This document shows positions 1 through 64,000 of a stretch of DNA of 64,000 nt, piece after piece. A program made the translations under genes and the position numbers. Source of the stretch: an uncultured Actinomycetes bacterium (GTDB lineage Bacteria; Actinomycetota; Coriobacteriia; Anaerosomatales; PHET01); contig CAVOYK010000004.1 of the NCBI GenBank assembly GCA_963700665.1, forward strand, positions 58,793 to 122,792, read 5' to 3'. The notes beneath the pieces are model-generated. The model worked only from the letters and a program-made list of their open reading frames with translations, did no database searches and was not told where the DNA came from. Positions within the stretch are counted from its first letter, which is position 1. Every line of letters begins with the position of its first letter.

Positions 1-803
1 TTCTTCACGAAGTCGGCCGCATGGGGCACGCCGGCACCATGGCAGCCAACGCACTTGGTGTCCTCGTGACACGCCCCACAGGTCTTCATGTCGCCCATGC
101 CGTGTGTCGAACGCCACTCCGGTCCATGTGTGGCAGCGAACACCCCGGACTGCACCCGGTCTGTGGGCAGCTTCTCTGCGTGACATAGATCGCACTTCGA
201 CGCGATCTTGCTGGTGCCGTGGCACTCGTAGCACAACTCCATCGTCGCAGACCTGGGCCACGAGACCGCCTTGCCATGCGCGGTCGGAGAGTGACACTCC
301 GTGCACTCACGACCCACGGCACAGGACGAGTGCTTTATGTTCAGGCCCGCAGCACTGGTCACGCCTTCATCGGTCTGCTCATGGCAGGCCGTGACACTTC
401 TTCGACTCGACATAGGCTACGGTTGGGTCTACCTCGGTCGAGGCGCAGTGTCATACCGAAGACCTGGCTGACGCCAAAGGCGACTCTGCGACTCGACTGA
501 AGTGCCGCCATGGCAGGCACCGCACTCAACCGCTGCGTGGCCGGTGCGCTGGCTCTCTGAGACGAAGCCCGGCCCGTTGTGGCACAGCGAGCACGCGGGC
601 ATCATCACCGCACTTGCGGCGACGCTTCCAAGAAGCAGTACCGCAATCACGATGACCAGGGACACCACTATGGTGAGGGGTGCTGGACGCATACGCTTGC
701 TCTGGCCTCGTCTCGCGGCTCTGTCGGAGCGGAATCCTGTCATCAGATTAACAGCAAAGGCTGTGCCCGCGACCAGTGGTGATGGGCGGTTCACAAGACC
801 CAC
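1..803 (-). CDS. NapC/NirT-like membrane-anchored multihaem cytochrome c (3' end runs off window; frameshifted as assembled)
   Basis: ORF 429..803 gives a TM helix LTIVVSLVIVIAVLLLGSVAASAV, then CSLCH ... SQRTGH ... CGACH (NapC-type N-terminus). The reverse complement of 1..430 carries more CxxCH codon strings in changing frames: CVGCH ~39-53, CGACH ~66-80, CDLCH ~180-194, CYECH ~218-232, CTECH ~290-304. Start could be 803, 743 or 692. Confidence 0.7.
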
Positions 804-812
804 ACGGAATGA

Positions 813-1935
813 GAGGGCCGGCTCTTTCGAGCCGGCCCTCCGTTCCTTCTAGCCTGCTTCGTCGTCGCGGTCGGACCGCGCGAGTCAGGTGGGTCTAGTA
901 GGTGATGCCCACACCAGCGGTGCCGTCGCCAGAGACGTGGCACTTGAGGCACAGGCCGTCTTGCGTGGCGATGACGCCGTTGCCGGTGGTGCCGGTGGCA
1001 ACCTTGCCGGAGACGACGCGAGCGTCGTCAGCGTCGGCGGCGGTGGTCAGCCACACGAGCGCGGAGCCGAGGGTCGGTCTTGGGCACGCTGGCGCCAGCG
1101 GCGTCAACGTAGTTGTGCGGGAACGCCGCGCCACCGATGGCGGCGGACTGGGCGTCGTGGCACGCCTTGCAGGAGTTGGCGTCGTTGAACGCGACGGTCG
1201 ACTCGGCGCCAGGAGCGTCCGCCGCCGGTGTAGTACGCGTCGAACTCGCCGTTCTGGTTCCAGCTCGTCGGTCGCCGTGGCGGTCACGCGGTGACCGGTG
1301 ACTGGTCGACGTGGTGCCCAGACCGGTGATGGTCGGGGTCGCACCGAAGGTGTTGACCGCGAAGACGACCGGGTTCGAGGCGTTGTCGTGGCAGTTGGCG
1401 CACAGGTAGCCGGTACCCAGCGAGAGGCCGGTGCCGACGAGAGCCGGGTCGCTCAGGTCGAACATGTCGGCGGTCAGGCCGTTGTAGTTCGCATCGCCAG
1501 GAGCGGCGGCGAGGTCGGTGTTGATCGCATCGTCGATCTCGCGATGAACAGCTTGGACTTGAACAGCGGGAACTCGGATGCACCGGCGCCGTGCGGCGAC
1601 GGGGTGTGGCAGCGCTGGCAACGACCGTGCGGCGAGAGGCTCGATGCCGACTCGGTGTTGATGTTGACGTCGGTGAAGGTCGCCGACTCGCCGTGGCAGA
1701 AGATGCAGCGAACCGGTGGCGAGCGCGTCACCGGTACAGACCGGCGTTGCCGGTCCAGGCGGTCAGAACCTGGCCGCCGGCCTGCGCGCGGTGGACCGCA
1801 TGGCAAACAGCGCACTTGTTGGTAGTCGTGGCGTAGTTGCCGTGCGGGCTCGGGGCGCCGGCGTTGCCGCCGAGGTTCGAGTCCCACTGGAGGTAGCCGG
1901 GGTAGTTGGCGTTGTACGGGCTCAGCGTACCGCTC
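813..1935. repeat. segmental duplication R1, copy a (partner 6299..7415)
   Basis: Long runs of identical nucleotides with scattered 1-nt indels. Example: GTGCGGCGACGGGGTGTGGCAGCGCTGGCAACGACCGTGCGGCGAGAGGCTCGATGCCGACTCGGTGTTGATGTTGACGTCGGTGAAGG is present in both. Confidence 0.8.
815..838. terminator. GC-rich perfect hairpin, terminator-like
   Basis: GGGCCGGCTC-TTTC-GAGCCGGCCC (10-bp stem, 4-nt loop), between the cytochrome stop (895) and the next minus-strand start (803). An identical copy lies at 6301..6324. No clean U-tract. Confidence 0.45.
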
Positions 1936-2066
1936 CAGATGGGGCCGTACGCGAACGCCGTCGCGGCGAACGCGAAGACGAGAACTGCAGCAAGAGCTGC
2001 AACAAACAGGGTCTTCTTCATTGAATGATCTCCTTGTATCAGTCGATTGGTATTCATCTCTTTCAT
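895..2066 (-). CDS. secreted hexahaem c-type cytochrome, type A (frameshifted as assembled)
   Basis: Joined ORFs 1728..2120, 1474..1887, 1028..1621 and 895..1344. Signal peptide MKKTLFVAALAAVLVFAFAATAFA. Six motifs: CAVCH, CIFCH, CQRCH, CANCH, CKACH, CLKCH. Ends CLKCHVSGDGTAGVGITY*. Two in-frame starts have an SD: 2066 (GGAAAGGAGGTG-N5-ATG) or 2021 (AAGGAGA-N7-ATG). At least 3 frame changes. Confidence 0.8.
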
Positions 2067-2123
2067 TTGCGCACCTCCTTTCCGAGACTGAATTCTATGA
2101 GGAGCAAGCGTGTGCTCCAATCC

Positions 2124-3498
2124 TCACAATGCACACAATACGCTCATCAACGTTAATGTGCAATCAAATTCTGCGCCAATCGGCCAGGGCGAGTACCTAC
2201 TCGCGGCCTCATCGGGCGTGAGTTCAGTGTCGGGCTGAACGGAACTGGATGCGACTGCCGAGGCCGCCTGTCTCCTTCGCCGAATACGCTGAACGATGAA
2301 CAGCACGATCAGGATGAGCAGAAGCGCCAATGGTGCGAGACAGGCGCGCAGCGGGCCGGTCAACGAGCGCCGAATCGCCGACGCGGCACTCGGGGCTGCG
2401 GAACCGGGAATCCGAACGATCTGAACGCGGCTGTTTCCGGCATCGGCGACAGCGAACCAGTCCCGCTGCGCGTCGTAGGCGATACTGGATGGATAGACGA
2501 ACTGACCGTCAAGCGCACCGTACTCCCCGTACTTCTCGATGAACGCGCCATCCTCGGCGTTGAAGACCGAGATGGAGAAGTCGAGTGCGTCCACGACCAC
2601 GAGTCTCCCGTTCCCGTCGACCGTGATGTCGGAAGGCAACTGGAGGCGGGCGGGCGCCGTCGTATCGGCGGAAGCGGCCATCGCGGCTCCGCCGGTGACG
2701 TCGCGCTGGTTGGCCGGGGACCCTGTGTCCACGATCCAGATTCTGTCGCCGTCGGGGCTGTACGCGCTGAGACGGTTGTTGTAGGTATCCACCACGTAGA
2801 TCTTGCCGTCGGACCCAAACGCGACGCCATTCACCGTGTCAAACTGGTCGTCGGCCTGGCCCCTGTTGCCCACGAGGCGGACAGGCTCGCCGTTCTCCGC
2901 GTTGATGATGGCGAATCCCGCTGACGACCCAATGGCCAGCCTGTCGTCGAACGCGTCGATGTCAATCGGGTTGGGGAATGCGAAGGTGCCGAGCTGCCGA
3001 GTCGGGTTCTCGTAGACCCTGACCAGGTCGTTGACGGACTCTCCAATGAAGACTCGCTCCTCGAAGCCTATCGCCACGGGTCCGATGCCATCGAGTATCT
3101 TGTCGGCCGGACCGGGTCCAACGGTGCCCACCAATGAGCCCTCAGGATTGAAGCCCATTGCTCCCATCTCGCGATGACGGGTGTCCGTGACCCAGATGGT
3201 CCCTCCGGCCCCTATGAACAGCTCTTGCGGTATGACGAACTGCGACTGCGGCGTGTCCCCCCAGCCGTAGATGGATCTCACCCACTCGATCCCCCCCGTC
3301 TCAGACTGGGGTGCGACACCTTCGCTCGGCGAGATGAGGTTGAGGAGTAGCGCCGTGATCCCGATGAGCGCCAGCACGAGTACGATGACGATGGCCACGA
3401 GGAGCCTGCGGCCGCGGCGCGAGACCCGGCGCGGGGGGCCTTCCTGGCCCGCCGGACGTAGGCGTGCTCTCTGGCGCCGCGTCGATAGTGTCTGTCAT
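2124..3498 (-). CDS. NHL-repeat beta-propeller protein with N- and C-terminal TM anchors (copy 1; one frameshift near the 5' end)
   Basis: ORF 2124..3398 plus fragment 3301..3498 (MTDTIDAAP...). N-terminal TM VAIVIVLVLALIGITALLLNLI. NHL-type blades: GKIYVVDTYNNRLSAYSPDG, GRLVVVDALDFSISVFN, DWFAVADAGNSRVQIVRI. C-terminal TM LAPLALLLILIVLFIV. Co-linear paralogue of 19662..20951. Confidence 0.8.
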
Positions 3499-4279
3499 TT
3501 ACTCGGCTCCGATCTTCTCAAGGCCGGCGAGAGCGGCCTCATCGTCAGGAATGAACTTCAGGGCTGCTCGGTAGTCCCGTTCCGCACCCTTCTTGTCTCC
3601 GGTTTCGGCAAGCAGATCTGCGCGGCGGACAAGCACGTCTGCCGCAGTGGGCTTCCCCTCGATGTACTCATCCAGCGACTTGAGCGCCGCCTTCGTGTCG
3701 CCGAGCTCCACTTGAGACTCCGCCTTGATCAGGAGCGCCGTCCAGAAGTTCTCGTTGATCGGCTCGCCCTTCATCTCGGCCGAGTCCCGCTTCTTGACCG
3801 CTTGTGCGTAGTACTTCTTCAGGTTCGCTCGCACTCTCGTCAGCCGCCTTGATTGCGGCCTCGTGCTTGCCGGTCGCACTGTAGAGCTCAGCTTGGGACA
3901 TGAGGATGTCTTGCGTTGCCGTCTGATCGATCACGCCGCTTGCCTGGTCAATCACGTCCTGGGCCTTGAGATACTGCCGGGTAACGATCAGCGAGTTGAT
4001 GTACGATCGCCAGATCTCGGGGTCCTCGGGGGTCTGCATCGCGGACAACTCGAAGAACCGCAGGTCGCGCTCGGCACGCGTGCGAGGCGCGGTCGGATTG
4101 AAGAAGCCCATCAGCATCGCAGACAGCAGGGCCACCAGGTAGAGCACGACGAGCACACCGGCGCCGATCGCCAGCCAGCGCACGACGGGGTCGCTGAAGA
4201 TCGACGCCCGCTTGCGCGACGGCGGAGGCGGAGGCGTCTGTTCGCGCGGTTCTTGGCTTGTTACCTCATCGTCTGGCAC
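3499..4279 (-). CDS. TM-anchored TPR-repeat protein (copy 1; one frameshift)
   Basis: Joined ORFs 3668..4279 and 3499..3879. SD GGGAGGA before ATG 4279. TM WLAIGAGVLVVLYLVALLSAMLMGF. TPR-like helices. C-terminus DYRAALKFIPDDEAALAGLEKIGAE* parallels 20948..21700. The TAA stop abuts the ATG of the NHL gene. Confidence 0.7.
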
Positions 4280-4421
4280 TGAAGATCCTCCCTGTGGCGA
4301 ATCGAACTGAGGCTTCGACCGGACTCAACGTGCCGAAGCGGCGCTTCGCATCCTAAGCGTAAACGCGATATCGTTCAATGCTGATATCGTGCCAGCAATG
4401 AAGGCAATGTAAGGATTCTTC

Positions 4422-6251
4422 ATGGAGAAGACTCAGGACTCACGCCGCCAACCCGCTCAGCCGATGGTCAGCGTTCGTAGACGCTGCGGCGTGGTGGCCT
4501 CTGTTGGCGTGCGTCGCCGTCCTGCCCCTCAGCAGCTCGCTCACTCTTGGGCTTTCGGGTCAGCCATCGGCCCTCACAGACGACCCCTACAATGTCCCCA
4601 AGCTCATCGTCCTGATTGCTCTTGTATCCCTGTCATCAGTCGCTTGGTTCGTATCGCTGGTTCTCGGCTGGCGGCAGCTCCGCCTCGGCTCTGTCCATGT
4701 GTGGCTTGGCGCGTTCGCCGCGCTCGTCGTGGTGTCGACTGTCTTTGCTCGAGAACCGCTCAGCTCGCTGTTCGGCGCGAGCAGACTCATGACAGGAGCC
4801 GTCACGTGGCTGGCGTGCGCGTGGATGTGCTTTCTCATCGGGCAGCTGGCCGACACAGGGACCCGGCTAATTGAGTTGACCTGGGCGGTCATCGGCGGTG
4901 CGACCGTGCTTGCCGCGATCGTCATCCTTCAAGCGGCAGGCGTCGATCCGCTCTCCACGCCGGTGACACCCGAGAGGCTGTGGACGATCAGGCGAGGCGC
5001 TGCGACTCTCGGCAATCCTGACTACACGGGCCTGTACCTGATCGTCCCCGCAGTCATCACGATCTCGCTCTACTTGTCGGCGAAGAGCCGGACTTCGATT
5101 CTAGCCGGAGTCTGTGGAGCGCTGATCAACTTGGCCGCGCTACTCACGCTCACCAGAGCTGCGTGGCTGGGAGTCTTCGATCGGTCTGGGCGTACTCGTG
5201 GCGACACGCCGCGGTGTAGCCCTTGACAGGCGACGAGCGTACGTTCTCGCGGGTGCAGCTGCTGCTGCCGCGGTTGTGGGTGTGGCAATCGTTGGGCTCC
5301 AGACGTTCCTGCAACGCTTCTCGGCGGCCGGGAAGGGGCTCGACGGACTCAGTTCCGGGCGGATCACGCTGTGGGGCGATGCCCTGCGCATCGTAGCGTC
5401 GAAATCCGCTTCTTGGAACGGGAGCTGATCGTCTCGCCCTCGGGGCGTATGAGGTCCAGACCAACGTGGTGATCGAGGGTATTTCGCGCTACGTGATGCA
5501 GGACCCTCACAATCTGGTGCTGCTGATCGCGGGCCTGTTCGGAATCCCCGCGCTGGTGGTGTTCGTGATCCTGTGCGCGAGAGTAGTCCATGACTCGTAC
5601 GGGATCGTGATCCGCGCTGGCTCCCGGTCCACCGCTATCGTCGGCAGCGTATGCGGGATGGTTTGCGGGCGGAATCGGACTACTTCTAGCGTCAGTGCTC
5701 TCGGTCTACACGGTCTCCGCGATCTTCATACTCTTCCTTGTGCTTGGACTGCTGTCCGCACCCGACGCTCGAAGAGCGCCGTCTGGCGCCGTGGACGCTC
5801 GTGGCAACTGGCATGGTGCTGATTGCAGCCATGGGGGTCGCGTGGTTTGGCTCCGTCTCGAGCCTCGCCGCCAGTCGAGAGGTTGCCCTTTCGCGCGCGG
5901 GCGACAGCAAGTACCACCTTGAAAGGGCCATCGCACTGACGCCCTGGGACGCTCGCACCTACGTCGGCTACTTGTGGAGGAAGATCGGCGCCACGCGCGC
6001 TGTCCTCACCGGGACTGATGTCGCAGCCGCCCGCGATGCCGCCGCCGCACTGGACACCGAGATCAGACTGGCGTCGACACGCTTTCCCCACGATCTGCTC
6101 TTCCATAGGCTGAGAATCGAGCTGCAGCTCCTCATGAAGGACGCCCCGGGATTCCAACCGGAACTGCCTCGAGCAAGCCATCGAAGACGCCTTGTCCGCA
6201 TTCCCGAACGACGTCGAGTTCCTTCAGCGGCAGCGCGAGTACCTGCAGTAG
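4422..6251 (+). CDS. O-antigen-ligase/Wzy_C-like polytopic membrane protein with C-terminal TPR-like domain (multiple frameshifts)
   Basis: Joined plus-strand ORFs 4422.., 4504..5226, 5198..5428, 5466..5822 and 5738... Many hydrophobic helices. Wzy_C-like strings: TLGNPDYTGLYL, LLTLTRAAWLG, SGRITLWGDALRI, QDPHNLVLLIAGLFGIPA. Soluble tail ends FPNDVEFLQRQREYLQ* (TAG 6249..6251). SD AAGGA before ATG 4422. Confidence 0.6.
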
Positions 6252-6298
6252 GCGAGTCGACGCCCGGACCGAGACCACACCCGTGTCGACACGACGAG

Positions 6299-7415
6299 GA
6301 GGGCCGGCTCTTTCGAGCCGGCCCTCCGTTCCTTCTAGCCTGCTTCGTCGTCGCGGTCAGACCGCGCGAGTCAGGTGGGTCTAGTAGGTGATGCCCACAC
6401 CAGCGGTGCTCGTCGCCATTGACGTGGCACTTGAGGCACAGGCCGTCTTGCGTGGCGACGGTGTTGTTGCCGGTCGTACCGGTGGCAACCTTGCCGGCGA
6501 CGACGCGAGCGTCGTCAGCGTCGGCGGCGGTGGTCAGCCACACGAGCGCGGAGCCGAGGGTCGTCTTGGGCACGCTGGCGCCAGCGGCGTCAACGTAGTT
6601 GTGCGGGAACGCCGCGCCACCGATGGTGGAGGACTGGGCGTCGTGGCACGCCTTGCAGGAGTTGGCGTCGTTGAACGCGACGGTCGAGTCGCCAGGAGCG
6701 CCGCCGGCCCGAGTAGTACGCGTCGAACTCGCCGTTCTCGTTCCACGTGTCGGTCGCCATGGCGGTCACGCGGTGACCGGTGACAGGCGACGTGGTAGCC
6801 AAGACCGGCGATGGTCGGGGTCGCGCCGAAGGTGTTGACCGCGAAGACGACCGGGTTCGAGGCGTTGTCGTGGCACTCGGTGCACAGGTAGCCGGTGCCC
6901 AGCGAGATGCCGGTGCCGACGAGGGCCGGGTCGCTCAGGTCGAACATGTCGGCGGTCAGGCCGTTGTAGTTCGCATCGCCAGGAGCGGCGGCGAGGTCAG
7001 CGTCGATCGCGGCGTCGATGCCGTTGATGATCAGCTTCGACTTGAGCAGCGGGAACTTGGACGCGCCGGCGCCGTGCGGCGACGGGGTGTGGCAGCGCTG
7101 GCAACGACCGTGCGGCGAGAGGCTCGATGCCGACTCGGTGTTGATGTTGACGTCGGTGAAGGTCGCCGACTCGCCGTGGCAGAAGATGCACGAGCCGGTG
7201 GCCAGCGCGTCACCGGAGAGACCGGCGTTGCCGGTCCAAGCGGTCAGGACCTGGCCGCCGGCCTGCGGCGCGGTGGACCGCATGGCAAACAGCGCACTTG
7301 TTGGTAGTCGTGGCGTAGTTGCCGTGCGGGCTCGGGGCGCCGGCGTTGCCGCCGAAGTTCGAGTCCCAGCAGCAGGTAGCCGGGGTAGTTGGCGTTGTAC
7401 GGGCCGCTCCAGAAC
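6299..7415. repeat. segmental duplication R1, copy b (partner 813..1935)
   Basis: See copy a. Includes the terminator hairpin and the type-A cytochrome module. Confidence 0.8.
6301..6324. terminator. GC-rich perfect hairpin, possible bidirectional terminator
   Basis: Same GGGCCGGCTC-TTTC-GAGCCGGCCC hairpin as 815..838. Here it lies between convergent genes ending at 6251 (+) and 6381 (-). Confidence 0.5.
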
Positions 7416-8981
7416 GGGCCCGTGCCGTGATTGTTCAGATCGATCGTGTGACACGTGTTGCAGGTCGCGCCCGGGCGGCGTTGGCACGGCACCGTGGCAG
7501 ACGCCACAAGCCAGCCATGAATCCCGACGACGTTGGATCCGTGGCAGTCGTACACGGGGCGACCGGAATATCCGTGTGCGCGGCCTCGTGCGCGCTTCAT
7601 AGCCCGGATGACACGCCCCGCAGATGCTGTCGCCCGTCGCGATGGCGTTGACCACGTCGGGGTCGGTGCTCGTCGTGGCAGCCGGCGCAGTTGTCGTTGT
7701 GCTCGATCACGATGTCGGCGCTGTGGCAGTCAGCGCACAGCGGGTCGGTGAAGCCGGGGTCGTGCACGCGTGTGCGTGCGGCGGGCCGTGGCACGAGGCG
7801 CACGCGGTGTCACCTGCGCCGATGGCCGCCACGACGTCGGATCGGTGCTCGCGTGGCACAGCGAGCACTGGTACTTGAAGTCGGTGCCGAGCGGGTACTG
7901 CCCGTGCTCGGCGGTCAGCTCGGGGTCGTGGCACGGATCGCACCCGGTCGTGGTGCTCAGGTGCAACGTGTCGAGCTCGGCTGTGGTGTGCTGCGGGATC
8001 GCGGGATAGCTCGTGTTGTGGCAGTAGATCGCACGCGGCGCCCACGTGGTCGGAGGCGGGGAAGTCCTCCCGTCCGTCTCGCCGGGGGCATGGCAGCCGC
8101 AGTCGAGCAGTTGACGTGGTGTTGCCGGGCTGCAGGTGGTAGTAGGTCGGCCCGTGACAGTTCGACCATGGAGCAGCTCAGCGCCGGGTCCATCGGGATG
8201 GGGGCGCCACGACGCGCGAAGTTCCAACGGGCGGAAGTTGGTCTGGCGCCCGCCGTCGTGCACGTAGGCCGACGACCGAGTGCGATGCCGGGGCGCAAGT
8301 CGATCGTAGGCGTCCACGCGGATCACCTGGCCCTGCGGCATGCTCGCCGTTGTACGACCTCGACGCCGTCGAGGACGAGCCGCACGTTCACGTTTCCCGG
8401 GCGTGTTGTCGCCGACCGTGACGACCGATCTGGGGACGCGGCACTGCGACCGTGGAACCGACTCGCGGGCACGTACGGTGCTCGACCGTCGGCGGTGCTG
8501 CCACCGTGTAGTTCCACGACGTGTTGTAGACGGTGCCGTTCACGTCGGTGACCTGTGACGGCGATCGTCGTGACCCCGTCGGGCAGGATGCCGTCGGTGG
8601 CACTGCATCCTGACCTGTCGCAGCGTCGGCCGGCCGTGCGAGACGAACGCGGAGTAGTCGGTGCCGTTGATCCACAGCTTGCGGCTCGAGATCGACCAGG
8701 TTGGGGTCGGCGCGCCGGCGTTGGCCTACACACGGATCTGCGTGCTGGCGACGTGTGACGGTCGAGCCGATAGCGGGGTTGTGGTTCGACCAGGTCAGGG
8801 CGTGGGCCGAGCTCGGTGCCGCCATGGCCGCGAGCAGAAGAATCGCGAACGCCGCGAGCAGAAGCAAGACCCCCGCCGAGAATCGGCGACTACCAAGGTG
8901 CTCGACGGCACCCGTGTGCGATCCGAATCTCAAACCTGCCCCCATGCCCAGACGTGCCCCGCGCTCCCGCACGAGGTGCAC
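6381..8981 (-). CDS. large surface multihaem cytochrome, chimeric: signal peptide + Ig-like domains + multihaem module + type-A hexahaem C-terminus (many frameshifts)
   Basis: ORF 8388..8981 gives LLLLAAFAILLLAAMAAPSSAHA, then LTWSNHNPAIGSTV... (Ig-like). ORF 7730..8341 gives IYCH, CDPCH, CSLCH. Fragments 7597..8045 follow. ORF 6534..7655 gives CGACH and CGVCH, then the type-A module CIFCH, CQRCH, CTECH. ORF 5968..6573 gives CLKCH. The last ~370 aa are co-linear and near-identical at nucleotide level with 895..2066. ORF 7244..7600 reads through the junction (CNTCHTIDLNNHGTGPFWSGPYNANYPGYL). Confidence 0.75.
7608..8810. repeat. segmental duplication R2, copy a (partner 16043..17245)
   Basis: The shared N-terminal module of the two large cytochromes. 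Starts ATGACACGCCCCGCAGATGCTGTCGCCCGTCGCGATGGCGTTGAC in both. Identity declines towards the 5' end of the genes. Confidence 0.7.
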
Positions 8982-9009
8982 TGGTACGAACCTACGTGAC
9001 GTTTAGGTT

Positions 9010-9039
9010 CATTTAGCCAGCATAACGCCCGTCTGTCAA
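9010..9039 (-). promoter_or_regulatory. candidate sigma70-type promoter for the large cytochrome gene
   Basis: Minus strand reads TTGACA-N18-TAAATG, about 25 nt upstream of start 8981. Pattern match only. Confidence 0.3.
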
Positions 9040-9075
9040 TCATCCGTTGGTAGGAGAAGCCCTGAATCGCAACGG

Positions 9076-10344
9076 CTAGCGCAGGTCTTCGGGCAGCGCG
9101 ATGTGACCTGCCACCGCAGTCGCCGCGGCCACGGCCGGCGAAGCCAGGTAGACCTCACTCGTGGGATCACCCATGCGGCCGACGAAGTTGCGGTTGGTGG
9201 TCGCGACCGCCCGCTCCCCCGCCGCCAGGATCCCCATGTGGCCGCCCAGGCACGGACCGCAGGTGGGCGTCGACACCGCTGCGTTCGCGTCGAGGAAGAT
9301 GTCGAAGAGCCCCTCGTGCATCGCCTGACGGTAGATCTCCTGCGTGGCCGGGATGATGATGAGGCGGACCTTGTCGTTGACCTTGCGGCCCTTGAGGACG
9401 CTCGCCGCGATCCGCATGTCTTCGATGCGACCGTTGGTGCAGCTGCCGATGACGACCTGGTCGATCCAGATGTCGCGCGCGTCGGCGACCGGACGCGTGT
9501 TGCTCGGCAGGTGCGGGAAGGCGACGGTCGGCACGATCTGGCTCGCGTCGATCTCGTAGACCGCGGCGTACTCTGCGTCCGCATCGCTGAAGTACTCGAC
9601 CGGCTCGCGCTCGAAACGGCCCTCGACGTACGCGCGCGTAGTGTCGTCGACCGCGATGATGCCGCCCTTGCCGCCGGCCTCGATCGCCATGTTGCAGATG
9701 GTCATGCGATCGTCCATGCCCAGCGCTCGATGGTGTCGCCGGTGAACTCCATCGACTGGTACAGCGCGCCGTCGACGCCGATCATCCCGATGATGTGCAG
9801 GATGACGTCCTTGCCGCTCACCCACGGGCGCAAGTCTCGCCGTCACGTTGAACTTGATGACTGCGGGCACCTTGAACCACGCCTCGCCGGTCGCCATGCC
9901 GACCGCGGCGTCGGTCGAGCCGACGCCGGTCGCGAACGCGCCAAGCGCACCGTAGGTGCAGGTGTGGGAGTCGGCGCCGATGATGACGTCGCCCGGACCG
10001 ACGACGCCCTGCTCGGGCAGCAGCGCGTGCTCGACGCCCATGCAGCCGATCTCGTAGTAGTGCGTGATGCCCTGCGCGTGCGCGAAGTCGCGCACCATCT
10101 TGGCCTGCTCGGCGGACTTGATGTCCTTGTTGGGCGTGTAGTGGTCGGGCACGAGCGCGATCTTGGTCGGGTCCCAGACCTTGTCGACGCCGATCTTGCC
10201 GAACTCCTTGATCGCGATCGGGGCGGTGACGTCGTTGGCGAGCACGATGTCGAGACGGCAGTTGATGAGCTGACCGGGCTCGACCTCGTCGAGGCCGGCG
10301 TGGGCAGCCAGTATCTTCTCGGTGATGGTCATGGGGCGGGTCAT
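9076..10344 (-). CDS. leuC: 3-isopropylmalate/homoaconitate dehydratase large subunit, type 2 (two compensating indels mid-gene)
   Basis: 422-aa ORF: [59 protein letters not shown]. About 45 central residues ([17 protein letters not shown]...) are out of frame. No small-subunit gene is adjacent. Confidence 0.85.
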
Positions 10345-10361
10345 GTGTTCCTCCGTGTGTA

Positions 10362-11955
10362 TCAGCAGACGCGCGATGCGCCTAGAGCTCCTCGGTCACG
10401 GTCTTCTGGTCGGCGACGAGCAGGCGGTTGAGCGCGTTGGTGTACGCCTTGGCCGAAGCCACGATGATATCGGAGTGTGCGCCTCGGCCGGTGAAGATCT
10501 CTCCGTCGGCGCTGCGCACGCGGATCGTGACCTCGCCGAGCGCGTCGATACCGCGCGTCACGGCCTGAACGCTGAACTCGATGAGATCGTTCTCGACGTC
10601 GACGATGCGGTTGATCGCCTTGTAGACCGCGTCGACCGGACCGGTGCCGTGGCTCGAGTCGATCAGCTCGTTGCCGTCCGAGTCGACGAAGCTCGACGGT
10701 CGCCGTCGGGATTCCGGGCTCGCCGCAGGTCACCTGCACGCGCTCGAGGTGGTAGACCTCGTTGATCGTGCGCTCGCTCTCCCCCACCAGCGCCTCGAGG
10801 TCCTCGTCGTAGACCTCCTTCTTCTTGTCCGCGAGCAGCAAGAACGCCTCGTGGACGCGCTCGAACTCGTCTTCGGGAATGCGCGTAGCCCAGCTCTTCG
10901 AGGCGGTGGCGCAGCGCGTGGCGCCCGCTGCGCGCCGTGAGCACGATGCTCGAGCCGCCCGCGCCGACGTCGACCGGGTCGATGATCTCGTAGGTGGAGC
11001 GCTCCTTGAGCACGCCGTCTTGGTGGATGCCGCTCGAGTGCGCGAACGCGTTCGCGCCGACGATCGCCTTGTTGGGCTGCACGTTGATGCCGGTGATGCT
11101 CGATACCAGCCGCTCGTGCGGGTGATCTCGCGGGTCTTGATGCCGGTGTCCGCGCCAAAGACGTCCGGGCGCATCTTGAGCGCCATCACGACCTCTTCCA
11201 TCGCCGTGTTGCCCGCGCGCTCGCCGATACCGTTGATGGTGCACTCGATCTGCCGCGCGCCCGCGTAGACGCCCGCCAGCGCGTTCGCCGTGGCCATCCC
11301 GAGGTCGTTGTGGCAGTGCACCGAGACGACCACGTCCTCGATGCCGTTCACGTTCTCCATCAGGCCGCGGATCAGCCCGCCGAAGACCTCGGGATAGGCG
11401 TAGCCGGTCGTATCCGGGATGTTGACGACCGTCGCGCCGGCGGCGATGACCGCCTCGATCATGCGGTAGAGGAACTCCGGCACCGCGCGCCCGGCGTCCT
11501 CGGCGTAGAACTCGACGTCGCCCACGAGGTTCTTGGCGAGCTTGACGGCAGCGACTGCACGCTCGACCGCCTCGTCGCCCGAGATGCGCAGCTTGTCGCG
11601 CAGGTGGCTCTCGGAGACGCCGATGCCCGTGTGGATGCGCGGGCGCTTCGCGGTCGAAAGCGCGTCGGCAGCCACGTCGATGTCCTTGGGGATGGCGCGC
11701 GTGAGGCCGCACACGATCGCCGCGTCGCCCACCTCGGCGCCGATGCGACGCACGCTCTCGAAGTCACCGGGGCTCGAGATGGGAAAGCCCGCCTCGATGA
11801 TGTCGACGCCGAGGCGCACGAGCTGGCGGGCGATCTCGAGCTTCTCCTCGGTGTTCATGCGATGCGCCCGGCGACTGCTCGCCGTCGCGCAGCGTGGTGT
11901 CGAATATGTAGACGCGGTCGTTGACAGGTCGGGCCGAATTGGCTGGTGTGTTCAC
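10362..11955 (-). CDS. leuA: 2-isopropylmalate synthase (several frameshifts)
   Basis: ORF 10362..11858 plus N-terminal fragment 11764..11955 ([18 protein letters not shown]). Also [16 protein letters not shown] and [10 protein letters not shown]. The C-terminal half is repeatedly out of frame. SD AAGGAG before GTG 11955. Confidence 0.85.
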
Positions 11956-12081
11956 CGGAGGCTCCTTGCTCGGTCGCGGGACAGGTGGCGAAGCCGGCTC
12001 GTGTCGTCAGCAGACGTCGGCCGGCCGAGTAAGTCGACCAAGGCGACCAAGCAATCTGTGGGCATCCAGTGACATGCGTGG

Positions 12082-12087
12082 ATTATA
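12082..12087 (-). promoter_or_regulatory. candidate -10 box (TATAAT) upstream of leuA
   Basis: Perfect TATAAT on the minus strand about 125 nt upstream of the leuA start. The -35 is weak. Pattern match only. Confidence 0.3.
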
Positions 12088-12143
12088 GTCGACCGCTCGC
12101 CCGCGTGTAGCACCCGCTTCCGCGAGCCTCGCAAGGGGCAGCG

Positions 12144-13333
12144 TCAGCGGGGGCTCGCCGCAATCGCAGCCGGAGAGTGACAGACGTCCTTGCAGAAGTC
12201 CCGGGTAGCGGGGTAGGCCTTCTGCATGTGACACGCGTTGCAGTGCGCTGAGTTGGCGCTCTTGTGAGTGGAGGCCATGGTCGTCCCGTGGGCCGCGCCT
12301 ATCAACTCCGAATGACATCCACTGCACGGATGTCGCGATTCCGTGTGGCAACGCCGACAGGCCTTTCCGCCGCCGTACCAGATGTCAACGGTCGCGGCTC
12401 TCGCGTGAGCATGCAGCTTGAACTCGGCCGTGTGCGGCATGCGAAGACCGTGGCATGGGTCGCAGTCCCGCTCCTCGTCGTGACAGCCGGAGCACGACAC
12501 CTCTTGGATCTGGGCGTCCTGAAACGACGTCGTGCGGGGCCGCGCGGCGGCAGCGGCTTGCCCCTCATGGCACGTGGCACACTCCGACGACGCTGTGCTG
12601 TCATCGTGACACCGCAAGCACGGCTTCATGCCTGCGTTGTGGACGCTCACAACCCCGCGGCGCATCGTATGGCAATCGATACACGCTGCGGAAGCGGCGA
12701 GCGGCTCAGCGTGAGATACCTTGAGTCCTCTCTCGTCATTGGTCGTGGTGCCCGCCAATGACGCCTCGTGGCATGACGTGCAGGCTCGACGAGTGGTGCC
12801 GGCCGTACTCCGACTCGTTGCCCGCGCCCGCCCATGCCACCGCATAGTGCAGTACGCGGAGTGGAACCCCGGTCACATAGCGGCCGACGACTCCTCCTTC
12901 TTCATGACAGGACACGCAGGCGACCTGCGTGTGTGGGTCCGTGTTCTTGTCGGCAGTAGCGTGTTCTGAGGCGGGCCAGTGGCAGCTCTTGCACAGTCCC
13001 GGGTCCGATGTCGTGAGCCCAGCTACAACCCACACACCGAGAAAGACCGCCCCTATCACGAGGCCCAGAAGCAGTCGAGACTCCCGACTCCTTGGGGTGG
13101 CCGATCGAACTCCATCTCCGGAGTCTCCGCGTCGCCTCGAAGCAGGGGTGTCGGCATCACCTTCTTCGGGGACCGAGATCACCATCATGATGCCGACGAC
13201 CAGGACTATCAGAAGCAGGAGGGCGATTGTCGCGTAGAGCGTGCACGGCCAGCTTCATGTTCGAGGCAGGCGCGATCAGGACTCGAGTGAGTGTGGACAC
13301 AACGACGCGCAGGCGCTCCGACATGTCGCTCAT
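12144..13333 (-). CDS. NapC/NirT-like membrane-anchored multihaem cytochrome c, ~12 haems (frameshifted)
   Basis: Joined ORFs 12736..13188 and 12144..12845. TM LLLGLVIGAVFLGVWVVAGL, then CKSCH ... CVSCH. Further motifs: CTSCH, CIDCH, CLRCH, CATCH, CSGCH, CDPCH, CRRCH, CSGCH, CNACH and CKDVCH (CX3CH). An upstream extension begins at ATG 13331..13333, overlapping the upstream stop (ATGA), and joins after one indel. Start is 13188 or 13333. Confidence 0.75.
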
Positions 13334-14419
13334 GATTTCTCGCCGTCCGACGTTCGCTGCGTGCCGACGGCACCACCTGGGTGCACGTGCTTCTCATGGC
13401 AGCCGGTGCAGTCCGAGTTGTCGTGACAGCGTTTGCACAGGCCGGATTGCTCCTTCGAGACAATCGCATGCCTCAAGGTGAATCCGGCAGGGTGTGGCAT
13501 CTGGGTGCCGTGACACGCGCTGCAGAACTGCGTCTTGGTGGCAGGACTCACACTGCGCATCCGCTCGAGCAGCATAGGACGCGTGGACGCTCACGAACTC
13601 TGGCTCATGCGGTATGCCGGCCCCGTGACACTCGGCGCAATCACTTGATTCGTGACACACAGTGCACGTGGAGACATCTCCCATCCCGTGCGTTGTCTGC
13701 CAGTTGACGCCGTGAGTCACACCAAAGGATGCGACACTCACCCGGCTGGCGGCCTGACGGCCCTGATGACACAGATCGCACGCCGTGTTGTCCGACGCCA
13801 TGTGGCATACGAGACACGCCTCCATGTCGTAGGACCGAATCCACTGGGTCGCACTACCGTGAGCTGTCGCGGAGTGACAGTCGGTGCACGACGCGCCCGC
13901 GGCACAAGAGGCGTGGTTCATTCTGATGCCGTTGGAGACGACCACGTCTTGGAGAGCTGTCTCATGGCATGCGGCGCATCGGTCGTCCGGTACTGCTGCC
14001 GCGTCGCGGTTTGCGACGCGGCCGACCTCGAAGTAGGCGTGAAGCGGACGCCGCAGCGCGAGAGCGGCCTCTCCTATCGCGCCTGAGGGAACGTGGCATC
14101 GTCGACACTCCACGCCCGCATGGGGAGACGCTTGCGTCTGCGCTCGGAAGGCGCCGCGATCGTGGCAGGAGGCGCAGGGCTTCGGGCCGATCACCCCGAC
14201 AACGCGCAACACGAGCAGACCCACAACCGCCAGCCCGATTGCCGCCGATACGATCCTGCGTCGGCGACTCGCGGCCACAGCATTCCGCGGGGTGCTGCGA
14301 CCTTGCTCGGAATCTCCGGATTCCACTGAATCAGTTTCGACCATGCCACCCTCTTTGCCGACTCTAGAGACAGTTCGCGTCAGAGGTCCCAGAACCTTCC
14401 GTCGACGCGATAGTGACAC
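13330..14419 (-). CDS. NapC/NirT-like membrane-anchored multihaem cytochrome c, 12 CxxCH (one frameshift)
   Basis: ORFs 13394..14419 and 13330..13575. TM IVSAAIGLAVVGLLVLRVVGVI. Motifs: CASCH, CRRCH, CAACH, CTDCH, CLVCH, CDLCH, CTVCH, CAECH, CESCH, CSACH, CKRCH, CTGCH. Start is 14419 or the internal M at 14344. Confidence 0.75.
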
Positions 14420-14420
14420 G

Positions 14421-15765
14421 CTGGGAGCCGGCTCCCCCCGAAGCCGGCTCCCCTGATCACGAGGTCGAAGTGACCTTCGTCATCGCGAAGTACTAGTGCG
14501 TGAGCCCGATACCGTTGCCCGCACCGTCGCGGTGGCACTTCAGACACTGGCCGTCGTAGGCCTTCTGGTTGGTGCCGGCGGTGTAGGTCAGCGGAGCGCC
14601 GACGCTCGCACCGTAGCCCGACCAGATGCGCGAGCGCGACTCCGGTGGCCGAGGTGGAGCCGTCGAGCGTCAGGTTGGTGGCACCGGTCGGCGTCTGGCC
14701 GTGCGGGAACGTGAAGTTGCCCGCGACGGTGTTGGCCGAGTCGGTCTGGTCGTGGCAGCTCGTGCAGCCGGCGATCGGCGCATAGGAGGCCGCGCCCGGA
14801 ACCGCTGCGAAGGTACCGGCGACGTGACCGGTCTTCGAGTCGCGGTTGTCGTTGCCGCCGTAGCCGAGAGCCTCAGCACCGGTGTTGTCGGTGCGGTAGG
14901 CATTGCCCGACGTGATGCCGGTAGCGTGGTTGCGGTCTTCCTTGATGCCCTTGTCGACGATCGCGTAGGCAGCCTCAGCGTGGCACTCGTCCTCGCCGGT
15001 CGACGGGTTGGAGGGACGACCGCAGGTCAGACCCGCGACAAGCGCGTGGGTCTCGTTGGCGTCCGGAGCCGCGCCGTTGATGGTGATGTCGCCGGCGGCC
15101 GTGGTGGCCATGATCGAGCTGTTCGCGGAGACGAAGCGCTCCACGGCAGCGTCGGTGGCGCCCAGGTCGTCCCAGACGGCGTCGAGGCCGCCGTAGGTGC
15201 CGTCACCCTCGAGGTCGTCGTTGGCAGGATCGTTGAACAGCAGCTTGGAGGCGAAGATCTTGTACTTCGAGCTGTTCGCGCCGTGCGGGTTGGTAGCGTG
15301 GCAACGGCGGGTGAAGCAGCCGTAGCGGTGCCCCAGCTCGTAGCTCGGCTCCGGCGTGTCGCCGGTACCGTCCCAGTAGCCGTCCGCGATGAGGTCAAGA
15401 GCGCTGTCGTTGTGGGGGCCGCCACCGTTGGCGGCGCCGCCGGCGGCGGTCTTGTTGGTGATGGCCGCTACCCGCTGTGCGTCAGTCGCGGCAAGCCATG
15501 CGGCACTGCCGACCGGGTAGAGCGGGTTGGCCGGATCGACCTCTGGCACCCACTCGGTGTCATAGGGCGTCCACGTGACGATCTTGGCCGTGATGGCGGT
15601 GCCACCGGTGTGGCAGCCCGCGCACGTGGCGTCGGAGGTCGGGAGCAGCTTGACGCCGTCCCCTGCCGCACGGTGGACCGAGTGGCACATCCCGCACTTG
15701 GCGGTCGTGGCCAGGTAGTTGGCGTGTGCTCCCGGATTGGTGGGGTTGTCGCCGATCGACCCGAG
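14421..15765. repeat. segmental duplication R3, copy a (partner 17446..18782)
   Basis: Almost identical over ~1.3 kb apart from single-base indels. Covers the hairpin plus the type-B cytochrome module. Confidence 0.85.
14423..14452. terminator. GC-rich hairpin downstream of the large cytochrome gene
   Basis: GGGAGCCGGC-(10 nt)-GCCGGCTCCC. Repeated at 17448..17477. No U-tract. Confidence 0.4.
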
Positions 15766-17392
15766 CGCAGGGCCGCTGTCTCTCGGACCGGGAGTCGTAG
15801 TCCATTTGTAGTAGTCCCGTCTGTATCTGAAGAAGCCGGGAGGGTGAATTCCAGGATCGTGACACGAGCCGCATTTCAGGTTGCCCCCTGCAATGGCGGC
15901 GATCACGCGACCGTCAGTGCTCCGATGGCACGCGACGCAGTCGTCCCCGTGCTCTGCCGACACGTTTGGAGTCGTGGCATTCGCCACAGCCGCCACCTGA
16001 GGGCAATCCGCCATCATGAACAGCCGCGTGGCCCGCGCCCTCATGACACGCCCCGCAGATGCTGTCGCCCGTCGCGATGGCGTTGACGACGTTGGGGTCG
16101 GTGCTCGTGTGGCAACCGGCGCAGTCGTCGTTGTGCTCGACCACGATGTCGGCGCTGTGGCAGTCAGCGCACAGCGGGTCGGTGAAGCCGGGGTCGTGCA
16201 CGCGTGGCGTGCAGGCGGGCCGTGGCACGCCGGCGCAGGCGGTGTCACCTGCAGCCGATGGCCGCCACGACGTCGGATCGGTGCTCGCGTGGCACAGCGA
16301 GCACTGGTACTTGAAGTCGGTGCCGAGCGGGTACTGCCCGTGCTCGGCGGTCAGCCCGGGGTCGTGGCACGGATTGCACCCGGTCGTGGTGCTCAGGTGC
16401 AACGTGTCGAGCTCGGCTGTGGTGTGCTGCGGGATCGGCGGGTAGCTCGGGTTGTGGCAGTAGTCGCACGCGGCGCCCACGTGGTCGGAGCCGGGGAAGT
16501 CCGTCCCGTCGTATCTCGCCGGGCGCATGGCAGCCGCTCGTCGAGCAGTTGATGTGGTGTTGCCGGGCTGCAGGTGGTAGTCGGTCGGCCCGTGACAGTT
16601 GGACATGCGAGCAGCTCAGTGCCGGGTCCATCGGAGGTGGCGCGCACGACGGCGAAGTTCCAGCTGCGCGACACGTGGTCTGCCCGATCCCGTCGGTGCA
16701 CGTAGGCCATGACCGAGTGCGTGCCCGGGCTGCGAAGATCGAACGTAGGCGTCCACCGGAACTGCCCCTGCGGGCGAGCTCGCGTTGTACGACCTGCGAC
16801 GCCGTCGACGACGAGCCGCACGTTCACGTTGCCCGGCGTGTTGTCGCCGACCGTGAGCCCGATCTGCGGACGCGGCATGCGACCGTGGAGCCATTCGCGG
16901 GCACGTACGGTGTGAGCGTCGGTAGGCGGTGCTGCGACCGTGTACGTGCCACGAGTTGTTGTGGACGGTCGCCGCTCACGTCGGTGATCCGTACGGCGAT
17001 CGTCGTCACGCCGTCGGGGAGGATACCGTCGTTGACGATGATGTTGACCGTCTTGCGGATTCGGCTGGCGTGGTGTTGACGATCGGATACTCGGTGCCGT
17101 TGATCCACATGCGGCCGTCGAGCGCACCAGGTCAGGCTCGGCTGCGCCGGCCGTGGCCGTCACGCGGATCTGCGTGCTGGGACTAGTGATGGTCGCGCCC
17201 GGCGAGCGGGTTGTAGTTCGACCAGGTCACGGCGTGGGCGACGGCCGGCAGCGCAACGATCATCGCCGCACAAAGCACCACGAAAGCAGCGAGCAGAGTG
17301 ACGCGGTACTGACGCCGATTCCGGACGACGCGATCGGCATCCCCCCTGACCAGCAGCCTTCTTCCGCCCAAGCCACAGAGCTGAGTTCTCAT
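14493..17392 (-). CDS. large surface multihaem cytochrome, chimeric: signal peptide + Ig-like domains + multihaem module + type-B hexahaem C-terminus (many frameshifts)
   Basis: ORF 17183..17392 gives signal peptide LLAAFVVLCAAMIVALPAVAHA, then VTWSNYNPLAG. ORF 16393..17163 gives Ig-like segments (TVNIIVNDGILPDGVTTIAVRITDVSG in fragment 16824..17108; PGNVNVRLVVDGVA). ORF 15914..16606 gives CDYCH, CNPCH, CSLCH, CADCH, CAGCH, CGACH. ORF 14380..16248 gives CVACH and CGSCH, then reads straight into the type-B module CGMCH, CAGCH, CFTRRCH, CTSCH. The true stop is probably TAG at 14493 (tail CLKCHRDGAGNGIGLTH*, by analogy with 17517). Confidence 0.75.
16043..17245. repeat. segmental duplication R2, copy b (partner 7608..8810)
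   Basis: See copy a. Confidence 0.7.
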
Positions 17393-17445
17393 CCCAGTGC
17401 CCCCAACACGTCGGTCCTTTGGAGAGCGTTCGGGCGCTCCCCCCG

Positions 17446-18782
17446 CTGGGAGCCGGCTCCCCCCGAAGCCGGCTCCCTGATCACGAGGTCGAAGTGACCT
17501 TCGTCATCGCGAAGTACTAGTGCGTGAGCCCGATACCGTTGCCCGCACCGTCGCGGTGGCACTTCAGACACTGGCCGTCGTAGGCCTTCTGGTTGGTGCC
17601 GGCGGTGTAGGTCAGCGGAGCGCCGACGCTCGCACCGTAGCCCGACCAGATGCGCGAGCGCGACTCCGGTGGCCGAGGTGGAGCCGTCGAGCGGTCAGGT
17701 TGGTGGCACCGGTCGGCGGTCTGGCCGTGCGGGAACGTGAAGTTGCCCGCGACGGTGTTGGCCGAGTCGGTCTGGTCGTGGCAGCTCGTGCAGCCGGCGA
17801 TCGGCGCATAGGAGGCCGCGCCCGGAACCGCTGCGAAGGTACCGGCGACGTGACCGGTCTTCGAGTCGCGGTTGTCGTTGCCGCCGTAGCCGAGAGCCTC
17901 AGCACCGGTGTTGTCGGTGCGGTAGGCATTGCCCGACGTGATGCCGGTAGCGTGGTTGCGGTCTTCCTTGATGCCCTTGTCGACGATCGCGTAGGCAGCC
18001 TCAGCGTGGCACTCGTCCTCGCCGGTCGACGGGTTGGAGGGACGACCGCAGGTCAGACCCGCGACAAGCGCGTGGGTCTCGTTGGCGTCCGGAGCCGCGC
18101 CGTTGATGGTGATGTCGCCGGCGGCCGTGGTGGCCATGATCGAGCTGTTCGCGGAGACGAAGCGCTCGACGGCAGCGTCGGTGGCGCCCAGGTCGTCCCA
18201 GACGGCGTCGAGGCCGCCGTAGGTGCCGTCACCCTCGAGGTCGTCGTTGGCAGGACTCGTTGAACAGCAGCTTGGAGGCGAAGATCTTGTACTTCGAGCT
18301 GTTCGCGCCGTGCGGGTTGGTAGCGTGGCAACGGCGGGTGAAGCAGCCGTAGCGGTGCCCCAGCTCGTAGCTCGGCTCCGGCGTGGTGCCGGTACCGTCC
18401 CAGTAGCCGTCCGCGATGAGGTCAAGAGCGCTGTCGTTGTGGGGGCCGCCACCGTTGGCGGCGCCGCCGGCGGCGGTCTTGTTGGTGATGGCCGCTACCC
18501 GCTGTGCGTCAGTCGCGGCAAGCCATGCGGCACCACCGACCGGGTAGAGCGGGTTGGCCGGATCGACCTCTGGCACCCACTCGGTGTCATAGGGCGTCCA
18601 CGTGACGATCTTGGCCGTGATGGCGGTGCCACCGGTGTGGCAGCCCGCGCACGTGGCGTCGGAGGTCGGGAGCAGCTTGACGCCGTCCCCTGCCGCACGG
18701 TGGACCGAGTGGCACATCCCGCACTTGGCGGTCGTGGCCAGGTAGTTGGCGTGTGCTCCCGGATTGGTGGGGTTGTCGCCGA
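17446..18782. repeat. segmental duplication R3, copy b (partner 14421..15765)
   Basis: See copy a. Confidence 0.85.
17448..17477. terminator. GC-rich hairpin (copy of 14423..14452)
   Basis: Same stem sequence, downstream of the cytochrome stop at 17517. Confidence 0.4.
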
Positions 18783-18954
18783 TGCCGGACACACCGTTCG
18801 GAGATGCGGTGCCAGGCGGAATCACCGCTGGCTTGGTCCACTGGTAGTAGCTCGTGGAGTGTGCGAAGAACTTGCCCGTTGTCGCGAAAGCACTCGCTGC
18901 GAAGACAAAGGTCAGCGCGAGTACCAAGACGACAACAAGAACCGTTCGCTTCAT
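17517..18954 (-). CDS. secreted hexahaem c-type cytochrome, type B (frameshifted as assembled)
   Basis: ORFs 18229..19065 and 17517..18452. SD AAGGGGGA before ATG 18954. Signal peptide MKRTVLVVVLVLALTFVFAASAFA. Motifs: CGMCH, CAGCH, CFTRRCH, CTSCH, CLKCH, plus C-x12-CH (CGRPSNPSTGEDECH). Ends CLKCHRDGAGNGIGLTH*. An extra C at ~18256 relative to the paralogue at ~15230 breaks the frame. Confidence 0.8.
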
Positions 18955-19260
18955 GGATCCCCCTTGTAGTCGATGTGCAGTCTGTCCTTGCTTGCTCGTG
19001 CACCCCCTCTCCGCAAGGAGCCTGAGGCCTTTGCGCCGCGTACCCCCACGCGCCGATCTGGCCATTCACTATTTGCAGCCCGCCTATGCGGCGGACGAGC
19101 CGGCAAACCAGTCAGTGCACTCCGTCTCGCCAAGAACTCCGGAGATTGAGGTGGACTCACCTTTGGCGGGCATAGGCGTTCTCAACGCCTCTTTCGCCCA
19201 GGACAAGGCGAGACCGCCTCAAGGCCCCGGAAGGCTTCGACGGGTCCTACGTGTGGCGCT

Positions 19261-19408
19261 TTGTGGGTTTCTGGGCGCGGCGATCGCGATAGCTGATCTG
19301 CGGTATCTTGCCGCGCGCTGTCGTGAGTCAGTGCTCGTTGTGGGTTTCTGGGCGCGGCGATCGCGATAGCTGATCTGCGGTATCTTGCCGCGCGCTGTCG
19401 TGGGTCAG
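19261..19408. repeat. two-copy tandem direct repeat, ~71-nt unit, 77-nt period
   Basis: TTGTGGGTTTCTGGGCGCGGCGATCGCGATAGCTGATCTGCGGTATCTTGCCGCGCGCTGTCGTG at 19261..19325 and again at 19338..19402, each followed by (A/G)GTCAG. Lies in the 700-nt gap between the NHL gene and cytochrome B. Confidence 0.8.
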
Positions 19409-19661
19409 AACTTCAGGTTTTCAAGCTCACGCCAACCAGTGTTGGCGCCGAGCCATGCGAGCCCACCCTGTCCCCTGTGCTGCCGATCCCCCTGAAGCGT
19501 TTTGAGCACCCACGAAAATGTGCAGTTACGGTGTACTCCTCAATGTTGGCTAATGCAACCCTAATCTTGGAATATTTTCTGAGTCATCCCATAGGAGGAT
19601 GCCACGCGGTGCCTGACCTGTTCGTTGCTCGCCCCGCAAGTGCCCCTCACTTGGATCCTCA

Positions 19662-20951
19662 TCACTGGGGTCCAAGGTCGGTCGCCGTTTCCTCCTTCAG
19701 CCCCACCTCGCCTGTCTCGTCGCTCACCCCGTGCCGACGAGCCCGGCGCGTGAGGACGTAGACGGCTATCGCGATGAGGATGAGCAGAAGCGGGAATGCG
19801 CATGCTCGCACGGGGCCGGATAGCGCGCGGCCCACCGACGCCGCAACGCCCCCTGCGCCGGAACTCGAGCCCGGGATCCGCACGATCTGGACTCTGCGAT
19901 TGAGGGCGTCGGCCACCGTGAACCAGTCCCTGCCCGCGTCATAGCTCACGCTCACCGGATAGAAGAACTGGCCGTCCTCGGCACCGACGTCGCCATACTT
20001 GCCGATGAGCTTGCCCGTCTTGGGATTGAAGACCGCCATGGTGCAGTCGTACATGTCGATGACGACCACCCGGCCGGCGCCATCCACAGCAAGCCCAAGT
20101 GGAAGCTGCAGGGCATCCGCTCCCTTCAACACCGCGTCCTTCGGTGGCTGGGGCACCAACATACCGCTCGATGTCTCTGCGGAGTTCGCGGGGGCGCCTG
20201 TCCTGATGATCCAGCGCCGCTTGCCGTTCGGCTCGTAGGCGCTCAAACGATTGTTGTAGGAGTCGGCGACGTAGATGCTTCCGTCGGGTCCAAACGCGAT
20301 TCCGTGTACGTAGTCGAACTGTTCGGGACCCTTCCCCCGCGTCCCAAAGACTCCTATGGGCTTACCCTGCTTGTCGAGCACTGCGAATCCGGACACCGAG
20401 CCGACCGCGATTCGGTCGTTGCTCACCGCGACCGAGACTGGCTGGGGCACGTTGAACGATCCCGCTTCCTCGCCATTCGTGCCAAGCACGTGAACCCGAT
20501 CGAGCGACGTTTCGCAGATGTAGACGCGTCGGTCCGGTCCCACTGCGATCCGGGAAGGCGCGCTGATCGGCATCGACGGATCGATCGATTCGAGCGACCC
20601 AAGATACCGGCCGTCGGGACCGAAGTGCGTAATGCTCGAGCGGCGCTTCACATCCGTGACCCAGATGGTCCCGGCCTCGCCGGGAACCGCGACTTGGGTC
20701 TGGCCGAAGAGGTCTTCGGCCCTGTCTGAGGTCCCGTAGATCGACCGAATCCACTCCACTCCGGCTGTGTCGACGGGTTCACCGTCGGAACCAGCCGTCC
20801 TCGGCACCCGGAGAGCGCTGTAGAGCAGGTAGGCGGAGAGTCCGAGCAGGAGGATCAGGACAACCAGTACGAGCGCGAGCGCACGTCGTGCTCGACGGTT
20901 CTTCACGGGTGGAGCCGCATCGCCTGTCGGCAGAGCGGTGGTGTCGCTCAT
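19662..20951 (-). CDS. NHL-repeat beta-propeller protein with N- and C-terminal TM anchors (copy 2, intact)
   Basis: 429-aa intact ORF. TM ALALVLVVLILLLGLSAYLLY. Blades: GSIYVADSYNNRLSAYEPNG, GRVVVIDMYDCTMAVFN, DWFTVADALNRRVQIVRIPGS. C-terminal TM AFPLLLILIAIAVYVL. Confidence 0.85.
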   Translation of the reverse strand: MSDTTALPTGDAAPPVKNRRARRALALVLVVLILLLGLSAYLLYSALRVPRTAGSDGEPVDTAGVEWIRSIYGTSDRAEDLFGQTQVAVPGEAGTIWVTDVKRRSSITHFGPDGRYLGSLESIDPSMPISAPSRIAVGPDRRVYICETSLDRVHVLGTNGEEAGSFNVPQPVSVAVSNDRIAVGSVSGFAVLDKQGKPIGVFGTRGKGPEQFDYVHGIAFGPDGSIYVADSYNNRLSAYEPNGKRRWIIRTGAPANSAETSSGMLVPQPPKDAVLKGADALQLPLGLAVDGAGRVVVIDMYDCTMAVFNPKTGKLIGKYGDVGAEDGQFFYPVSVSYDAGRDWFTVADALNRRVQIVRIPGSSSGAGGVAASVGRALSGPVRACAFPLLLILIAIAVYVLTRRARRHGVSDETGEVGLKEETATDLGPQ

Positions 20952-21700
20952 TCTGTGACTCCAATCCTCTTCAGTCCCGCCTTCGCTTCCTCGTCATACG
21001 GAACGAACCTCAGCGCCTCACGGAAGTCCCTCTCGGCGCCGACCTTGTCGTTCAGTCGTGCCTTGGCATTGCCTCGATCGATGAGAACGTCGGACGCCGT
21101 CGGATTCTCGTCTATGTAGATGTCGAACGCGGCGACCGCTTCCTTCAAGCGGCCTAGTTCGACCAGAGCGTATGCCTTGACCAGAGCGGCGTTGTCGTAG
21201 TCTGCGCCGTAGCTCAAGCTATCGGGTGGGGCCGAGGCCTTGTAGCCCTTCATGGCCTTGTCTGCGAAAGACACGGCTTCGCCGTAGTCCTTTCGCGCAC
21301 TAAGCAGCCTTGCCTCGGCAAGATCGAGGTCGGAGAGCGGCACGGTGGTATCCACGCTCGCTCGAGCCTGGCTGAGCGCCAGCCGCGCGCCGGACAAGTC
21401 ACCTGTGGCGACAAGGGCCTGGATGTATGGAGCCCAGGTCTCGCCCGTGGCCTGTGCGGCGTTGAGTCGGGCGGAGGCCTCCAGAAGTTCTCGCTCGGCC
21501 ACCGACCGCGGTCCGGTGGGGGCCATCAACCCAGTCGCAAGTACGCCGACAACGGTCGCAAGAAAGAGAATCGTGAGACCGAGCGCTGCGTACAACATGG
21601 CTCGGACAACAGGGTCGGCAAGAAAGGCCCACTTGCGGGGCCGCGACTCCTCGGACTGATCGAGCGGACCGTCGGGAACCTGCGCACTAGCACCACTCAT
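20948..21700 (-). CDS. TM-anchored TPR-repeat protein (copy 2, intact)
   Basis: ORF 20948..21973. Probable start is the ATG at 21700 (MSGASAQ, SD AGGAGGA upstream). TM AMLYAALGLTILFLATVVGVLATGL. Ends DFREALRFVPYDEEAKAGLKRIGVTE*. The stop overlaps the NHL start (ATGA). Confidence 0.75.
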   Translation of the reverse strand: MSGASAQVPDGPLDQSEESRPRKWAFLADPVVRAMLYAALGLTILFLATVVGVLATGLMAPTGPRSVAERELLEASARLNAAQATGETWAPYIQALVATGDLSGARLALSQARASVDTTVPLSDLDLAEARLLSARKDYGEAVSFADKAMKGYKASAPPDSLSYGADYDNAALVKAYALVELGRLKEAVAAFDIYIDENPTASDVLIDRGNAKARLNDKVGAERDFREALRFVPYDEEAKAGLKRIGVTE

Positions 21701-22109
21701 GGCATCCTCCTGCTTGATAGCTCGCTGCCTTGGGTGCCGGCCCAAATCTCGAAGCACTGAATATCGGCGGCTGGAGCCCTCTGCTGAGGTTCGCGACATG
21801 GGGCGCCGAAACCTGCAAGCCGAGCCTCGCAGAAGGCGTCTCCACAAAATCAATACATACTGCTCCGCCACGTTTCGAGTACCGGCGGCCCTGTCCCGCG
21901 GGCGACGAATACTGGACCCAGATCCAGGCGCACTCGGAGGTGGGGCTGTTGCGCGACGTGAAGCAAGCCACAACGAGCGGCAGCCCAGCGCGAGGAGAGA
22001 CGGGCTGCGAAGGCTTCTGACTTCTCGCTGACCAAGAACGCGTCCGGCGGCGGCTCGCCGCCGCTCCCCTCAGTGAGACGCGTAGAGAGGATCGGTGGTC
22101 AATCCCCGA

Positions 22110-23713
22110 CTAGTCCTTGGGCTCGCCGCGGACCGGCGAGTCGGCCTCCGATGGAAACGCCCTTGAGCTGCCACCATCTAGGGAGACATCACTCAGGCCC
22201 GGCTCGATGTCGCGAGCCCCAGCAGATCGGGACACAAGCGCCCCGGGCAACAGAGCGAAAACGAAGGGGATGCACGCATACAGCAGCGGTACTACAGCCG
22301 CGCCCCAATAGTTCTTGGTGATTCCAGTCCGGTCGTCCACCGCGGTATTCGCGACGAAGAGGAATGCGGCAAGCGGCACCGTTGTGCTTAGAAGCACTAG
22401 CAGCCTCAGCTGCAGCTCGGGTATCAGGGCCGCGCCGAGCAACCCCAGAGCCGCGAGTGCCAGCGCGAACCAACCACCGCTACCAAGATGGTCCGTCGCG
22501 TAGCGCAGTGCATTGAGTACCCAGGCCAAACCGCCTGCGCGGAACTGGGTGTACGTCGATGAGGGGTCGACCACGCTGCGTGCCAAGGAGTAGTGGATCG
22601 CATAGGACAGCCCGACAACGCTCAGACCCAGCACCCATGACAACACTCTGAACCTGCGCTCGATGCCCGCGACCAGCGCTGCACGAGAGCAGGCCGGCGA
22701 TAGGGATGAACACGAACGTCTCACGCAGCAGCGTCGCGACCACTGCCAGCGCGACTGCGGCAACGACATATGGCTTCCACCGCACAGATTGGCAAGAGAC
22801 CGCATACGCTGCAAAGCTCATCAGAGCGAAGGGAGCGCCCCACGCCTCGGCCGTGAAGACGGTGAGTTGAATGGAAAAGTACAGGAAGTACGCCGAGAGC
22901 GCTGCGGACGCGGGCAGCACAAACGGAAGGCGCACAAGCCCGGAGGCTGAGCGGCGCGACCGACACGATGCCCAGTGTCGCAAGCGATACGAACACGAGG
23001 GGGACCCATCGAGCGTCCGGGAAGCGCAGCCCACAGTTGGAAGAGGTATGGCGACCTGATGTTCGTGACCGAACTCGGCGCGACACCGCCGCTCGGAAGC
23101 AGAAAGAACCCATCGCGAAAGCTCTCGTAGTAGGGTCGACCGTCGCGAACACTCGAAACGATGCCCATGAAAAGCAGCGTTGTCGTCGTTCTCGTAGGCA
23201 GGCGGCAGATTCCCATCCAGCTGATCGACGAACGACGGCAAGCGCAACCCAGTCGTCACATCGGTCGTCTCCCAACTGCTGACCGTGAATGTCGTGAGCC
23301 AGAGGTTGCCCACGATCACGATCAAGGCGAACCAGAACGCCAAGCGCGCACTGACCGGCGCGCGCGACACAAGCTGCCGGACTCCCGCCGCCACGCCGGC
23401 CGCCACGAGAACCGAAAGCACCGCGTAGACGAGCCTCACCTGCGGATCGACGATGAAGAAGGAGGTCGCTGGGCCCACGAGCGCCGCCAAGGCGGCACCG
23501 ACAGCTGCAACAAGAGCAGCATCAGTGACCGAGCCGACGAGAAGAGCCACGACAATGCCGCCGATCAACGCCGGCCTGCGCCCAAGGAACCCACAGCAGC
23601 AGGCCAGCCGAGGCGGCCGACATCGCCACGGTGCACGCCAGCAGCGCGGCGACTGCTCGCCACACGCGCGCGGACGCGGTCGACCGCAGTGCTAGGGCAA
23701 CGCGCTCCGCCAA
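22110..23713 (-). CDS. large polytopic integral membrane protein, possibly a GT-C-fold glycosyltransferase (several frameshifts)
   Basis: Joined ORFs 23522..23713, 22480..23568, 22821..23216 and 22110..22814. More than 10 hydrophobic segments. Loop strings RDGRPYYESFRDGFFLLPSGG and LLRETFVFIPIAGLL. Family assignment is a guess. Confidence 0.5.
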
Positions 23714-23806
23714 AGGCAGAGCACCTCGGGTATCAGCCCGATAGTCGTCGCCTTCCCGGAGCTACTGCGAGCGCATCGGGTGGCATTTCGTGCCTCGACA
23801 CCCACT

Positions 23807-25387
23807 CTACAGCTCCACGCTCCACGCGTCGTTGATGCCGGCCTCGTCGACGATCTTGTCGAGCAGCTCGCGCGAGACAGGCGTGTCGACGTTGATGCCC
23901 ATGAGCGCTTGGCCGCCGGCGACCGTGCGTCCGACCTGCATCGAGCCGATGTTGATGCTCGACAGGCCCAGAAGCGTGCCCACCTTGCCGATCATGCCGG
24001 GGCGGTCGTCGTAGACGAAGAACGCCATGTACTTGGTCGGGATCATGTCGATGTCGTACTGGTACAGGCTCACCAGGCGCGGTTCGTCCTTCTTGCCGAC
24101 GAGCGTGGCCCCCACCTCGATGGGGCCGCTCGGCGTGTGAGCGCGCACCCTGATCAGCGAGACGTAGTCGTGTGTCTCGGAACGGTTGATCTCGGTGACG
24201 CGGATGCCGCGCTGCTCGGCGTAGAAGTCGGCGTTCACGAAGTTGACCGACTCGGCACCGACGACGCTCAGCATTCCCTTGAGTACGGCGGTGCGCACGA
24301 TGCGCGTGTCGACGTCGGCCAGCGTGCCCACGAACTCGACGTCGAGCTCGTCGATGCCGCCTCTGGCCACCTGCGCGACCATGCTGCCCAAGTCCTCGGC
24401 GAGCGGGATGTAGGGGCCGACCTTCTCGAGCACCTCGGGAGAGACCGGCGCGATGTTGACCGCCGTGGGGACCATGTGGCCGCCCAGGCCTGCCGCGACG
24501 AACTCGGCGATCTGCTCGCCGGCGCGGTCTTGCGCTTCGCTCGTCGAGGCACCCAGGTGCGGGGTGAGCACGGCGTTGTCGATCTCGATCAGCGGCGAGT
24601 CGGTGCACGGCTCGACCTCGAACACGTCGATCGCGGCGCCCGCGACCTTGCCGGACTTCAGCGCGTCGGCCAGCGCATCCATCTGGTAGATGCCGCCACG
24701 AGCGGTGTTGACCAGCATCACGCCGTCGCGCATCTCGGCGAACTGCTCGGCGCCGAACATGCCGATCGTCTCTTTGGTCTTGGGCAGGTGCACGGTGATG
24801 AAGTCGGCGAGCGGGAGGATCTCGTCGACCGTGTCGTAGATCGTGATGCCCATCTCGGCGGCCCGGTTCTCAGACAGGTAGGGGTCGTAGCCGATCAGCG
24901 TCATCCCAAAGGAACGGGCGCGCTCGGCGACGAGCGAGCCGATGCGGCCCAGCCCGAAGATCGCGAGCGTCTTCTCGTAGAGCTCGGCGCCGGTGAACTT
25001 CGAGCGCTCCCACTTGCCCTGCTTCATGCTGGCGTTGGCCTGAGGCGTCTTGCGCGCCATCGCGAGCATGAGCGCCATCGTCTGCTCGGCTGCCGAGACG
25101 ATGTTGGACGTGGGCGCGTTGCACACGATGATGCCGCGCTCGGTGGCGGCGTCGACGTCGACGTTGTCCACGCCCACACCGGCGCGACCGATGATCTTGA
25201 GGTTGGTGCCCGCTTCGATGACCTCACGTGTGGCACGGGTGGCCGAGCGCACGATCAGCGCGTCGTAGGCCCCGATCTCGGCGACGAGCTGCTCGGGGGT
25301 CAGATCGGTCTTCACGTCGACCTCGAACTGCTCTTTGAGAAGCGTGATGCCCGACTCGGCGATCTTCTCGGCGACAAGTACCTTCAT
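23807..25387 (-). CDS. serA: D-3-phosphoglycerate dehydrogenase (long form with ASB/ACT domains)
   Basis: Intact 526-aa ORF: MKVLVAEKI, GRAGVGVDNVD, GLGRIGSLVAERA, LVNTARGG, and an ACT-like C-terminus. Confidence 0.9.
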   Translation of the reverse strand: MKVLVAEKIAESGITLLKEQFEVDVKTDLTPEQLVAEIGAYDALIVRSATRATREVIEAGTNLKIIGRAGVGVDNVDVDAATERGIIVCNAPTSNIVSAAEQTMALMLAMARKTPQANASMKQGKWERSKFTGAELYEKTLAIFGLGRIGSLVAERARSFGMTLIGYDPYLSENRAAEMGITIYDTVDEILPLADFITVHLPKTKETIGMFGAEQFAEMRDGVMLVNTARGGIYQMDALADALKSGKVAGAAIDVFEVEPCTDSPLIEIDNAVLTPHLGASTSEAQDRAGEQIAEFVAAGLGGHMVPTAVNIAPVSPEVLEKVGPYIPLAEDLGSMVAQVARGGIDELDVEFVGTLADVDTRIVRTAVLKGMLSVVGAESVNFVNADFYAEQRGIRVTEINRSETHDYVSLIRVRAHTPSGPIEVGATLVGKKDEPRLVSLYQYDIDMIPTKYMAFFVYDDRPGMIGKVGTLLGLSSINIGSMQVGRTVAGGQALMGINVDTPVSRELLDKIVDEAGINDAWSVEL

Positions 25388-25394
25388 GAGTGCC

Positions 25395-26540
25395 CTACCC
25401 TTCCATGAATACGGACTCGGCGGCGCTGATACCGGCTCCGCGCTCGAACTGATAGCCCAGCCCCGCGAGCGTCATCTCGAGCGCCGCGAGCGTGGTGATG
25501 ATGTCGAACTCGCCGAAGTAGCCCAGATGACCGATGCGGAAGATGCGACCGGCGTAGTCGTCCTGGCCGCCGGCGATCGTGACTCCGTACTTGTCCTTCA
25601 TCGTCTTCACGATCGCCTTGCCGTCGACGCCGTCGGGGACCCACACGGGCGTGACCGCGCTGCCGCGTCCTTCCGGCGGCGCGAACAGCGTGAGGCCGAG
25701 CGCCTCGCAGCCCTTGCGGGTCGCCTCGGCGAGCCGGCCGTGCCGGGCGATGGTGTTGTGGATGCCCTCTTCGCGGATCATGGCGAGGGCCTGGTTGAGC
25801 CCGAGGACCAGCGAGACCGCGGGCGTGAAGGGGGTCGTGTCCTTCTCGACGTTCTTCTTGTACTTCATCCAGTCGAAGTAGTACTTGGGCAACGTCGAGC
25901 GCTCGTAGGCCTTCCACGCCTTCTGGCTCACCGTGCACGCGGCCAGGCCCGGAGGGAGCATGAGCCCCTTCTGCGATCCGGTCATCACCACGTCGAGGCC
26001 CCACTCGTCGGTCTTGCACTCGACCGCGCCGATGCCGGTGATCGAGTCCACGATCAGCACCGTTTCTGCGTGCTCGCGCACGATGGCACCGATCGCCTCA
26101 ACGTCGTTGAGCACGCCGCTCGAGGTCTCGGACTGCGTGACGATCACGCCGCGCACGCCGGGGTTCTCGGCGAGGGTTGTCGCGATGTCGGCGGGATCGA
26201 CGACCTGGTTCCACTCGTAGGCGAGGTCGATGACGTTGACGCCGTAGGCCTCGCAGATCTGCTTCTGGCGGTCGCCGAACTTGCCGTTGCGGCACACGAC
26301 CGCCGTGTCACCTGCGCTGAAGCAGTTGACGATCGCGGACTCCATGACGCCCGTGCCCGAGCAGGCGAACAGCAGCGCGTCGCCTTGCGTCTGGAACACG
26401 TACTTGAGGTTGTCGATGGCGGCCTTGAACGCAGCCGAGAAGTCCGGCGTGCGATGGTGGATCATCGGCGCGGCCATGGTCAGCATGACCTCGGCGGGCA
26501 CCGGGGTGGGCCCCGGCGTCATCAGGTACTTCTTCTGCAT
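25395..26540 (-). CDS. class-V aminotransferase (serine-glyoxylate/alanine-glyoxylate family; probably the phosphoserine aminotransferase partner of serA)
   Basis: Intact 381-aa ORF: YLMTPGPTPVP, GSQKGLMLPPGL (PLP-lysine context), FRIGHLGY. Located 8 nt upstream of serA. Confidence 0.8.
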   Translation of the reverse strand: MQKKYLMTPGPTPVPAEVMLTMAAPMIHHRTPDFSAAFKAAIDNLKYVFQTQGDALLFACSGTGVMESAIVNCFSAGDTAVVCRNGKFGDRQKQICEAYGVNVIDLAYEWNQVVDPADIATTLAENPGVRGVIVTQSETSSGVLNDVEAIGAIVREHAETVLIVDSITGIGAVECKTDEWGLDVVMTGSQKGLMLPPGLAACTVSQKAWKAYERSTLPKYYFDWMKYKKNVEKDTTPFTPAVSLVLGLNQALAMIREEGIHNTIARHGRLAEATRKGCEALGLTLFAPPEGRGSAVTPVWVPDGVDGKAIVKTMKDKYGVTIAGGQDDYAGRIFRIGHLGYFGEFDIITTLAALEMTLAGLGYQFERGAGISAAESVFMEG

Positions 26541-26639
26541 CGCTACTGGCGCCCCCTTGCGTCGTGGTGCGGGTCAGATCATCCTTCGCCGCATGAGCGG
26601 CGCTACGCGTCCGCTCGATGCGGCGAGCGAGACGCCGCC

Positions 26640-28221
<1,582 letters not shown>

Positions 28222-28222
<1 letters not shown>

Positions 28223-29976
28223 CACTCCCATACCTCCTCCAGCAGATCGTCGTCGAGCATCTCTGACACCGGGCACCCCGGCACGCCGCCGAGCATCTCG
28301 TCGATGCTTCCGCCCGGTGCGACCATCGGATAGACGCACTCCTCGCCCACGACGCGGCAGTCAACGATGGCCGGGCCGTCGTAGTCGAACGCGGCCTTGA
28401 GAGCGGCGTCGACCTCGTCGGGGCGCGTGACCTGCACGCCGAAGCAGCCGTAGGCATCGGCGAGCTTCACGAAGTCAGGGCAGCCCTGGGGCAGCACGCT
28501 CGATGCGTAGCGCCTGCCGTAGAAGAGCTCCTGCCACTGACGCACCATGCCCAGGTATCCGTTGTTCAGGATGATGACCTTCACCGGGAAGTCGTTGAGT
28601 GCGGCGGTTGCGAGCTCTTGCAGGTTCATCTGGAACGAGCCGTCGCCCGCGATGTCGAGGACGAGCGCGCCGGGGCGGCCGGCCTGCGCACCGATCGCCG
28701 CCGGGAAGCCGAAGCCCATCGTGCCCAGCCCGCCCGACGACACCCACGTTCTCGGCGAGTGCAGCGTGTAGTACTGGCACGCCCACATCTGGTTCTGACC
28801 GACCTCGGTGCACACAACGGTCTCCCTATCGGCCGTCAACGCGCTCACGCGTTCGACGACGTACTGCGGGTAGAGCGCGTCGGGCTCGGGTGCGTAGTGC
28901 AGCGGGAACTGCTTGCGCCACTCGTCGACCAGCTTCACCCACGCTTCGGTGCGGGGCTCGGCGCCGGTCTTGCGCAGCTCGGCGACGACACCCGCCAGTA
29001 TGTTCTTGGCATCCCCCACGATGGGCACGTCGACCGCTTTGTTCTTGCCGATCTCGGCCGGGTCGACGTCGACGTGGATGATCTTGGCCTTGCTGGCGAA
29101 CGCCGAGAGCTTGCCGGTCACGCGGTCGTCGAAACGCACGCCAACGCCGATGAGCAGGTCGGTCTCGGTGATCGCGTAGTTGGTGTACTTGGCTCCGTGC
29201 ATGCCCGGCATGCCTATCCACAGGTGATGGTCTTCTGGGAACGCCCCCTTGCCCATCATCGTCGTGACGACCGGGATCTGCATCAACTCGGCGAGGTCCT
29301 TGAGCTCCTTGGCCGCTTCCGCGGCGATCACCCCGCCGCCCACGTAGAGCAGCGGCTTTCTGGCGCGCGAGATCAGCGACACCGCTTGTTTGACCTGCTT
29401 GCTGTGGCCCTTGAACGTGGGCTTGTAGCCCGGCAGGTTCACGTGCGCCGGATACTCGAAGTCGAGCTCGCCCTTGCTCACGTCGACCGGGATGTCGATG
29501 AGCACCGGCCCCGGACGACCCGTCGTGGCGATGTGAAACGCCTCCTTGACGATCTCGGGCAGCTCGGCAGCGTGTGTCAGCAGGTAGTTGTGCTTCGTGA
29601 TCGGCAACGTGATGCCGGTGATGTCGGACTCCTGGAACGCATCGGTTCCCAGCACCGCTTGGGACACCTGGGCCGTGAACACCACCATCGGAATCGAGTC
29701 CAGATACGCGTTGGCAAGACCCGTGACCGTGTTGGTCGCGCCGGGCCCGCTCGTCACGATGACCGGAGCGACGCGCCCGGTCGCCCGCGCGTATCCATCG
29801 CCCATGTGCATCGCGCCTTGCTCGTGGCGCGGCAGGATCGTTCGAATCTGCTTGGAGTCGTAGAGCGCGTCGAAGATCGGCAACGCGACTCCGCCGGGAT
29901 AGCCGAAGACGGTGTCGACCCCCTCGGCCTCCAGGCAGCGCACGAGCGCCTCGGCGCCGGTCATACGGTCGGTCAT
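28222..29976 (-). CDS. ilvB: acetolactate synthase large subunit
   Basis: Intact 584-aa ORF: GAEALVRCLEAEGVDTVFGYPGG, GGLGTMGFGFPAAIGA, NNGYLGMVRQWQ. Confidence 0.92.
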
Positions 29977-31643
29977 GAGAGCACCGCCCCCTTATCTGCG
30001 GACGAAACGAGCTTCGAGTACCTGACGAGCACGCCTTCCGTGACCTTCGCCGGCCGAGGAACCCACGCGCTTCGTCGCGCGGAGAGCTCGTCTTCCGAGA
30101 CGTGCAGCGTGATCGCAGCGGCGTCGATGTCGACGGTGATCGAGTCGCCCTCCTCGACGAGCGCGATCGGTCCGCCGGAGGCCGCCTCAGGGCTGACGTG
30201 CCCCACGGCCGGGCCCTTGGTGGCGCCCGAGAAGCGCCCGTCGGTGACGAGCGCGACGCTTCGAGCGAGCTCCGGGATCCCTGAGATGGCGGAGGTGGGC
30301 GTGAGCATCTCTCGCATGCCCGGCCCGCCCTTGGGACCCTCGTAGCGGATCACCACGACGTCTCCGGCTACGATGCGGCCGGCGAGAATGGCCTCGACGG
30401 CGTCCTCCTCGGCGTCGAAGACCCGTGCCGGGCCGGTGAGCACGCGCATCTCCACCGGGACGGCCGACTGCTTCACGACCGCCCCGTCAGGCGCGAGGTT
30501 GCCGCGCAGCACGCGCAGGCCGCCTTCGGGGTAGTACGGATCGGCGGTCGGGTGGATCACGCGGCCGTCCGCCGCGGGCGCCGAGGCCGCGATCTGGCCC
30601 ATCGTCCGACCGTCGACCGTGAGTGCGTCGCGCTCGATCAGCCCTGCTCGGTCGAGCTCGCCCATGATCGCGGGGATGCCACCTGCGACGTAGAGGTCCT
30701 CCATGTGCAGATCGCTCGCAGGGCTGATCCTCACGAGGTTGGGAGTGCGAGCCGAGACGGCGGCCCAGTCGTCGAGCGTGACGTCGGCATCGGCCTCGTG
30801 AGCGATGGCGGTCAGGTGCAGGACGGTATTGCTCGATCCGCCAAACGCCATGTCGAGCGTCATTGCGTTGCGAATGCTCGCAGCGTTCATGATCTGACGG
30901 GCGGTGACGCCCTCAGCGAGGAGCTCCATCACGCGCATGCCCGCCTTCTTCGCAAGGCGAATGCGCTCCGAGTACACAGCGGGGATGGTGCCGTTTCCCG
31001 GCAGCCCGATGCCGATCGCTTCCACAAGGCAGTTCATCGAGTTGGCGGTGAACAGCCCGGCGCACGAGCCGCAGGTGGGGCACGCGTGCTCTTCGAGCAC
31101 GAGCAGGTCTTCTTCGGACATCGCGCCCGCGCTCACCTTGCCCACCGCGGTGAACACGGTGTCCAGATCGACCGCCTCGCCATTGGGTCCGCGCCCCGCC
31201 AGCATCGGGCCGCCGCTGATCACGACCGTGGGCAGGTCGAGCCGTGCGGCCGCCATGAGCATGCCGGGGATGACCTTGTCGCAGTTGGGGATCATGACCA
31301 CCGCATCGAACGCGTGGGCCCTCACGGCGATCTCGACCGAGTCGGCGATGATCTCGCGGCTCGCGAGCGAGTAGCGCATGCCGGCGTGGTTCATCGCGAT
31401 ACCGTCGCACACGCCGATCGTCGACATCTCGAGGGGGGTCCCGCCGGCCATGTAGACGCCGGCCTTGACCGCAGTTGCGACCTTGTCGAGCATGAGGTGG
31501 CCGGGGATGATCTCGTTCGCGGAGTTGACCACGGCGACAAGCGGCCGCGCTATCTCGACATCGGTGAGACCGTCAGCCTTGAGCAGGCTGCGATGGGGGG
31601 CTTTGGACAGCCCGCCCTTCATGCGGTCGCTCGTACGTGCCAT
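29973..31643 (-). CDS. ilvD: dihydroxy-acid dehydratase
   Basis: ORF 29973..31886. Real start is MARTSDRMKGGLSKAPHRSLL at 31643 (SD GGTGGAG). Strings: NCDKVIPGMLMAAARL, CPTCGSCAGLFTANSMN, LVTDGRFSG. The stop overlaps the ilvB start. Confidence 0.92.
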   Translation of the reverse strand: MARTSDRMKGGLSKAPHRSLLKADGLTDVEIARPLVAVVNSANEIIPGHLMLDKVATAVKAGVYMAGGTPLEMSTIGVCDGIAMNHAGMRYSLASREIIADSVEIAVRAHAFDAVVMIPNCDKVIPGMLMAAARLDLPTVVISGGPMLAGRGPNGEAVDLDTVFTAVGKVSAGAMSEEDLLVLEEHACPTCGSCAGLFTANSMNCLVEAIGIGLPGNGTIPAVYSERIRLAKKAGMRVMELLAEGVTARQIMNAASIRNAMTLDMAFGGSSNTVLHLTAIAHEADADVTLDDWAAVSARTPNLVRISPASDLHMEDLYVAGGIPAIMGELDRAGLIERDALTVDGRTMGQIAASAPAADGRVIHPTADPYYPEGGLRVLRGNLAPDGAVVKQSAVPVEMRVLTGPARVFDAEEDAVEAILAGRIVAGDVVVIRYEGPKGGPGMREMLTPTSAISGIPELARSVALVTDGRFSGATKGPAVGHVSPEAASGGPIALVEEGDSITVDIDAAAITLHVSEDELSARRSAWVPRPAKVTEGVLVRYSKLVSSADKGAVLS

Positions 31644-31659
31644 GCGCACTCCACCTTCC

Positions 31660-32095
31660 CCTGCGGGACGGCAGCGCCCATATCGCGGCCGCACGAGACA
31701 CGGGTGGCGGCGGGCTCGACACGCCCGCGCGACCTGAGTTCGAAGCAGGGTCGACAAGACGACGAAACCGCGAAAGCGCGTGCAGTCGCCCCGTCGCCGG
31801 GACGAGAGCCTCGCTCCCGCGGTACCACCCCGCTTGACGCTCGGACTCCTCGGCGACCTCGATGGGTCGCGAAGGCGAGCGTCCACTCGTGCGGCAGGTA
31901 ACGGATGCCACCGACCCGATCTAGTAGCCCAGCCGCGTGCGAAGATCGTTCGCGAGCGGTACGGCCGGTCGTTTGTCCGGGTGGCTCAGGGGCGAGTTTC
32001 GAGACGTCCCGCGCCGGGTTTCCAGCGACCCCGGCTCTCTGGTGCGAGGATTGGCCTCTACTTGTCCCCGTCAACGCCTTGCGTGTTCGGTTGGG
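31660..32095 (-). promoter_or_regulatory. T-box leader RNA, candidate Leu (CUC) specifier, upstream of ilvD-ilvB-ilvN-ilvC
   Basis: Minus strand, in the canonical 5'-to-3' order: AGAGAG (AG-bulge-like), GCTGGAAA (distal-loop-like), GAAA-CTC-G (specifier-loop-like; CTC = plus-strand GAG at 31994..31996). About 165 nt later comes GGGGTGGTACCGCGGGA (T-box core, plus 31818..31831), then the GC-rich helix CGCGGGAGCGAG/CTCGTCCCGGCG. Confidence 0.75.
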
Positions 32096-32100
32096 TGCCG

Positions 32101-32129
32101 AGTATACGCGAGGGTCTATACCCGGACAA
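32101..32129 (-). promoter_or_regulatory. candidate sigma70-type promoter of the T-box/ilv operon
   Basis: Minus strand reads TTGTCC-N17-TATACT, immediately upstream of the T-box leader. Confidence 0.45.
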
Positions 32130-32162
32130 GGTGCAGAAACACCCTGCTGGCGACGCAGCGTC

Positions 32163-32549
32163 CTACGCGGCTGCCTGGTCGACGATCCGCTTGATCGCCT
32201 GCTCGACCTGGACCGCGACATCTCCGATACCCGCGTCGGGGAAGAACGATGCGAGAAGCGTCGGAAGCATGGTCGAGATGAAGACCTCGCCGTCTTGCGT
32301 GTAGACCATGACCGGACACGGGAGCATCAGTCCGATCCGGATGTCGGCTGCGAGTACCGCGGCGGCGTGCTTCGCGTTGCATACTTCGATGATCGTCACC
32401 GGCTCGCGAGCGAAACCACGCTCGGCGAGTGTGGCGGCGACATCGTGCGTGAACTGAACGCGAAAGCCGTTCTCGGCGGCCTTGTCCTGCACCGCTTTGA
32501 CGGCCTCGTCGTAGGTCTTGGTAGTGGGAACCGTGTAGTCGAGGTCCAT
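32163..32549 (-). CDS. DUF302-family protein
   Basis: MDLDYTVPTTKTYDEAVKAVQDKAAENGFRV ... IIEVCNAKHAAAVL ... LPCPVMVY. This pattern is typical of DUF302. Start is at M12 of ORF 32163..32582. Confidence 0.6.
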   Translation of the reverse strand: MDLDYTVPTTKTYDEAVKAVQDKAAENGFRVQFTHDVAATLAERGFAREPVTIIEVCNAKHAAAVLAADIRIGLMLPCPVMVYTQDGEVFISTMLPTLLASFFPDAGIGDVAVQVEQAIKRIVDQAAA

Positions 32550-32634
32550 GGGCCCGCCTCTCGTCGCATTGCTCCTGCTCAACGACTCATACCCGATGGC
32601 GTGGCCGCATACGCGACCGCGGCGGGGTCGCGCC

Positions 32635-33816
32635 CTAGCGCTCGGCCCCCGAGACGATCATGCGCCGTCCGGTACCGTCGGGGCGGATGCTCATCAGCGC
32701 ACTGGGCTCGCCTTGATAGGAGTTGCCCTCGAAGTACAGCACGGCGCCGTCGGCGCTCCACCCGTACGGGTACGCGTCGCGGCGAGTGCCCAGCGAGCGG
32801 AAGCGCTGCGCCTCGACATCGAACACCCACATGCGCGAGTACTCATCGTCGCCTGTGGCGACCGCCAACACGTACGTTCCGTCGGGTGAGACAGCCAGGC
32901 CGTGCATGAGGTAGGCCGGCGCTGTCGGCTTCGCCGAGCCGACCTTCTTCGCCGAGAAGCGCGGCGGCTTGGAGACCCACAGGTCCCACCCCCGCGCATC
33001 GTCGGTCGGGCGCAGGAAGTACAGCTCGCCCTTGGGGCCCCAGGCCCAGGACAGCGCGCCGGCACTCGACCCCAGGGTGGCGGAGCCGCGGCCATCCGTT
33101 CGCGCGATGGTCACGCTGTCCGAGATGTCCGGCTGCACCGATGCGCCAAACGCGATGAACTCCCCCTTCGGCGACACCTTGGGCGACGCCCCGCGCTTGG
33201 CGAGGGTGATCGACGAGCCGCCGACCGTCTCGGCACGCTTGATCGACGTGACCTCGGCCCCACTGGCGTAGACGAGCCACGCACCGTCGGGTGCCCACTG
33301 GGGCGGCTCGGGATATGCCCGCGCGCCGATCGGGCTCACCGCTCCCGTGGCAGTGTCGTACACGGCGACGGCACCGCCCGCGGGCTGCTCGGCGCCGGGA
33401 GGGTACACGATCGCGAGTCTGGTCCCATCAGGCGAGATCGAATACGAACCGCCAGCGGGTGCCACAGCCACCGCCCCGGAGCCGTCGACGTTCGCGACGT
33501 AGACGCGCCCGCCCAGCGTGAACGCCACCTTGCTCGAGCCGAGTATCGCGGACTCTGCCGTGACGGGCGCGGCAGGCGCCGGAGGTGTGGGCTCGACGCT
33601 CGGCTGCGCCGTCGAGGTAGCGGTCGGCACAGTCGGCCGAGGCGGCGCCGAAGTCTCCTGGGCGGGCTCGATCGCGGTCTGCTTCGCCGGGCCGTCGTCG
33701 CCCGAGCTGATCGCCGCCCACACGCCGATCGCCACCACGATCAAGGCGACCGCCACCGCTATGACGATGACGATGCTGCGGACCCTCGAGCTGTCGCTGG
33801 GGACGTCCGCAGTCAC
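32635..33816 (-). CDS. membrane-anchored PD40/TolB-like beta-propeller protein
   Basis: Intact 393-aa ORF. TM IVIVIAVAVALIVVAIGVWAAI, a Pro/Thr-rich linker, then repeated SPDG/APDG blades (SISPDGTRLAIVY, WAPDGAWLVYA, VSPDGTYVLAV, WSADGAVLYF). Confidence 0.65.
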   Translation of the reverse strand: MTADVPSDSSRVRSIVIVIAVAVALIVVAIGVWAAISSGDDGPAKQTAIEPAQETSAPPRPTVPTATSTAQPSVEPTPPAPAAPVTAESAILGSSKVAFTLGGRVYVANVDGSGAVAVAPAGGSYSISPDGTRLAIVYPPGAEQPAGGAVAVYDTATGAVSPIGARAYPEPPQWAPDGAWLVYASGAEVTSIKRAETVGGSSITLAKRGASPKVSPKGEFIAFGASVQPDISDSVTIARTDGRGSATLGSSAGALSWAWGPKGELYFLRPTDDARGWDLWVSKPPRFSAKKVGSAKPTAPAYLMHGLAVSPDGTYVLAVATGDDEYSRMWVFDVEAQRFRSLGTRRDAYPYGWSADGAVLYFEGNSYQGEPSALMSIRPDGTGRRMIVSGAER

Positions 33817-33847
33817 GTCTCTCGCCTCCCTTGCTTTGTGTCTGTGG

Positions 33848-34939
<1,092 letters not shown>

Positions 34940-34985
34940 ATGGTTTCGCTTTCTGCCGGTTTCGCGAGCGATCTGGTGGTCGATT

Positions 34986-35636
34986 CTAGGGCTGCTTCTT
35001 CTTGCGGCGCTTCTTGGGCGCACACGCCACGATGCGCGAGGCCCTGCGCTTGAGCAAGCCCTTGCCGTTCTCGGCGTCAAACGCCATGATCTCGGCCGCC
35101 GCGAGCTTGACCTCGTCCGAAGCGTTGCCCGACGTCATCCGGTACACACCCGAGAGCATCGCCGGGAACTCCGCATCTCCGTGGTAGCACCGGATCGCGT
35201 CGGAGAGCAGCGGCCAGACTCGGTCCGAGCGGTGCGCGGTGGTAGCGCCGTACGACGTCAGCAGCCTGAACGCGGCGAGTCGGACCACGCCCGACTCCTC
35301 ATCGTGCAGCGCCGTCTCGGCACCGGGCAGCGCTCTATCCACCAGCCGCGCATCGACAGGCACAAGCTTGTCGAACGCGCCGAGGGTCTCCCAGCGCGTC
35401 TGCGATTCCGGGCGGTGCAGCGCATCTGCAAGCTCGTCGGCGTACGGCTTGAGCGCCGAGGCGTCGTGCAGCGCGACTTCGTGGACGATGCTGGCGGCGA
35501 ACTGCCGAGAGCGCCGGTCCTCGCCCGCGAGCGCCTCGACGACCCCAGCGAGCAGCTCGGGCTCGGAGATCGCGCGCGTCGCTATCTCGAACTTGTCGTC
35601 GTCGGGCGTGAAGGCCCGTGCGGCTTCGTCAGCCAT
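34986..35636 (-). CDS. hypothetical helical-repeat (HEAT-like) protein with Lys/Arg-rich tail
   Basis: Intact 216-aa ORF. Repeated helical segments. Ends APKKRRKKKQP*. Confidence 0.4.
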   Translation of the reverse strand: MADEAARAFTPDDDKFEIATRAISEPELLAGVVEALAGEDRRSRQFAASIVHEVALHDASALKPYADELADALHRPESQTRWETLGAFDKLVPVDARLVDRALPGAETALHDEESGVVRLAAFRLLTSYGATTAHRSDRVWPLLSDAIRCYHGDAEFPAMLSGVYRMTSGNASDEVKLAAAEIMAFDAENGKGLLKRRASRIVACAPKKRRKKKQP

Positions 35637-35671
35637 GAATGCTCCTTCAGAGAGGCAGATGGTGCCAGGGT

Positions 35672-36172
35672 CTAGAGGTTGAATCCGCCGTGCTTCTTGA
35701 AGTGCTCGACCAGCCCGCCGTCTGCGAGCAACTGCGCCATCACGCCTGGCAACGGCGGGAACGGGATGTCTGTTCCCTTCGTCACGTTGCGCAACACGCC
35801 TGCTTCGAGATCGGCTACCAGCTCGTCACCGTCGTCGATCAGGTCCGTATCGCACTCGATGACCGGCAGGCCCGTGTTGATCGCGTTGCGGTAGAAGATC
35901 CGAGCGAAGCTCTTGGCGATGACAGCCTTGGTGTTGCTGTGGATCAGCACGAGCGGCGCCTGCTCCCTGCTCGACCCCATCCCGAAGTTCTTGCCAGCCA
36001 CCAAGAAGCCGCCGTCGGGCTTCACCTTGTCGTAGTAGCGAGCGTCAAGCTCCTCCATCGCATGGACGGCCATCGCCTCCATGTCGGCGGACTTGAACTT
36101 GTACTTGCCCGAGATGATGTAGTCGGTGTTGATGTCGTCCCCGTACTTGAAGGCCTTCGCCTTGAGTTCCAT
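35672..36172 (-). CDS. leuD: 3-isopropylmalate/homoaconitate dehydratase small subunit, type 2
   Basis: MELKAKAFKYGDDINTDYIISGKY ... GKNFGMGSSREQAP ... AKSFARIFYRNAINTGLP. Start is M71 of ORF 35672..36382. Confidence 0.88.
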   Translation of the reverse strand: MELKAKAFKYGDDINTDYIISGKYKFKSADMEAMAVHAMEELDARYYDKVKPDGGFLVAGKNFGMGSSREQAPLVLIHSNTKAVIAKSFARIFYRNAINTGLPVIECDTDLIDDGDELVADLEAGVLRNVTKGTDIPFPPLPGVMAQLLADGGLVEHFKKHGGFNL

Positions 36173-36200
36173 GTGCGTGACTCCCTGTTCCCTTGCGCCC

Positions 36201-37464
36201 CTATCCGGCGAAGTACCTACGCGGGTCGGTGATCTTGCCTTCGATGACCGAGGCGGCCACCGTCGCCGGGCTGCCCAGATAGATGAACGAGTTGCTGTTT
36301 CCCATGCGACCCCGGAAGTTGCGGTTCGCCGTCGAGATGACGTTCTCGCCGTCGGAGGGCACGCCGTTGTGCGTTCCGACACACGGGCCGCACCCTGGCG
36401 TCACGAGCGCGGCGCCGGCCGAGACCAGCGTCTGGATGTAGCCTGCCTCGATCGCGTCGAGCAGGATCTGACGCGATGCGGGGGCGACGATGAAGCGCAC
36501 GTCGGGGTGGACCCTGCGTCCCTCGAGGATCTTCGCGGCTATGGCGAAGTCCTCTAGGCGCCCGTTCGTGCAGGTGCCCAGCACTCCCTCGGCGATCGGC
36601 GTACCCTCGAGCTCCTCGATCGGCGAGACGTTGTCGACCGCGTGTGGCTTGGCGATCTGCGGGCCGATGGCGTTGGTGTCGAAGGTGAGCTCGGTCTTGT
36701 ACACCGCGTCGGCGTCGGCGTTTTGGGCAACCGGCGTCTTTTCACCACGACCCTCGAACCACGCGAGCGTCTTGGCATCCGCGTTCATGAGGCCCGCCTT
36801 CGCACCGACCTCGATGGCCATGTTGCTCATGGTCATCCGTGCCTCGACCGACAGAGCATCGATGACGGGCCCATGGAACTCCAGTGCCTCGTACGTCGCC
36901 CCGTCCGCCCCGATCTGGCCTGCCAGATACAAGATGAGGTCCTTGGAGAAGACCCCCGGCTGCAAGCTCGCCGTCGTAGGTGACCTTCATCGTGTCGGGC
37001 ACCCTGAACCACAGCTTGCCCGAGGCCATCGCGGCCGCGCCGTCGGTGCTTCCCACGCCGGTAGAGAAGACGTTGATCGCGCCGTAGGTGCAGGTGTGGC
37101 TGTCGCAGCCCACCATCAGGTCGCCGGCGACCACGTGTCCCTTCTCGGGGATGAGCTGGTGACATACGCCCTCACCGACGTCGTAGACGGTCGCCCCGGT
37201 CTTCTTGCCGAACTCGCGCATCATGGTGTGCAGCGCGCTGACGCCCTCGATCGGGCTCGGGCTCGAGTGGTCCATGACCACCGCGACCTTCGTCGGGTCG
37301 AAGACCTCGTCGACCCCCATGCGCTCGAGCGCCTTGATCGCAAGCGGCGTGGTGCCGTCTTGCCCCATAACGAAGTCAACGTCGGCGATCACGATGTCGC
37401 CGGCGTGCGCATCACTACCTGAGTGTGCCGAGAAGATCTTCTCGGCGATGGTCTTGCCTGGCAG
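36201..37464 (-). CDS. leuC: 3-isopropylmalate/homoaconitate dehydratase large subunit, type 2 (one frameshift ~36950; no canonical start codon)
   Basis: ORFs 36742..37392 and 36201..36965. Strings: GKTIAEKIFSAHSG (upstream of the ORF-track start), [55 protein letters not shown], 9 nt, then CTG at 37464. Confidence 0.85.
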
Positions 37465-37626
37465 TTCGATCAGCCTCCTTGGTCGAACGGGAGCGGCGCG
37501 AACACGTGCGCGGCTCCCGACGCCGTTCTCGGTGATACGACCGACGTGCGAGGGCGAGGTGGCCTGGACGGCGATGCGTCCTCACGGCGACCGGCGGCCC
37601 ACGTCGGCCCGATTGCGGGAACGCAC

Positions 37627-37655
37627 ATTGTACGACAGGCTTCACCGCGTGTCAG
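37627..37655 (-). promoter_or_regulatory. candidate sigma70-type promoter upstream of leuC-leuD
   Basis: Minus strand reads CTGACA-N17-TACAAT, about 160 nt upstream of the leuC start. Confidence 0.4.
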
Positions 37656-37661
37656 GGACGG

Positions 37662-38498
37662 CTACCTGTTCTCCCTGTCCAGCACGAGCACGCGGGTGAG
37701 CTCGGCTCCGTACAGAGCGATCATCGACGTGTAGAACGCCCACAGCAGAACCGCAACGATGCCGCCCAGCGACCCGTAGAGCTCCACCCTGCTTGAACTG
37801 GCGAGGTATACACCGAGTGCCGCCTGACCCACCGCATAGGCGACCGCCGTGGCCGCGGCGCCCGGCGCGATGTAGCGCAGCTTGATCTTGCGTGACGGGA
37901 TCATCGCGAACGCGGTGAGGAACAGCAGAAAGGATGCGACGAAATCGGCGAGGAGGCGACCGCTGACAAGCGAGTCCAGCGGCGGGAGGGCGATGCCCAG
38001 CTCAGTCGCGAGCTCCATCGCCTGAGCGAGGACTGCGGAGAGGACGGCGCCCACGATCAGCGAGGCGACCAGTCCAAGCCCGAGTACGCCAAGCAGCAGA
38101 AACGCGAGCAGATGGCGACGGGCAAACGCATACATCGGACCGCGGCGCGGCGGCTCTTTCCATATGCGCGTCACGGCCAGAACGAACTGGCTGAACACCC
38201 CTGAGGCACCGAACAGCACGATCCCGGCCGTGACGATGACCGAGACGGTGGTGGCGCCGGCAGAGACCCCCAAGATGGACGACGCTTCGGCCGACGCTTC
38301 CGGATCGAGTGCCCGACTGAGACTCGCGGCAGCAAGCGACAGGGCCACGAGCAGCGGGGCAATGGTCAGCAGCAGGTAGTAGGAGATGGCCGCAGCCATC
38401 ATCGGGACGTTGTCCTCGGCAGCGGCGTTGATGACGTCTTCGACTACCCGCCTGACCTTGCGCCAGCCGTCTGCAAGATGGAGTCGCTGCTCGCTCAT
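37662..38498 (-). CDS. yihY: YihY/BrkB-family inner membrane protein
   Basis: C-terminal 278 aa of ORF 37662..39422, from MSEQRLHLADGW. Strings: AAAISYYLLLTIAPLL, WAFYTSMIALYGAELT. About 6 TM helices. Confidence 0.8.
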   Translation of the reverse strand: MSEQRLHLADGWRKVRRVVEDVINAAAEDNVPMMAAAISYYLLLTIAPLLVALSLAAASLSRALDPEASAEASSILGVSAGATTVSVIVTAGIVLFGASGVFSQFVLAVTRIWKEPPRRGPMYAFARRHLLAFLLLGVLGLGLVASLIVGAVLSAVLAQAMELATELGIALPPLDSLVSGRLLADFVASFLLFLTAFAMIPSRKIKLRYIAPGAAATAVAYAVGQAALGVYLASSSRVELYGSLGGIVAVLLWAFYTSMIALYGAELTRVLVLDRENR

Positions 38499-38506
38499 CG
38501 CGTCCT

Positions 38507-40702
38507 CTACGCCCGCCGGATGGTCCAGCAGGAGTGTACCCCCGGGGTTCGTTCGAAGTCCTTGGGAATCGTGCGCCGCGTGACGTCGTCGGCCACGAGC
38601 CCAGCGGCCGCGAGCGCCTCGACGTCGAGAGAGAACTTGCGCCGATTGCACGAGAAGACGAGGGTCCCGTCGTCGGCGAGAAGCCGAGCCGAGGCCTCGA
38701 TCAGGGCGACATGGTCTCGCTGCACGTCCCAGGTGTCGCGCATGCGCTTGGAGTTGGAGAAGGTGGGCGGGTCGCAGAAGATCAGGTCGTAGCGGTTCCC
38801 GTGTCGCCGCGACGATTCGAGCCACTGCAACACGTCGGCTTGAACGCACTGGTGCTGCGGGCCGGAGATGCCGTTGAGCGCGAGGTTGCGCTGTGCCCAC
38901 GCCGCGTAGGTCGGAGACAGATCTACCGTCGTCGTGGCGCTCGCGCCTCCGGCTGCGGCGTAGACCGTCGCGGTCCCTGTGTAGGCGAAGAGGTTCAAGA
39001 AGCGCGTTGCGCCGGCCATCTCCCGAAGCCACGCGCGCGTGTCTCGATGATCCAAGAACAGCCCCGTGTCCAGATAGTCGGACAGGTTGACCTCGAACAG
39101 CAGATCGTTCTCGGCCACCGTCACAACGACGCCGGAGCGAGACACGCGCTCGTACTGCGACGCGCCACGCTGCCGCTCGCGCCGCTTCACGAACACGTTG
39201 TCGTGCGCGACGTCGAGCACTGAGGCGACCGCCGCGCGCGCCCACTCCATTCTCCGCGCTGCTCGACCCGGATCGACGAAGGCGGGAGCCGCGTACTCCG
39301 CAACGTGCGCGTACCGAGTGCCCTCCCCTTGCGCGCTCGTGTAGACGTCCACTGCGAGATTGTAGTCGGGAAGGTCCGCGTCGTAGACGCGGTAGCAGCT
39401 CACACCGCTCTTGCGAGCCCAACCGCCAACGTGCCTGGCCATCTTCTTGAGGCGGTTCTCGAAAGCGCGAGCGGACTCGTCGGCAGGCTCGCGAGAGGCC
39501 GAGGGGCCGGTTTCAGACGGTGCCAACCGGGATGCGATCGCGTGTGGGCCGAACACGGACACCGGCGCCAAGATCTTGCCGTTGTAGAGCTCCTGCACGC
39601 GGTCCGCTCGCATGTCCAAGCCCGCGGCCAGGCCCTCGTCTGAGGTGATCACGGCAAGCGTCCACCCGGGCACTGCGTCTCGAACGACCGATGCGAGCTC
39701 TGCGTACAGCTCGGGAAGCTGTCCTTTGTCTGAGAGCCGCTCGCCGTAGGGCGGGTTGCAGGCGACAAGGCCCCGGGCGAAGCCTTCGGGTGGAACAAGA
39801 TCTGCGACAGCCGCGTGGGACAGCGTGACCGTGCCCGCCAGCCCCGCTCGGCTCACACACTCGCTCGCGATCTCGAGAGCGGCCTCGTCGACGTCCGAGG
39901 CCACTATGGGCGGCATGCTCTCCCGGCCTATCTCGCAACGCTCGTCCGCCGCGTCGAGCGCGCGCGACCACGCCGCTTCGTCGTGCCCGAGCCACCGGTC
40001 GAAGCCCCACGTGCTGCGAAGCAGACCGGGGGCGATGTCGCCTGCCACCATCGCCGCCTCGATGGCGATGGTGCCCGAACCGCACATCGGGTCGGCAAAC
40101 GCGCCGCCGGCCGCGGCGATCTCTCTCCATCCTGCAACCTCGAGCAGTGCGGCGGCGAGAGTCTCCTTCATCGGAGCGACCACCTGCACGCCGGGGCGCC
40201 GATAGCCGCGCCGGTGCAGCGGCTCCCCCGACAAGTCGATCGCGACCCGCGCGCGCGTACCGGCCACCACGACGTTGACGCGCAGATCGGGCGCCGAGGT
40301 GTCCACGCTGGGACGCACACCGCCTCGGTCACGGAACCTGTCCGCGATGGCGTCTTTGACCCGAACCGCGGTGAACTGCGTGTTTCGCAGCGCTGAGTTC
40401 ACGCCTGAGGCATCGACCGCGATCGTGCCTTCAGCGCGAACGTGGTCCTCCCACGCGATGTCGTAGACGCCCTGATACAGCGTGTCGGCACTGCTCGCTT
40501 CGACCTGATCGAGCGACAGGAGCACGCGCGAGGCGAGGCGCGACCAGAGCATGGCTCGATAGGCGTGAACGAGCGGGCCGGCGAACAGCACGCCACCGCG
40601 CTGCGGACGAACCCCCGCCAGCCCCAGACGACGCAGTTCGTCGGCGAGCATCGCTTCGACGCCGCGCGGACACGGGGCGAAACACGCGGCGCGCTGCACC
40701 AC
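38507..40702 (-). CDS. rlmL: bifunctional 23S rRNA methyltransferase RlmKL (THUMP + two SAM-MTase domains)
   Basis: ORF 38507..40879. Strings: CFAPCPRGVEAMLADELRRLG, DPMCGSGTIAIEAA, ACNPPYGERL, NLFAYTGTATVYAA, IFCDPPTFSNSK. Proposed GTG start at 40702, just after the upstream stop. Confidence 0.85.
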   Translation of the reverse strand: MVQRAACFAPCPRGVEAMLADELRRLGLAGVRPQRGGVLFAGPLVHAYRAMLWSRLASRVLLSLDQVEASSADTLYQGVYDIAWEDHVRAEGTIAVDASGVNSALRNTQFTAVRVKDAIADRFRDRGGVRPSVDTSAPDLRVNVVVAGTRARVAIDLSGEPLHRRGYRRPGVQVVAPMKETLAAALLEVAGWREIAAAGGAFADPMCGSGTIAIEAAMVAGDIAPGLLRSTWGFDRWLGHDEAAWSRALDAADERCEIGRESMPPIVASDVDEAALEIASECVSRAGLAGTVTLSHAAVADLVPPEGFARGLVACNPPYGERLSDKGQLPELYAELASVVRDAVPGWTLAVITSDEGLAAGLDMRADRVQELYNGKILAPVSVFGPHAIASRLAPSETGPSASREPADESARAFENRLKKMARHVGGWARKSGVSCYRVYDADLPDYNLAVDVYTSAQGEGTRYAHVAEYAAPAFVDPGRAARRMEWARAAVASVLDVAHDNVFVKRRERQRGASQYERVSRSGVVVTVAENDLLFEVNLSDYLDTGLFLDHRDTRAWLREMAGATRFLNLFAYTGTATVYAAAGGASATTTVDLSPTYAAWAQRNLALNGISGPQHQCVQADVLQWLESSRRHGNRYDLIFCDPPTFSNSKRMRDTWDVQRDHVALIEASARLLADDGTLVFSCNRRKFSLDVEALAAAGLVADDVTRRTIPKDFERTPGVHSCWTIRRA

Positions 40703-40704
40703 CG

Positions 40705-41332
40705 TCAGAACTTCGGTTCGATGCGCGGACGCGGGTCCACGCGCGGGTAGCGGTACGGCGCGAAGCCCTTCTCGGAGTAGAAGCCCGAGGTACCCCATCG
40801 GATCTTCGCGCGAACGGTGCCCTTCGAGCTGCTCGACTGGTGCAATCCCCAGTAGTAGGTCTTCGCTGAGTTCGCCCACCCACCAAAGACCACCGCGTGG
40901 CCGTAGGGCACGAGCTTACCGCCGATCCTGAGGGTCTTGGGCCGCAGAATAACGTCACCCGGGGACAGAGCGGACTTGGTGGTTCTCACGAGGCGCACCG
41001 GCAAAGAGCCGGTGTCGAGCGAGAGCGGGGTGCCCGAACGCGTCTTCAGACCCAGACACATGCTCACGAATCCGGAGCAGTCCGTGCGGTAGCCGATGGT
41101 GGCGGCCACAGCGCTCGGGGTCGCGGTGACGAGCACGCCCGCCTCGGTGGCGTAGCGACTCTGGCTATACGGGACCTTGACCGAGGTCCACACCTTGGCC
41201 CGCTTGATGACGTCAGAGCGCGTGATCGCGTGCGCGGCCGTGGGCATCGCAAGCGCAACGACGACCAGCAGCAGCCCGAAGCACGAAGAGGCGGGCTCGA
41301 ATCGAGTGTGTGCTCAGGAAAGACGACTCCAT
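40705..41332 (-). CDS. secreted NlpC/P60 (C40)-like peptidase (one frameshift in the signal peptide)
   Basis: ORF 40705..41247 with DCSGFVSMCLGL (catalytic Cys context) and YGHAVVFGG (His). Signal peptide LLLVVVALAMPTAAHA is reachable from ATG 41332 after one indel. Confidence 0.6.
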
Positions 41333-41334
41333 CG

Positions 41335-42114
41335 CTAGGCCCCAAAGCCCTCCACTGCATAGGTTCCGGACCTCTCGTCGGTGCGCAGCCGTATCAACCC
41401 CAGCTTCTGCGCATCTTCGAGGAACTGGTTGAACGAGCGGTACCCATATGCCTGCTCGGAGAATTGCGGCTGCTTGCGCCGCATGGTGTCCTTGATCAGC
41501 GAGGAATGCATGACCGCTACGTTCTCGCGCTGCAGCGCCTCGACCGTCTCGAAGAGCAGCTTGAACGCCGGCCTGTTCTTGCGCGGGATCGCATCTCCCA
41601 AGGCGGGTGCGCCGGCAGGAGCGCCGATGTCTTCGTAGTAGATGAACTCGTCACAGTTGGCCGCGAGCAGATCGCTCGTCGAGTCTCGCATCCCCACGCC
41701 CACAACCGTCTTGCCGTTCTCCTTGAGCCGCAGAACGAGCGGTGTGAAGTCGCTGTCGCCGGATACGATGGCGAACGTGTCGATGTGTTCCTTCGCGTAG
41801 CTCAGCTCCATCGCGTCGACCACGAGCCGGATGTCGGCGGAGTTCTTGCCGGTCATGCCGCGCTCCGGGATCTCGGTCAGTTCGATCCCCAACTCGTGCA
41901 GCGGGCTGCGATAGCTCTCGAACCTGCTCCAGTCGGCGTACGCGCGCTTGGCGACGATCTTGCCCTTCTCGACGAGCCTCTCCAACACGCGCTTCATGTC
42001 GACGGTCTCGGTGGTCTTTGCGACCCTCTTGCGCCCGTTGGATCGCGGCTGCATCCCCAGTGCGAGATTCTCGAAGTCGATGAATACGGCGAGTGAATGA
42101 GCTTCCTCTGCCAT
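41335..42114 (-). CDS. NYN (LabA-like) nuclease domain protein with C-terminal OST-HTH/LOTUS domain
   Basis: Start MAEEAHSLAVFIDFENL. Strings: KNSADIRLVVDAMEL, IVSGDSDFTPLVLRLKENGK. C-terminal string SEQAYGYRSFNQFLEDAQKLGLI. Confidence 0.65.
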   Translation of the reverse strand: MAEEAHSLAVFIDFENLALGMQPRSNGRKRVAKTTETVDMKRVLERLVEKGKIVAKRAYADWSRFESYRSPLHELGIELTEIPERGMTGKNSADIRLVVDAMELSYAKEHIDTFAIVSGDSDFTPLVLRLKENGKTVVGVGMRDSTSDLLAANCDEFIYYEDIGAPAGAPALGDAIPRKNRPAFKLLFETVEALQRENVAVMHSSLIKDTMRRKQPQFSEQAYGYRSFNQFLEDAQKLGLIRLRTDERSGTYAVEGFGA

Positions 42115-42262
42115 GTGGTCCCCTCTAGTCGTGGCGGCGCGAAACCACAACGCCGGCTCTTGTCTAATCGTACCCTAGCCGACAGGGGCTGTGCTCCCTC
42201 GCATGGGTAGGTACGTGTCAAGGCGGGAGCATGCGCCTCCCACGCCCACAAAAGGAGCGCTG

Positions 42263-42541
42263 ATGAGCGACGAGCATGGCGACATCCAAGCGATCGACGA
42301 GGCGGCCGGTCTCGTCATGTACTGCCGATCGTGGTGCCCAGACTGCGCCCGCGCGCGAGCGTGGCTTGAGGCACACGATGTCCCGTACGTAGAGGTGGAC
42401 GTCGACGAGGATCGGCATGCCCGAACCCACGCCGAGAGCCTCAACGAAGGCCGCCTGCATACGCCCACGTTCTGCTTTGGTGACGGCGTGTGTGTGGACT
42501 TTCGCGTGGAGCGGCTCAAGGACCTGCTCGACATGGACTAG
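42263..42541 (+). CDS. glutaredoxin/NrdH/mycoredoxin-like small redox protein
   Basis: MSDEHGD ... VMYCRSWCPDCARARAWLEAH ... TPTFCFGDG. SD AAAGGAG before ATG 42263. Confidence 0.7.
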   Translation: MSDEHGDIQAIDEAAGLVMYCRSWCPDCARARAWLEAHDVPYVEVDVDEDRHARTHAESLNEGRLHTPTFCFGDGVCVDFRVERLKDLLDMD

Positions 42542-42825
42542 ACGTCCTGCGTCTCGCTGTCATCGCGGTTCAGCAACGGCGCGAACACCGGCTTGTAGCC
42601 GTGTCGAGCACCGTTGACCATGCCGAACCCGAAGCCCAAAGCGAGTCCCACCACCTGGCTCTGCTTCGCGACCAGCGCCCACGTCAGGACGACCACCATG
42701 AGGCCGAGCGAGCCGTAGAACACGACCTTGTAGAGTGTCGGCCGATCGCGAACGAGCCTGCCCACCAGGTAGCCTGGGACGAGCATCACGACTGCGGTCA
42801 CAACCGCTATCAGGATCGGGTTCAT
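42538..42825 (-). CDS. small membrane protein (3 TM), hypothetical
   Basis: MNPILIAVVTAVVMLVPGYLVG ... VVFYGSLGLMVVVLTWALV ... VVGLALGFGFGMV. The start overlaps the upstream stop. Confidence 0.5.
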   Translation of the reverse strand: MNPILIAVVTAVVMLVPGYLVGRLVRDRPTLYKVVFYGSLGLMVVVLTWALVAKQSQVVGLALGFGFGMVNGARHGYKPVFAPLLNRDDSETQDV

Positions 42826-43826
42826 CGGGCCACCGCCGCTCCTGCGGTAACCCCGCCGAGAACACCGGCCGCCTCGCGCTCCGATGGCTGCGCATAGAGG
42901 AGCCATATCGCTTGAGTGCCCAGATCACTCCCGCCGCCCGCAGCCAGTGCCTCGTAGAGCAGCTTCGCCAGTTCGAGTCCCGGCAGCTCGATACGGTTCG
43001 CCTCCGCCGAGGCGAGCGCGATGCGCAGGTCTTTGACGAAGTGCTTCACGTAGAAGCCCGGCTCGAAGTCGCCCGCGAGCACGCGTGGCCCGTAGTTGGC
43101 AAGCGTCCACGTCTGCGCGCTTCCTCCGTTGAGCGTCTCGAGCACGCGCTCGCGATCGAGACCGGCGGCGGCCGCGTACGACAGGCACTCGGCGAGCCCC
43201 AGCATGGAGGCCGCGATGGCGATCTGGTTGGCCATCTTGCAGTGCTGGCCCGCGCCCGGCCCGCCGTGGTGCAGCACGGTCTTGCCCAGCACCGATAGCA
43301 CCGGCATCGCCCGCTCGAAACCCTCCTTCTCACCGCCCACCATGATGGTGAGCGTGGCGTTGCGCGCCCCCACGTCTCCGCCCGAGACCGGCGCGTCCAG
43401 CGCCACGAGGTCGCGCTCGGCGGCGACCGTCGCAATGCGAGCTGCGAGCGCCGGCGACGAGGTCGTCATGTCCACGAGAAGCGCGCCGGGTCGCGCCGAG
43501 TCGACGATGCCCCCCTCGCCGAGGTAGACCTCCTCCACGTCGCTCGGATAGCCCACGATGGTGATCACCACATCGGCCCCCCGAGCGGCCTGCCCGGGCG
43601 AGGCCGCCCACTCCGCTCCGCGAGCGAGCAGCGGCTCGGCCTTGGCGCGCGTCCGATTGTGAACACGCAGCTTGTAGCCGGAGTCGAGCAGATGGCCCGC
43701 CATCGACGCGCCCATCACGCCGGTCCCCACGAACGCCACGGTCGTCTCGGCCGGTTTCACGGCAGCCACCCCCGCTAGTCTCTTGAAGATCGTTCCGGAC
43801 ACATCACGACCTCGCCACGATAGCAT
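42822..43826 (-). CDS. NAD(P)-dependent beta-hydroxyacid dehydrogenase (3-hydroxyisobutyrate / 2-hydroxy-3-oxopropionate reductase family)
   Basis: VAFVGTGVMGASMAGHLL, DAPVSGG, GPGAGQHCKMANQ. Start uncertain (43826 or 43850). Confidence 0.8.
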   Translation of the reverse strand: MLSWRGRDVSGTIFKRLAGVAAVKPAETTVAFVGTGVMGASMAGHLLDSGYKLRVHNRTRAKAEPLLARGAEWAASPGQAARGADVVITIVGYPSDVEEVYLGEGGIVDSARPGALLVDMTTSSPALAARIATVAAERDLVALDAPVSGGDVGARNATLTIMVGGEKEGFERAMPVLSVLGKTVLHHGGPGAGQHCKMANQIAIAASMLGLAECLSYAAAAGLDRERVLETLNGGSAQTWTLANYGPRVLAGDFEPGFYVKHFVKDLRIALASAEANRIELPGLELAKLLYEALAAGGGSDLGTQAIWLLYAQPSEREAAGVLGGVTAGAAVAR

Positions 43827-43853
43827 CCGCGGGCGAGCGGTACCGCGCAAGCG

Positions 43854-44681
43854 CTATGCCTCGGCTGGCGGCATCGTCAGGTCGACTCGGGTGTATGCGA
43901 CGCGGAACCCAAGCCGCTCCATGTTTCGCTGGGAAGGACCGCCGGGCGCCGACTCAGTCGCAGCGACCTCGCAGCCCTCTTGCGCGCCCAGCGCCAGACG
44001 GTGCCTCTGAACAGCTCGCTGGATCCCGCGCCTGCGAAACTGCGGCAATGTGGCGTCGGCGGACAGCCAGGCGACGCCGTCTTGAATGTAGAGCTCACCG
44101 GTGCCGGCGGCCTTGCCGTCGACGAACGCGACGAACAGTCTGCTCCCGGGCCGGCGCACGACGATCTGCCCCAAGGCCAGCTGCTCTTCAAGGGGCGGCA
44201 GGGGCGCCGAGAAGGCGGTGGCAGCGACCATGATCCACAGCGCCCGATCCTCATCGTCGGCTACCTCACGAATCTCGATATCGTGAGGCAGCTCCGAGAG
44301 CTCGCGGTCGAGGGGCTCGACCGGTCTCACCAAGACGTTCTCGAAGCCGTCGACGACCCATCCGCGCGCGGCGAGGTTGGCGAGAAGGGTGGGGTGCGCC
44401 AGCGGCGAGACGCCGATGAGTGGGCGGGCTCCGCGGCTCACGTAGAACTCCTCGAGCTGAGCCACCGCTTCGAGTCCGACCGGACCGGCGAATCCGAGGC
44501 CGAAGGCCTGGTTGACCGGTGACCCCTCGCCGACGAACGCCGCGACGCCGCCTCCGACCTCAAGGTCGGCCGCACCGCACGCCGGTTCGATCTCAAGAGC
44601 GGTGCGGACGAAGCGGCGCATCTCTTCTGCGCACAGCGACTCAAGACGAGCGGCGAGAGCAGCGTCGGCGAACAGCGGCAC
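43854..44681 (-). CDS. GNAT-family N-acetyltransferase
   Basis: C-terminal GNAT core: FVAFVDGKAAGTGELY ... FRRRGIQRAVQRHRLALGAQEGCEVA. Proposed GTG start at 44681 with GAAAGGG upstream. The upstream part of ORF 43854..44957 is Arg/Pro-rich filler. Confidence 0.65.
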   Translation of the reverse strand: MPLFADAALAARLESLCAEEMRRFVRTALEIEPACGAADLEVGGGVAAFVGEGSPVNQAFGLGFAGPVGLEAVAQLEEFYVSRGARPLIGVSPLAHPTLLANLAARGWVVDGFENVLVRPVEPLDRELSELPHDIEIREVADDEDRALWIMVAATAFSAPLPPLEEQLALGQIVVRRPGSRLFVAFVDGKAAGTGELYIQDGVAWLSADATLPQFRRRGIQRAVQRHRLALGAQEGCEVAATESAPGGPSQRNMERLGFRVAYTRVDLTMPPAEA

Positions 44682-44773
44682 GGGCGGAGCCCTTTCAATC
44701 GGGGGTGAGATACAGCATAGACCCCGTCGGGTACGCTTCACACGTCTGAAGATCGCCGAGACGGGAGCTTCGC

Positions 44774-45478
44774 GTGGATGCACCAGGCGCCAAGACCGAT
44801 GGACGAGGACCGAGTCGCAGGGCCGCCGTGATCGCGGCCGTGGTCGCGTCTGTGGTCCTCGTGGGGCTGATCGGCTTGGTGGTCTGGGCCGTGCTCGCAT
44901 CGCGCAAGCCGGTCGTCGTGCGTGAAGCCCCGCGATTCGACAGGTTCGAACCGGCATGGGCTTCTGCGATGGCGAAAGCCGGGGTCGAGGCGACGTTTCC
45001 CGCCGGCCCTGTGGACGTGACGATGGCCAAGCCCTTCGGTCGAGTCCCCTTCGAGGCCACGTTCACGGCCGAGGAGATCACGGCCTTGCTCAACGTCTAC
45101 CGCTACCAGGGTGGTATCGGAGGGCAGGATGTGTCGTTCGAGAGCCCCGAGGCGGCGTTCCCGCGTCCGGGTGTCGGCTCGCTGAGCGGTCAGCTCGCAA
45201 CGGGGGGCTCCAGCTACTCGGCCACGATCGTCGGGCCGGTGACCTATGCGGCCACGGGGATCGACAGCCCGGGGGCTACCGAGCTCACCGTCGAAGGCTT
45301 CTCGGTCCGAGGAGACAGACGCACGCAAGCATCCGAGGCCGTCATCGCCTACCTGAACATGTACGTGCGGGCGGCGCCCGGACTCACCGTGCAAAGCGCC
45401 GAGATCGTGCAGGACGGCCTACGCGTCACGGGCTCGGCCCCCGCACGGCTGGAACACCCGCCTCCGCTCGGCGAGTGA
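44774..45478 (+). CDS. membrane-anchored hypothetical protein
   Basis: Intact 234-aa ORF. TM AAVIAAVVASVVLVGLIGLVVWAVL. No recognisable family. Confidence 0.4.
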   Translation: MDAPGAKTDGRGPSRRAAVIAAVVASVVLVGLIGLVVWAVLASRKPVVVREAPRFDRFEPAWASAMAKAGVEATFPAGPVDVTMAKPFGRVPFEATFTAEEITALLNVYRYQGGIGGQDVSFESPEAAFPRPGVGSLSGQLATGGSSYSATIVGPVTYAATGIDSPGATELTVEGFSVRGDRRTQASEAVIAYLNMYVRAAPGLTVQSAEIVQDGLRVTGSAPARLEHPPPLGE

Positions 45479-45500
45479 CGCCGATCGCCCAAGGTCCCGG

Positions 45501-46079
45501 CTACGACGGAGCCAGCCGCTCCAACACCCACGCCATGTTCTCGCCCAGCCGTCGCATCGTGGAGATGCCTTCTTCGTCCTGAGCCACCGCACCCTTGGGA
45601 CCGCCGATTCCGAGGTTCCAGTAGCTCGACCCGACCACGAGCATCTCCGCTATCAGGAAGAAGTGGTTGATGGAGTCGAAGGCGTGTATCGCGCCTCCTC
45701 GGCGTACCGCTACCACCGCAGCACCGGGCTTGCGGCCAAACGGGTTGCCGTTGCCTCGCGCGACGTAGCCGGCGCGGTCGATGATCGCCTTGAGCTCGGG
45801 AGTGATGTCGGCGAAGTACGTGGGACTGCCCAGCACGATCGCGTCGGCTTCAAACAGCTTCGTGATGATCTGGTTGCCGTCGTCCTTGCGGCCATGACAC
45901 TGCCGATCGGCCTTCTCGCGGCACTTCCCGCATGCGGTGCACCCGCGGATGTCGCGTGCGGCAAGCTCGATGAGCTCGCACTCGTGTCCCGCAGCGCGCA
46001 GCGGCTTGAAGACCTCTTCGATCAGCAGTGCGGTGTTGCCGCCTCTTCGGGCGGAACCGTTGACGGCGACGACTCTCAT
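45501..46079 (-). CDS. iron-sulfur flavoprotein / NADPH-dependent FMN reductase family
   Basis: MRVVAVNGSARRGGNT, compact Cys motif CTACGKCREKADRQC, LGSPTYFADITPELK. Confidence 0.75.
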   Translation of the reverse strand: MRVVAVNGSARRGGNTALLIEEVFKPLRAAGHECELIELAARDIRGCTACGKCREKADRQCHGRKDDGNQIITKLFEADAIVLGSPTYFADITPELKAIIDRAGYVARGNGNPFGRKPGAAVVAVRRGGAIHAFDSINHFFLIAEMLVVGSSYWNLGIGGPKGAVAQDEEGISTMRRLGENMAWVLERLAPS

Positions 46080-46150
46080 GGGATGACGGCCTCCTGACGG
46101 CGGATCCGGTGGACTTGGCGCCTATTGTCCCCCATCCGCTCGCGCGTGTG

Positions 46151-46684
46151 TCAGGACGCTGCGTCTTCAAGCTCGGTGGGACCGGCCTCGGCGTCGAGCC
46201 CGAAGGGCATGTGGCGCTGAAACGCCGCAAGCCAAAAGATGCGGTCCGCGATCAGAAGTGCCGAGCCGATGCCCAGATACAGCGCACCCATGATGCCGGC
46301 GCCGATGAGATCGGGGTCGACCACGATACGACGCAGAATCATGCCGCTGCCCATCATCACGGCCACGAGCAACCACGACTTCCAAGAAAAGAAGCCGAAG
46401 TAGCACGAGACCCCGCGTCGACGTATGCGCGCGACCGCCTTGACCGCCACGCGGTCGAGCAGGTAGCGGGACTTCGGAATCGCGATCACGGCGGCCAGAA
46501 CGCCGCCCAGCACCCACGCATGCCAGGAGCGGTCGTGAACGTAGATCACGCCGCGCACGATCAGAATGCTCGCACCGACAAGCCACATCGTCGCGGCACT
46601 GAACAGCTGCACGCGCACGCCTGCGCGCGGGGTGAACCGATTACCGGACACAGACGGTTCGACGGAGATCTCGGAGGATGTCAT
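46151..46684 (-). CDS. small polytopic membrane protein, hypothetical
   Basis: Last 177 aa of ORF 46151..47149, from MTSSEISVEP. About 4 TM helices. The ATG overlaps the DegV stop (ATGA). Confidence 0.45.
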   Translation of the reverse strand: MTSSEISVEPSVSGNRFTPRAGVRVQLFSAATMWLVGASILIVRGVIYVHDRSWHAWVLGGVLAAVIAIPKSRYLLDRVAVKAVARIRRRGVSCYFGFFSWKSWLLVAVMMGSGMILRRIVVDPDLIGAGIMGALYLGIGSALLIADRIFWLAAFQRHMPFGLDAEAGPTELEDAAS

Positions 46685-47583
46685 GAGCGCGCTTCGAGCA
46701 AGTGCTGCGCCGAAGTGACTGGGGAAGCGGGCTCCGTCTCGGTCTCGTAGACCAGCCCCACGGCCGGACCCACGTGCAGTCCGATCACGGCGCTCACCGG
46801 CACCACCTCGACCTCGAACCCTGCTACGGGCGCTATCGCCTTCTCGGCGAAGTGCTGCGCCGGCTCGATGTCGCCTATGTAGTGGACCGCCGCCCTGACA
46901 AGACCGCGCTTCTCCACGTCGTCTGAGAAGACGCGCGCCATCTCGGCAAGAGCGCGGCTCGCGGTCCGCACCTTGGCCAGCGTATCCGTCTCTCCCCCGC
47001 TCACGGTGAGGATCGGTCGTATCTGCAGAAGCTGTCCGAGGAGTGCTGACGCCGACCCTATGCGCCCACCGCGCCGCAGGTACTCGAGCGAGGCGGGTGA
47101 GAACAGGTAGCGCGTGCGCCGAGCGGTATCGAGCGCCGCGTCGATACATCCCTCTATGGCGGCCCCTCCACGTGCAGCCGCAGCGGCGGCCAGTGCGATG
47201 AAGCCTTCTTCGAGCGAGTTCGAGCCGCTGTCGAGAATCTCGATCCGCGCACCGGGAGTCTGGTCGCGGACGAGATCGGCAGCGATCATGGCCGTCTCGA
47301 CGGTGCCGCTCATCTTCGACGAGATGAAGACGCCCAGCACATCGGTGCCCCGCTCGAGCCCACGCCGAAAGGCACTCGCGAGCGCTTCGACAGAGGGCTG
47401 CGACGACGTGGGAAGGTCCTTCATGTCGGCGAGGCGACGATAGAACGACTCCAGCTCGATATCGAGATCGGCCTCGTGACGCTCCCCGTCGTTGACGTAG
47501 AGACTCACCACGTCGATGCTGGCGGCCTCGGCCTGCTTGGCGGGGATGGATGCGACCGAATCGGTCACTACACTAGTGGGCAT
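46681..47583 (-). CDS. DegV-family fatty-acid-binding protein
   Basis: MPTSVVTDSVASIP ... LPTSSQPSV ... GVFISSKMSGT ... LEYLRRGGRIG. Confidence 0.85.
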   Translation of the reverse strand: MPTSVVTDSVASIPAKQAEAASIDVVSLYVNDGERHEADLDIELESFYRRLADMKDLPTSSQPSVEALASAFRRGLERGTDVLGVFISSKMSGTVETAMIAADLVRDQTPGARIEILDSGSNSLEEGFIALAAAAAARGGAAIEGCIDAALDTARRTRYLFSPASLEYLRRGGRIGSASALLGQLLQIRPILTVSGGETDTLAKVRTASRALAEMARVFSDDVEKRGLVRAAVHYIGDIEPAQHFAEKAIAPVAGFEVEVVPVSAVIGLHVGPAVGLVYETETEPASPVTSAQHLLEARS

Positions 47584-47724
47584 CGGTTCTCCACGGCGCT
47601 CGGGGTTGCGGGAGCCATCGCACTCACTGTACCGCAGCAACGCGAGGGCACTTCGCGCTTCTCGGCCGGTTTGGGGTATGCAATACGGCGTCGGGCCTAT
47701 GCACTACGGTCGAGAGGAGACCTC

Positions 47725-49086
47725 GTGTCCACAGATAAGACCACACCGCGCAGGATAGTCGTGATGGGGGCAGCTGGGCGTGACTTCCACGACTTTCTCG
47801 TTGCGTTGCGAGACGACCCCGCCATCGAGGTAGTGGCGTTCACCGCGACCCAGATTCCCGGAATCGACGATCGTCGCTTGCCCCCCGTCCTTGCTGGGCC
47901 CCGCTACCCGCAAGGCATCCCCATTCGACCCGAGTCCGAGCTCACCCAGATCATCGCCAACGACTCGATCGACGAGGTCCTGTTCGCCTACAGCGATATC
48001 GCTCACGTTGATCTGATGCACAAGGCGTCGCTGGTTCTGGCGGCAGGTGCCGACTTTCGCATCGTCGGCCCCACGTCGAGCATGGTGCGCTCGGTCAAGC
48101 CTGTCATCAGCGTCTGCGCCGTGAGGACAGGCGTTGGCAAGTCGGGTATCTCGCGACGCGTCTTCGAGCGGCTGCGTGAGAGAGGCGTTCGAGCGGTCGA
48201 TATCCGGCACCCCATGCCCTACCGCGACCTGACCGCGATGCGGGTGGAACGCTACGCGAGCATCGAGGACCTCGACCGGCTGGGCGTCACCGTCGAGGAA
48301 CGCGAAGAGTACGAGCACCTCGTCAACGTCGGGGCCGTCGTGATGGCAGGAGTCGACTACGAGGCGATCTTGCGCGAGGCCGAGAAGGAGGCCGACGTCA
48401 TCGTGTGGGACGGCGGCAACAACGACTGGCCGTTTTACGCAAGCGACCTCGAGATCGTCGCGCTCGACCCCCATCGCCCCGGCCACGAGCGCGCCTACTT
48501 CCCCGGAGAGGTGAACTTCTTGCGCGCCAACGTCCTGGTGATCAACAAGGTGAACACCGCCGAGAAGTCCGCGGTGGACGACTTGGTCGCGGCGGCCGCG
48601 ACGTACAACCCCGACGCGAGGCTCGTGCTCACCGACAGCGTGATCGAGGCGGACGACCTGTCTGCGCTCGCGGGCAAGCGGGTCCTTGCCGTCGAGGACG
48701 GACCCACCGTCACCCACGGCGGCATGCGCTACGGTGCCGCCGCTCTGGCGGCCAAACAGGCTGGAGCGGCCTCTCTGGTGGACCCGACGCCGTTCGCGGT
48801 GGGCTCGCTGAGAGACACCTACGACGCGTATCCGCACATGACCGACGTCTTGCCGGCGATGGGCTACTCGGCGGGTCAGCTCGCCGATCTCGCTGCAACG
48901 ATCGAGGCGACCGACGCCGAGGTCGTCGCTATCGGCACGCCGATCGATCTCGCACGACTCATCACGATCGACAAGCCGGTCGTGCGCGTGACCTACCGGG
49001 TGGCCGACACCTCCCACCCGGGCATCGACGACATCGTGGACGACTTTCTGGCCGCCCACGGGCTCGGAGACGGTGCAACCGGGTAG
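47725..49086 (+). CDS. cpgS: cyclic 2,3-diphosphoglycerate synthetase-like protein
   Basis: GTG 47725 after GAGGAGA. Strings: RIVVMGAAGRDFHDF, ISVCAVRTGVGKSGISR, VWDGGNNDWPF, VEDGPTVTHGGM. Confidence 0.65.
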   Translation: MSTDKTTPRRIVVMGAAGRDFHDFLVALRDDPAIEVVAFTATQIPGIDDRRLPPVLAGPRYPQGIPIRPESELTQIIANDSIDEVLFAYSDIAHVDLMHKASLVLAAGADFRIVGPTSSMVRSVKPVISVCAVRTGVGKSGISRRVFERLRERGVRAVDIRHPMPYRDLTAMRVERYASIEDLDRLGVTVEEREEYEHLVNVGAVVMAGVDYEAILREAEKEADVIVWDGGNNDWPFYASDLEIVALDPHRPGHERAYFPGEVNFLRANVLVINKVNTAEKSAVDDLVAAAATYNPDARLVLTDSVIEADDLSALAGKRVLAVEDGPTVTHGGMRYGAAALAAKQAGAASLVDPTPFAVGSLRDTYDAYPHMTDVLPAMGYSAGQLADLAATIEATDAEVVAIGTPIDLARLITIDKPVVRVTYRVADTSHPGIDDIVDDFLAAHGLGDGATG

Positions 49087-49109
49087 CCTGACTCGACTAC
49101 ACTGGGGAT

Positions 49110-49598
49110 ATGGAGACCCCCCAAGCCCCTCGCAACCTGCTCGACAAGCGCGTCAAGACAGCGTGGCGACTCCAGGCGCTTGCGTCGCTTGCGCCGCTGC
49201 TTCTTGGTGGCGTCGTCTTCGTCGCGGTCGCTCGGCGAGTCGGGGTCGGGACCACGGTGGCCGCGCTCGTTCTCGGCGGCATACTCGTCGCCATTCTGGC
49301 TGCCGAGACGTTCGTGCCTGAGGTCAGGTACCGGCGTTGGCGCTGGGAGGTGCGAGAGGAAGAAGTCCGCCTCCAAGAAGGGTTGATCGTCGTCTCTCAG
49401 ACGGTCATCCCCATGGTGCGGGTCCAGCACGTGGACACGGCGCAAGGTCCGATCATGCGCTCCCTCGGCCTGTCCGACGTCCACATCTGGACCGCAGCGG
49501 GCAAACACACGATTCCCGCGCTCGCAGACGCGCACGCCGAGCAACTCAGGGACCGAATCGCCGTACTCGCGAGGGTGACCGACGATGGCGGACTCTGA
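49110..49598 (+). CDS. ydbS: YdbS-like membrane protein with bacterial PH (bPH_2) domain
   Basis: Two N-terminal TM helices, then RWRWEVREEEVRLQEGLIVVSQTVIPMVRVQHVDTAQGPIMRSLGL. Confidence 0.7.
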   Translation: METPQAPRNLLDKRVKTAWRLQALASLAPLLLGGVVFVAVARRVGVGTTVAALVLGGILVAILAAETFVPEVRYRRWRWEVREEEVRLQEGLIVVSQTVIPMVRVQHVDTAQGPIMRSLGLSDVHIWTAAGKHTIPALADAHAEQLRDRIAVLARVTDDGGL

Positions 49599-51234
49599 AC
49601 TCTCGCGCACGCACCCACTCACGGTCGCTGTCCGCACCATGAAAGCGCTGTCACAGATGCTGTTGGCCCTGCTCGCGATGGCCTTCTTCGGCTCCTTTGG
49701 TGGAGGCGGGGCGCTCGCCGCGGTGGGAGTCGCCGGGGTCGCGGTCGTGCTCGCGCTCGTCTCGACGGGGTTCGCGTGGCTGAACTGGTGGTACTTCCGG
49801 TTCGGGGTCATCGGCCACGACCTGGTTGTCCTCGAAGGCTGGCTCGTGAAGAAGCGCCGAGCGATCCCGCTCGCGCGAGTCCAAGGCATCGACATCCGAG
49901 CGGATCTCGCCTCCCGGCTGCTGGGACTGGCCGACGTGGTCGTGCAGACGGCCGGCGGCGGATCAGGCGAGGCCGAGGCGCGTATCGGCTCGATTCCGCT
50001 GAGCCAAGCCGAGCAGCTGCGCGCCGACCTGCTCCACTGGCGTGACCGGGAGTCCCAGGTCGTCGACGGCGCAACCCCGAACCAGCCAGCAGCGGCTCCG
50101 ACCGAGGAGTCGGTCACCGGCCCGTCGCTGGTGGGGGCCGACCCCGTGAGTCGGATGAGCGATCTGCGCGGCGTGTTCGGCGAGAAAGAAGCGGACGCCC
50201 GCTCGGTAGACTTCGAATACAGACTGCCCTTCGGCAGACTCGTTCTGGCCGGACTGACCTCGAACGCTGTGCTGATCGCGCTGGCAGCTGGCGCGGGAGT
50301 GCTCTCGCAGTTCGCCGAGCTCTTCAGCGGGTTCACACAAGATGCGACCGACACTCTCTCCCGCATGGCCCTGCCGGCGCTGATTGCCCTTGGCTTCGTC
50401 GCGATGCTGTTCTTCGTCGGGATCTCGATCGCCGTGATAGTCGCCAGGGACTTCGGATTCACAGCCCGTCGCGTCCACGACCGCCTTGAGACCGAAGCCG
50501 GACTGACTGAGCGAAGGATGACGAGTCTTCCCATACGCCGCATTCAGGCAGTCCGGATCGAGCAGACAGCGTTGCGACGGATGCTGGGTTTCACGTCGAT
50601 CCATGCAGACACCGCGGGCTTCGGACGGAAAGAGGAACAGCAGTCGTCCACGGGGGCCGCCCTCGTGCCACTGGCCCGCTCGGCCGAGGTACGGCCCCTG
50701 CTCCACAAGCTGCTACCCGAAGCCGAGGACATGCCCACCACGTCCGGCCTCCCCCGTCGCGCCCGCCGGTTCTACATCTTGTGGCCGACCGCGCTGACCG
50801 CGACCGTGACGTGGGTCGTCGTCGCAGGCAGCACTTGGATCGTCGCGACAGCCGGCGAGATCGACGGGCTCGGTCCTATCGCGCCCGCCGTCGGCGCGGC
50901 CGCGGCACTGCTGCCGAGCGCCATCGTGGCGGCATCCCGAGCACTCGCGTGGCGCAACGCCGAGTTCGGTGCCGACGAGAACGCTCTGGCGATCAGGTGG
51001 GGGGTTCTGGGCAGGTACAGCGTGCGGCTGCCACGTGCGAGGATGCAGTCATTGACGGTGCGACAGTCGCCGTTCCAGAAGCGGGCGAAGCTGGCAACGA
51101 TCGTCGCTGCCTCGGTCGCCGGCTCCGGCGCGGCCTTCTACCGGGTTCGCAATCTCGACGTGGACGATGCGCGCGCTATCGAGCAGTGGTACTCGCCGAG
51201 CCCGGACTCGAGCGGCGGCATCGGAGCCGTGTGA
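49585..51234 (+). CDS. ydbT: YdbT-like membrane protein with three bPH_2 domains
   Basis: Intact 549-aa ORF overlapping ydbS by 14 nt. Repeated pattern: a TM pair, then ...RVQGIDIRADLASRLLGLADV / ...RIQAVRIEQTALRRMLGFTSI / ...RMQSLTVRQSPFQKRAKLATI. Confidence 0.7.
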   Translation: MADSELSRTHPLTVAVRTMKALSQMLLALLAMAFFGSFGGGGALAAVGVAGVAVVLALVSTGFAWLNWWYFRFGVIGHDLVVLEGWLVKKRRAIPLARVQGIDIRADLASRLLGLADVVVQTAGGGSGEAEARIGSIPLSQAEQLRADLLHWRDRESQVVDGATPNQPAAAPTEESVTGPSLVGADPVSRMSDLRGVFGEKEADARSVDFEYRLPFGRLVLAGLTSNAVLIALAAGAGVLSQFAELFSGFTQDATDTLSRMALPALIALGFVAMLFFVGISIAVIVARDFGFTARRVHDRLETEAGLTERRMTSLPIRRIQAVRIEQTALRRMLGFTSIHADTAGFGRKEEQQSSTGAALVPLARSAEVRPLLHKLLPEAEDMPTTSGLPRRARRFYILWPTALTATVTWVVVAGSTWIVATAGEIDGLGPIAPAVGAAAALLPSAIVAASRALAWRNAEFGADENALAIRWGVLGRYSVRLPRARMQSLTVRQSPFQKRAKLATIVAASVAGSGAAFYRVRNLDVDDARAIEQWYSPSPDSSGGIGAV

Positions 51235-51272
51235 CCGTGGTCACAGGCACCTAGCTCACCCCCCTCCCCAGC

Positions 51273-51908
51273 GTGGCACCGTGGGCCGATAGTCATGGCA
51301 GACGACCCAGATGCTCGGCTCTTCGGAGGAACAGCGTGTTGACAGCAACCAGTGGCCTGGCCACACTGCGCCCCCACTATGTGGGGGAGACTCGCGACCT
51401 GATGCGCATCCTGCTCAACGCGACGTCTGCCGCCGAGGCCAACCTCTCGCTCGAGGTTCTCAAGGACGTCGTGCCCGACAAGGCGCTGGTCGCAGCGTGC
51501 AACCTGCGCGAGGTGCTCTACGCTTTGCCCTCATCCCCGTTCGCGATGAGGGTGGACGAGGAGACACTGGCCCGGACAGCCGGCTTGGAGCGCAGGATCG
51601 CGGCGATGGGCAAGATGCTGCCAGACGGACTCGAACTCGTGGTCATGACCGCTGGCAACCTGGTACTTGACATCATCATCAGGCGTGACGGCGAGAAGTA
51701 CTTCTGGAACTCGGTTCCGGTGACCGACGACTTCGTCAACGGTGCCGTCCTCGACTTGCTCTTCGAGAGCGACCACCTGCTTCACGCCGCGATCGACCTC
51801 GCGGCGGCGATGGGAATCGTCTTCAACCCGAAGTTCTACCTCTCGCTCGAGGACTGGCATCTCGAATACGCATCCGATGTCTTCGAGGGACTTGGAGACC
51901 TCTTCTAG
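51273..51908 (+). CDS. hypothetical protein (start uncertain, possibly ATG 51402)
   Basis: Open frame with good GC3. No recognisable family. Confidence 0.35.
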   Translation: MAPWADSHGRRPRCSALRRNSVLTATSGLATLRPHYVGETRDLMRILLNATSAAEANLSLEVLKDVVPDKALVAACNLREVLYALPSSPFAMRVDEETLARTAGLERRIAAMGKMLPDGLELVVMTAGNLVLDIIIRRDGEKYFWNSVPVTDDFVNGAVLDLLFESDHLLHAAIDLAAAMGIVFNPKFYLSLEDWHLEYASDVFEGLGDLF

Positions 51909-52019
51909 CCCCCATCCGCCTCTCGCGACCGGGCATCGCACTCCCACTCCGCCCCCCAGGCAGCAACAGACGCAGCCGCCCGGCCGCGAGAGGCGCCCCC
52001 AAGCCAGAGTATCCAGTCC

Positions 52020-52638
52020 TCAGACGAACGCCTCGGTGCTCGCGGCGATAACACAGCCCGCCGCGCGCATCTCGTCGATCGCGGCGGCGCCGTCGCCTTG
52101 CGCCAAGTCCACCGCCCTGATCCCGTCTCGCACTACGACCATCTCGAGGCCAAGCCCCGCACCGTCCAGCGCGGTGTACTTGACGCAGTAGTCAGTTGCC
52201 AGACCCGACGAGCCACACCTCGCTGATTCCTGCATCGCTCAGGACAGCGCTCAGCCCGGTGTCCCTGCCGTGCCCGTTGTCGAAGAAGCCGCTGTAGCTG
52301 TCGATCTCCGGGTCGACGCCTTTGCGAATGACCGCATCGATCCGCGCGACGTCCAACCCCGAGTGGAACGAGGCCCCCGCCGAGTTCTGCACGCAGTGGT
52401 CGGGCCACAGGACCTGAGCCTGACCGCCCAGTTCGATCACGTCACCGACCGCAGACCCCGGATGGTTCGAGGCGAACGAGCCATGGGAGCTCGGGTGCCA
52501 GTCTTGCGTGGCGACCACCAGATCGAACAGGGGCGCGAGCTCGTTGGCGACGGGCACGATCGCGTCCCCATCGGCCACGGGAAGCGACCCGAACGGCATG
52601 AAGTCGTTTTGGACGTCGACGAGTATGAGAGCTCTCAT
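52020..52638 (-). CDS. pncA: nicotinamidase/pyrazinamidase (one frameshift ~52200)
   Basis: ORFs 52192..52638 (MRALILVDVQNDF ... TQDWHP..H.SF) and 52020..52235 (LATDYCVKYTALDG). Confidence 0.85.
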
Positions 52639-52642
52639 CCGC

Positions 52643-54112
52643 TCACCCCTTCTGGGCCGTGCGTGCCTCGGCGATCAGCGAAAGGCGCCGCTCTGAGAGC
52701 CCCTGCTCAAGTCCCACCTTGTACGTATGCGGGTTGAGGAAGCGCCGATGCGACGGGTCGAGTTCGGCGAGTTGCGACAGGGCGCGCGCCCTGATCTTGT
52801 CCAGCTCGGGCACAGAGTAGACGCGTCTGCCAGAGCGGACAACCGGTACGAGCAGCTCCTCGGACGGACAATCGGGGCCATACTCCGTCGACCTGAGCGG
52901 ATCCTCCGGATGGACCATGACCGCATGCGTACCGGGGTCGTGGATGGTGTCGTAGATCATGTCACCCGCCCAGCGGCCGTCGTCTCCGCGGTACCGACGC
53001 ACGCCCAAGACACCGGGCGTCGTCACCTTGGCGGTCTGCTCGGAGACCTTGACGCGGGGCTCCCAGAGTTCGCCGGGGCGCCGGATCGCAGAGAGCTTGT
53101 AGACCCCGCCCAGCGCCGGCTGGTCCCACGCGGTGGCGAGCTTCGTGCCCACTCCCCACACGTCTATCGCCGCACCCTGTTCCTTGAGCGATAGGATCAG
53201 GTGCTCGTCCAGCTCGTTGCTCGCCACGACCTTCGCGTCGGAGAACCCCCCCTCGTCGAGCACCTCGCGCGCGCGCTTCGAGAGCCAGGCAAGGTCACCC
53301 GAGTCGATTCGCACACCTATCAGCTCGTGCCCGCTCTCCCGCAGCTCGCGGCCCACCTCGACGGCGTGACGCACGCCTTCGACTGTGTCGTAGGTGTCGA
53401 CCAGGAACGTTGCGTTGTTCGGCATCGCGGCGGCATACGCCCGAAACGCCTCGAGCTCGGTGTCGAACGCCATCACCCAGGAGTGTGCGTGCGTGCCCGC
53501 TATCGGTACCCCGTAGCGCCTGCCCGCCAGAACGTTCGAGGTGGCCGAGCATCCACCGACGTACGCCGCACGGCTGGCCGACAGCCCGCCGTCGGGGCCC
53601 TGCGCACGCCGCAGGCCGAACTCGATGACCGGCGCTCCGTCGGCAGCGGTAAGACATCTCGACGCCTTGGTCGCCACGAGCGTCTGGAAGTTGATGATGT
53701 TGAGCAGTGCGGTCTCGACGATCTGACACACCGGTAGCGGACCAGCCACCCTGAGCAAGGGTTCGCGCGGGAAGACCACCGTGCCCTCCTCGACCGCGTC
53801 GACGTCGCAACAGAACCGCATCTCAGACAGCCACTCGAGGAACTCCGCCGAGAAGAGAGCACGTTCATCCGAGCCGGTCTGCTCGGCAAGGAAGGCGATA
53901 TCTTCATCGGCGAAGTCCAGCTCCTCCAGGTACTCGAGCGCTTGCTCCAGACCACAGGCGACGGCGTATCCGCCGCCGAACGGGTTCGACCTGAAGTACA
54001 GATGGAAACAACCCTCGGTCGTGTGGATGCCCGCATTCAAGTACGCCTGCGCCATGGTGAGCTGGTACAGGTCTGTGAGCATCGCGGGCGGCGTTGTACG
54101 GATCGCGGTCAT
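52643..54112 (-). CDS. pncB: nicotinate phosphoribosyltransferase
   Basis: Intact 489-aa ORF: TDLYQLTMAQAY, EFGLRRAQG, GTHAHSWVMAF, RIDSGDL. Confidence 0.9.
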   Translation of the reverse strand: MTAIRTTPPAMLTDLYQLTMAQAYLNAGIHTTEGCFHLYFRSNPFGGGYAVACGLEQALEYLEELDFADEDIAFLAEQTGSDERALFSAEFLEWLSEMRFCCDVDAVEEGTVVFPREPLLRVAGPLPVCQIVETALLNIINFQTLVATKASRCLTAADGAPVIEFGLRRAQGPDGGLSASRAAYVGGCSATSNVLAGRRYGVPIAGTHAHSWVMAFDTELEAFRAYAAAMPNNATFLVDTYDTVEGVRHAVEVGRELRESGHELIGVRIDSGDLAWLSKRAREVLDEGGFSDAKVVASNELDEHLILSLKEQGAAIDVWGVGTKLATAWDQPALGGVYKLSAIRRPGELWEPRVKVSEQTAKVTTPGVLGVRRYRGDDGRWAGDMIYDTIHDPGTHAVMVHPEDPLRSTEYGPDCPSEELLVPVVRSGRRVYSVPELDKIRARALSQLAELDPSHRRFLNPHTYKVGLEQGLSERRLSLIAEARTAQKG

Positions 54113-54294
54113 TCACACCCCTCCCCTGCGTTGTTCCCACCGTAGCACTCGCACAGACCCTCGTGAGGGGCGCGTGTGTGCAACAAATGTTGTGTGGATT
54201 CCGGCGAATGGCGGGAACGCAGGGGCGCCCAAGGGTATAGTTCAGGCTGCGTCGATGCGGGGACTCGGCGCGTGTCGGGAGTACGGAGGAAGCG

Positions 54295-54480
54295 ATGACC
54301 ACGTCGGTCGAACCGGTATCGCCCGAGCCAGTTGAGGGGCCCATTCAAGCAGCCGCTCAGGCACGGAGCGCCATCTCAGATCAAAGCGATGGCCAGCCCG
54401 ACGTCTACGCCGAGAGCGAACTCCAACTCAGGCAGGAGCGGACCGAGCGCATGATCCGCCGAGCCCAAGAGCAGGTCTAG
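54295..54480 (+). CDS. small hypothetical protein (61 aa)
   Basis: SD GGAGGAAG before the ATG. Ends 9 nt before the next gene. No homology recognised. Confidence 0.35.
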   Translation: MTTSVEPVSPEPVEGPIQAAAQARSAISDQSDGQPDVYAESELQLRQERTERMIRRAQEQV

Positions 54481-54488
54481 CGCCGCGT

Positions 54489-55325
54489 ATGTGCCAGTTC
54501 TGCGTGGAGCACGGTGAGGGCGAGCGCTGGTATCTGCAGGCGAAGAACTACGCGTTCGATCTGCAAAGCGACGTCAGGCGAAGCGCGTACATCGTCGACT
54601 TCATCTCCGGATTCTCCGACATGCGTGAAAACGCCATCACGTGGATGGAGCGCTTCGACCGCATCCCCGCACCGCTCTCGAGCATGGGCAAGTCGCTCAT
54701 CTCCAAGCGGCAACAAGCAAGCCACTTCGGCCAGCCGGTGCCGATCGAGGAGTGCGAGCGCATCTTTGACCTCGCCACCTCGATCACCGCCATCCCCTGC
54801 ATCTGCAGGATGCATGAGCCGGGACAGAAGGCAGACGAAGTCTGCGTCCTGGTCACCACGCAGCCGGTCGAGCCGCTGTTGCTCAAGGGGTTCGAGGGCT
54901 ACGACGACGGACCTGACCTCGACGACTTCAACACTCTTGCGAAAGAGCAGGCGATGGATCTGCTGCGCGAATGCGAACGCAACGGTCTCATGCACTCTGT
55001 GTGGACGTTCAAGACGCCTTTCACGGCTGCGATCTGCAACTGCAACCTGGAGAGCGGCTGCATGGCCATGAAGCTCACCGCTGGCTACGGTCTCAAGATC
55101 ATGTGGCGCGGTGAGTGGGTGGCACGACTCGACGCCGAACGCTGCACGCGGTGCGCACGCTGTGCGCGAACGTGCCCGTTCGGCGCCATAGAGGCCTCGC
55201 GGGCCGCGGTAGCGGTGCGAACACAACAGTGCTGGGGGTGCGGGGTCTGCCGCGCCGCCTGCCCGGAGAACGCGATCACCTTGCTCGACCGTCGAGAGGT
55301 CCCAGAGGTCGCGGCCGTCTGGTAG
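54489..55325 (+). CDS. 4Fe-4S dicluster ferredoxin-domain protein
   Basis: Intact 278-aa ORF. N-terminal MCQFCVEHGEGERWY. C-terminal CTRCARCARTCP and CWGCGVCRAACP. Confidence 0.65.
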   Translation: MCQFCVEHGEGERWYLQAKNYAFDLQSDVRRSAYIVDFISGFSDMRENAITWMERFDRIPAPLSSMGKSLISKRQQASHFGQPVPIEECERIFDLATSITAIPCICRMHEPGQKADEVCVLVTTQPVEPLLLKGFEGYDDGPDLDDFNTLAKEQAMDLLRECERNGLMHSVWTFKTPFTAAICNCNLESGCMAMKLTAGYGLKIMWRGEWVARLDAERCTRCARCARTCPFGAIEASRAAVAVRTQQCWGCGVCRAACPENAITLLDRREVPEVAAVW

Positions 55326-55332
55326 GCGGCTC

Positions 55333-55884
55333 TCACTCCCGGTAGCGCGGTCTGCCCTCACGAAGCCAGCGAGTCGCCTCGGCCATCGAGCGAGGAGAGC
55401 GCGTGTAGTGATTCACGAGCCGCTTGCCGACTATGATCGCGGTTCCGCGCGCGATCTCTGATTCCTTGCCGCAGTAGGCCTTCTGCAGAGCGATGAGTCT
55501 TGCGAGTCCGTCGTCCTCTTGAGCGGTCCATACCTTGCGAACCCCCATTTGGACGAGCTCGCCGTGCGCGACAACGACGTCGTACTCCCACTCCCATCCG
55601 AGATCGCTGTGGTCCAACTGCTCCGCGAAGTCGCTCTCGAACAAGTCGGTGCCTTCATCCGCCCTCACCGCAGCGACCGCCTCCAGCAGTACCGCTGTGG
55701 CAACGACCTCTGCAACCGAGTCGGATTGGGCCCTGCGCAGCCACGCCCGGCGAGAGGCGCAGTCCACCTCGGCCAGTAGGCAGAGCGTCGAGATGCGCAC
55801 GCGGGCAACGGGGTGGGTCAGAGTGCGGTCGAACCAGTCCAGCGTGTTCGTGTCGGTCTCGTAGTAGGCCACGCCGCATCCCAT
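55333..55884 (-). CDS. hypothetical protein
   Basis: Intact 183-aa ORF. No family recognised. Confidence 0.35.
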   Translation of the reverse strand: MGCGVAYYETDTNTLDWFDRTLTHPVARVRISTLCLLAEVDCASRRAWLRRAQSDSVAEVVATAVLLEAVAAVRADEGTDLFESDFAEQLDHSDLGWEWEYDVVVAHGELVQMGVRKVWTAQEDDGLARLIALQKAYCGKESEIARGTAIIVGKRLVNHYTRSPRSMAEATRWLREGRPRYRE

Positions 55885-56058
55885 CGGATCCGCAGACTAG
55901 GAACCCGATCTGGCGGGCGCGTCTTGGATGGGCCGCACCCGCCTGCGAATCTGACGGTAGCGCTTGGGTCTGACACCGAACGGGTGGCCGTTCTCCGGCT
56001 ATGCGACGTAGCTAGATGTACACCTCGCGAGGCCTGCGCCAAGGTCCGGGATCGACCG

Positions 56059-57123
56059 CTACTCGGTGGTCCGCCCGGTCGTCGCCCAGCTCACGTGGCA
56101 TCGCACGCAGTAGCCGGGCGCGTGGCACTCGAGGCAGTACTCGGCACCTTCGGTCTCGACCTCGACGTAGTGTTGCTTGACCCACGAGCCGATCATCGGG
56201 TCGTAGGCCTTGTGGTGACACATGCTGCATAGATCGGGCTTCTCGGTGTGGCACTGTGAGCACACGGCGCGATTCGATCTCCGCGAACGGCGGCGTGGCC
56301 CTCTTGGCCCTGCGACCAGTCCTCGGGATGAGGCATCTCGAGCCCGTGGCAGTCGTCGCAGAAGCTCTGCTGGTGGCACATGGTGCACTGCTTGGGGTCG
56401 CTCTTGCGCAGTTGACGCGTGCGTCCGGGGCATCCACGCCTTGTCCGTGTGCGACTCGGGGGTCAGCTCGTAGCCGGTCGGGTGACACAGGCTGCACGCC
56501 GCGGAGGCGTCGGGCTGCTCGGCGGTGCCGTGACACGTGAAGCACTGGCTCATCAGGGTCAGGGGCGTGCCGCGATCCTCGAGCGGGTGGGCGGTGCGGA
56601 CGTGACACGACACACACGACCCGTTGCGTTTCGCGTGCTCGACGTGGTTGATCTTGATGCGGAAGCCTGAGGTCGCCTTGCGGTTGGCGATCGTGACACT
56701 GGAGGCACACCGCGTCAGCCATCGGGGCGACGCCCGGGACCGGGCCGTCGACCGGATCGACGTAGTCACCGGAGGTGTGGGCGCGAACGTCGCGCGCGAG
56801 CAGCTTGCCCCTGTCCACCAGCCGCGCCGGATACGCATACCAAGGCCGTGGCGCTTGGTGGCATTGCACGCACTTGACGCCGGTGTGAGCCGACTGCTGC
56901 CAGCTCGCGGTCCTCGGCTTCATCTCGTGGCACGAGCCGCACAGACGGGGCGACGACGGTGACCGCATCGAACGCGATCACCAGCAGGACGAGACCCAGC
57001 GCTACGAAGGCGACTATGCGAAGCGTCGAATCGCGGCCGGTTCGGCGTGGGGCGATCGTCTGTCACCGGAGGAGTCGCCGAGCGTTCGCCGGCGTTCTGT
57101 GTGTCGGTCTGCTCTGGGTCCAT
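56059..57123 (-). CDS. NapC/NirT-like membrane-anchored multihaem cytochrome c, ~12 haems (many frameshifts)
   Basis: Fragments 56920..57123, 56766..56981, 56012..56968, 56059..56838 and 56193..56381. Classic NapC start: CGSCHEMKPRTASWQQSAHTGVKCVQCH. Further motifs: CLQCH, CVSCH, CFTCH, CSLCH, MCH, CDDCH, CSQCH, CSMCH, CLECH, CVRCH. Confidence 0.75.
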
Positions 57124-57138
57124 AGACCGTATTCTCGC

Positions 57139-57974
57139 CTACTCGACCGGCTTGAGCGACGGATCGAAGTTCTCTTGCGGCACCTCACCGTGACAGCGGA
57201 CGCAGAAGGCGCCGTCGTGGCACGCCTCGCAGTTGCGCCGCTGCTTGACCTGCTCACCGTGGACCGCGCGCCAGTCGTCCCCGTGTGACTGCGGACGCAG
57301 CGCGTGGCAGTCCGCGCACCAGTCCTCGGTCCACTTGTGACAGCTGTCGCATTCGGGGCTGGCGGCATCTTTCGGGTGGACGATCAGCCAGTCCTCGCGC
57401 CTGATGGCTATCGGGGGCGGCCTTCTGGGTGTGACATGCCGTGCACGTGTCCTTCGCGGTGTCGCCATCGTGGCACCGGAGGCAACCAGCCATCGTCGGC
57501 AGATGCTTGCCCGAGGGATTCAACTCGTGCACGAGGTAGTCATGGCATTCGACGCACTCCATCTTGAGAATGGTGACGTGCGCGCGATGCGGGATCTGCA
57601 GGTCGCCCTTGGGCGAGACGCTGCGCAGGTCGTTGTGGCACTCGAGGCACGCCTCGTTGGTCGGCGTCGCGAAGACACTCGGGCTCTCGGAGCGCAGCAC
57701 GAGCGACAGGTAGAACTCGCCCACCATCCGCGCTCGATACGCGCCTGAGGAAGCGGCCGGGGCGAGACGTGGCATCCTTCGCAGCCGACCTCGGCGTGCG
57801 CTGAGGTCGACCACGGCTCGTACTGGGCGGCAAGTGCGGGCATCCGCCCGAAGAACCCCGGCTGCATCGTGAGGAGCGATGGGGACGCCCACGAGCAGCA
57901 GCACGACGCGCCACAACGGCGATGACGCGCGCAAGACGCCGGCGCCTGGCGGAAGCGGCCGTGTCGCCCGCCAT
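57139..57974 (-). CDS. membrane-anchored multihaem cytochrome c, 9 CxxCH (frameshifted)
   Basis: Fragments of ORFs 57540..58013 (MAGDTAAS), 57520..58620 (CEGCH), 57254..57934 (CLECH, CVECH, CLRCH, CTACH) and 57139..57468 (CDSCH, CADCH, CEACH, CVRCH). The ATG overlaps the upstream TGA by 1 nt. Confidence 0.7.
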
Positions 57975-58750
57975 CAGTGACACTCCTCGCAGAACTTCTC
58001 TCCACCGTGGCACACGAGACAGCCGTCGCCGCGCTCGTTGGCAAGTGGCCCGTGATCCGCCTTCCAGTTGCCCACGTGCGATGCCGGGCGCTTCTCATGG
58101 CAGTCGGCGCAGTAGTCCGGCGTCCAGTCGTGGCACTCGCCGCAGTCCTGCGTCTCGGCCATCGCCCCGTGGACCTCCAGCCAGTCGCTCTTGGTGTGAG
58201 ACTCAGGCGTCTGCTTGCCCGTGTGGCAATCGAAGCATTCGTTGCTGGCCTTGTCGCCGTCGTGGCACTGCTCGAGACAGGACTCCATCTCGGGCCGGTT
58301 GAAGCCACGGCTGTTGAGCGAGTGCACGAGGTCCTTGTGGCAGGTCCTGCACTCCATCTCGCAGCACCTCGACATGGGCCTTGTGCGGTATGAGCAGATC
58401 CCCGCTTGGCCCGACGCGCCGATAGCTCGTGTGGCACTTCTGGCATGCGGCCCGACTCGGAGCCTGCAGCAGGTTCGTGTCGTCGGGCCCGCTGAGCAGT
58501 TGGGAGTAGAAGGCCGGCACCGACTTGGCGGCGAACGACACGAATCCACCCACCCCTGGCTCGACGTGGCATTCGATGCAGCGAGATGCGCGAGTGGGTC
58601 GAGGTCGCCCAATGATCCATTCGCTGGCCCGAGCGCTGGATAGCGCCGGTAGTAGTCGGGCTGCAGCACCGAGACGACCGGAAGCAGCAGCACCACGAGC
58701 ACGATGACGGCCAGCCCGAGCGCTATCCACTTGAGGAGCCTCGGAGACAC
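57974..58750 (-). CDS. membrane-anchored multihaem cytochrome c, ~9 haems (frameshifted); paralogue of 57139..57974
   Basis: ORF 57974..58750 (TM WIALGLAVIVLVVLLLPVV; CRTCH, CLEQCH, CFDCH, CGECH, CADCH, CLVCH, CEECH*) plus the middle part from ORF 58203..59237 (CIECH, CQKCH). Confidence 0.7.
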   Translation of the reverse strand: MSPRLLKWIALGLAVIVLVVLLLPVVSVLQPDYYRRYPALGPANGSLGDLDPLAHLAASNATSSQGWVDSCRSPPSRCRPSTPNCSAGPTTRTCCRLRVGPHARSATRAIGASGQAGICSYRTRPMSRCCEMECRTCHKDLVHSLNSRGFNRPEMESCLEQCHDGDKASNECFDCHTGKQTPESHTKSDWLEVHGAMAETQDCGECHDWTPDYCADCHEKRPASHVGNWKADHGPLANERGDGCLVCHGGEKFCEECH

Positions 58751-59771
58751 CTACTCCATCTCCTTGAACTGATCGTGGCACTCCTCGCACCACGGCTCCT
58801 CGTGACACGCCAGACAGCGGGGATCGTCGACCTTCGTCGCCTGCTTGCTGTGTCGGCCGATCCAGGTGTCGGTCGAGCCGTGGAACGCAGGACGCTGCAG
58901 GTGACACTCGTCGCATTCGCCCTCCGACTGGTGGCACTTCAGGCACTGCGAGACGTCCTTGAGCGCCTCGGTGCCGTGATATCGGCTGGTCCACTCCGGC
59001 TTGACGTGGAGCTCCTCGATGCTCTTGCGCTGACCTCGATTCGGCAGCCCCGTGAACTCGGGCGTCTCGCCGGTCGTGTGACACTGCTGACACTGCGCGA
59101 CGGTGTGGCACGACTCGGGGCACGCCGCCTTGCCGGTGTCGCTTGACCACCTGCGGGTGCTCCGTCTTCCACTCCTCGCCGGACTCGTGCAGGACGTGAT
59201 GGCAGTTGAAGCACTGTTCGGTCTGTCTTGGTCCCAACGTGGCAGCCGTAGGAGACGCACACGCCCGAGAAGGGCATCTCCTTGTGCTTGGTCATGTAGG
59301 TCTCGAAGTGCGCGGTCCACTTGTGGCAGTCCACGCAGTCGCGCGACTCGCTGGCGACGCGCGTGTGCGCCGGGTGCGGGATGCGCTCGGTTCTCTCGGC
59401 GATGTAGGCCCAGTCTCTTCGTGGCAGGCCAGGCACGCCTCACGGCGTGGGCGGCCCGAACTTGAAGTACGCCGGAAGCGGCTCGCTCGGTGACAAGACT
59501 GCGATAGAAGTCGCCGACCAGAGCGACACCGTTTTGCGAGCGGCTCGGTCTCATGACACGAGCGACACCCGATTCCCTCGTGCGCCGAGTTCTCCAGGTT
59601 GACATAGCGCCGATTCAGCAGGTGATAGCGCGAGAAGAAGTTCGACGTCGAGGTCGCCACGAGCGGCAGCACGACGGTGGCGGCGATCACCAGGACGAGC
59701 CCGAACGCGACCAGTGCTGCAATGAGAGGCCAGCGCCTGCGGGCACCCGGCTTGTCCTCTTGTGCGCTCAC
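58751..59771 (-). CDS. membrane-anchored multihaem cytochrome c, ~11 haems (frameshifted)
   Basis: ORF 59292..59771 (TM LIAALVAFGLVLVIAATVVLPLV; CRSCH, CLACH), 58939..59436 (CVDCH, CVSYGCH), 58203..59237 (CFNCH) and 58751..59605 (CPESCH, CQQCH, CLKCH, CDECH, CLACH, CEECH). Confidence 0.7.
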
Positions 59772-59778
59772 AGACCGA

Positions 59779-61047
59779 TCACCGCGCCTCTAGGGCCGGC
59801 TCGGCGGGGCCTTCGGGGAGAGCTGATTCGTGAGCGCTCCCATGCGCATCCTCGGGCACCACGAGCGGCAGGACCTTGGCCGCGACTGTCACGATCAGCA
59901 CCCCGATCGCCAGGATCATCAGCGCGATCAGCACCTCGGTCAGACTCGGCACGTACGGTGGGGCGTACTGGCCGAGCGGGTTGTAGACGATTCCCATCGA
60001 CATGAGCGAGTAGCGCTTCAGGAAGACGGCCACGACATACATCGCCGCTCCCGTGATCTGCACGGCAGGCAGGTGGCGGGTCTTGCGCCGGGAAAGCAAC
60101 AGCGAACGCGCTCACGCCCAGGATCAGCACCGGCAGAGAACATGAATGCGTAGCCGCCCGGTGAAGAACTCGGCGAACCGCATCGTGTGACCCGGCTTGG
60201 CCGACGTCGGCCAGAAGACGGTCAGGATCTCTACCAGGAGCAGGAACAGGTCGATGATGATGACCGTCGCAAGCAGGGTGGTAAGACTCCTGAACATGCT
60301 CGACGTGAACTTCAAGATGCCGATAGTGCTGGAACGATGTAGGCGACGAGCATGCAGTACCGCGATCCCCGAAGCTGTCGCCGAGGTCAGGAAGATCGGC
60401 ACCATCATCGCCGTGTTCCACAGCTCGCGGGACTTGTTCATCGACAGCACGAACGCCGTCGTCGTGTGCAGGTAGATGGCGAGCGGCAGCGCGATCAGCG
60501 TCATCCGGAACGCCAGCTTCTCTCCGCCCTTGCCCGTGATCAGGATCCACAGATCGACGAAGCAGATGATCATGTAGAGGTTGGCCGCGCTACCTGTGTA
60601 GATGAACGGCGACGTCGGGTTGGGCGTCAGCAGCATCCATACCGCCCGCCACGGCCGCTCCATGTCGGTGACGATGCCGAGCAGCGCCATCATCACGAAC
60701 ACGCCCGCAAGCAGCACCGCCAGTCGCGACAGCGGAGCGTACTGATGGGCGCCGAAGAGGTGGACGCTCGCGTAGACGACGAGCCCGCCGGCCGCCAGGC
60801 CGACGTAGTACATGTAGTTCACGAACCACAGACCCCACGGGTAGGCGTCACGCATCGCCATGACTGAACCGCCATTGGACAGCGCCGCGGCCCACGCCAT
60901 GACGCCCATGAACAGCACGGTCAGCAGCAGCGAGACGAACGCCCAGTAGCGCGGGCCCGCCGTTCGGAGCTTGCCGACGGTGAAGTCGATGCCGATGAAA
61001 CGCTTCACGCCGGGTTCGGGTGTAGTGACGATAGCCATGTCGATCAC
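59779..61047 (-). CDS. NrfD/PsrC-family polytopic membrane subunit (quinone-interacting) (one frameshift ~60110)
   Basis: ORFs 60124..61047 and 59779..60099. About 8-10 TM helices. Strings: YWAFVSLLLTVLFMGVMAW, PWGLWFVNYMYYVGLAAG. The start overlaps the NrfC-like stop (ATGA). Confidence 0.8.
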
Positions 61048-61990
61048 CCCACATACCAGATCATGGGGTCATTACCGAGCTCTTCTTTCAGGCGCCAGAC
61101 GCGGCGCGTCTTCAGCAAGATGGAGACCTCGCTCTCTGGATCGTTCAGATCGCCGAACTTGCGCGCGCCGACCGGGCAGGCCTCCGTGCAGGCCGTGGTC
61201 TGGCCGTTGCGCGTGCGCTGGACGCAGAACGTGCACTTCTCGACGACGCCCGCCTTCTCGTGAAGCGGCACCTCGCGGGTTCACTTCGTCCTCGGGAACC
61301 TCCGGCTCGACCCAGTTGAAGTGACGCGCGTCATACGGGCAGGTGATCATGCAGTTGCGACAGGCGATGCACTTGTCGTAGTCGATCACGACGATGCCGT
61401 CGGGCTCCTTCCACGTGGCCTTGACGGGGCACCCGTACACGCAGGTGGGCTTCGCGCAGTGCATGCACTGGACCGGCAGGTACCACTTGTCCTGCCTGCC
61501 GGCCTCCTCGTAGTCGAGGTTCGCGTGCTCGATGTCGACCTTGCCGTTCTCCATCTCGAGCACCTGGATGTAGGTGAAGCCGGACTCGCGGCCGATGTTG
61601 TTCTCCTTGACGCAGGCGTAGACGCACCGGCGACAGCCGATGCACGCCTTGACGTCGATGACCATCGCCCCACTTCTGGTCGCCGGCGCGGGTCAGCGTA
61701 GCTAGACCGGCTTGCCGGGGTAGTTGACCGGCTGGTCCTCCTCGGCGGCCCACTCGATGCCGCCCTCGGCGGATGACTCCTCCGCCTCGGATGCTCCCGG
61801 CGGCGCCAGGAAGCGCGGTCATGACCGCAGGCACGACACCTGCGGCCACCAGGCCGGCGGCGGCACCGATTCCTTCAAGGAAGCGGCGGCGGGACAGCGT
61901 CATGCCCTCTGGCGCAGTCGCGCCCTCGGGTGCCTTGAGCTCGTCGCGCACGTCGAGCGACGCGCGTGTGGATTCGGTCTTGTCGCTCAT
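61044..61990 (-). CDS. NrfC/PsrB/HybA-type periplasmic 4Fe-4S cluster protein with Tat signal (frameshifted; two stops in the linker as assembled)
   Basis: Tat signal MTLSRRRFLEGIGAAAGLVAAG in ORF 61331..62605. ORF 61072..61665 gives MVIDVKACIGCRRCVYACVKEN, CMHCAKPTCVYGCP, CIACRNCMITCP. ORF 61044..61271 gives CTFCVQRTRNGQTTACTEACP. One extra G before the ATG restores DQKWGMVIDVKAC, a typical junction for this family. Confidence 0.75.
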
Positions 61991-62747
61991 GACTTGCGCC
62001 TTCCCAGAGTAAGGAAACCGATGATGACCAGCACGATGAAGAAGCCGATAGCCGAGATCACGATCAGCGAGGTCGGCGTGTAGACGGGTGGCGGAGCGGG
62101 TGGCGAGGCCATCGGCTTGAACGGCTCGCGCGGCCATACGGCGCGAACCTCGATGCCGGTGCCCTGGAAGGGCGGAAGCGCCTCGACGTAGATCCACGAC
62201 GGCGTGTGCGGGTCGTGGCAGCCGGCCGCCGAGCACTTCGGCGAGTCGCTTGCCGTGGATCCCGAGCTCCCAGTCGCGGTACTTCTCGAAGTGGCACCGC
62301 TGACATACGCGAGAGACCTCTCCGGTGATGTCGACCAGGGTGCCGTCGGGCAGCAGGAGCTTGCCGGGGTTTCGCGACGGGTCGTCGTGACAGGCCAGGC
62401 ACGCCTTGTCGCCCTGCCCGAGTATGTCGTGCACTTCGAGTTCGATCTCGTGCTTCTCGAAGTCGTTGGGAAGGGGCTTGGTCGGCTCGCCGTTGGCGTC
62501 GAGCGTCACCGGATGGCAGTCCGTGCAGGGGTAGAACGCCGCCTCCCCGGTCGCCGAAAGTCCGGCATGCGCGTGCGCGGGCCAGAACAGAAGGGCACAA
62601 CCCAAAACGATGAATGAGATGGCGAACGCCGCGCGCGACAGTGAACGGGACGGCTGCCGGTAGCCGGACGTACTGGAACAAAGGCGTCGCTTCGATGGCG
62701 CTCACACCACCTTGTGGTCGGAGGGTCGCTGCAATCGTAGTAGACAC
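61987..62747 (-). CDS. small periplasmic tetrahaem cytochrome c with C-terminal TM anchor (frameshifted)
   Basis: Signal-like AFAISFIVLGCALLFWPAHAHA. Motifs: CTDCH, CLACH, CQRCH, then in a third frame KCSAAGCHDPHTPSW. C-terminal TM LIVISAIGFFIVLVIIGFL, then GRRKS*. The TGA overlaps the next ATG. Start uncertain. Confidence 0.65.
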
Positions 62748-62791
62748 TATCAGGCGTCCTCAGCACGCCTATTCGCCTAGTATTACCGAAA

Positions 62792-62808
62792 TGTTAGGGT
62801 TGTGTTAG
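62792..62808. promoter_or_regulatory. direct repeat TGTTAG-N5-TGTTAG (11-bp phasing), candidate response-regulator box
   Basis: Lies in the lower-GC divergent intergenic region between the cytochrome/NrfCD operon and the OmpR-type regulator gene. Confidence 0.3.
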
Positions 62809-62880
62809 CTGCAATTGAGACTCGTTCGGCTATCCTCGGTTCTCGGAAGAACCACTCCTCCTCCAGGGAGCACACAGCCG

Positions 62881-63565
62881 ATGAAACGCGTGCTGGTCGT
62901 CGACGACGAAGAGTCGATCCTCAAGGTGGTCGACTACGCTTTGACCGAGGCCGGCTACGAGGTGCACACCGCCGGCGACGGGCTCGGCGCAGAGTTCATG
63001 CTCGACTCAGGTCAAGCCAGACCTCGTCATCCTCGACGTGATGCTGCCGGGCAAGTCCGGACTCGACATCGCCAAGGACCTGCGAGCCCACTCGAGCGTC
63101 CCGATCATCATGCTGTCCGCACGCGGCGACGAGGTCGACCGGATCCTCGGGCTTGGAGTTCGGTGCCGACGACTACGTGACCAAGCCGTTCTCTCCTCGA
63201 GAACTCGTGAGCAGGGTCAAGGCCATCTTGCGCCGAGTGGAGGGCGGCCAGGCCGAGAACGCCTGCATCGAGGTCGGCGACCTGGAGATCGACACGCTCT
63301 CCCGCCAGGTGAAGCTCGCCGGCCAGCACATACACCTCACGACCTCCGAGTACGGCATCCTGCTCCACCTGGCGCAGACATCCCGGCAAGGCGTACTCGC
63401 GCCAGGCGATCCTCGAGGCGCTGTGGGACGAGTCCCCCGTCGGCGACGAGCGCGCGGTCGACGTGCACATCCACAACATCCGCGAGAAGATCGAGGAAGA
63501 CCCCAAGAGCGCCGGTCTACATCCTGACCGTGCGCGGCTACGGCTATCGGCTCAGAGAGCCCTAG
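62881..63565 (+). CDS. OmpR/PhoB-family response regulator (frameshifted)
   Basis: MKRVLVVDDEESILKVVDYALTEAGYEV, DLVILDVMLPGKSGLDI, GADDYVTKPFSPRELVSRVKAILRR, YILTVRGYGYRLREP*. Spread over ORFs 62815..63180, 63038..63565 and 63153..63527. Confidence 0.8.
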
Positions 63566-63569
63566 GCCG

Positions 63570-64000
63570 ATGGCACTCCGCATACGCGAGCGCACGGGCG
63601 TCCGCGTGCGCGACCCTGATCGCCGCCGCGGATCCATCCGACTGTGGCAGACCGAGCTGTTCGTCGTCGTCATCGTCGTGGCGATGCTCGTCTTGTCCGG
63701 ATCGCTTTCCGCGGGCCTCAGGTCCACGCTCACGAATCTGACCGAGACGACCGAGCTGCGCAACGCCTCGGCGCTCGCGCAGCGCCTCGAACCGGAGCTG
63801 CCGCTGACCGTGACGGGCACGGCCCCGATACGCGACGTGGTCGACCGAGTACCGCGACATCTACGGCGGCGGCATCTGGGTCTACGACCGCGACGGCACG
63901 CTGCTCGAGTCGTCGTTCGACATACAGCCCAGGCGACCCCGTGCTCGAGAGCGCTCGCCTCGGCGCGCTCAACGAGCAGGCCGCCTACGCGGCGAGCGAC
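63570..64000 (+). CDS. sensor histidine kinase, N-terminal part (runs off window)
   Basis: ATG 63570 lies 5 nt after the regulator stop. TM ELFVVVIVVAMLVLSGSL follows, then a periplasmic-type segment. Identified only by position and topology. Confidence 0.5.
   Translation, partial: MALRIRERTGVRVRDPDRRRGSIRLWQTELFVVVIVVAMLVLSGSLSAGLRSTLTNLTETTELRNASALAQRLEPELPLTVTGTAPIRDVVDRVPRHLRRRHLGLRPRRHAARVVVRHTAQATPCSRALASARSTSRPPTRRA

Follow-up and report, generated by a model that had tools for sequence, protein, structure and literature searches.

The window analysed here, by which we mean the whole stretch of 64,000 nt, holds a gene set in duplicate; the set is uncharacterised but widely conserved among uncultured actinobacteria that resemble iron reducers. 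In both copies a TPR protein is followed by an NHL propeller and a hexahaem cytochrome on the minus strand, as the initial annotation had described, and an ORF listing bears out all of the gene coordinates and strands that it gave. That annotation had recognised the core of three genes but had ended the module too early, overlooking the large fusion cytochromes and the NrfH/ImdcA-like pair of membrane cytochromes (12 and 11 haems) into which each module runs on. The features are the following.

3..848, minus: MHC12-like membrane multihaem cytochrome of module 1, frameshifted and truncated by the window start (phmmer, MHC12 family, 140 bits)
895..2066, minus: cytochrome A, secreted hexahaem, with signal peptide, 6 CxxCH and at least 3 frameshifts (ORF fragments)
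2124..3499, minus: NHL1, NHL beta-propeller between two TM segments, the C-terminal one with a basic tail (Pfam NHL, 60.2 bits)
3500..4279, minus: TPR1, TPR protein with a single TM and a frameshift near 3870 (Pfam TPR_14 and TPR_2 matches)
4422..6251, plus: polytopic Wzy_C (O-antigen-ligase-like) protein with C-terminal TPR region, divergently oriented, frameshifted (blastx, 37-47% to L027, L032 and L031 proteins)
6381..8981, minus: large cytochrome A', with signal peptide, Ig-like part, multihaem region and C-terminal cytochrome A-like domain (repeat families, copy alignment)
12144..13340, minus: MHC11 of module 2, two-TM, 11-haem, NrfH-like, one frameshift (59-65% identity to L066 MHC11)
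13333..14419, minus: MHC12 of module 2, one-TM, 12-haem, ImdcA/NrfH-like, one frameshift (56-60% identity to L066 MHC12)
14496..17392, minus: large cytochrome B', with signal peptide, Ig-like part, multihaem region and C-terminal hexahaem domain (repeat families, copy alignment)
17517..18954, minus: cytochrome B, secreted hexahaem, ~478 aa, with frameshifts at ~18256 and ~17694-17719 (three-frame reading)
18955..19661, minus: spacer of ~708 nt between NHL2 and cytochrome B (77-nt tandem duplicate at 19256-19408)
19662..20951, minus: NHL2, intact, 429 aa, double-anchored NHL propeller (Pfam NHL, 56.6 bits; family alignment)
20948..21700, minus: TPR2, single-TM TPR protein (Pfam TPR_14, 33.5 bits; TPR_2, 30.5 bits)
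22110..23713, minus: polytopic membrane protein of a rare unnamed family, frameshifted, initially called GT-C-like (30-37% identity to L066 mem486/mem496)

Many indels interrupt the reading frames of the modules, including one in NHL1, read in its start region within the C-run at 3433-3438. Because leuA (at least four frame changes) and leuC (two) in the same window are also broken, these frameshifts are assembly errors and do not mark pseudogenes. Cytochrome A accordingly lies in pieces in three frames, which show 53-63% identity to the intact homologue P0316, and cytochrome B was reconstructed with the guidance of the intact homologues L003 and L004 and the family alignment. The hexahaem label holds for both, with six haem sites each, those of cytochrome B being four CxxCH, one CX4CH and one CX12CH. 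The A-type P0316 matches the B-type profile over its full length (E 4e-16), and cytochromes A and B are distant homologues. Across the family alignment the six haem sites, and another six His residues, show little or no variation, and all six haems are predicted to be bis-His. The protein has a cleavable signal peptide, stops ~10 residues past the last haem site and carries no visible anchor. Exactly six haem sites are found in 37 of 41 intact partner cytochromes, many of which include two long-spaced haem motifs; the cytochromes of ~20 clade 1 modules, like cytochrome A of the window, have six canonical CxxCH, and each of these modules retains its own TPR-NHL pair. The spacer upstream of cytochrome B is richer in AT along one stretch and has a strong Shine-Dalgarno sequence, with no Rfam match, and is likely to be the promoter region of that gene, so that NHL2 and cytochrome B may not be co-transcribed.

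The two NHL proteins are paralogues, as had been proposed (43% identity over 369 aa, E 3e-100), and the shared strings GIEWVRSIYG/GVEWIRSIYG, GTIWVTD and VQIVRIPGS, noted earlier, all lie within their alignment. The TPR proteins are likewise co-linear across the one frameshift (31-44% identity, E 2e-21 and 6e-11) and have the F(I/V)P(D/Y)DE tail in common; TPR2 is 59% identical to the L066 TPR protein. The translational coupling of the two genes can be read directly in both copies, as TAAATG at 3502-3497, where the TAA stop of TPR1 abuts the ATG of NHL1, and as an ATGA overlap at 20951-20948 between TPR2 and NHL2 (ORF ends); a 4-nt overlap recurs in the relatives L006, L019, L021, L066, L068 and L070. 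A homologue search with NHL2 gave 713 proteins. In the NHL family the Arg-rich N-terminus is conserved and precedes a TM segment, and a second TM segment with a basic tail lies at the C-terminus. The conserved residues of this family belong to the structural repeat motif, and by Pfam and NCBIfam both the NHL and the TPR folds are generic interaction scaffolds without a functional signature.

Of the membrane cytochromes, the truncated copy in module 1 is represented by ORFs at 3-413 (five CxxCH) and 429-803 (with a TM segment). The MHC11 family matches NCBIfam NrfH (E 5e-10), although NrfH-type matches are far under the curated cut-off (39.6 versus 134 bits), and the L066 MHC12 is homologous to Thermincola ImdcA (24% identity, E 8e-17). 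The large cytochromes carry near-copies of the small ones: 6299-7368 is 93-99% identical in DNA to cytochrome A, and 14451-15529 is 99-100% identical to cytochrome B. Large cytochrome A' also matches P0316; the fusion junction of B' lies inside one ORF (14380-16248), and B' is 77% identical to a 1041-aa protein of L066. In larger proteins (P0238, P0241, P0242, P0244, P0256, P0308, P0317 and the L066 1041-aa protein) the hexahaem domain is always C-terminal. Within genomes the free gene and the fused domain share 73-100% DNA identity, and repeated gene conversion keeps them alike.

The polytopic membrane enzyme that had been counted as a module part is not a constant one, since a Wzy_C gene lies near only 25 of 64 loci and the GT-C-like gene near 2 of 64. 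For the latter, a search of 5.8 billion proteins yields only 11 homologues, and there is no Pfam or PDB match. The Wzy_C call for 4422-6251 stands by way of its homologues in L027, L032 and L031 (Pfam Wzy_C, 59-70 bits, plus TPR_19), and fails for the window protein by itself. It is an assignment at family level, covering O-antigen ligase (WaaL), Wzy polymerase and PglL/PilO O-oligosaccharyltransferase; several of the homologues have C-terminal TPRs, and in relatives the gene has Wzx flippase, GT2 and DegT/PglF-type sugar genes as neighbours. A ligase of the WaaL kind would find no lipid A core to ligate to in a monoderm. Glycan genes of these kinds (Wzy_C, Wzx, GT2/GT4, PMT_2, DegT) border many modules, but occur in only ~40% of loci.

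The conservation of the core was surveyed in 69 NHL modules at 64 loci from uncultured Coriobacteriia/Anaerosomatales-like genomes. Of 66 modules, at least 60 have a TPR gene immediately upstream of NHL, and of 61, at least 54 have a hexahaem gene immediately downstream; a family cytochrome of any kind is found within 2.5 kb of NHL in 58 of 61, and the MHC12-MHC11 pair then follows in 42 of 51. Reverse look-ups from three distant hexahaem homologues all recover the order TPR-NHL-hexahaem-MHC-MHC. The proposal that NHL and TPR together are a specific and conserved partner of the secreted hexahaem cytochrome is thus upheld from both directions, and in these loci the pair is never seen without cytochromes except at L065, a non-actinobacterial outlier. 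Several divergent modules can occur in one genome, each with its own TPR-NHL pair, and in the paralogous modules of L028 and L048 different NHL clades are paired with different cytochrome clades. The distances between NHL proteins correlate with those between cytochromes (Spearman 0.68; 0 of 500 permutations as high), a correlation confounded by shared phylogeny.

This gene set is probably a machinery that takes respiratory electrons out across the Gram-positive cell wall. The electron-export context suggested at the outset is borne out by the ImdcA homologue, the NrfH-like membrane cytochromes and the Fe(III)-reducing cultured relatives, one of which, Parvivirga, is an obligate Fe(III) reducer. 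Pili-like appendages of Parvivirga, 0.8-0.9 nm in width, form only on ferrihydrite. With a probability that we would put at roughly 55%, each module is a self-contained unit of monoderm extracellular electron transfer in which the TPR-NHL pair is a docking or assembly platform for the hexahaem cytochrome. Electrons would be accepted at the cytoplasmic membrane by the anchored 12- and 11-haem cytochromes, which have NrfH/ImdcA-like N-terminal parts, and would pass to the Sec-exported, anchorless hexahaem cytochrome as the distal element. Translational coupling would set a fixed TPR:NHL ratio, and the two proteins, both presumably tethered to the outer face of the membrane, would together capture the hexahaem cytochrome and keep it aligned with the membrane cytochromes. 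The large cytochromes, in which an Ig-like/adhesin-like N-terminus and ~10-12 extra haems precede the hexahaem domain, would join the same platform or stack through that domain, and the products of the adjacent Wzy_C, Wzx and glycosyltransferase genes probably attach glycans to exported proteins or to the wall. Several points weigh against the docking platform: the TPR-NHL-cytochrome contact is an inferred one, the correlation of distances and the NrfH-type scores have the limits given above, co-transcription across the 708-nt spacer is doubtful, and the folds are generic. Respiratory quinones, moreover, were not detected in the cultured relatives, which leaves the membrane cytochromes without an obvious electron donor.

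Alternatively, the hexahaem cytochrome could polymerise head-to-tail and form a haem wire, wall-spanning or extracellular, of the OmcS/OmcE/CwcA kind, with TPR-NHL as its membrane-anchored base and the large cytochromes as tip or cap subunits attached by their C-terminal hexahaem domain. An anchorless subunit, the invariably C-terminal position of the fused domain and its homogenisation with the free subunit would all suit such a filament, as would the parallel with OmcE nanowire clusters, the ferrihydrite-dependent Parvivirga appendages and the proposal that Thermincola CwcA, a hexahaem protein encoded near ImdcA, polymerises through peptidoglycan. We hold the filament to be possible but improbable, for sequence cannot reveal polymerisation, the Parvivirga appendages are thinner than any cytochrome filament, and the hexahaem cytochrome gave no match in the PDB, including OmcS, OmcE, OmcZ and the archaeal nanowire cytochromes, as a single sequence or as a profile, nor a Foldseek match to solved structures even with a confident model (pLDDT 83.9). 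It is decidedly doubtful that the pair stands outside the finished conduit, with a CcmI/NrfG-like TPR protein and NHL serving as dedicated haem-attachment or folding chaperones for the CX4CH and CX11-12CH sites. The frequent long-spaced motifs agree with this role, as do faint matches to TPR_CcmH_CycH in two TPR homologues; CcmI and NrfG are membrane-anchored extracytoplasmic TPR proteins that handle apocytochromes, and the Uet cluster contains an NrfG-like TPR protein. Yet modules with all-CxxCH cytochromes keep their pair, a CcsBA/ResBC haem lyase gene is not a constant neighbour in the loci inspected, and the TPR matches are generic and under cut-offs.

Nor do we think it likely that TPR-NHL belongs in function with the surrounding glycan and wall genes, for example as a wall-remodelling or glycan-handling pair, with the cytochromes as mere neighbours. 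Glycan genes do border many modules, six-bladed propellers of the NHL/SGL/Vgb type can be enzymes and NHL2 weakly matches Vgb_lyase and SGL, but cytochromes are nearly always present where glycan genes often are not, the conserved NHL residues are structural and L065 is the sole locus where the pair lacks cytochromes. Least probable, and very much so, is that the hexahaem protein acts as an enzyme that receives its electrons from the NrfH-like partners in the style of Nrf or Otr. The NrfH-like modules of MHC12 and MHC11 would fit a soluble-substrate reductase, but six conserved distal His suffice to close the coordination sites of all six haems, CxxCK or another catalytic motif is absent from the family alignment, Pfam, NCBIfam and the PDB show no relationship to NrfA, Otr or HAO, and 11-12 haems in the partners are typical of wires.

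Among known systems, NHL propellers stand among extracellular multihaem cytochromes in the Uet cluster of Candidatus Tenderia/Gallionella (UetH/I, with the NrfG-like TPR nearby) and in the outer-membrane cytochrome clusters of Desulfovibrio ferrophilus (DFE_0451/0463), where a role in stabilising cytochrome complexes has been proposed only. These are diderm, porin-based conduits with other cytochromes, and unlike here their propellers are not double-anchored and there is no fixed TPR-NHL translational coupling. The ImdcA-PdcA-CwcA-OcwA pathway of Thermincola shares with the modules a monoderm host and the homology of ImdcA to MHC12, and its proposed wall-crosser CwcA, possibly a polymer, can be likened to the hexahaem family by description only. 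The descriptions of it consulted here include no NHL or TPR partner, and its nonahaem terminal reductase OcwA has no counterpart gene in the module. Closest of all is the OmcE nanowire cluster found in Desulfuromonadia, in which, in keeping with the link to Geobacter drawn in the initial annotation, the literature always finds beta-propeller (NHL) lipoproteins. That cluster belongs to diderm hosts and has a large beta-barrel, whereas the present host is a monoderm without a barrel, its propeller is TM-anchored at both ends and not a lipoprotein, and a coupled TM-TPR protein is obligatory; the OmcE subunit has four haems against six here, with no detectable similarity of sequence or fold. The minimal OmcE set in Geobacter, Desulfuromonas and Geoalkalibacter nevertheless comprises two multihaem cytochromes (one putatively quinol-oxidising), NHL propellers and a small subunit, often next to GT2/GT4/GT39 glycosylation genes and TPR proteins, and both systems thus combine two multihaem cytochromes with membrane-tethered NHL propellers and a small secreted multihaem subunit.

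The TPR-NHL-hexahaem cytochrome module, found twice on the minus strand, is a real and conserved gene group without earlier characterisation, and it is built around a family of hexahaem cytochromes that matches no known fold. The G+C content of the window is 64-69%, and its two copies of the module (TPR1, NHL1 and cytochrome A; TPR2, NHL2 and cytochrome B) are arranged among neighbouring genes as follows.

Gene order of the cytochrome modules and their surroundings, from high to low coordinates; minus strand unless stated
upstream end of the listed array, minus: serA and an aminotransferase gene
22110-23713, minus: polytopic membrane protein
20948-21700, minus: TPR2
19662-20951, minus: NHL2
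17517-18954, minus: cytochrome B
~14496-17392, minus: large cytochrome ending in a copy of cytochrome B
~13333-14419, minus: 12-haem cytochrome
~12144-13340, minus: 11-haem cytochrome
10385-11955, minus: leuA
9082-10344, minus: leuC
6381-8981, minus: second large cytochrome, ending in a copy of cytochrome A
4422-6251, plus: divergent Wzy_C/TPR gene
3500-4279, minus: TPR1
2124-3499, minus: NHL1
895-2066, minus: cytochrome A
3-848, minus: start of a further 12-haem cytochrome, cut short by the window edge

Single-base indels are spread over the whole window and interrupt most genes, essential genes and module genes alike. Because leuA and leuC are themselves broken (at least four and two frame changes, respectively, in alignment with intact orthologues), a break in NHL1 falls in a run of C (3433-3438) and the closest related loci come from long-read metagenome bins, the frameshifts are read as assembly errors, a pattern that fits an unpolished long-read assembly. 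Pseudogenisation was rejected as their cause, since leuA and leuC are hit equally. The modules sit amid genes of branched-chain amino-acid and serine synthesis (leuA, leuC, ilvBNCD and serA; 9076-11955 and 23807-31886), a setting shared with loci L010, L021, L066, L068 and L069 and found again in distant relatives; in L068 the module lies between leuC and leuD.

The conservation of the module is best seen in a census of related genomes. When 185,579 species genomes were scanned by pattern, 65 loci were returned, and all except one belong to uncultured Actinomycetota (64/65; labelled Coriobacteriia, Anaerosomatales or, wrongly, "Eubacteriales"). Neighbours were counted for 69 NHL modules by profile searches of six-frame translations. 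The TPR gene lies directly upstream of NHL in at least 60 of 66 modules and the hexahaem gene directly downstream in at least 54 of 61, and some cytochrome of the family is found within 2.5 kb of NHL in 58 of 61; TPR-NHL pairs are thus usually accompanied by cytochromes rather than found without them. The pair of 12-haem and 11-haem cytochromes is present in 42 of 51 modules, and several of the apparent misses in these counts are artefacts of the position windows used. When the look-up was reversed and started from distant homologues of the hexahaem protein (P0316, P0337 and P0258), the identical five genes were found in all three. In many genomes the module is present at least twice in divergent forms, every one of which has a TPR-NHL pair to itself, and distances among NHL proteins correlate with those among cytochromes (Spearman 0.68), a correlation that is confounded by phylogeny.

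Within the window, NHL1 aligns with NHL2 from one end to the other at 43% identity (E 3e-100), and TPR1 and TPR2 align across the TPR1 frameshift (E 2e-21 and 6e-11), which bears out the co-linearity of both pairs of paralogues described in the initial annotation; the shared strings that it quoted and both TPR-NHL coupling junctions are likewise present in the sequence. Both NHL proteins exceed the cut-off of 20 bits for the NHL repeat (Pfam PF01436), at 60.2 bits for NHL1 and 56.6 bits for NHL2; matches to the six-bladed propeller families DUF5128, SGL and Vgb_lyase are sub-threshold only. TPR2 matches TPR_14 at 33.5 bits (cut-off 23.5) and TPR_2 at 30.5 bits (cut-off 27), and the TPR1 fragment matches TPR_14 at 27.4 bits (cut-off 23.5). 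Members of the NHL family are about 430 aa long and consist of an Arg-rich N-terminus, a TM segment, the propeller, a C-terminal TM segment and a basic tail. A GP(L/V)RAC-x2-P motif is conserved in the closer clades only. The possibility that GPLRAC, the C-terminal TM and the basic tail form a sorting signal was discarded, because the sole hit among C-terminal sorting profiles (PVV-CTERM, 15.6 bits) lies below its cut-off of 27 and no sortase-type gene was found in the module neighbourhoods. The spacer between NHL2 and cytochrome B (18955-19661) is unusually long, at 708 nt as compared to 150-290 nt in relatives. Part of it is richer in A+T, and within it a 77-nt sequence is duplicated in tandem (19256-19331 and 19333-19408; 96% identity); Rfam gave no match in the whole window, this spacer included. 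A single-TM protein at 32635-33816 (minus strand) with a weak match to PD40, a WD40-like beta-propeller, is a further propeller tethered to the membrane and is unrelated to the NHL family.

That the module encodes secreted hexahaem cytochromes, as had been proposed, stands on six haem sites in each protein and on their conservation throughout the family. Cytochrome A has six CxxCH sites; those of cytochrome B, whose frame was repaired by using the near-identical second copy and intact homologues, are CGMCH, CAGCH, CFTRRCH, C-X12-CH, CTSCH and CLKCH. In a 66-sequence alignment (A2), and also in a further alignment of the family (A3), each of the six Cys pairs, the His that goes with it and six additional His are invariant or conserved to at least 90%, so all of the haems are probably bis-His. 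Exactly six haem sites occur in 37 of 41 intact partner cytochromes. The hexahaem protein carries a signal peptide that can be cleaved, and it lacks an anchor. The family is small, with only 397 members at E <= 0.001 among 1.84 billion representative proteins, and it matches no solved structure. Neither phmmer with a single sequence nor the 66-sequence profile found a filament cytochrome among all PDB chains at E <= 10. Foldseek against the PDB gave only noise for one model (pLDDT 63.5) and zero matches for another that was confident (pLDDT 83.9, pTM 0.78), with models that lack haems and a method that is weak on coil-rich folds.

Second copies of cytochromes A and B, which the initial annotation had missed, form the C-terminal domains of the two large cytochromes. 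At the DNA level, 813-1886 repeats 6299-7368 (93-99% identity), 17475-18556 repeats 14451-15529 (99-100%) and 7602-8207 repeats 16037-16645 (88-97%). The fusion junction of the B copy lies inside one uninterrupted ORF (14380-16248), the similarity between free and large cytochromes begins where the mature form of the free protein does, and the signal peptides of both large cytochromes are alike. An assembly artefact is excluded as the source of these copies, since the same two-gene layout occurs in the independent L066 assembly and within-genome identity varies continuously among relatives. In L066, a 465-aa hexahaem cytochrome is followed by a 1041-aa protein with 16 CxxCH in total. The N-terminal region of this protein is free of haem, the majority of its additional haem sites fall in one stretch, and its C-terminal domain shares 66% identity with the 465-aa cytochrome. 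The hexahaem domain is C-terminal in many family members of 600-1050 aa. Free gene and fused domain often resemble each other more closely than they do their orthologues, and the range of their within-genome DNA identity, 73-100% (window; L002, L008, L021, L025, L026, L027 and L066), points to recurrent gene conversion. In their N-terminal parts (7600-8981 and 15914-17392) the large cytochromes share "W-N-(Y/F)-x-V-(A/V)" Ig-like repeats and a CxxCH run; these parts look lineage-specific, being without homologue in most related loci, L002 excepted.

Downstream in the module are the membrane cytochromes MHC12 and MHC11, with 12 and 11 haems. NrfH-like modules are detected in both (profile E 9e-5 and 5e-10) with scores far below the equivalog cut-off, and the inner-membrane decahaem cytochrome ImdcA of Thermincola matches the MHC12 of L066 with E 8e-17 over 313 aa; judged by these matches, the two are ImdcA-like and not NrfH equivalogs. 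A second, unrelated cytochrome cluster on the minus strand (56059-61665), with four multihaem ORFs of 7, 4, 6 and 5 CxxCH, an NrfD-like membrane subunit (60124-61047; 89 bits) and a 4Fe-4S NrfC-like protein (61072-61665), is likely a quinone-interacting redox complex.

The two polytopic membrane proteins that had been counted with the modules fared differently. Pfam gave no match on the broken window fragments of either. Intact homologues that are 37-47% identical to the 4422-6251 fragments match Wzy_C (PF04932) at 59-70 bits (cut-off 31.7), and the Wzy_C/TPR identity of that gene is upheld through these homologues only. Among 5.8 billion proteins, only 11 belong to the family of the 22110-23713 protein, and the GT-C glycosyltransferase identity once suggested for it finds no support, with no Pfam match at E <= 1 among 13 members, no Pfam domain in any of the 11 database homologues and no PDB profile match. 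It was found in 2 of 64 loci and is therefore outside the core; a Wzy_C gene lies within 10 kb of the module in 25 of 64. From the initial interpretation, then, the partnership of the TPR-NHL pair with cytochromes is retained and the membrane enzyme as a constant component is dropped. In the close relative L066, the 22110-23713 protein takes the form of two tandem paralogues (4335-7282; 486 and 496 aa), which share 51% identity and are flanked by serA and an aminotransferase gene.

We assign the module as a whole to electron export, with a probability of roughly 0.85. Cultured relatives at the order level are Gram-positive, and one of them, the obligate Fe(III) reducer Parvivirga hydrogeniphila, has 17 multihaem cytochromes and forms appendages that are induced by ferrihydrite. 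In a monoderm, a cytochrome with a cleavable signal peptide and without an anchor must be retained by something, for which the TPR-NHL pair is the obvious candidate. Translationally coupled and outward-facing, the pair would form a docking or assembly platform that holds the hexahaem cytochrome, a model to which we give slightly better than even odds. A maturation chaperone is less likely. Two TPR homologues give "faint" precomputed matches to the CcmH/CycH TPR profile PF23914, and no haem lyase gene occurs in the neighbourhoods of the module in relatives. A glycan or wall role is also less likely, and so is a catalytic reductase, for a protein whose haems all appear to be bis-His. The Wzy_C genes often occur with Wzx flippase, GT2/GT4, PMT_2 and DegT/PglF-type sugar genes.

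A bolder alternative is a Gram-positive nanowire, in which hexahaem subunits would build a haem filament through the wall, of a new class without structural relation to those known. The double-anchored NHL and TM-TPR proteins would be its base, and the adhesin-like large cytochromes its cap, joined through their C-terminal subunit copy and kept matched by gene conversion. Analogy with the OmcE cluster, the precedent of CwcA and the "subunit" domain with which the large cytochromes end speak for such a filament, which we nevertheless consider unlikely. The lack of matches to solved structures by sequence, profile or Foldseek leaves membership of the hexahaem family in the OmcS, OmcE or OmcZ families unsupported.

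The passage of electrons through the thick wall of monoderms is poorly understood, and the docking or assembly role of the TPR-NHL pair is open to direct test in a lineage of which some Fe(III) reducers (Parvivirga, Anaerosoma) are in culture. The lineage occurs widely in metagenomes from the subsurface and from sediments, so the module may mark actinobacterial iron or electrode respiration. Among known systems, the OmcE nanowire cluster combines two multihaem cytochromes, NHL propellers and a secreted subunit, and the core set described here follows the same logic; a subunit gene, membrane-tethered propellers and two further multihaem cytochromes were all found in the census. The large outer-membrane beta-barrel gene of the OmcE cluster is absent from every module neighbourhood, as expected for a monoderm. 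The module also resembles other NHL-containing electron-transfer clusters, in which stabilisation of cytochrome complexes by the propellers is no more than a presumption; the NHL propellers encoded beside the extracellular cytochromes of Geobacter, Desulfovibrio and Tenderia likewise have a presumed role. The module is a monoderm variant of these propeller-assisted extracellular cytochrome systems of diderms, in a pared-down, barrel-free form that keeps a conserved trio of TM-TPR protein, double-anchored propeller and anchorless hexahaem cytochrome.

Follow-up and report, generated by a model that had tools for sequence, protein, structure and literature searches.

The window analysed here is a 64-kb stretch of one genome (G000), and all of the features below lie on its minus strand. 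Two long genes, referred to as fusions 1 and 2, share an N-terminal module (the N-module) and end in a hexahaem unit of A or B type, with a stand-alone cytochrome gene of each type also present.

895..2021 (-): stand-alone hexahaem cytochrome of A type, carrying a signal peptide of its own, MKKTLFVAALAAVLVFAFAATAFA; ~8 frame shifts
6381..8981 (-): fusion 1, with signal peptide, Ig-like segments, c7-type haems and A-type hexahaem unit; the assembled sequence has ~18 frame shifts
6381..7408 (-): A-type hexahaem unit of fusion 1 (CAVCH, CIFCH, CQRCH, CTECH, CKACH, CLKCH; end GVGITY*); 94% identical to stand-alone A
7409..7601 (-): linker of fusion 1, unique, with its own haem motifs CGVCH and CNTCH; junction CNTCH..HGTGPFWSGPYNANYPGYL
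7602..8810 (-): shared N-module, copy 1, with Ig-like segments and 7 haem motifs
10362..11870 (-): leuA, single copy in the genome, serving as error control; 3-4 frame shifts, the corrected protein having full-length LeuA domains
12144..14419 (-): two genes for haem-dense c7/NapC-like cytochromes, downstream of fusion 2, their position kept in relatives (as a 12-haem and 11-haem pair)
14493..17392 (-): fusion 2, with N-module, linker and B-type hexahaem unit; frame shifted ~10 times
14493..15756 (-): B-type hexahaem unit of fusion 2 (CGMCH, CAGCH, CFTRRCH, CGRPSNPSTGEDECH, CTSCH, CLKCH; end GIGLTH*); 99.4% identical to stand-alone B
15757..16036 (-): linker of fusion 2, unique, with CGECH, CVACH and CGSCH; junction CGSCHDPGIHPPGFFRYRRDYYKWTTTPGP
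16037..17245 (-): shared N-module, copy 2
17517..18954 (-): stand-alone hexahaem cytochrome of B type, carrying a signal peptide of its own, MKRTVLVVVLVLALTFVFAASAFA; 2-4 frame breaks, with a shift near 18255 and scrambled sequence over 17640-17720
19662..21973 (-): NHL beta-propeller gene (itself 19662..20951) and TPR gene, upstream of stand-alone B

Pairwise alignment gives three direct repeats, each present in exactly two copies in the whole genome: R1 (813-1925 and 6299-7408; 94% identity, 56 substitutions, 13 indels), R2 (7602-8810 and 16037-17245; 87%, 92 substitutions, 56 indels) and R3 (14451-15756 and 17475-18783; 99.4%, 5 substitutions, 3 indels). Both long genes and the three repeat pairs are thus where an earlier note on this DNA had placed them, and fusion 1 does end in a copy of stand-alone A (R1) and fusion 2 in a copy of stand-alone B (R3). 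Its description of the shared parts as near-identical suits R3, but not R1 or R2.

From N- to C-terminus, each fused protein would comprise a Sec signal peptide, two Ig-like segments, about ten haems of c7/c3 type and a complete mature hexahaem unit. The N-module would in effect stand in for the signal peptide of the stand-alone protein, the join being at the predicted cleavage site. The N-termini, read by eye, have a basic region and a hydrophobic region followed by AHA/AFA. The Ig-like motifs reported earlier as shared recur in both genes, WSN(H/Y)NP as LTWSNHNP at 8798 in fusion 1 and VTWSNYNP at 17230 in fusion 2, and PGNVNVRLV at 8400 and 16836 respectively. The c7-type family PF14522 is matched by the reconstructed N-module with 44.5 bits (cut-off 24.8), and by homologues likewise, the match ending short of the A/B unit. 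PF19077 (Big_13) gave no match in the window's own error-laden N-module reconstruction; homologue P0006 matches it with 28.6 bits (cut-off 27) at the segment aligning with PGNVNVRLVVDGV. A shared stretch of haems exists, though with 7 motifs and not the roughly 10 proposed, about three more per gene being in the gene-specific linker of ~190-280 nt, and what had been given as its first motif, CDYCH, reads AIYCH in fusion 1. Counted over all frames there are ~13 CXXCH in fusion 1 and ~13 in fusion 2, and the B unit also has CX4CH and CX12CH haem sites. The haem motifs are invariant in the family alignments and, with several CXXCH on a putatively secreted polypeptide, the products qualify on this count as multihaem c-type cytochromes. 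At ~870-970 aa and ~16 haems, they are mid-sized for that class, rather than 'giant'.

Frame breaks in the assembled genes

None of the four cytochrome genes (0/4) is an intact ORF, the breaks listed above having been counted along a codon-usage path, and the CXXCH motifs of a single gene are scattered over all three frames. The reading of 6381..8981 and 14493..17392 simply as genes had overlooked these dense 1-nt indels. In MFD-type MAGs and G000 every one of the 11 B units is spread over more than one frame, whereas the 3 complete B units of short-read assemblies each occupy a single frame, so that single-base indel errors, left uncorrected in a long-read (Nanopore-type) metagenome assembly, most likely account for the breaks. 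The genome of the sister species, G001, is a Microflora Danica MAG, from a project in which Flye assembled Nanopore reads alone and the result was polished once with Medaka (PMC12313526); from its relatives and its contiguity we infer that G000 is a Nanopore MAG too. Frame-phase switches per 10 kb number 20-41 at MFD loci versus 8-19 at short-read loci, this GC3-based count being a crude proxy calibrated on a few loci.

Were the shifts real, the whole cytochrome island would be decaying, with the four genes, leuA and leuC as pseudogenes and extracellular electron transfer given up. The uneven distribution of the breaks speaks for this: rpoB, several long genes and the NHL gene next door (19662..20951) are free of them, and they are concentrated in the island, whose lower ~11 kb (window 1-11207) overlaps two 10-kb bins that, with 39-41 switches versus a genome median of 21, are among the most broken of the genome. 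So does a +1 insertion common to both B copies, with two further insertions restoring frame in stand-alone B, though the shared insertion may have arisen as a systematic error or, alternatively, as a true mutation that gene conversion passed on. Decay is nevertheless unlikely, given that the amino-acid sequence is fully conserved apart from the shifts, and that leuA, for which the window copy is the sole tblastn match in this 77%-complete assembly, yields complete domains on correction. Furthermore, indels relative to substitutions (3:5 in R3 and 13:56 in R1) are far above the 0:38 between paralogues of the short-read contig L018, and breakage follows technology, not lineage, with all Nanopore MAG relatives, but 0 short-read ones, having the same genes broken. 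ORF-based annotation of the cytochrome genes of this assembly is unusable without error correction.

Failed polishing, with shifts confined to the repeats, was rejected as the only cause, since frame shifts also occur in single-copy leuA and in a leuC-like gene at ~36.2-37.5 kb. No convincing common sequence context of the indels was found.

Fusion architectures and probable exchange between copies

Single open frames run across both junctions (7729..7247 and 16350..14383), as had been pointed out, and on inspection of the sequence neither junction has a stop followed by a signal peptide. Among the 44 database homologues are uninterrupted proteins of 819-1124 aa, 50-72% identical, in which Ig-like (PF19077, PF17957) and c7 (PF14522) domains precede a B unit; L018 has an uninterrupted 1140-aa frame with 16 CXXCH, and G001 has intact ORFs of 759, 748 and 588 aa, each ending in an A unit. 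In the A-unit family, stand-alone proteins of 360-460 aa occur together with long proteins of 810-1382 aa that carry the unit C-terminally. The A-type junction motif, GATC(N/T)TCH..HG(T/A)GPF(W/F), is kept in G000 and G001, and the B-type counterpart, CxxCH(D/T)PG(I/L)H..GFF..DYY.WTT.PGP, in >10 proteins. Gene order is also conserved among relatives, both as stand-alone B, fused B, 12-haem gene, 11-haem gene and as TPR-NHL-B-(fused B)-cytochrome-cytochrome. With intact proteins of 759-1140 aa having the same order (signal peptide, Ig-like, c7 haems, A or B unit) in the sister species and many independent metagenomes, and with conserved junction motifs, the two long genes are, on comparative sequence grounds, genuine fusion architectures and not mis-joins. 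The comparison of orthologous loci that the earlier note called for thus came out in favor of the fusions, and the assembly artefact it had kept as an option fails for the joins.

Both fusion architectures appear ancient and widespread, with no recent fusion event in G000, since the module is joined to an A unit elsewhere in P0051 (874 aa; TWSN module plus A) and to a B unit in P0004/5/6/10/12 (872-922 aa), P0051 and others having a full-length homologue of the N-module. N-modules on A units and on B-like units interleave in a tree, and the domain shuffling suggested earlier is to that extent real, as module exchange between A-type and B-type proteins.

Paralogous units within a genome are 94-99.6% identical (96-100% in a segment comparison inside the unit), and orthologous units of the sister species 56-91%. 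Over the ~100 aligned columns immediately upstream of the unit (signal peptide vs linker) the relationship is reversed, and orthologues at 0.64-0.83 exceed paralogues at 0.29-0.42; in the next 100 columns the margin of orthologues is slight. In the unit tree the two B units of one genome group together with support 1.0 in G000, G001, L018 and L024, and L019 retains two diverged B-unit types. Segment identities, unit tree and synteny together have the pattern of concerted evolution, paralogues being closer than orthologues within the unit and the flanks keeping orthology. As units are closer within a genome and upstream parts closer between species, the near-identity reflects concerted evolution rather than recent fusion, and indicates that within-genome gene conversion is responsible for the high identity both of fused to stand-alone units and of the two N-modules to each other. 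Of the three explanations for near-identity initially offered, it is gene conversion that fits best.

The contrary reading, very recent duplication and fusion independently in each lineage without gene conversion, would also lead to clustering of paralogues by genome, and just 5 substitutions in R3 would suit it. It is quite improbable, however, when the stand-alone and fused pair is in the same order in G000, G001, L018, L019, L023 and L024, when orthologues are closer than paralogues upstream of the unit, when the switch to near-identity comes at about the same point in two species, and when the two diverged unit types of L019 group with different lineages; re-inventing one junction independently in each genome is also unparsimonious. 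Very improbable indeed is that the long genes are assembly chimeras (an N-module gene joined to an A or B gene at the repeats, or a collapsed repeat duplicated), which three repeat pairs of >1.1 kb within 18 kb and an evidently low base accuracy might encourage, but against which stand the same architectures and junction peptides in intact ORFs of the sister species and independent assemblies (short-read ones included), the position of each junction in a single-copy linker between repeats (7409-7601; 15757-16036), the 5-92 substitutions by which repeat copies differ and are therefore distinct loci, and a gene order in agreement with G001 and L018.

The hexahaem superfamily and its putative role

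The A and B units align with an hhalign probability of 100% (E 4e-46) over all six haem sites, and as judged from these profiles are homologous, two subfamilies of one uncharacterised hexahaem superfamily. Sequence and profile searches of Pfam, NCBIfam and PDB with the units gave nothing beyond local haem-motif matches, and literature searches found no description of the family. It is rare, the A type having 42 representative clusters among 1.84 billion proteins. AlphaFold2 pLDDT was low, 43.8 for the B unit (24-row alignment) and 38.9 for the A unit (17-row alignment). The superfamily's interest lies in its occurrence, among little-known Gram-positive bacteria of subsurface and soil, both free and joined to Ig-like and haem-wire modules.

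Multihaem c-type cytochromes are modular and evolve via gain and loss of haem modules. With c7-repeat proteins, the fused proteins share a stringing together of haem modules, and the family profile matches PDB 1z1n (E 2.9e-13) and 3ov0 (E 1.2e-8), though only over the haem stretch of the N-module, 3ov0 being Geobacter GSU1996, a c7-repeat protein, and 1z1n the 16-haem HmcA-type cytochrome. They differ in that the C-terminal A/B unit is without match to solved structures or curated families, and in that the module here is an entire mature stand-alone protein that gene conversion would hold near-identical to its free copy.

Resemblance to the nanowire cytochromes OmcS, OmcE and OmcZ is of another kind. 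Here too the proteins, putatively secreted, have few haems per residue (6 in ~350-455 residues), six non-motif histidines are conserved for the six haems, and the unit genes adjoin an NHL beta-propeller gene, a TPR gene and two haem-dense cytochromes. The OmcE cluster has two multihaem cytochromes, beta-propeller lipoproteins, the subunit and a beta-barrel (PMC13712944), and a context of this type, with NHL propeller, TPR, 12-haem and 11-haem genes flanking the unit genes, was found in G000, L018, L020, L021 and L022. In contrast, sequence similarity to any solved nanowire subunit was not detectable (no nanowire chain among PDB matches with E up to 10, using single sequence and A and B profiles), the B unit has CX4CH and CX12CH at two of its haem sites, and a beta-barrel gene is absent, in line with a monoderm host.

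For Gram-positive iron reducers (the Thermincola OcwA/CwcA pathway and Anaerosomatales isolates), likeness to the window's proteins rests on host and cluster make-up, not on homology. These share with the present case a monoderm host (here of an actinomycete/Coriobacteriia lineage), clusters with membrane-bound quinol-oxidising and secreted multihaem cytochromes, and a presumed role in Fe(III) reduction. Cultured Coriobacteriia of the order Anaerosomatales reduce Fe(III) and have ~17 multihaem cytochromes (PMC9686372), and the passages of that paper on Anaerosomatales cytochromes contain no description of A/B units.

The locus as a whole is likely to represent two paralogous genes for secreted modular multihaem cytochromes in an electron-transfer island of an uncultured Gram-positive, Coriobacteriia-like actinomycete, with ancient architectures, gene conversion, indel errors and a putative role in electron transfer as the elements of the explanation. 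Given that NHL, TPR and NapC/c7 cytochrome genes adjoin the fused and stand-alone genes, gene context points to the cytochromes probably functioning in extracellular electron transfer. Respiratory electrons would pass from the cluster's own NapC-like, membrane-anchored cytochromes to the ~16 haems of a fused protein, which would form a continuous chain and conduct them through the cell wall or past it to acceptors outside the cell, e.g. Fe(III). Of cytochrome c maturation components, there are 4 matches to PF01578 (cytochrome c assembly) in the genome, and ResB (PF05140) was not found in it at 77% completeness.

A more speculative role, at the base or tip of a nanowire, can be sketched. Stand-alone A and B might be polymerising filament subunits in a Gram-positive lineage, and the fused proteins dedicated base or tip subunits, in which a subunit copy with a 10-haem c7-type lead and Ig-like segments would plug the filament into a cell-wall electron path, a mineral or a partner cell, with gene conversion keeping fused and free forms alike for co-assembly. 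This is doubtful, though if true the fused proteins would be the anchor or tip subunit missing from OmcE systems, for which the literature reports that none was found (PMC13712944). The conversion between free and fused copies across several lineages is a hint that each form has to match the other, and such matching is a testable lead on electron wiring through the thick monoderm wall.

Modular fusions and their counterparts in relatives

Two long cytochrome genes of the uncultured Actinomycetes genome G000 (2.45 Mb, 13 contigs, 65% G+C, completeness estimated at 77%; the window is C4:58793-122792), termed fusion 1 and fusion 2, join a shared N-module (signal peptide, Ig-like segments, haems) to a hexahaem A or B unit respectively, each unit also existing as a stand-alone gene. 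What the earlier note observed is real, if overstated in places, and was read from sequence of poor base accuracy; its interpretation is partly right, the modular fusions being genuine and gene conversion being at work. The genes of interest are all on the minus strand.

Genes of the window, from high to low coordinate
21973..20948, minus, TPR gene, first in order
20951..19662, minus, NHL propeller gene, adjoining stand-alone B
18954..17517, minus, stand-alone B
17392..14493, minus, fusion 2
14419..12144, minus, two haem-dense c7/NapC-like cytochrome genes, after fusion 2
11870..10362 (or from 11858), minus, leuA
10350..9076 (or from 10344), minus, leuC
8981..6381, minus, fusion 1
Between fusion 1 and the second NHL gene, plus, membrane gene
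3398..2124, minus, second NHL gene
2021..895, minus, stand-alone A
After stand-alone A, last in order, further cytochrome gene

Repeat pairs (R1-R3) and linkers between N-module and hexahaem unit
R1, 813-1925 vs 6299-7408, stand-alone A vs C-terminal part of fusion 1: 94% identity, 56 substitutions, 13 indels (12 not multiples of 3)
R2, 7602-8810 vs 16037-17245, N-module vs N-module: 87% identity, 92 substitutions, 56 indels
R3, 14451-15756 vs 17475-18783, C-terminal part of fusion 2 vs stand-alone B: 99.4% identity, 5 substitutions, 3 indels
7409-7601, minus, linker unique to fusion 1, with its own haem motifs
15757-16036, minus, linker unique to fusion 2, with its own haem motifs

Pairwise comparison recovers the three repeat pairs that had been claimed, with two copies of each and no more across the genome; the description 'near-identical' suits R3, and is weaker for R1 and R2. 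Open frames span both junctions, as had been read, and in both fusions the N-module directly precedes the residues with which the stand-alone protein begins once mature, replacing the signal peptide of the stand-alone form (stand-alone A, ...AFA|YGPIWSGTLSPYNANYPGYLQW, fusion 1, CNTCHTIDLNNHGTGPFWSGPYNANYPGYL; stand-alone B, ...AFA|TTGKFFAHSTSYYQWT, fusion 2, CGSCHDPGIHPPGFFRYRRDYYKWT). The peptide landmarks said to be common to the fusions are found in both, and the first haem motif of the shared stretch is CDYCH in fusion 2 as described and AIYCH in fusion 1 (window ~8020-8035), either from loss of the first cysteine, giving a single-thioether haem site, or from another sequence error.

That the fusion architectures are real is very probable, with intact counterparts in the same-genus sister species G001 and other assemblies, where junction peptides and gene order are kept. 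Reconstructed fusion 2 as query yields 44 relatives, among them intact proteins of 819-1124 aa with 50-72% identity from NCBI, JGI and ENA assemblies; one (P0006, 872 aa) gives an alignment covering 96% of the query, and it and four others (P0004, P0005, P0010, P0012) have a signal peptide, 'TWS(N/Q)' Ig-like segments and then the B unit at the end. The homologous locus L018 has an uninterrupted 1140-aa frame with 16 CXXCH. On the A side, exhaustively searching 1.84 billion representatives with an in-frame 160-aa query piece gave only 42 proteins, some stand-alone (360-460 aa) and the others long (810-1382 aa), the latter with the unit C-terminal. Six long forms contain a full-length homologue of the window's N-module, e.g. 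P0051 (874 aa; 37% identity over 398 residues), which ends CLKCHVSGDRSAGVGKTY. G001 has an intact 759-aa ORF with signal peptide, Ig-like segment, ~9 haems and A unit, further intact ORFs of 748 and 588 aa, a stand-alone A, and B as a pair of one stand-alone and one fused gene. Fusion 1 and the G001 proteins have the junction peptide GATC(N/T)TCH...HG(T/A)GPF(W/F) in common.

The order stand-alone B, fused B, 12-haem gene, 11-haem gene is kept in six genomes, and in the two cases followed further upstream, G000 and L021, TPR and NHL genes precede the B block. Among Coriobacteriia-like MAGs, the operon core TPR - NHL propeller - hexahaem B - (fused B) - 12-haem - 11-haem is conserved in L018, L020, L021, L022 and window 12144-21973, with L020 and L021 having stand-alone B only.

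Concerted evolution of the paired units

When the B genes of G000 and G001, stand-alone and fused, are aligned four ways at nucleotide level, the first ~100 columns (signal peptide versus linker) give 0.64-0.83 for orthologues and 0.29-0.42 for paralogues, and in the next 100 orthologues lead by a slight margin only. Once the unit begins, identity is 96-100% between paralogues and 56-91% between orthologues, and the two genomes make this switch at about the same place. In a tree of 14 B units, same-genome units pair with support 1.0 in G000, G001, L018 and L024; the two types in L019 are diverged and fall with different lineages. Together with the kept synteny and junctions, this points to concerted evolution of an old gene pair as the source of the high likeness. 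Gene conversion, one option raised earlier, is borne out, and the suggested recent origin is not, the fusions being ancient; the segment identities, the tree, and the conserved synteny and junctions speak against repeated recent fusion.

The same pattern is seen in five A units of G001 within 60 kb (L015-L017, G001:C9 1-60000), which are 81-95% identical behind different N-termini. N-modules on A units and on B-like units interleave in their tree, so the two types have exchanged or homogenised modules on more than one occasion; the local instance is the G000 pair of N-modules, with 87% identity. As side observations, one G001 A-unit protein (748 aa) has an extra Ig-like extension at its C-terminus, and a 1.27-kb repeat (G001:C9 19184-20453 vs 23100-24368, 97%) lies upstream of two A units.

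Frame breaks and base accuracy

None of the four genes (fusion 1, fusion 2, stand-alone A, stand-alone B) is intact, and the CXXCH motifs of one gene are spread over all three frames. With 84 long G000 ORFs as training set, a dynamic programme based on codon usage needs ~18 shifts for fusion 1, ~10 for fusion 2, ~8 for stand-alone A and 2-4 for stand-alone B; tblastn with intact homologues also finds both B copies split over frames. Several grounds make it probable that these shifts are sequencing errors and not real mutations. Indel to substitution ratios of 3:5 in R3 and 13:56 in R1 do not fit evolution; in the short-read contig L018, aligning one B unit with the other over 756 nt shows 38 substitutions and 0 gaps. 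Breakage follows sequencing technology: wherever a short-read assembly has the unit complete (three assemblies, L018, L020, L021), B units are in a single frame, and they are split in 11 of 11 cases in G000 and the MFD-named MAGs L019 and L022-L025 (L022 and G001:C9 are one and the same contig; 71,419 bp, MFD04716.bin.1.58). Microflora Danica (MFD) MAGs are Flye assemblies from Nanopore alone, polished once with Medaka (PMC12313526). By a crude measure, GC3 phase switches per 10 kb number 8-19 in short-read loci, 20-41 in MFD loci and a median of 21 in G000, and the amino-acid sequence of the genes is perfectly conserved once shifts are set aside.

The non-repeated housekeeping gene leuA is also hit. 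Its raw 498-aa ORF, which stays open only by chance given the high G+C, covers the LeuA_dimer domain at only 47/131 positions; correcting the frame at 3-4 points makes HMGL-like, HCS_D2 (82/82) and LeuA_dimer (131/131, E 3e-38) all complete, and the G000 assembly (77% complete) has no second leuA match. The island leuC (9076-10350) has two compensating shifts, and a second leuC-like gene (36222-37452, 45% identical to it) changes frame near 36965. ORF-based annotation of G000 will be unreliable.

Some observations qualify the error reading. Breaks are distributed unevenly: the rpoB frame is open over 1191 aa and the NHL gene beside B is without shift; the 10-kb bins covering the lower ~11 kb of the island rank among the worst in G000 for breaks. 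One +1 insertion is common to both B copies directly ahead of ...RSRIWSGYG (14600-14720 and 17624-17746), and could come from basecalling that errs systematically where the context is identical, or else be a real mutation that conversion has spread. Stand-alone B has two further single-C insertions (after 'GAC', before 'GC'), with the frame regained after ~25 scrambled residues. Among database 'proteins' of the family, P0023, P0028 and P0045 (a 249-aa fragment called from the window) are out-of-frame translations of error-ridden contigs.

The hexahaem family and its possible role

A and B profiles align at all six haem sites (hhalign probability 100%, E 4e-46, 31% identity), the B unit having four CXXCH plus invariant CX4CH and CX12CH sites. 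Family alignments show six extra histidines, invariant or nearly so, in each type, so that each of the six haems could have bis-His ligation. The family is uncharacterised: the units have no match beyond local haem motifs to any PDB chain, Pfam or NCBIfam model, PDB matches of the family profile (1z1n, 3ov0, MccA, others) are confined to the c7-type stretch of the N-module, and AlphaFold2 gave no usable model for either unit.

The fusion proteins are predicted secreted multihaem cytochromes, with c7-type and hexahaem parts arranged in series. PF01578 (cytochrome c assembly) has four matches in the whole genome, on C5 and C8, and ResB (PF05140) is not found in the assembly; either the maturation system is not of ResBC type or the gene is in the missing 23%. 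The haems may form an electron conduit, extracellular or in the cell wall, of a monoderm actinomycete, which is consistent with Anaerosomatales isolates that reduce Fe(III) and have ~17 multihaem cytochromes (PMC9686372). Cluster partners are membrane-type multihaem cytochrome genes along with NHL propeller and TPR genes, a composition like that of the OmcE nanowire cluster in its minimal form, where the subunit is accompanied by two multihaem cytochromes and propeller lipoproteins and for which, according to the same paper, no anchor or tip subunit is known (PMC13712944); unlike there, an outer-membrane barrel is absent from the operon core of the window and relatives. The role of nanowire anchor or tip would suit a fused protein whose unit is kept matched to the free one by conversion, a distinctly unlikely assignment.

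Follow-up and report, generated by a model that had tools for sequence, protein, structure and literature searches.

There are several described respiratory systems that share parts of their make-up with the locus considered here. First, the Cbc4 complex of Geobacter sulfurreducens (CbcSTU, GSU0068-0070), encoded in one operon, comprises an anchored bis-His tetrahaem cytochrome, an iron-sulfur protein carrying four [4Fe-4S] clusters and a subunit integral to the membrane, and has been proposed as a menaquinol:cytochrome oxidoreductase for extracellular electron transfer (bioRxiv 10.1101/2025.04.14.648717; PMC11434368). Second, DsrJOP, a part of DsrMKJOP, brings together a cytochrome c (the trihaem DsrJ), an FeS protein exported by Tat and an NrfD subunit of 10 helices on the outward side of the membrane. 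Third, NhcABCD, HmcABC(DEF) and QrcABCD of Desulfovibrio join an outward multihaem cytochrome to NrfC- and NrfD-type subunits and connect cytochromes c with menaquinone (PMC8076601). Fourth, ACIII (ActABCDEF) is a quinol:cytochrome c oxidoreductase without b-haem that has two NrfD subunits, ActC and ActF. Fifth, the NrfC/NrfD pairs SirCD of Shewanella and NrfCD of Escherichia coli are quinol dehydrogenases that supply periplasmic multihaem cytochromes, and SirCD, which can substitute for CymA, is a quinol dehydrogenase analogue of the core described below (PMC11434368). In monoderms, the chains of Thermincola potens and Carboxydothermus ferrireducens use membrane-tethered and wall-associated multihaem cytochromes. 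NapC-like “putative quinol-oxidising multihaems” have been reported for Gram-positive chains and for cultured Anaerosomatales.

Here, we describe a seven-gene operon in a 64,000-nucleotide stretch of DNA (“the window”) from an uncultured actinobacterium. The operon occupies the minus strand from ~62747 to 56059, with all seven genes co-directional, as delimited from open reading frames and frameshift-aware alignment. The gene content given in a preliminary description of this DNA (one tetrahaem cytochrome, one Tat-exported NrfC-like protein, one NrfD protein and four anchored multihaem cytochromes) is backed by Pfam and NCBIfam matches and by motifs. No catalytic subunit was found within the operon and, as first claimed, a molybdopterin subunit is absent. 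The genes are tightly packed: genes 1 and 2 overlap by an ATGA at 61990-61987, genes 4 and 5 abut as TAG|GTG at 58751/58750, and genes 5 and 6 share a TGATG at 57976-57972. The overlap of genes 2 and 3 at 61047-61044, first given as ATGA, is GTGA.

The window copy of the operon carries ~30 single-base frameshifts over 6.7 kb, of which ~25 are extra bases and 5 are missing bases; genes 1-7 have 2, 5, 5, 6, 3, 4 and 5, respectively, with those of gene 1 at about 62672 and 62248. Frames were repaired by frameshift-aware alignment to orthologues, the reference for gene 1 being the intact orthologue at locus L001. Such damage might mean that the genes are decaying, true pseudogenes of a lineage that has given up the pathway. 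Indel density along the contig is very uneven: the contig's housekeeping genes at 23.8-32 kb read through as unbroken ORFs of 392-670 aa, and a second haem-rich region is frameshifted like the operon, both of which fit decay. However, the repaired operon has no stop codons, and it retains all 45 haem motifs, the 16 cluster cysteines and 125 of the 127 invariant NrfD columns. The two closest relatives, L060 and L068, have ~20 and ~17 frameshifts, respectively, at positions entirely different from those in the window, and are likewise free of stops. It is mostly the long-read “MFD” MAGs in which a gene is split over several matches, while dozens of short-read MAGs have intact copies. Because there are no stops after repair, the motifs are kept, and the frameshift positions are unshared among the window, L060 and L068, the frameshifts are technical, i.e., errors of long-read assembly in an intact operon, and we regard decay as very improbable.

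Gene 1 (61987..62747, minus strand), identified by alignment to the L001 orthologue, motifs and hydropathy, encodes a tetrahaem cytochrome c with the motifs CTDCH, CLACH, CQRCH and CSAAGCH; the four haems and four distal histidines are conserved in 35 orthologues. Hydropathy of the repaired protein indicates an N-terminal signal peptide and a C-terminal transmembrane anchor, which bears out the anchor proposed in the preliminary description. It matches Pfam Cytochrome_C7 and Paired_CXXCH_1, and its score against Cytochrom_NNT (18.4 bits) is under the cut-off of 24.1. By contrast, CbcS has an N-terminal anchor and a NapC/NirT-type haem core. The DsrJ model does not match gene 1. Only 12 of 42 relatives have an open reading frame in phase with the GTG at 62747, which lies within a conserved −10-like element (TGATAGTGTC); translation probably begins somewhat downstream, in the range from 62747 to ~62640.

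Gene 2 (61044..61990, minus strand) encodes an NrfC/DsrO-like protein with 16 cysteines in four [4Fe-4S] cluster motifs and a Tat motif, SRRRFLEG, that is present in 61 of 63 orthologues. Gene 3 (59779..61047, minus strand) encodes an integral membrane protein that has 10 predicted helices and is free of cofactor motifs. Scores of 74 bits against Pfam Fer4_11 (4Fe-4S dicluster) for gene 2 and 110.5 bits against Pfam NrfD (PF03916; cut-off 25.8) for gene 3, together with the Tat motif, confirm the original assignment of the pair. The top curated NCBIfam models are DsrO for gene 2 (194.4 bits, cut-off 200) and DsrP for gene 3 (141 bits, cut-off 350). Among structures in the PDB, gene 2 matches PsrB (E=1e-33) and the FeS domain of ActB from ACIII (E=4e-32). 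An AF2 model of the gene 3 orthologue P0002 (pTM 0.81) has ActC as its best Foldseek match, with TM 0.77-0.80 over ~410 columns in four ACIII structures, and fits ActF less well (TM 0.56-0.59). At the sequence level, ActC is matched only marginally (E=7e-4 to 6e-3).

Our favoured reading, which we consider on balance probable, is that the locus is a respiratory operon, intact and functional, of OPB41/Anaerosomatales-type Coriobacteriia whose products would act as a quinol:multihaem-cytochrome oxidoreductase feeding extracellular electron transfer. The nearest NrfD representatives, at 35-40% identity, are DsrP-like, and by profile genes 2 and 3 score highest against DsrO/DsrP and QrcC/QrcD. DsrOP and QrcCD are thought either to work in the direction of reducing quinone or to support sulfite reduction in the cytoplasm, and the direction of electron flow cannot be read from homology. 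The same complex might run in reverse, as a cytochrome c:quinone reductase that feeds the quinone pool in the manner of Qrc and Nhc of sulfate reducers, both of which are cytochrome:quinone oxidoreductases (PMC8076601). Its electrons could come from extracellular donors, partner cells, Fe(II), or a hydrogenase or formate dehydrogenase via cytochromes; cultured relatives do grow on H2 or formate, although their hydrogenase has its own cytochrome b anchor (PMC9686372). Every one of these profile scores is under its equivalog cut-off, however, the fold of gene 3 is nearest to the quinol-oxidising ActC, and NrfH-type domains such as that of gene 7 (see below) are known as quinol dehydrogenases. 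We consider reversal unlikely, though it is the alternative we take most seriously.

For the quinol-oxidation reading, the choice of quinone as partner has a point against it: both cultured Anaerosomatales strains are listed with respiratory quinones “not detected” (PMC9686372). The NrfD subunit could instead be quinone-free, a proton-coupled membrane anchor for an iron-sulfur/cytochrome chain, as proposed for the organohalide-respiration complex of Dehalococcoides, which is itself quinone-free; there is thus a precedent for a quinone-independent NrfD-like subunit (PMC10772276). Low biomass may nonetheless explain the non-detection, the relatives have genes for a group 1i hydrogenase that is quinone-linked and comes with cytochrome b (PMC9686372), and gene 7 keeps the haem motif of the NrfH quinol site. 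A quinone-free subunit is thus improbable in our judgement.

Genes 4-7 are paralogues, each with one N-terminal helix anchor, that descend from the NapC/NirT family. They are recognised by alignment and motifs, with family matches for genes 4 and 7. Gene 4 (58751..59771, minus strand) has 11 haem motifs and 11 conserved distal histidines, and scores 29.6 bits against Cytochrom_NNT, above the cut-off of 24.1. Genes 5 (57974..58750, minus strand) and 6 (57139..57974, minus strand) have nine motifs each and are 44% identical. Gene 7 (56059..57123, minus strand) has 12 motifs, invariant among 60 orthologues. Its residues 1-160 form a complete NrfH/NapC-like tetrahaem domain that includes the first-haem motif CGSCHEM, the CxxCHEM of which is conserved across orthologues. 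This domain spans positions 5-138 of the 138 in the NCBIfam NrfH model at 56 bits, under the equivalog cut-off of 134; gene 7 also scores 46.1 bits against Pfam Cytochrom_NNT, and the orthologue profile matches NrfH (2j7a_C) with E=1e-8. An AF2 model of a gene 7 orthologue was poor (pLDDT 65.8), with zero fold matches. Gene 7 shares the N-terminal helix, the tetrahaem domain and the CXXCHXM motif with the quinol dehydrogenases NrfH, CymA and NapC-NirT and their extended ImcH- or TorC-type forms, and extends beyond NrfH by eight additional haems. In genes 4-6 the first haem (CXXCHEM) is lost, and genes 4-7 adjoin no reductase partner. The preliminary term “four NapC-like” proteins therefore holds for descent; taken as four NapC-like quinol dehydrogenases, it is an overstatement.

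After frame repair, the operon has 45 haem motifs (41 CXXCH and 4 CX3/4CH), the ~45 first estimated: 4 in gene 1 and 11, 9, 9 and 12 in genes 4-7. These counts are conserved among 45-54 orthologues per gene. The pattern TGYN6TGYCAY occurs 109 times in the window (shuffled sequence, 3.6 +/- 2.0); a single occurrence is off the minus strand, and 41 are inside the operon. Elsewhere in the window, the island at 1-23.7 kb has ~67 further haem motifs and, as first proposed, may carry the operon's electron route from the quinone pool on to the cell surface. Conserved histidines outside the motifs nearly equal the haems in number (4/4, 11/11, 8/9, 8/9 and 10/12 in genes 1, 4, 5, 6 and 7), so there is no obvious open coordination site except at the NrfH-type first haem. 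This bears on whether the operon might encode a reductase that acts on a soluble compound, such as an oxyanion of sulfur or nitrogen, with one multihaem cytochrome being catalytic as in NrfABCD or MccACD. NrfCD modules do serve NrfA and MccA, and a cultured relative respires sulfur and thiosulfate (PMC9686372). However, CXXCK, CX15CH and Otr/HAO-type signatures are all absent from the operon cytochromes, and the NCBIfam family models of catalytic cytochromes have no match in the operon. We give this possibility little credence, marginally less than a quinone-free NrfD subunit.

The preliminary description did not recognise the operon as a described complex. This stands insofar as none of the operon proteins reaches a curated NCBIfam cut-off for DsrOP, Qrc, Hmc or Nrf (QrcC 155/400, QrcD 59/570, HmcB 105/420, HmcC 50/550, NrfC 117/378 and NrfD 21/348), and a literature search yielded no description of the full seven-gene subunit set in the papers found. 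It needs qualifying for the three-gene core, which is a variant rather than a new kind, because its anchored tetrahaem cytochrome, four-[4Fe-4S] protein and membrane subunit match those of Cbc4/CbcSTU in kind; it also resembles DsrJOP, NhcABC and SirCD. Compared by description, Cbc4 lacks the four extra anchored multihaem cytochromes, and its host is a diderm with soluble periplasmic carriers. The other systems differ from the operon as follows: DsrM and DsrK are absent, as are dsr genes nearby; the cytochromes of Nhc, Hmc and Qrc are of the soluble type, c3-like with nine, sixteen or six haems, and Qrc adds the molybdopterin-like QrcB; ACIII, like the proposed complex a quinol:cytochrome c oxidoreductase that lacks b-haem, has ActF, a molybdopterin-like B1 domain, pentahaem ActA, monohaem ActE and ActD, whereas the operon has a single NrfD subunit and none of these; and SirCD and NrfCD serve the catalytic SirA and NrfA, both absent here. 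The Gram-positive chains, likened to the operon by description, are described without an NrfCD module.

Divergent from the operon lies an OmpR-family response regulator gene (62878..63565, plus strand) with at least four frameshifts, located by tblastn with the intact L001 and L003 regulators (70-90% identity across frames 1, 2, 3, 1, 2); the orthologues contain Response_reg and Trans_reg_C. It is followed by the 5' part of the cognate histidine kinase gene (63612..64000, plus strand), which has at least two frameshifts and leaves the window; HAMP, HisKA and HATPase domains are found in the orthologues. Between the regulator gene and gene 1 are four direct-repeat boxes (62770..62807, minus strand), TAACA, TAACA, TAATA and GAATA, with an exact spacing of 11 bp. 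The boxes are conserved in sequence and position at 43 unique loci while their flanks diverge; core positions have an information content of 2.0 bits in box 2 and 1.4-1.7 bits in box 1. They are a candidate binding site for the OmpR-type regulator. A conserved TGnTAGTGT (62744..62752, minus strand), which contains the GTG at 62747, is a candidate extended −10 promoter of the operon. The link to a divergent two-component system, made originally from the window, is strengthened by synteny conserved in 32 loci and by the conserved tandem box array; the system would set operon expression via the four TAACA-type boxes.

A census of species-representative genomes gave 65 loci, 50 of them informative. 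The full gene set is present in 47 of the 50; genes 1-7 are colinear in 37, including the 32 with divergent regulator and kinase, and 8 more retain the full set but have gene 7 relocated upstream. The operon-bearing genomes are all MAGs, with labels nearly all Coriobacteriia or Actinomycetota. One cultured representative of the order is an Fe(III) reducer with 17 multihaem cytochromes (PMC9686372). Iron-sulfur and anchor subunits of the CISM type are reportedly missing from the Fe(III)-reducing isolate (PMC9686372), and such a module is therefore dispensable for Fe(III) reduction in that relative.

We infer a single complex, with a quinone as partner, electrons moving outward and a final acceptor outside the membrane. 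Genes 1-3 would make up a module seated at the outward side of the cytoplasmic membrane, in which the 10-helix NrfD subunit, with its ActC/DsrP-like fold, would exchange electrons with the membrane quinone pool, the Tat-exported protein with four [4Fe-4S] clusters would act as relay, and the C-terminally anchored cytochrome, with four bis-His haems, would pass the electrons on. Genes 4-7 may assemble with genes 1-3, the one indication of this being the co-transcription signals; their 41 haems, nearly all bis-His, would make a membrane-proximal haem conduit. Gene 7, as the one that has retained a first haem of the NrfH type (CXXCHXM), may be a second, independent quinol entry point. The next carriers would be further multihaem cytochromes, e.g., the ones encoded at 0-19 kb on this contig. 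The operon is widely conserved among uncultured OPB41-type actinobacteria, in which its net reaction would be the oxidation of (mena)quinol, with electrons moving outward to acceptors that are extracellular or in the cell-wall space, such as Fe(III).

The seven-gene operon on the minus strand of the window (~62747–56059) is real, biologically intact, and conserved, and is an uncharacterized variant among the quinone-cytochrome modules of the NrfCD family. Its genes encode a tetraheme cytochrome c (gene 1), an iron-sulfur (FeS) protein (gene 2), an NrfD subunit (gene 3), and four N-terminally anchored multiheme cytochromes (genes 4–7). The ORF listing for 56.0–62.8 kb contains no long intact genes, only many overlapping minus-strand fragments, in a window with a G+C content of 62–69%. 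Heme motifs in this region are spread over all three minus-strand frames, and the frame with the highest third-position G+C changes about every 200 bp. Together, these features are the signature of genes interrupted by frameshifts. Even without repair, the fragments match NrfD, 4Fe-4S dicluster, and cytochrome c7-type domains in Pfam.

A search with the largest NrfD fragment retrieved 376 proteins, the best intact ones being 415–420 aa long, 72–83% identical, and encoded in metagenome-assembled genomes (MAGs) named Coriobacteriia or Actinobacteria. The relatives' contigs have the same arrangement, with every gene intact: a divergent response regulator, a histidine kinase, and a 190-aa membrane protein, and an operon encoding a cytochrome of 222–251 aa, an FeS protein of 301–303 aa, an NrfD subunit of 415–420 aa, and then four cytochromes of 257–348 aa. 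One such contig is a complete 2.5-Mb chromosome (locus L001). We aligned the L001 proteins to the window using a frameshift-aware dynamic program, and all seven genes were recovered at full length. The repair involves ~30 frameshifts (2, 5, 5, 6, 3, 4, and 5 in genes 1–7, respectively), ~25 of them with one extra base and five with one missing base, and none of the repaired genes has a stop codon. Best-segment identity of the window copy is 60–81% to L001 and 74–88% to its closest relative, L060. All 45 heme motifs, all 16 cluster cysteines, and 125 of the 127 NrfD columns that are invariant in 65 orthologues are retained.

Such interruptions could reflect gene decay or technical error. Approximately 30 genuine indels in a gene set should be accompanied by nonsense mutations and motif-destroying substitutions. 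The two closest relatives of the window copy, L060 and L068, have ~20 and ~17 frameshifts, respectively, again without stop codons; no frameshift position is shared between the two, or between either of them and the window. It is mostly in “MFD” MAGs, with contigs named contig_N, that a gene is broken into several tblastn segments; in short-read MAGs, there is mostly one tblastn segment per gene. Lastly, the neighboring response regulator and kinase genes of the window are also frameshifted. The intact motifs, the absence of stop codons, the non-coinciding positions, the concentration of split genes in MFD MAGs, and the shifted adjoining genes all indicate that the frameshifts are assembly or polishing errors. 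We therefore reject the alternative, raised in the preliminary description, that these are true pseudogenes.

The sequence contexts of the frameshifts suggest no apparent homopolymer or motif cause. Frameshift density is uneven: there are ~4.5 per kb at 56–64 kb, and a heme-rich region at 0–19 kb is visibly shifted as well; on the same contig, serA, ilvC, ilvB, and ilvD (23.8–32 kb) are intact ORFs of 392–670 aa. Our guess is that this unevenness stems from strain heterogeneity or from polishing that failed locally. Frame repair against intact relatives makes even a heavily frameshifted long-read contig reliably readable.

The gene 1 product carries a signal peptide and, toward its C-terminus, a hydrophobic helix with basic residues after it; its four heme motifs include one CX4CH, and four histidines outside the motifs are conserved. 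It matches none of the curated family models, including that for DsrJ. The gene 2 product (302 aa) has a Tat motif, SRRRFLEG, found in 61 of 63 orthologues, and 16 cysteines in four motifs for four [4Fe-4S] clusters. It matches Pfam Fer4_11 at 74 bits; its best curated models are DsrO (194.4 bits, with a cut-off of 200), QrcC, ArrB, TtrB, and NrfC, and its best solved relatives are PsrB (E = 1e-33) and the FeS domain of ActB. Judged by its motifs and matches, gene 2 encodes an NrfC-type four-cluster ferredoxin of the kind found as the beta subunit of complex iron-sulfur molybdoenzymes (CISM).

The gene 3 product belongs to the NrfD/PsrC family (PF03916; 110.5 bits, with a cut-off of 25.8), and has 10 predicted helices and no cofactor motifs. 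Its best curated model is DsrP, at 141.3 bits with a cut-off of 350. An AF2 model of an intact orthologue (P0002, 82% identical to gene 3) has a pTM of 0.81 and ten long helices. This model superimposes on ActC of four alternative complex III (ACIII) structures with TM scores of 0.77–0.80; the fit to ActF (0.56–0.59) and to the eight-helix PsrC is poorer. When 1.84 billion representatives were searched exhaustively, the NrfD orthologous group fell into a single full-length 50% cluster; beyond it, full-length relatives are just 35–40% identical, and no more than 41 representatives have E ≤ 1e-30. DsrP is also the best model for ten of these 35–40% identical neighbors, all of which fall under its cut-off. 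Thus, gene 3 belongs to an unnamed DsrP-like branch.

Genes 4–7 are paralogues that are 24–44% identical to one another. In each, basic residues precede a single N-terminal helix, an arrangement that places the heme domains on the outside. The heme numbers (11, 9, 9, and 12) are kept in 45–54 orthologues per gene. There are 11, 8, 8, and 10 conserved non-motif histidines in genes 4, 5, 6, and 7, respectively, plus one or more conserved methionines. These counts fit chains of six-coordinate electron-transfer hemes, with one obvious exception, the putative NrfH-type first heme of gene 7. That gene begins with CGSCHEM, a CXXCHXM-type first heme motif that is conserved in orthologues; CXXCHXM is the signature of the quinol-site heme of NrfH, as in the Desulfovibrio vulgaris NrfHA structure. 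Gene 7 matches PF03264 (46.1 bits, with a cut-off of 24.1) and the sequence of the NrfH crystal structure (E = 1e-8), and covers positions 5–138 of the 138 in the NrfH model (TIGR03153) but with 56 bits against an equivalog cut-off of 134. [quoted passage not shown]

The preliminary description had considered all four of these cytochromes NapC-like, which holds for gene 7; for the others, the indications are mixed. Gene 4 matches PF03264 at 29.6 bits (cut-off of 24.1) in the C-terminal part of the profile only; neither gene 5 nor gene 6 matches it directly. Genes 4–6 align with gene 7 at 24–31% identity and retain the downstream W..S.H....CXXCH region; the position of the first heme reads FFxRY or YYRRY, meaning that the NrfH-type first heme has been lost. 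An AF2 model of a gene 7 orthologue, built from a 60-sequence alignment, had a pLDDT of 65.8 and no Foldseek matches in the PDB, so it permits no structural statement about the cytochromes. The operon proteins include no CXXCK motif and no match to a catalytic cytochrome family. There is no molybdopterin subunit: neither the operon nor the gene tables of L001–L003 include a molybdopterin-family gene.

The NrfD-containing complexes named in a published review (PMC8076601) are Nrf, Psr, ACIII, Dms, Hyd-2, Arr, Ttr, Qrc, Sre, Nhc, Dsr, Mcc, Fqo, and Soe, none of which matches the subunit set of the operon. We reject membership in DsrMKJOP, for which the DsrO score is borderline and the DsrP score is below its cut-off; that complex has DsrM (diheme b), DsrK (CCG FeS), and the triheme DsrJ, none of which is present in the operon or the L001–L003 gene tables. 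QrcABCD is likewise rejected (QrcC 155 vs 400 bits, QrcD 59 vs 570), and differs in having a molybdopterin-like QrcB and a hexaheme QrcA. Hmc/Nhc is rejected (HmcB 105 vs 420, HmcC 50 vs 550); its soluble 16- or 9-heme c3-type cytochrome contrasts with the operon, in which every cytochrome is membrane-anchored. ACIII has ActC and ActF, an ActB with a molybdopterin-like domain, a pentaheme ActA, and a monoheme ActE, whereas the operon has a single NrfD gene, a 302-aa gene 2 product without the B1 domain, and cytochromes with 4, 11, 9, 9, and 12 hemes; we therefore reject this assignment too. Nrf is rejected because curated cut-offs are not reached and subunits are missing.

The closest composition to that of genes 1–3 is found in Geobacter Cbc4, which comprises an N-anchored tetraheme CbcS with a NapC/NirT-type core, CbcT with 4×[4Fe-4S], and the integral membrane protein CbcU, and which has been proposed to be a menaquinol:cytochrome oxidoreductase, with no phenotype assigned (bioRxiv 10.1101/2025.04.14.648717). 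The shared features are an anchored tetraheme cytochrome c, a four-cluster protein, and a membrane subunit, a likeness in subunit composition. In Shewanella, the NrfCD-type SirCD functionally substitutes for CymA (PMC11434368). The operon differs in the anchor and type of its tetraheme subunit, its four extra tethered cytochromes, its NrfH-like head, and its monoderm host. Our searches of the literature on Coriobacteriia, OPB41, and Gram-positive extracellular electron transfer found no description of this gene set. The suggestion in the preliminary description that the composition does not correspond to a described complex is thus borne out, since no curated cut-off is reached for Dsr, Qrc, Hmc, or Nrf and no published account was found; comparison with known NrfCD operons revealed none with the same subunits, with the qualification that the composition of genes 1–3 resembles that of Cbc4.

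A census of one genome per species (GTDB r232), scanned with the NrfD alignment, identified 65 loci, all in MAGs and nearly all labeled Coriobacteriia, Actinomycetota, or Actinomycetes, with a few bins labeled otherwise. One of the 65, KA18, was classed as “Coriobacteria (OPB41)” by its authors (PMC8470020). The cultured Anaerosoma tenue and Parvivirga hydrogeniphila are not among these 65 genome loci. Bins titled “uncultured Eubacteriales” or “Candidatus Bathyarchaeia” hold the operon at 12 loci (L011, L012, L016, L019, L020, L028, L031, L037, L041, L047, L057, and L067); NrfD identity in these bins is 63–80%, and the operon is clearly actinobacterial. Probably, the labels are provisional or wrong, or the contigs are mis-binned.

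Fifty loci were long enough for their architecture to be judged. Genes 1–7 are colinear in 37, of which 32 also have the divergent regulator and kinase. In eight (L035, L037, L039, L040, L044, L047, L050, and L052), gene 7 has moved to the upstream side of gene 1, in either a divergent or a co-directional orientation, and a regulator comes after gene 6. Two (L048 and L053) have no gene 7 nearby, L068 is rearranged with a gene-7-like match upstream of gene 1, and L029 is cut down to genes 1–4. The last, L065, is a distant relative (NrfD 40% identical) with a triheme cytochrome, an FeS protein, NrfD, and a single 690-aa, 7-heme anchored cytochrome. These variants indicate that a core with anchored cytochromes is a modular theme, of which the seven-gene form is the common version.

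The regulator orthologues have Response_reg and Trans_reg_C domains, i.e., they are of the OmpR/PhoB type. The intergenic regions are otherwise diverged but have in common the sequence CCGCTAACAcAACCCTAACA..ACGgcAAT(N7)CGAAT. In the minus-strand sense, four boxes (TAACA/TAACA/TAATA/GAATA; 62807–62770) with a spacing of exactly 11 bp are followed by a TGnTAGTGT element (62752–62744; TGATAGTGT after the boxes) that is likely an extended −10; both are conserved in 43 unique loci. Tandem boxes next to an extended −10 are the classic layout of OmpR/PhoB-type binding sites, which makes control by the divergent two-component system plausible, and the boxes are the likely binding array of the OmpR-type regulator. 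The link to this system that the preliminary description proposed is strengthened by the presence of the regulator and kinase alongside most colinear operons and by the conservation of the box array. The GTG at 62747, presumed to start gene 1, sits within the conserved −10-like element and is therefore unlikely to be the true start. A 25-nt element, GGTGGTGTGAGnGCCATAGAnGCGA (GGTGGTGTGAGCGCCATCGAAGCGA; 62711–62687, minus-strand sense), lies 30–45 nt downstream of the −10-like element and is conserved in 33 loci, including at wobble positions; in two relatives, a stop codon directly precedes it. This element could be part of a leader RNA, or it could be where ribosomes bind and translation starts at an unusual codon. 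A scan of 55.3–63 kb for consensus promoters and terminators was uninformative, with no promoter-like site and terminator-like sites at chance level.

Downstream of gene 7 are two intact ORFs encoding a 278-aa protein with a C-terminal 2×[4Fe-4S] ferredoxin domain (54489–55325, plus strand) and a 183-aa protein with no family match (55333–55884, minus strand). Both genes are absent from the gene tables of L001–L003, where other genes come after gene 7, and they are therefore probably not part of the operon. Ordinary chromosomal genes occupy 23810–37000 and 38507–54112: serA, an aminotransferase gene, ilvC, ilvB, ilvD, leuB, leuC (split), and genes for an rlmL-like methyltransferase, an NYN-domain protein, an FMN reductase, two bacterial-PH-domain proteins, and a nicotinate phosphoribosyltransferase (NAPRTase). 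Among 20 ORF segments from 23.8 to 55.9 kb, Pfam searches found housekeeping genes only, and none for menaquinone synthesis or cytochrome maturation. A second heme-rich region on the minus strand (39–18723) has 67 CXXCH-coding motifs over three frames, with matches to c7-type, c3-type, and, weakly, MtrC/MtrF domains in Pfam; an aconitase-family gene breaks up this region at 9.1–10.4 kb. Within it are near-identical (94–100%) direct repeats (14451–15529 and 17475–18556; 1316–1537 and 6798–7019; 7818–8027 and 16254–16463) spaced by about 3.0, 5.5, and 8.4 kb. Either cytochrome genes were recently duplicated here or the repeats are an assembly artifact.

The operon thus co-encodes, with overlapping or abutting junctions, a co-conserved set of a four-cluster Tat protein, a 10-helix NrfD subunit, and five tethered cytochromes, with 45 hemes. 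We infer that the seven proteins would come together on the outward-facing side of the membrane. Electron exchange with a quinone pool would take place at the NrfD subunit and, as a separate site, at the NrfH-like head of gene 7. The FeS protein, together with the cytochrome from gene 1, would carry electrons to or from the four paralogous cytochromes, which may connect onward to further cytochromes.

We lean toward an outward direction, i.e., quinol oxidation feeding extracellular electron transfer, because there is no catalytic partner, the NrfD fold is ActC-like, and gene 7 has an NrfH-type head; the ~67 further heme motifs on the contig, and the occurrence within the order of an obligate Fe(III) reducer rich in multiheme cytochromes (PMC9686372), argue for the same direction. 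Two reported observations count against it: the Fe(III) reducer of the order lacks CISM-type FeS and anchor subunits, and neither cultured isolate has detectable quinones (PMC9686372). The same paper describes Parvivirga as lacking CISM FeS and anchor subunits, and for the cultured Anaerosomatales names just “putative quinol-oxidising multihaems”. The best profile relatives, Dsr and Qrc, are thought to run the opposite way, which points to inward electron flow; given the features that favor quinol oxidation, we consider this reversed direction unlikely. A far-reaching and quite improbable reading is that the seven proteins form one monoderm, 45-heme membrane supercomplex joining two types of quinol dehydrogenase, the ActC/DsrP-like NrfCD module and the NrfH-like cytochrome, as non-redundant entry points. 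Either the two would act as a coupled pair, conserving energy during extracellular electron transfer through a redox loop that cycles quinones, or the NrfD module would be proton-coupled and independent of quinones, an option suggested by the undetectable quinones of cultured relatives. If true, either version would mean that energy is conserved in a new way in the extracellular respiration of Gram-positive bacteria.

Coriobacteriia of the OPB41/Anaerosomatales group occur widely in metagenomes from the subsurface, sediments, wetlands, and soils but have barely been cultured. Roughly 60 species-level genomes contain the operon, which is tightly conserved, down to heme number and regulator boxes, and is therefore probably a core respiratory device of this group. 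It adds a new combination of subunits to the NrfCD family. As a specific candidate that can be put to the test, it may supply the membrane step that has been missing from extracellular electron transfer in an actinobacterial monoderm.
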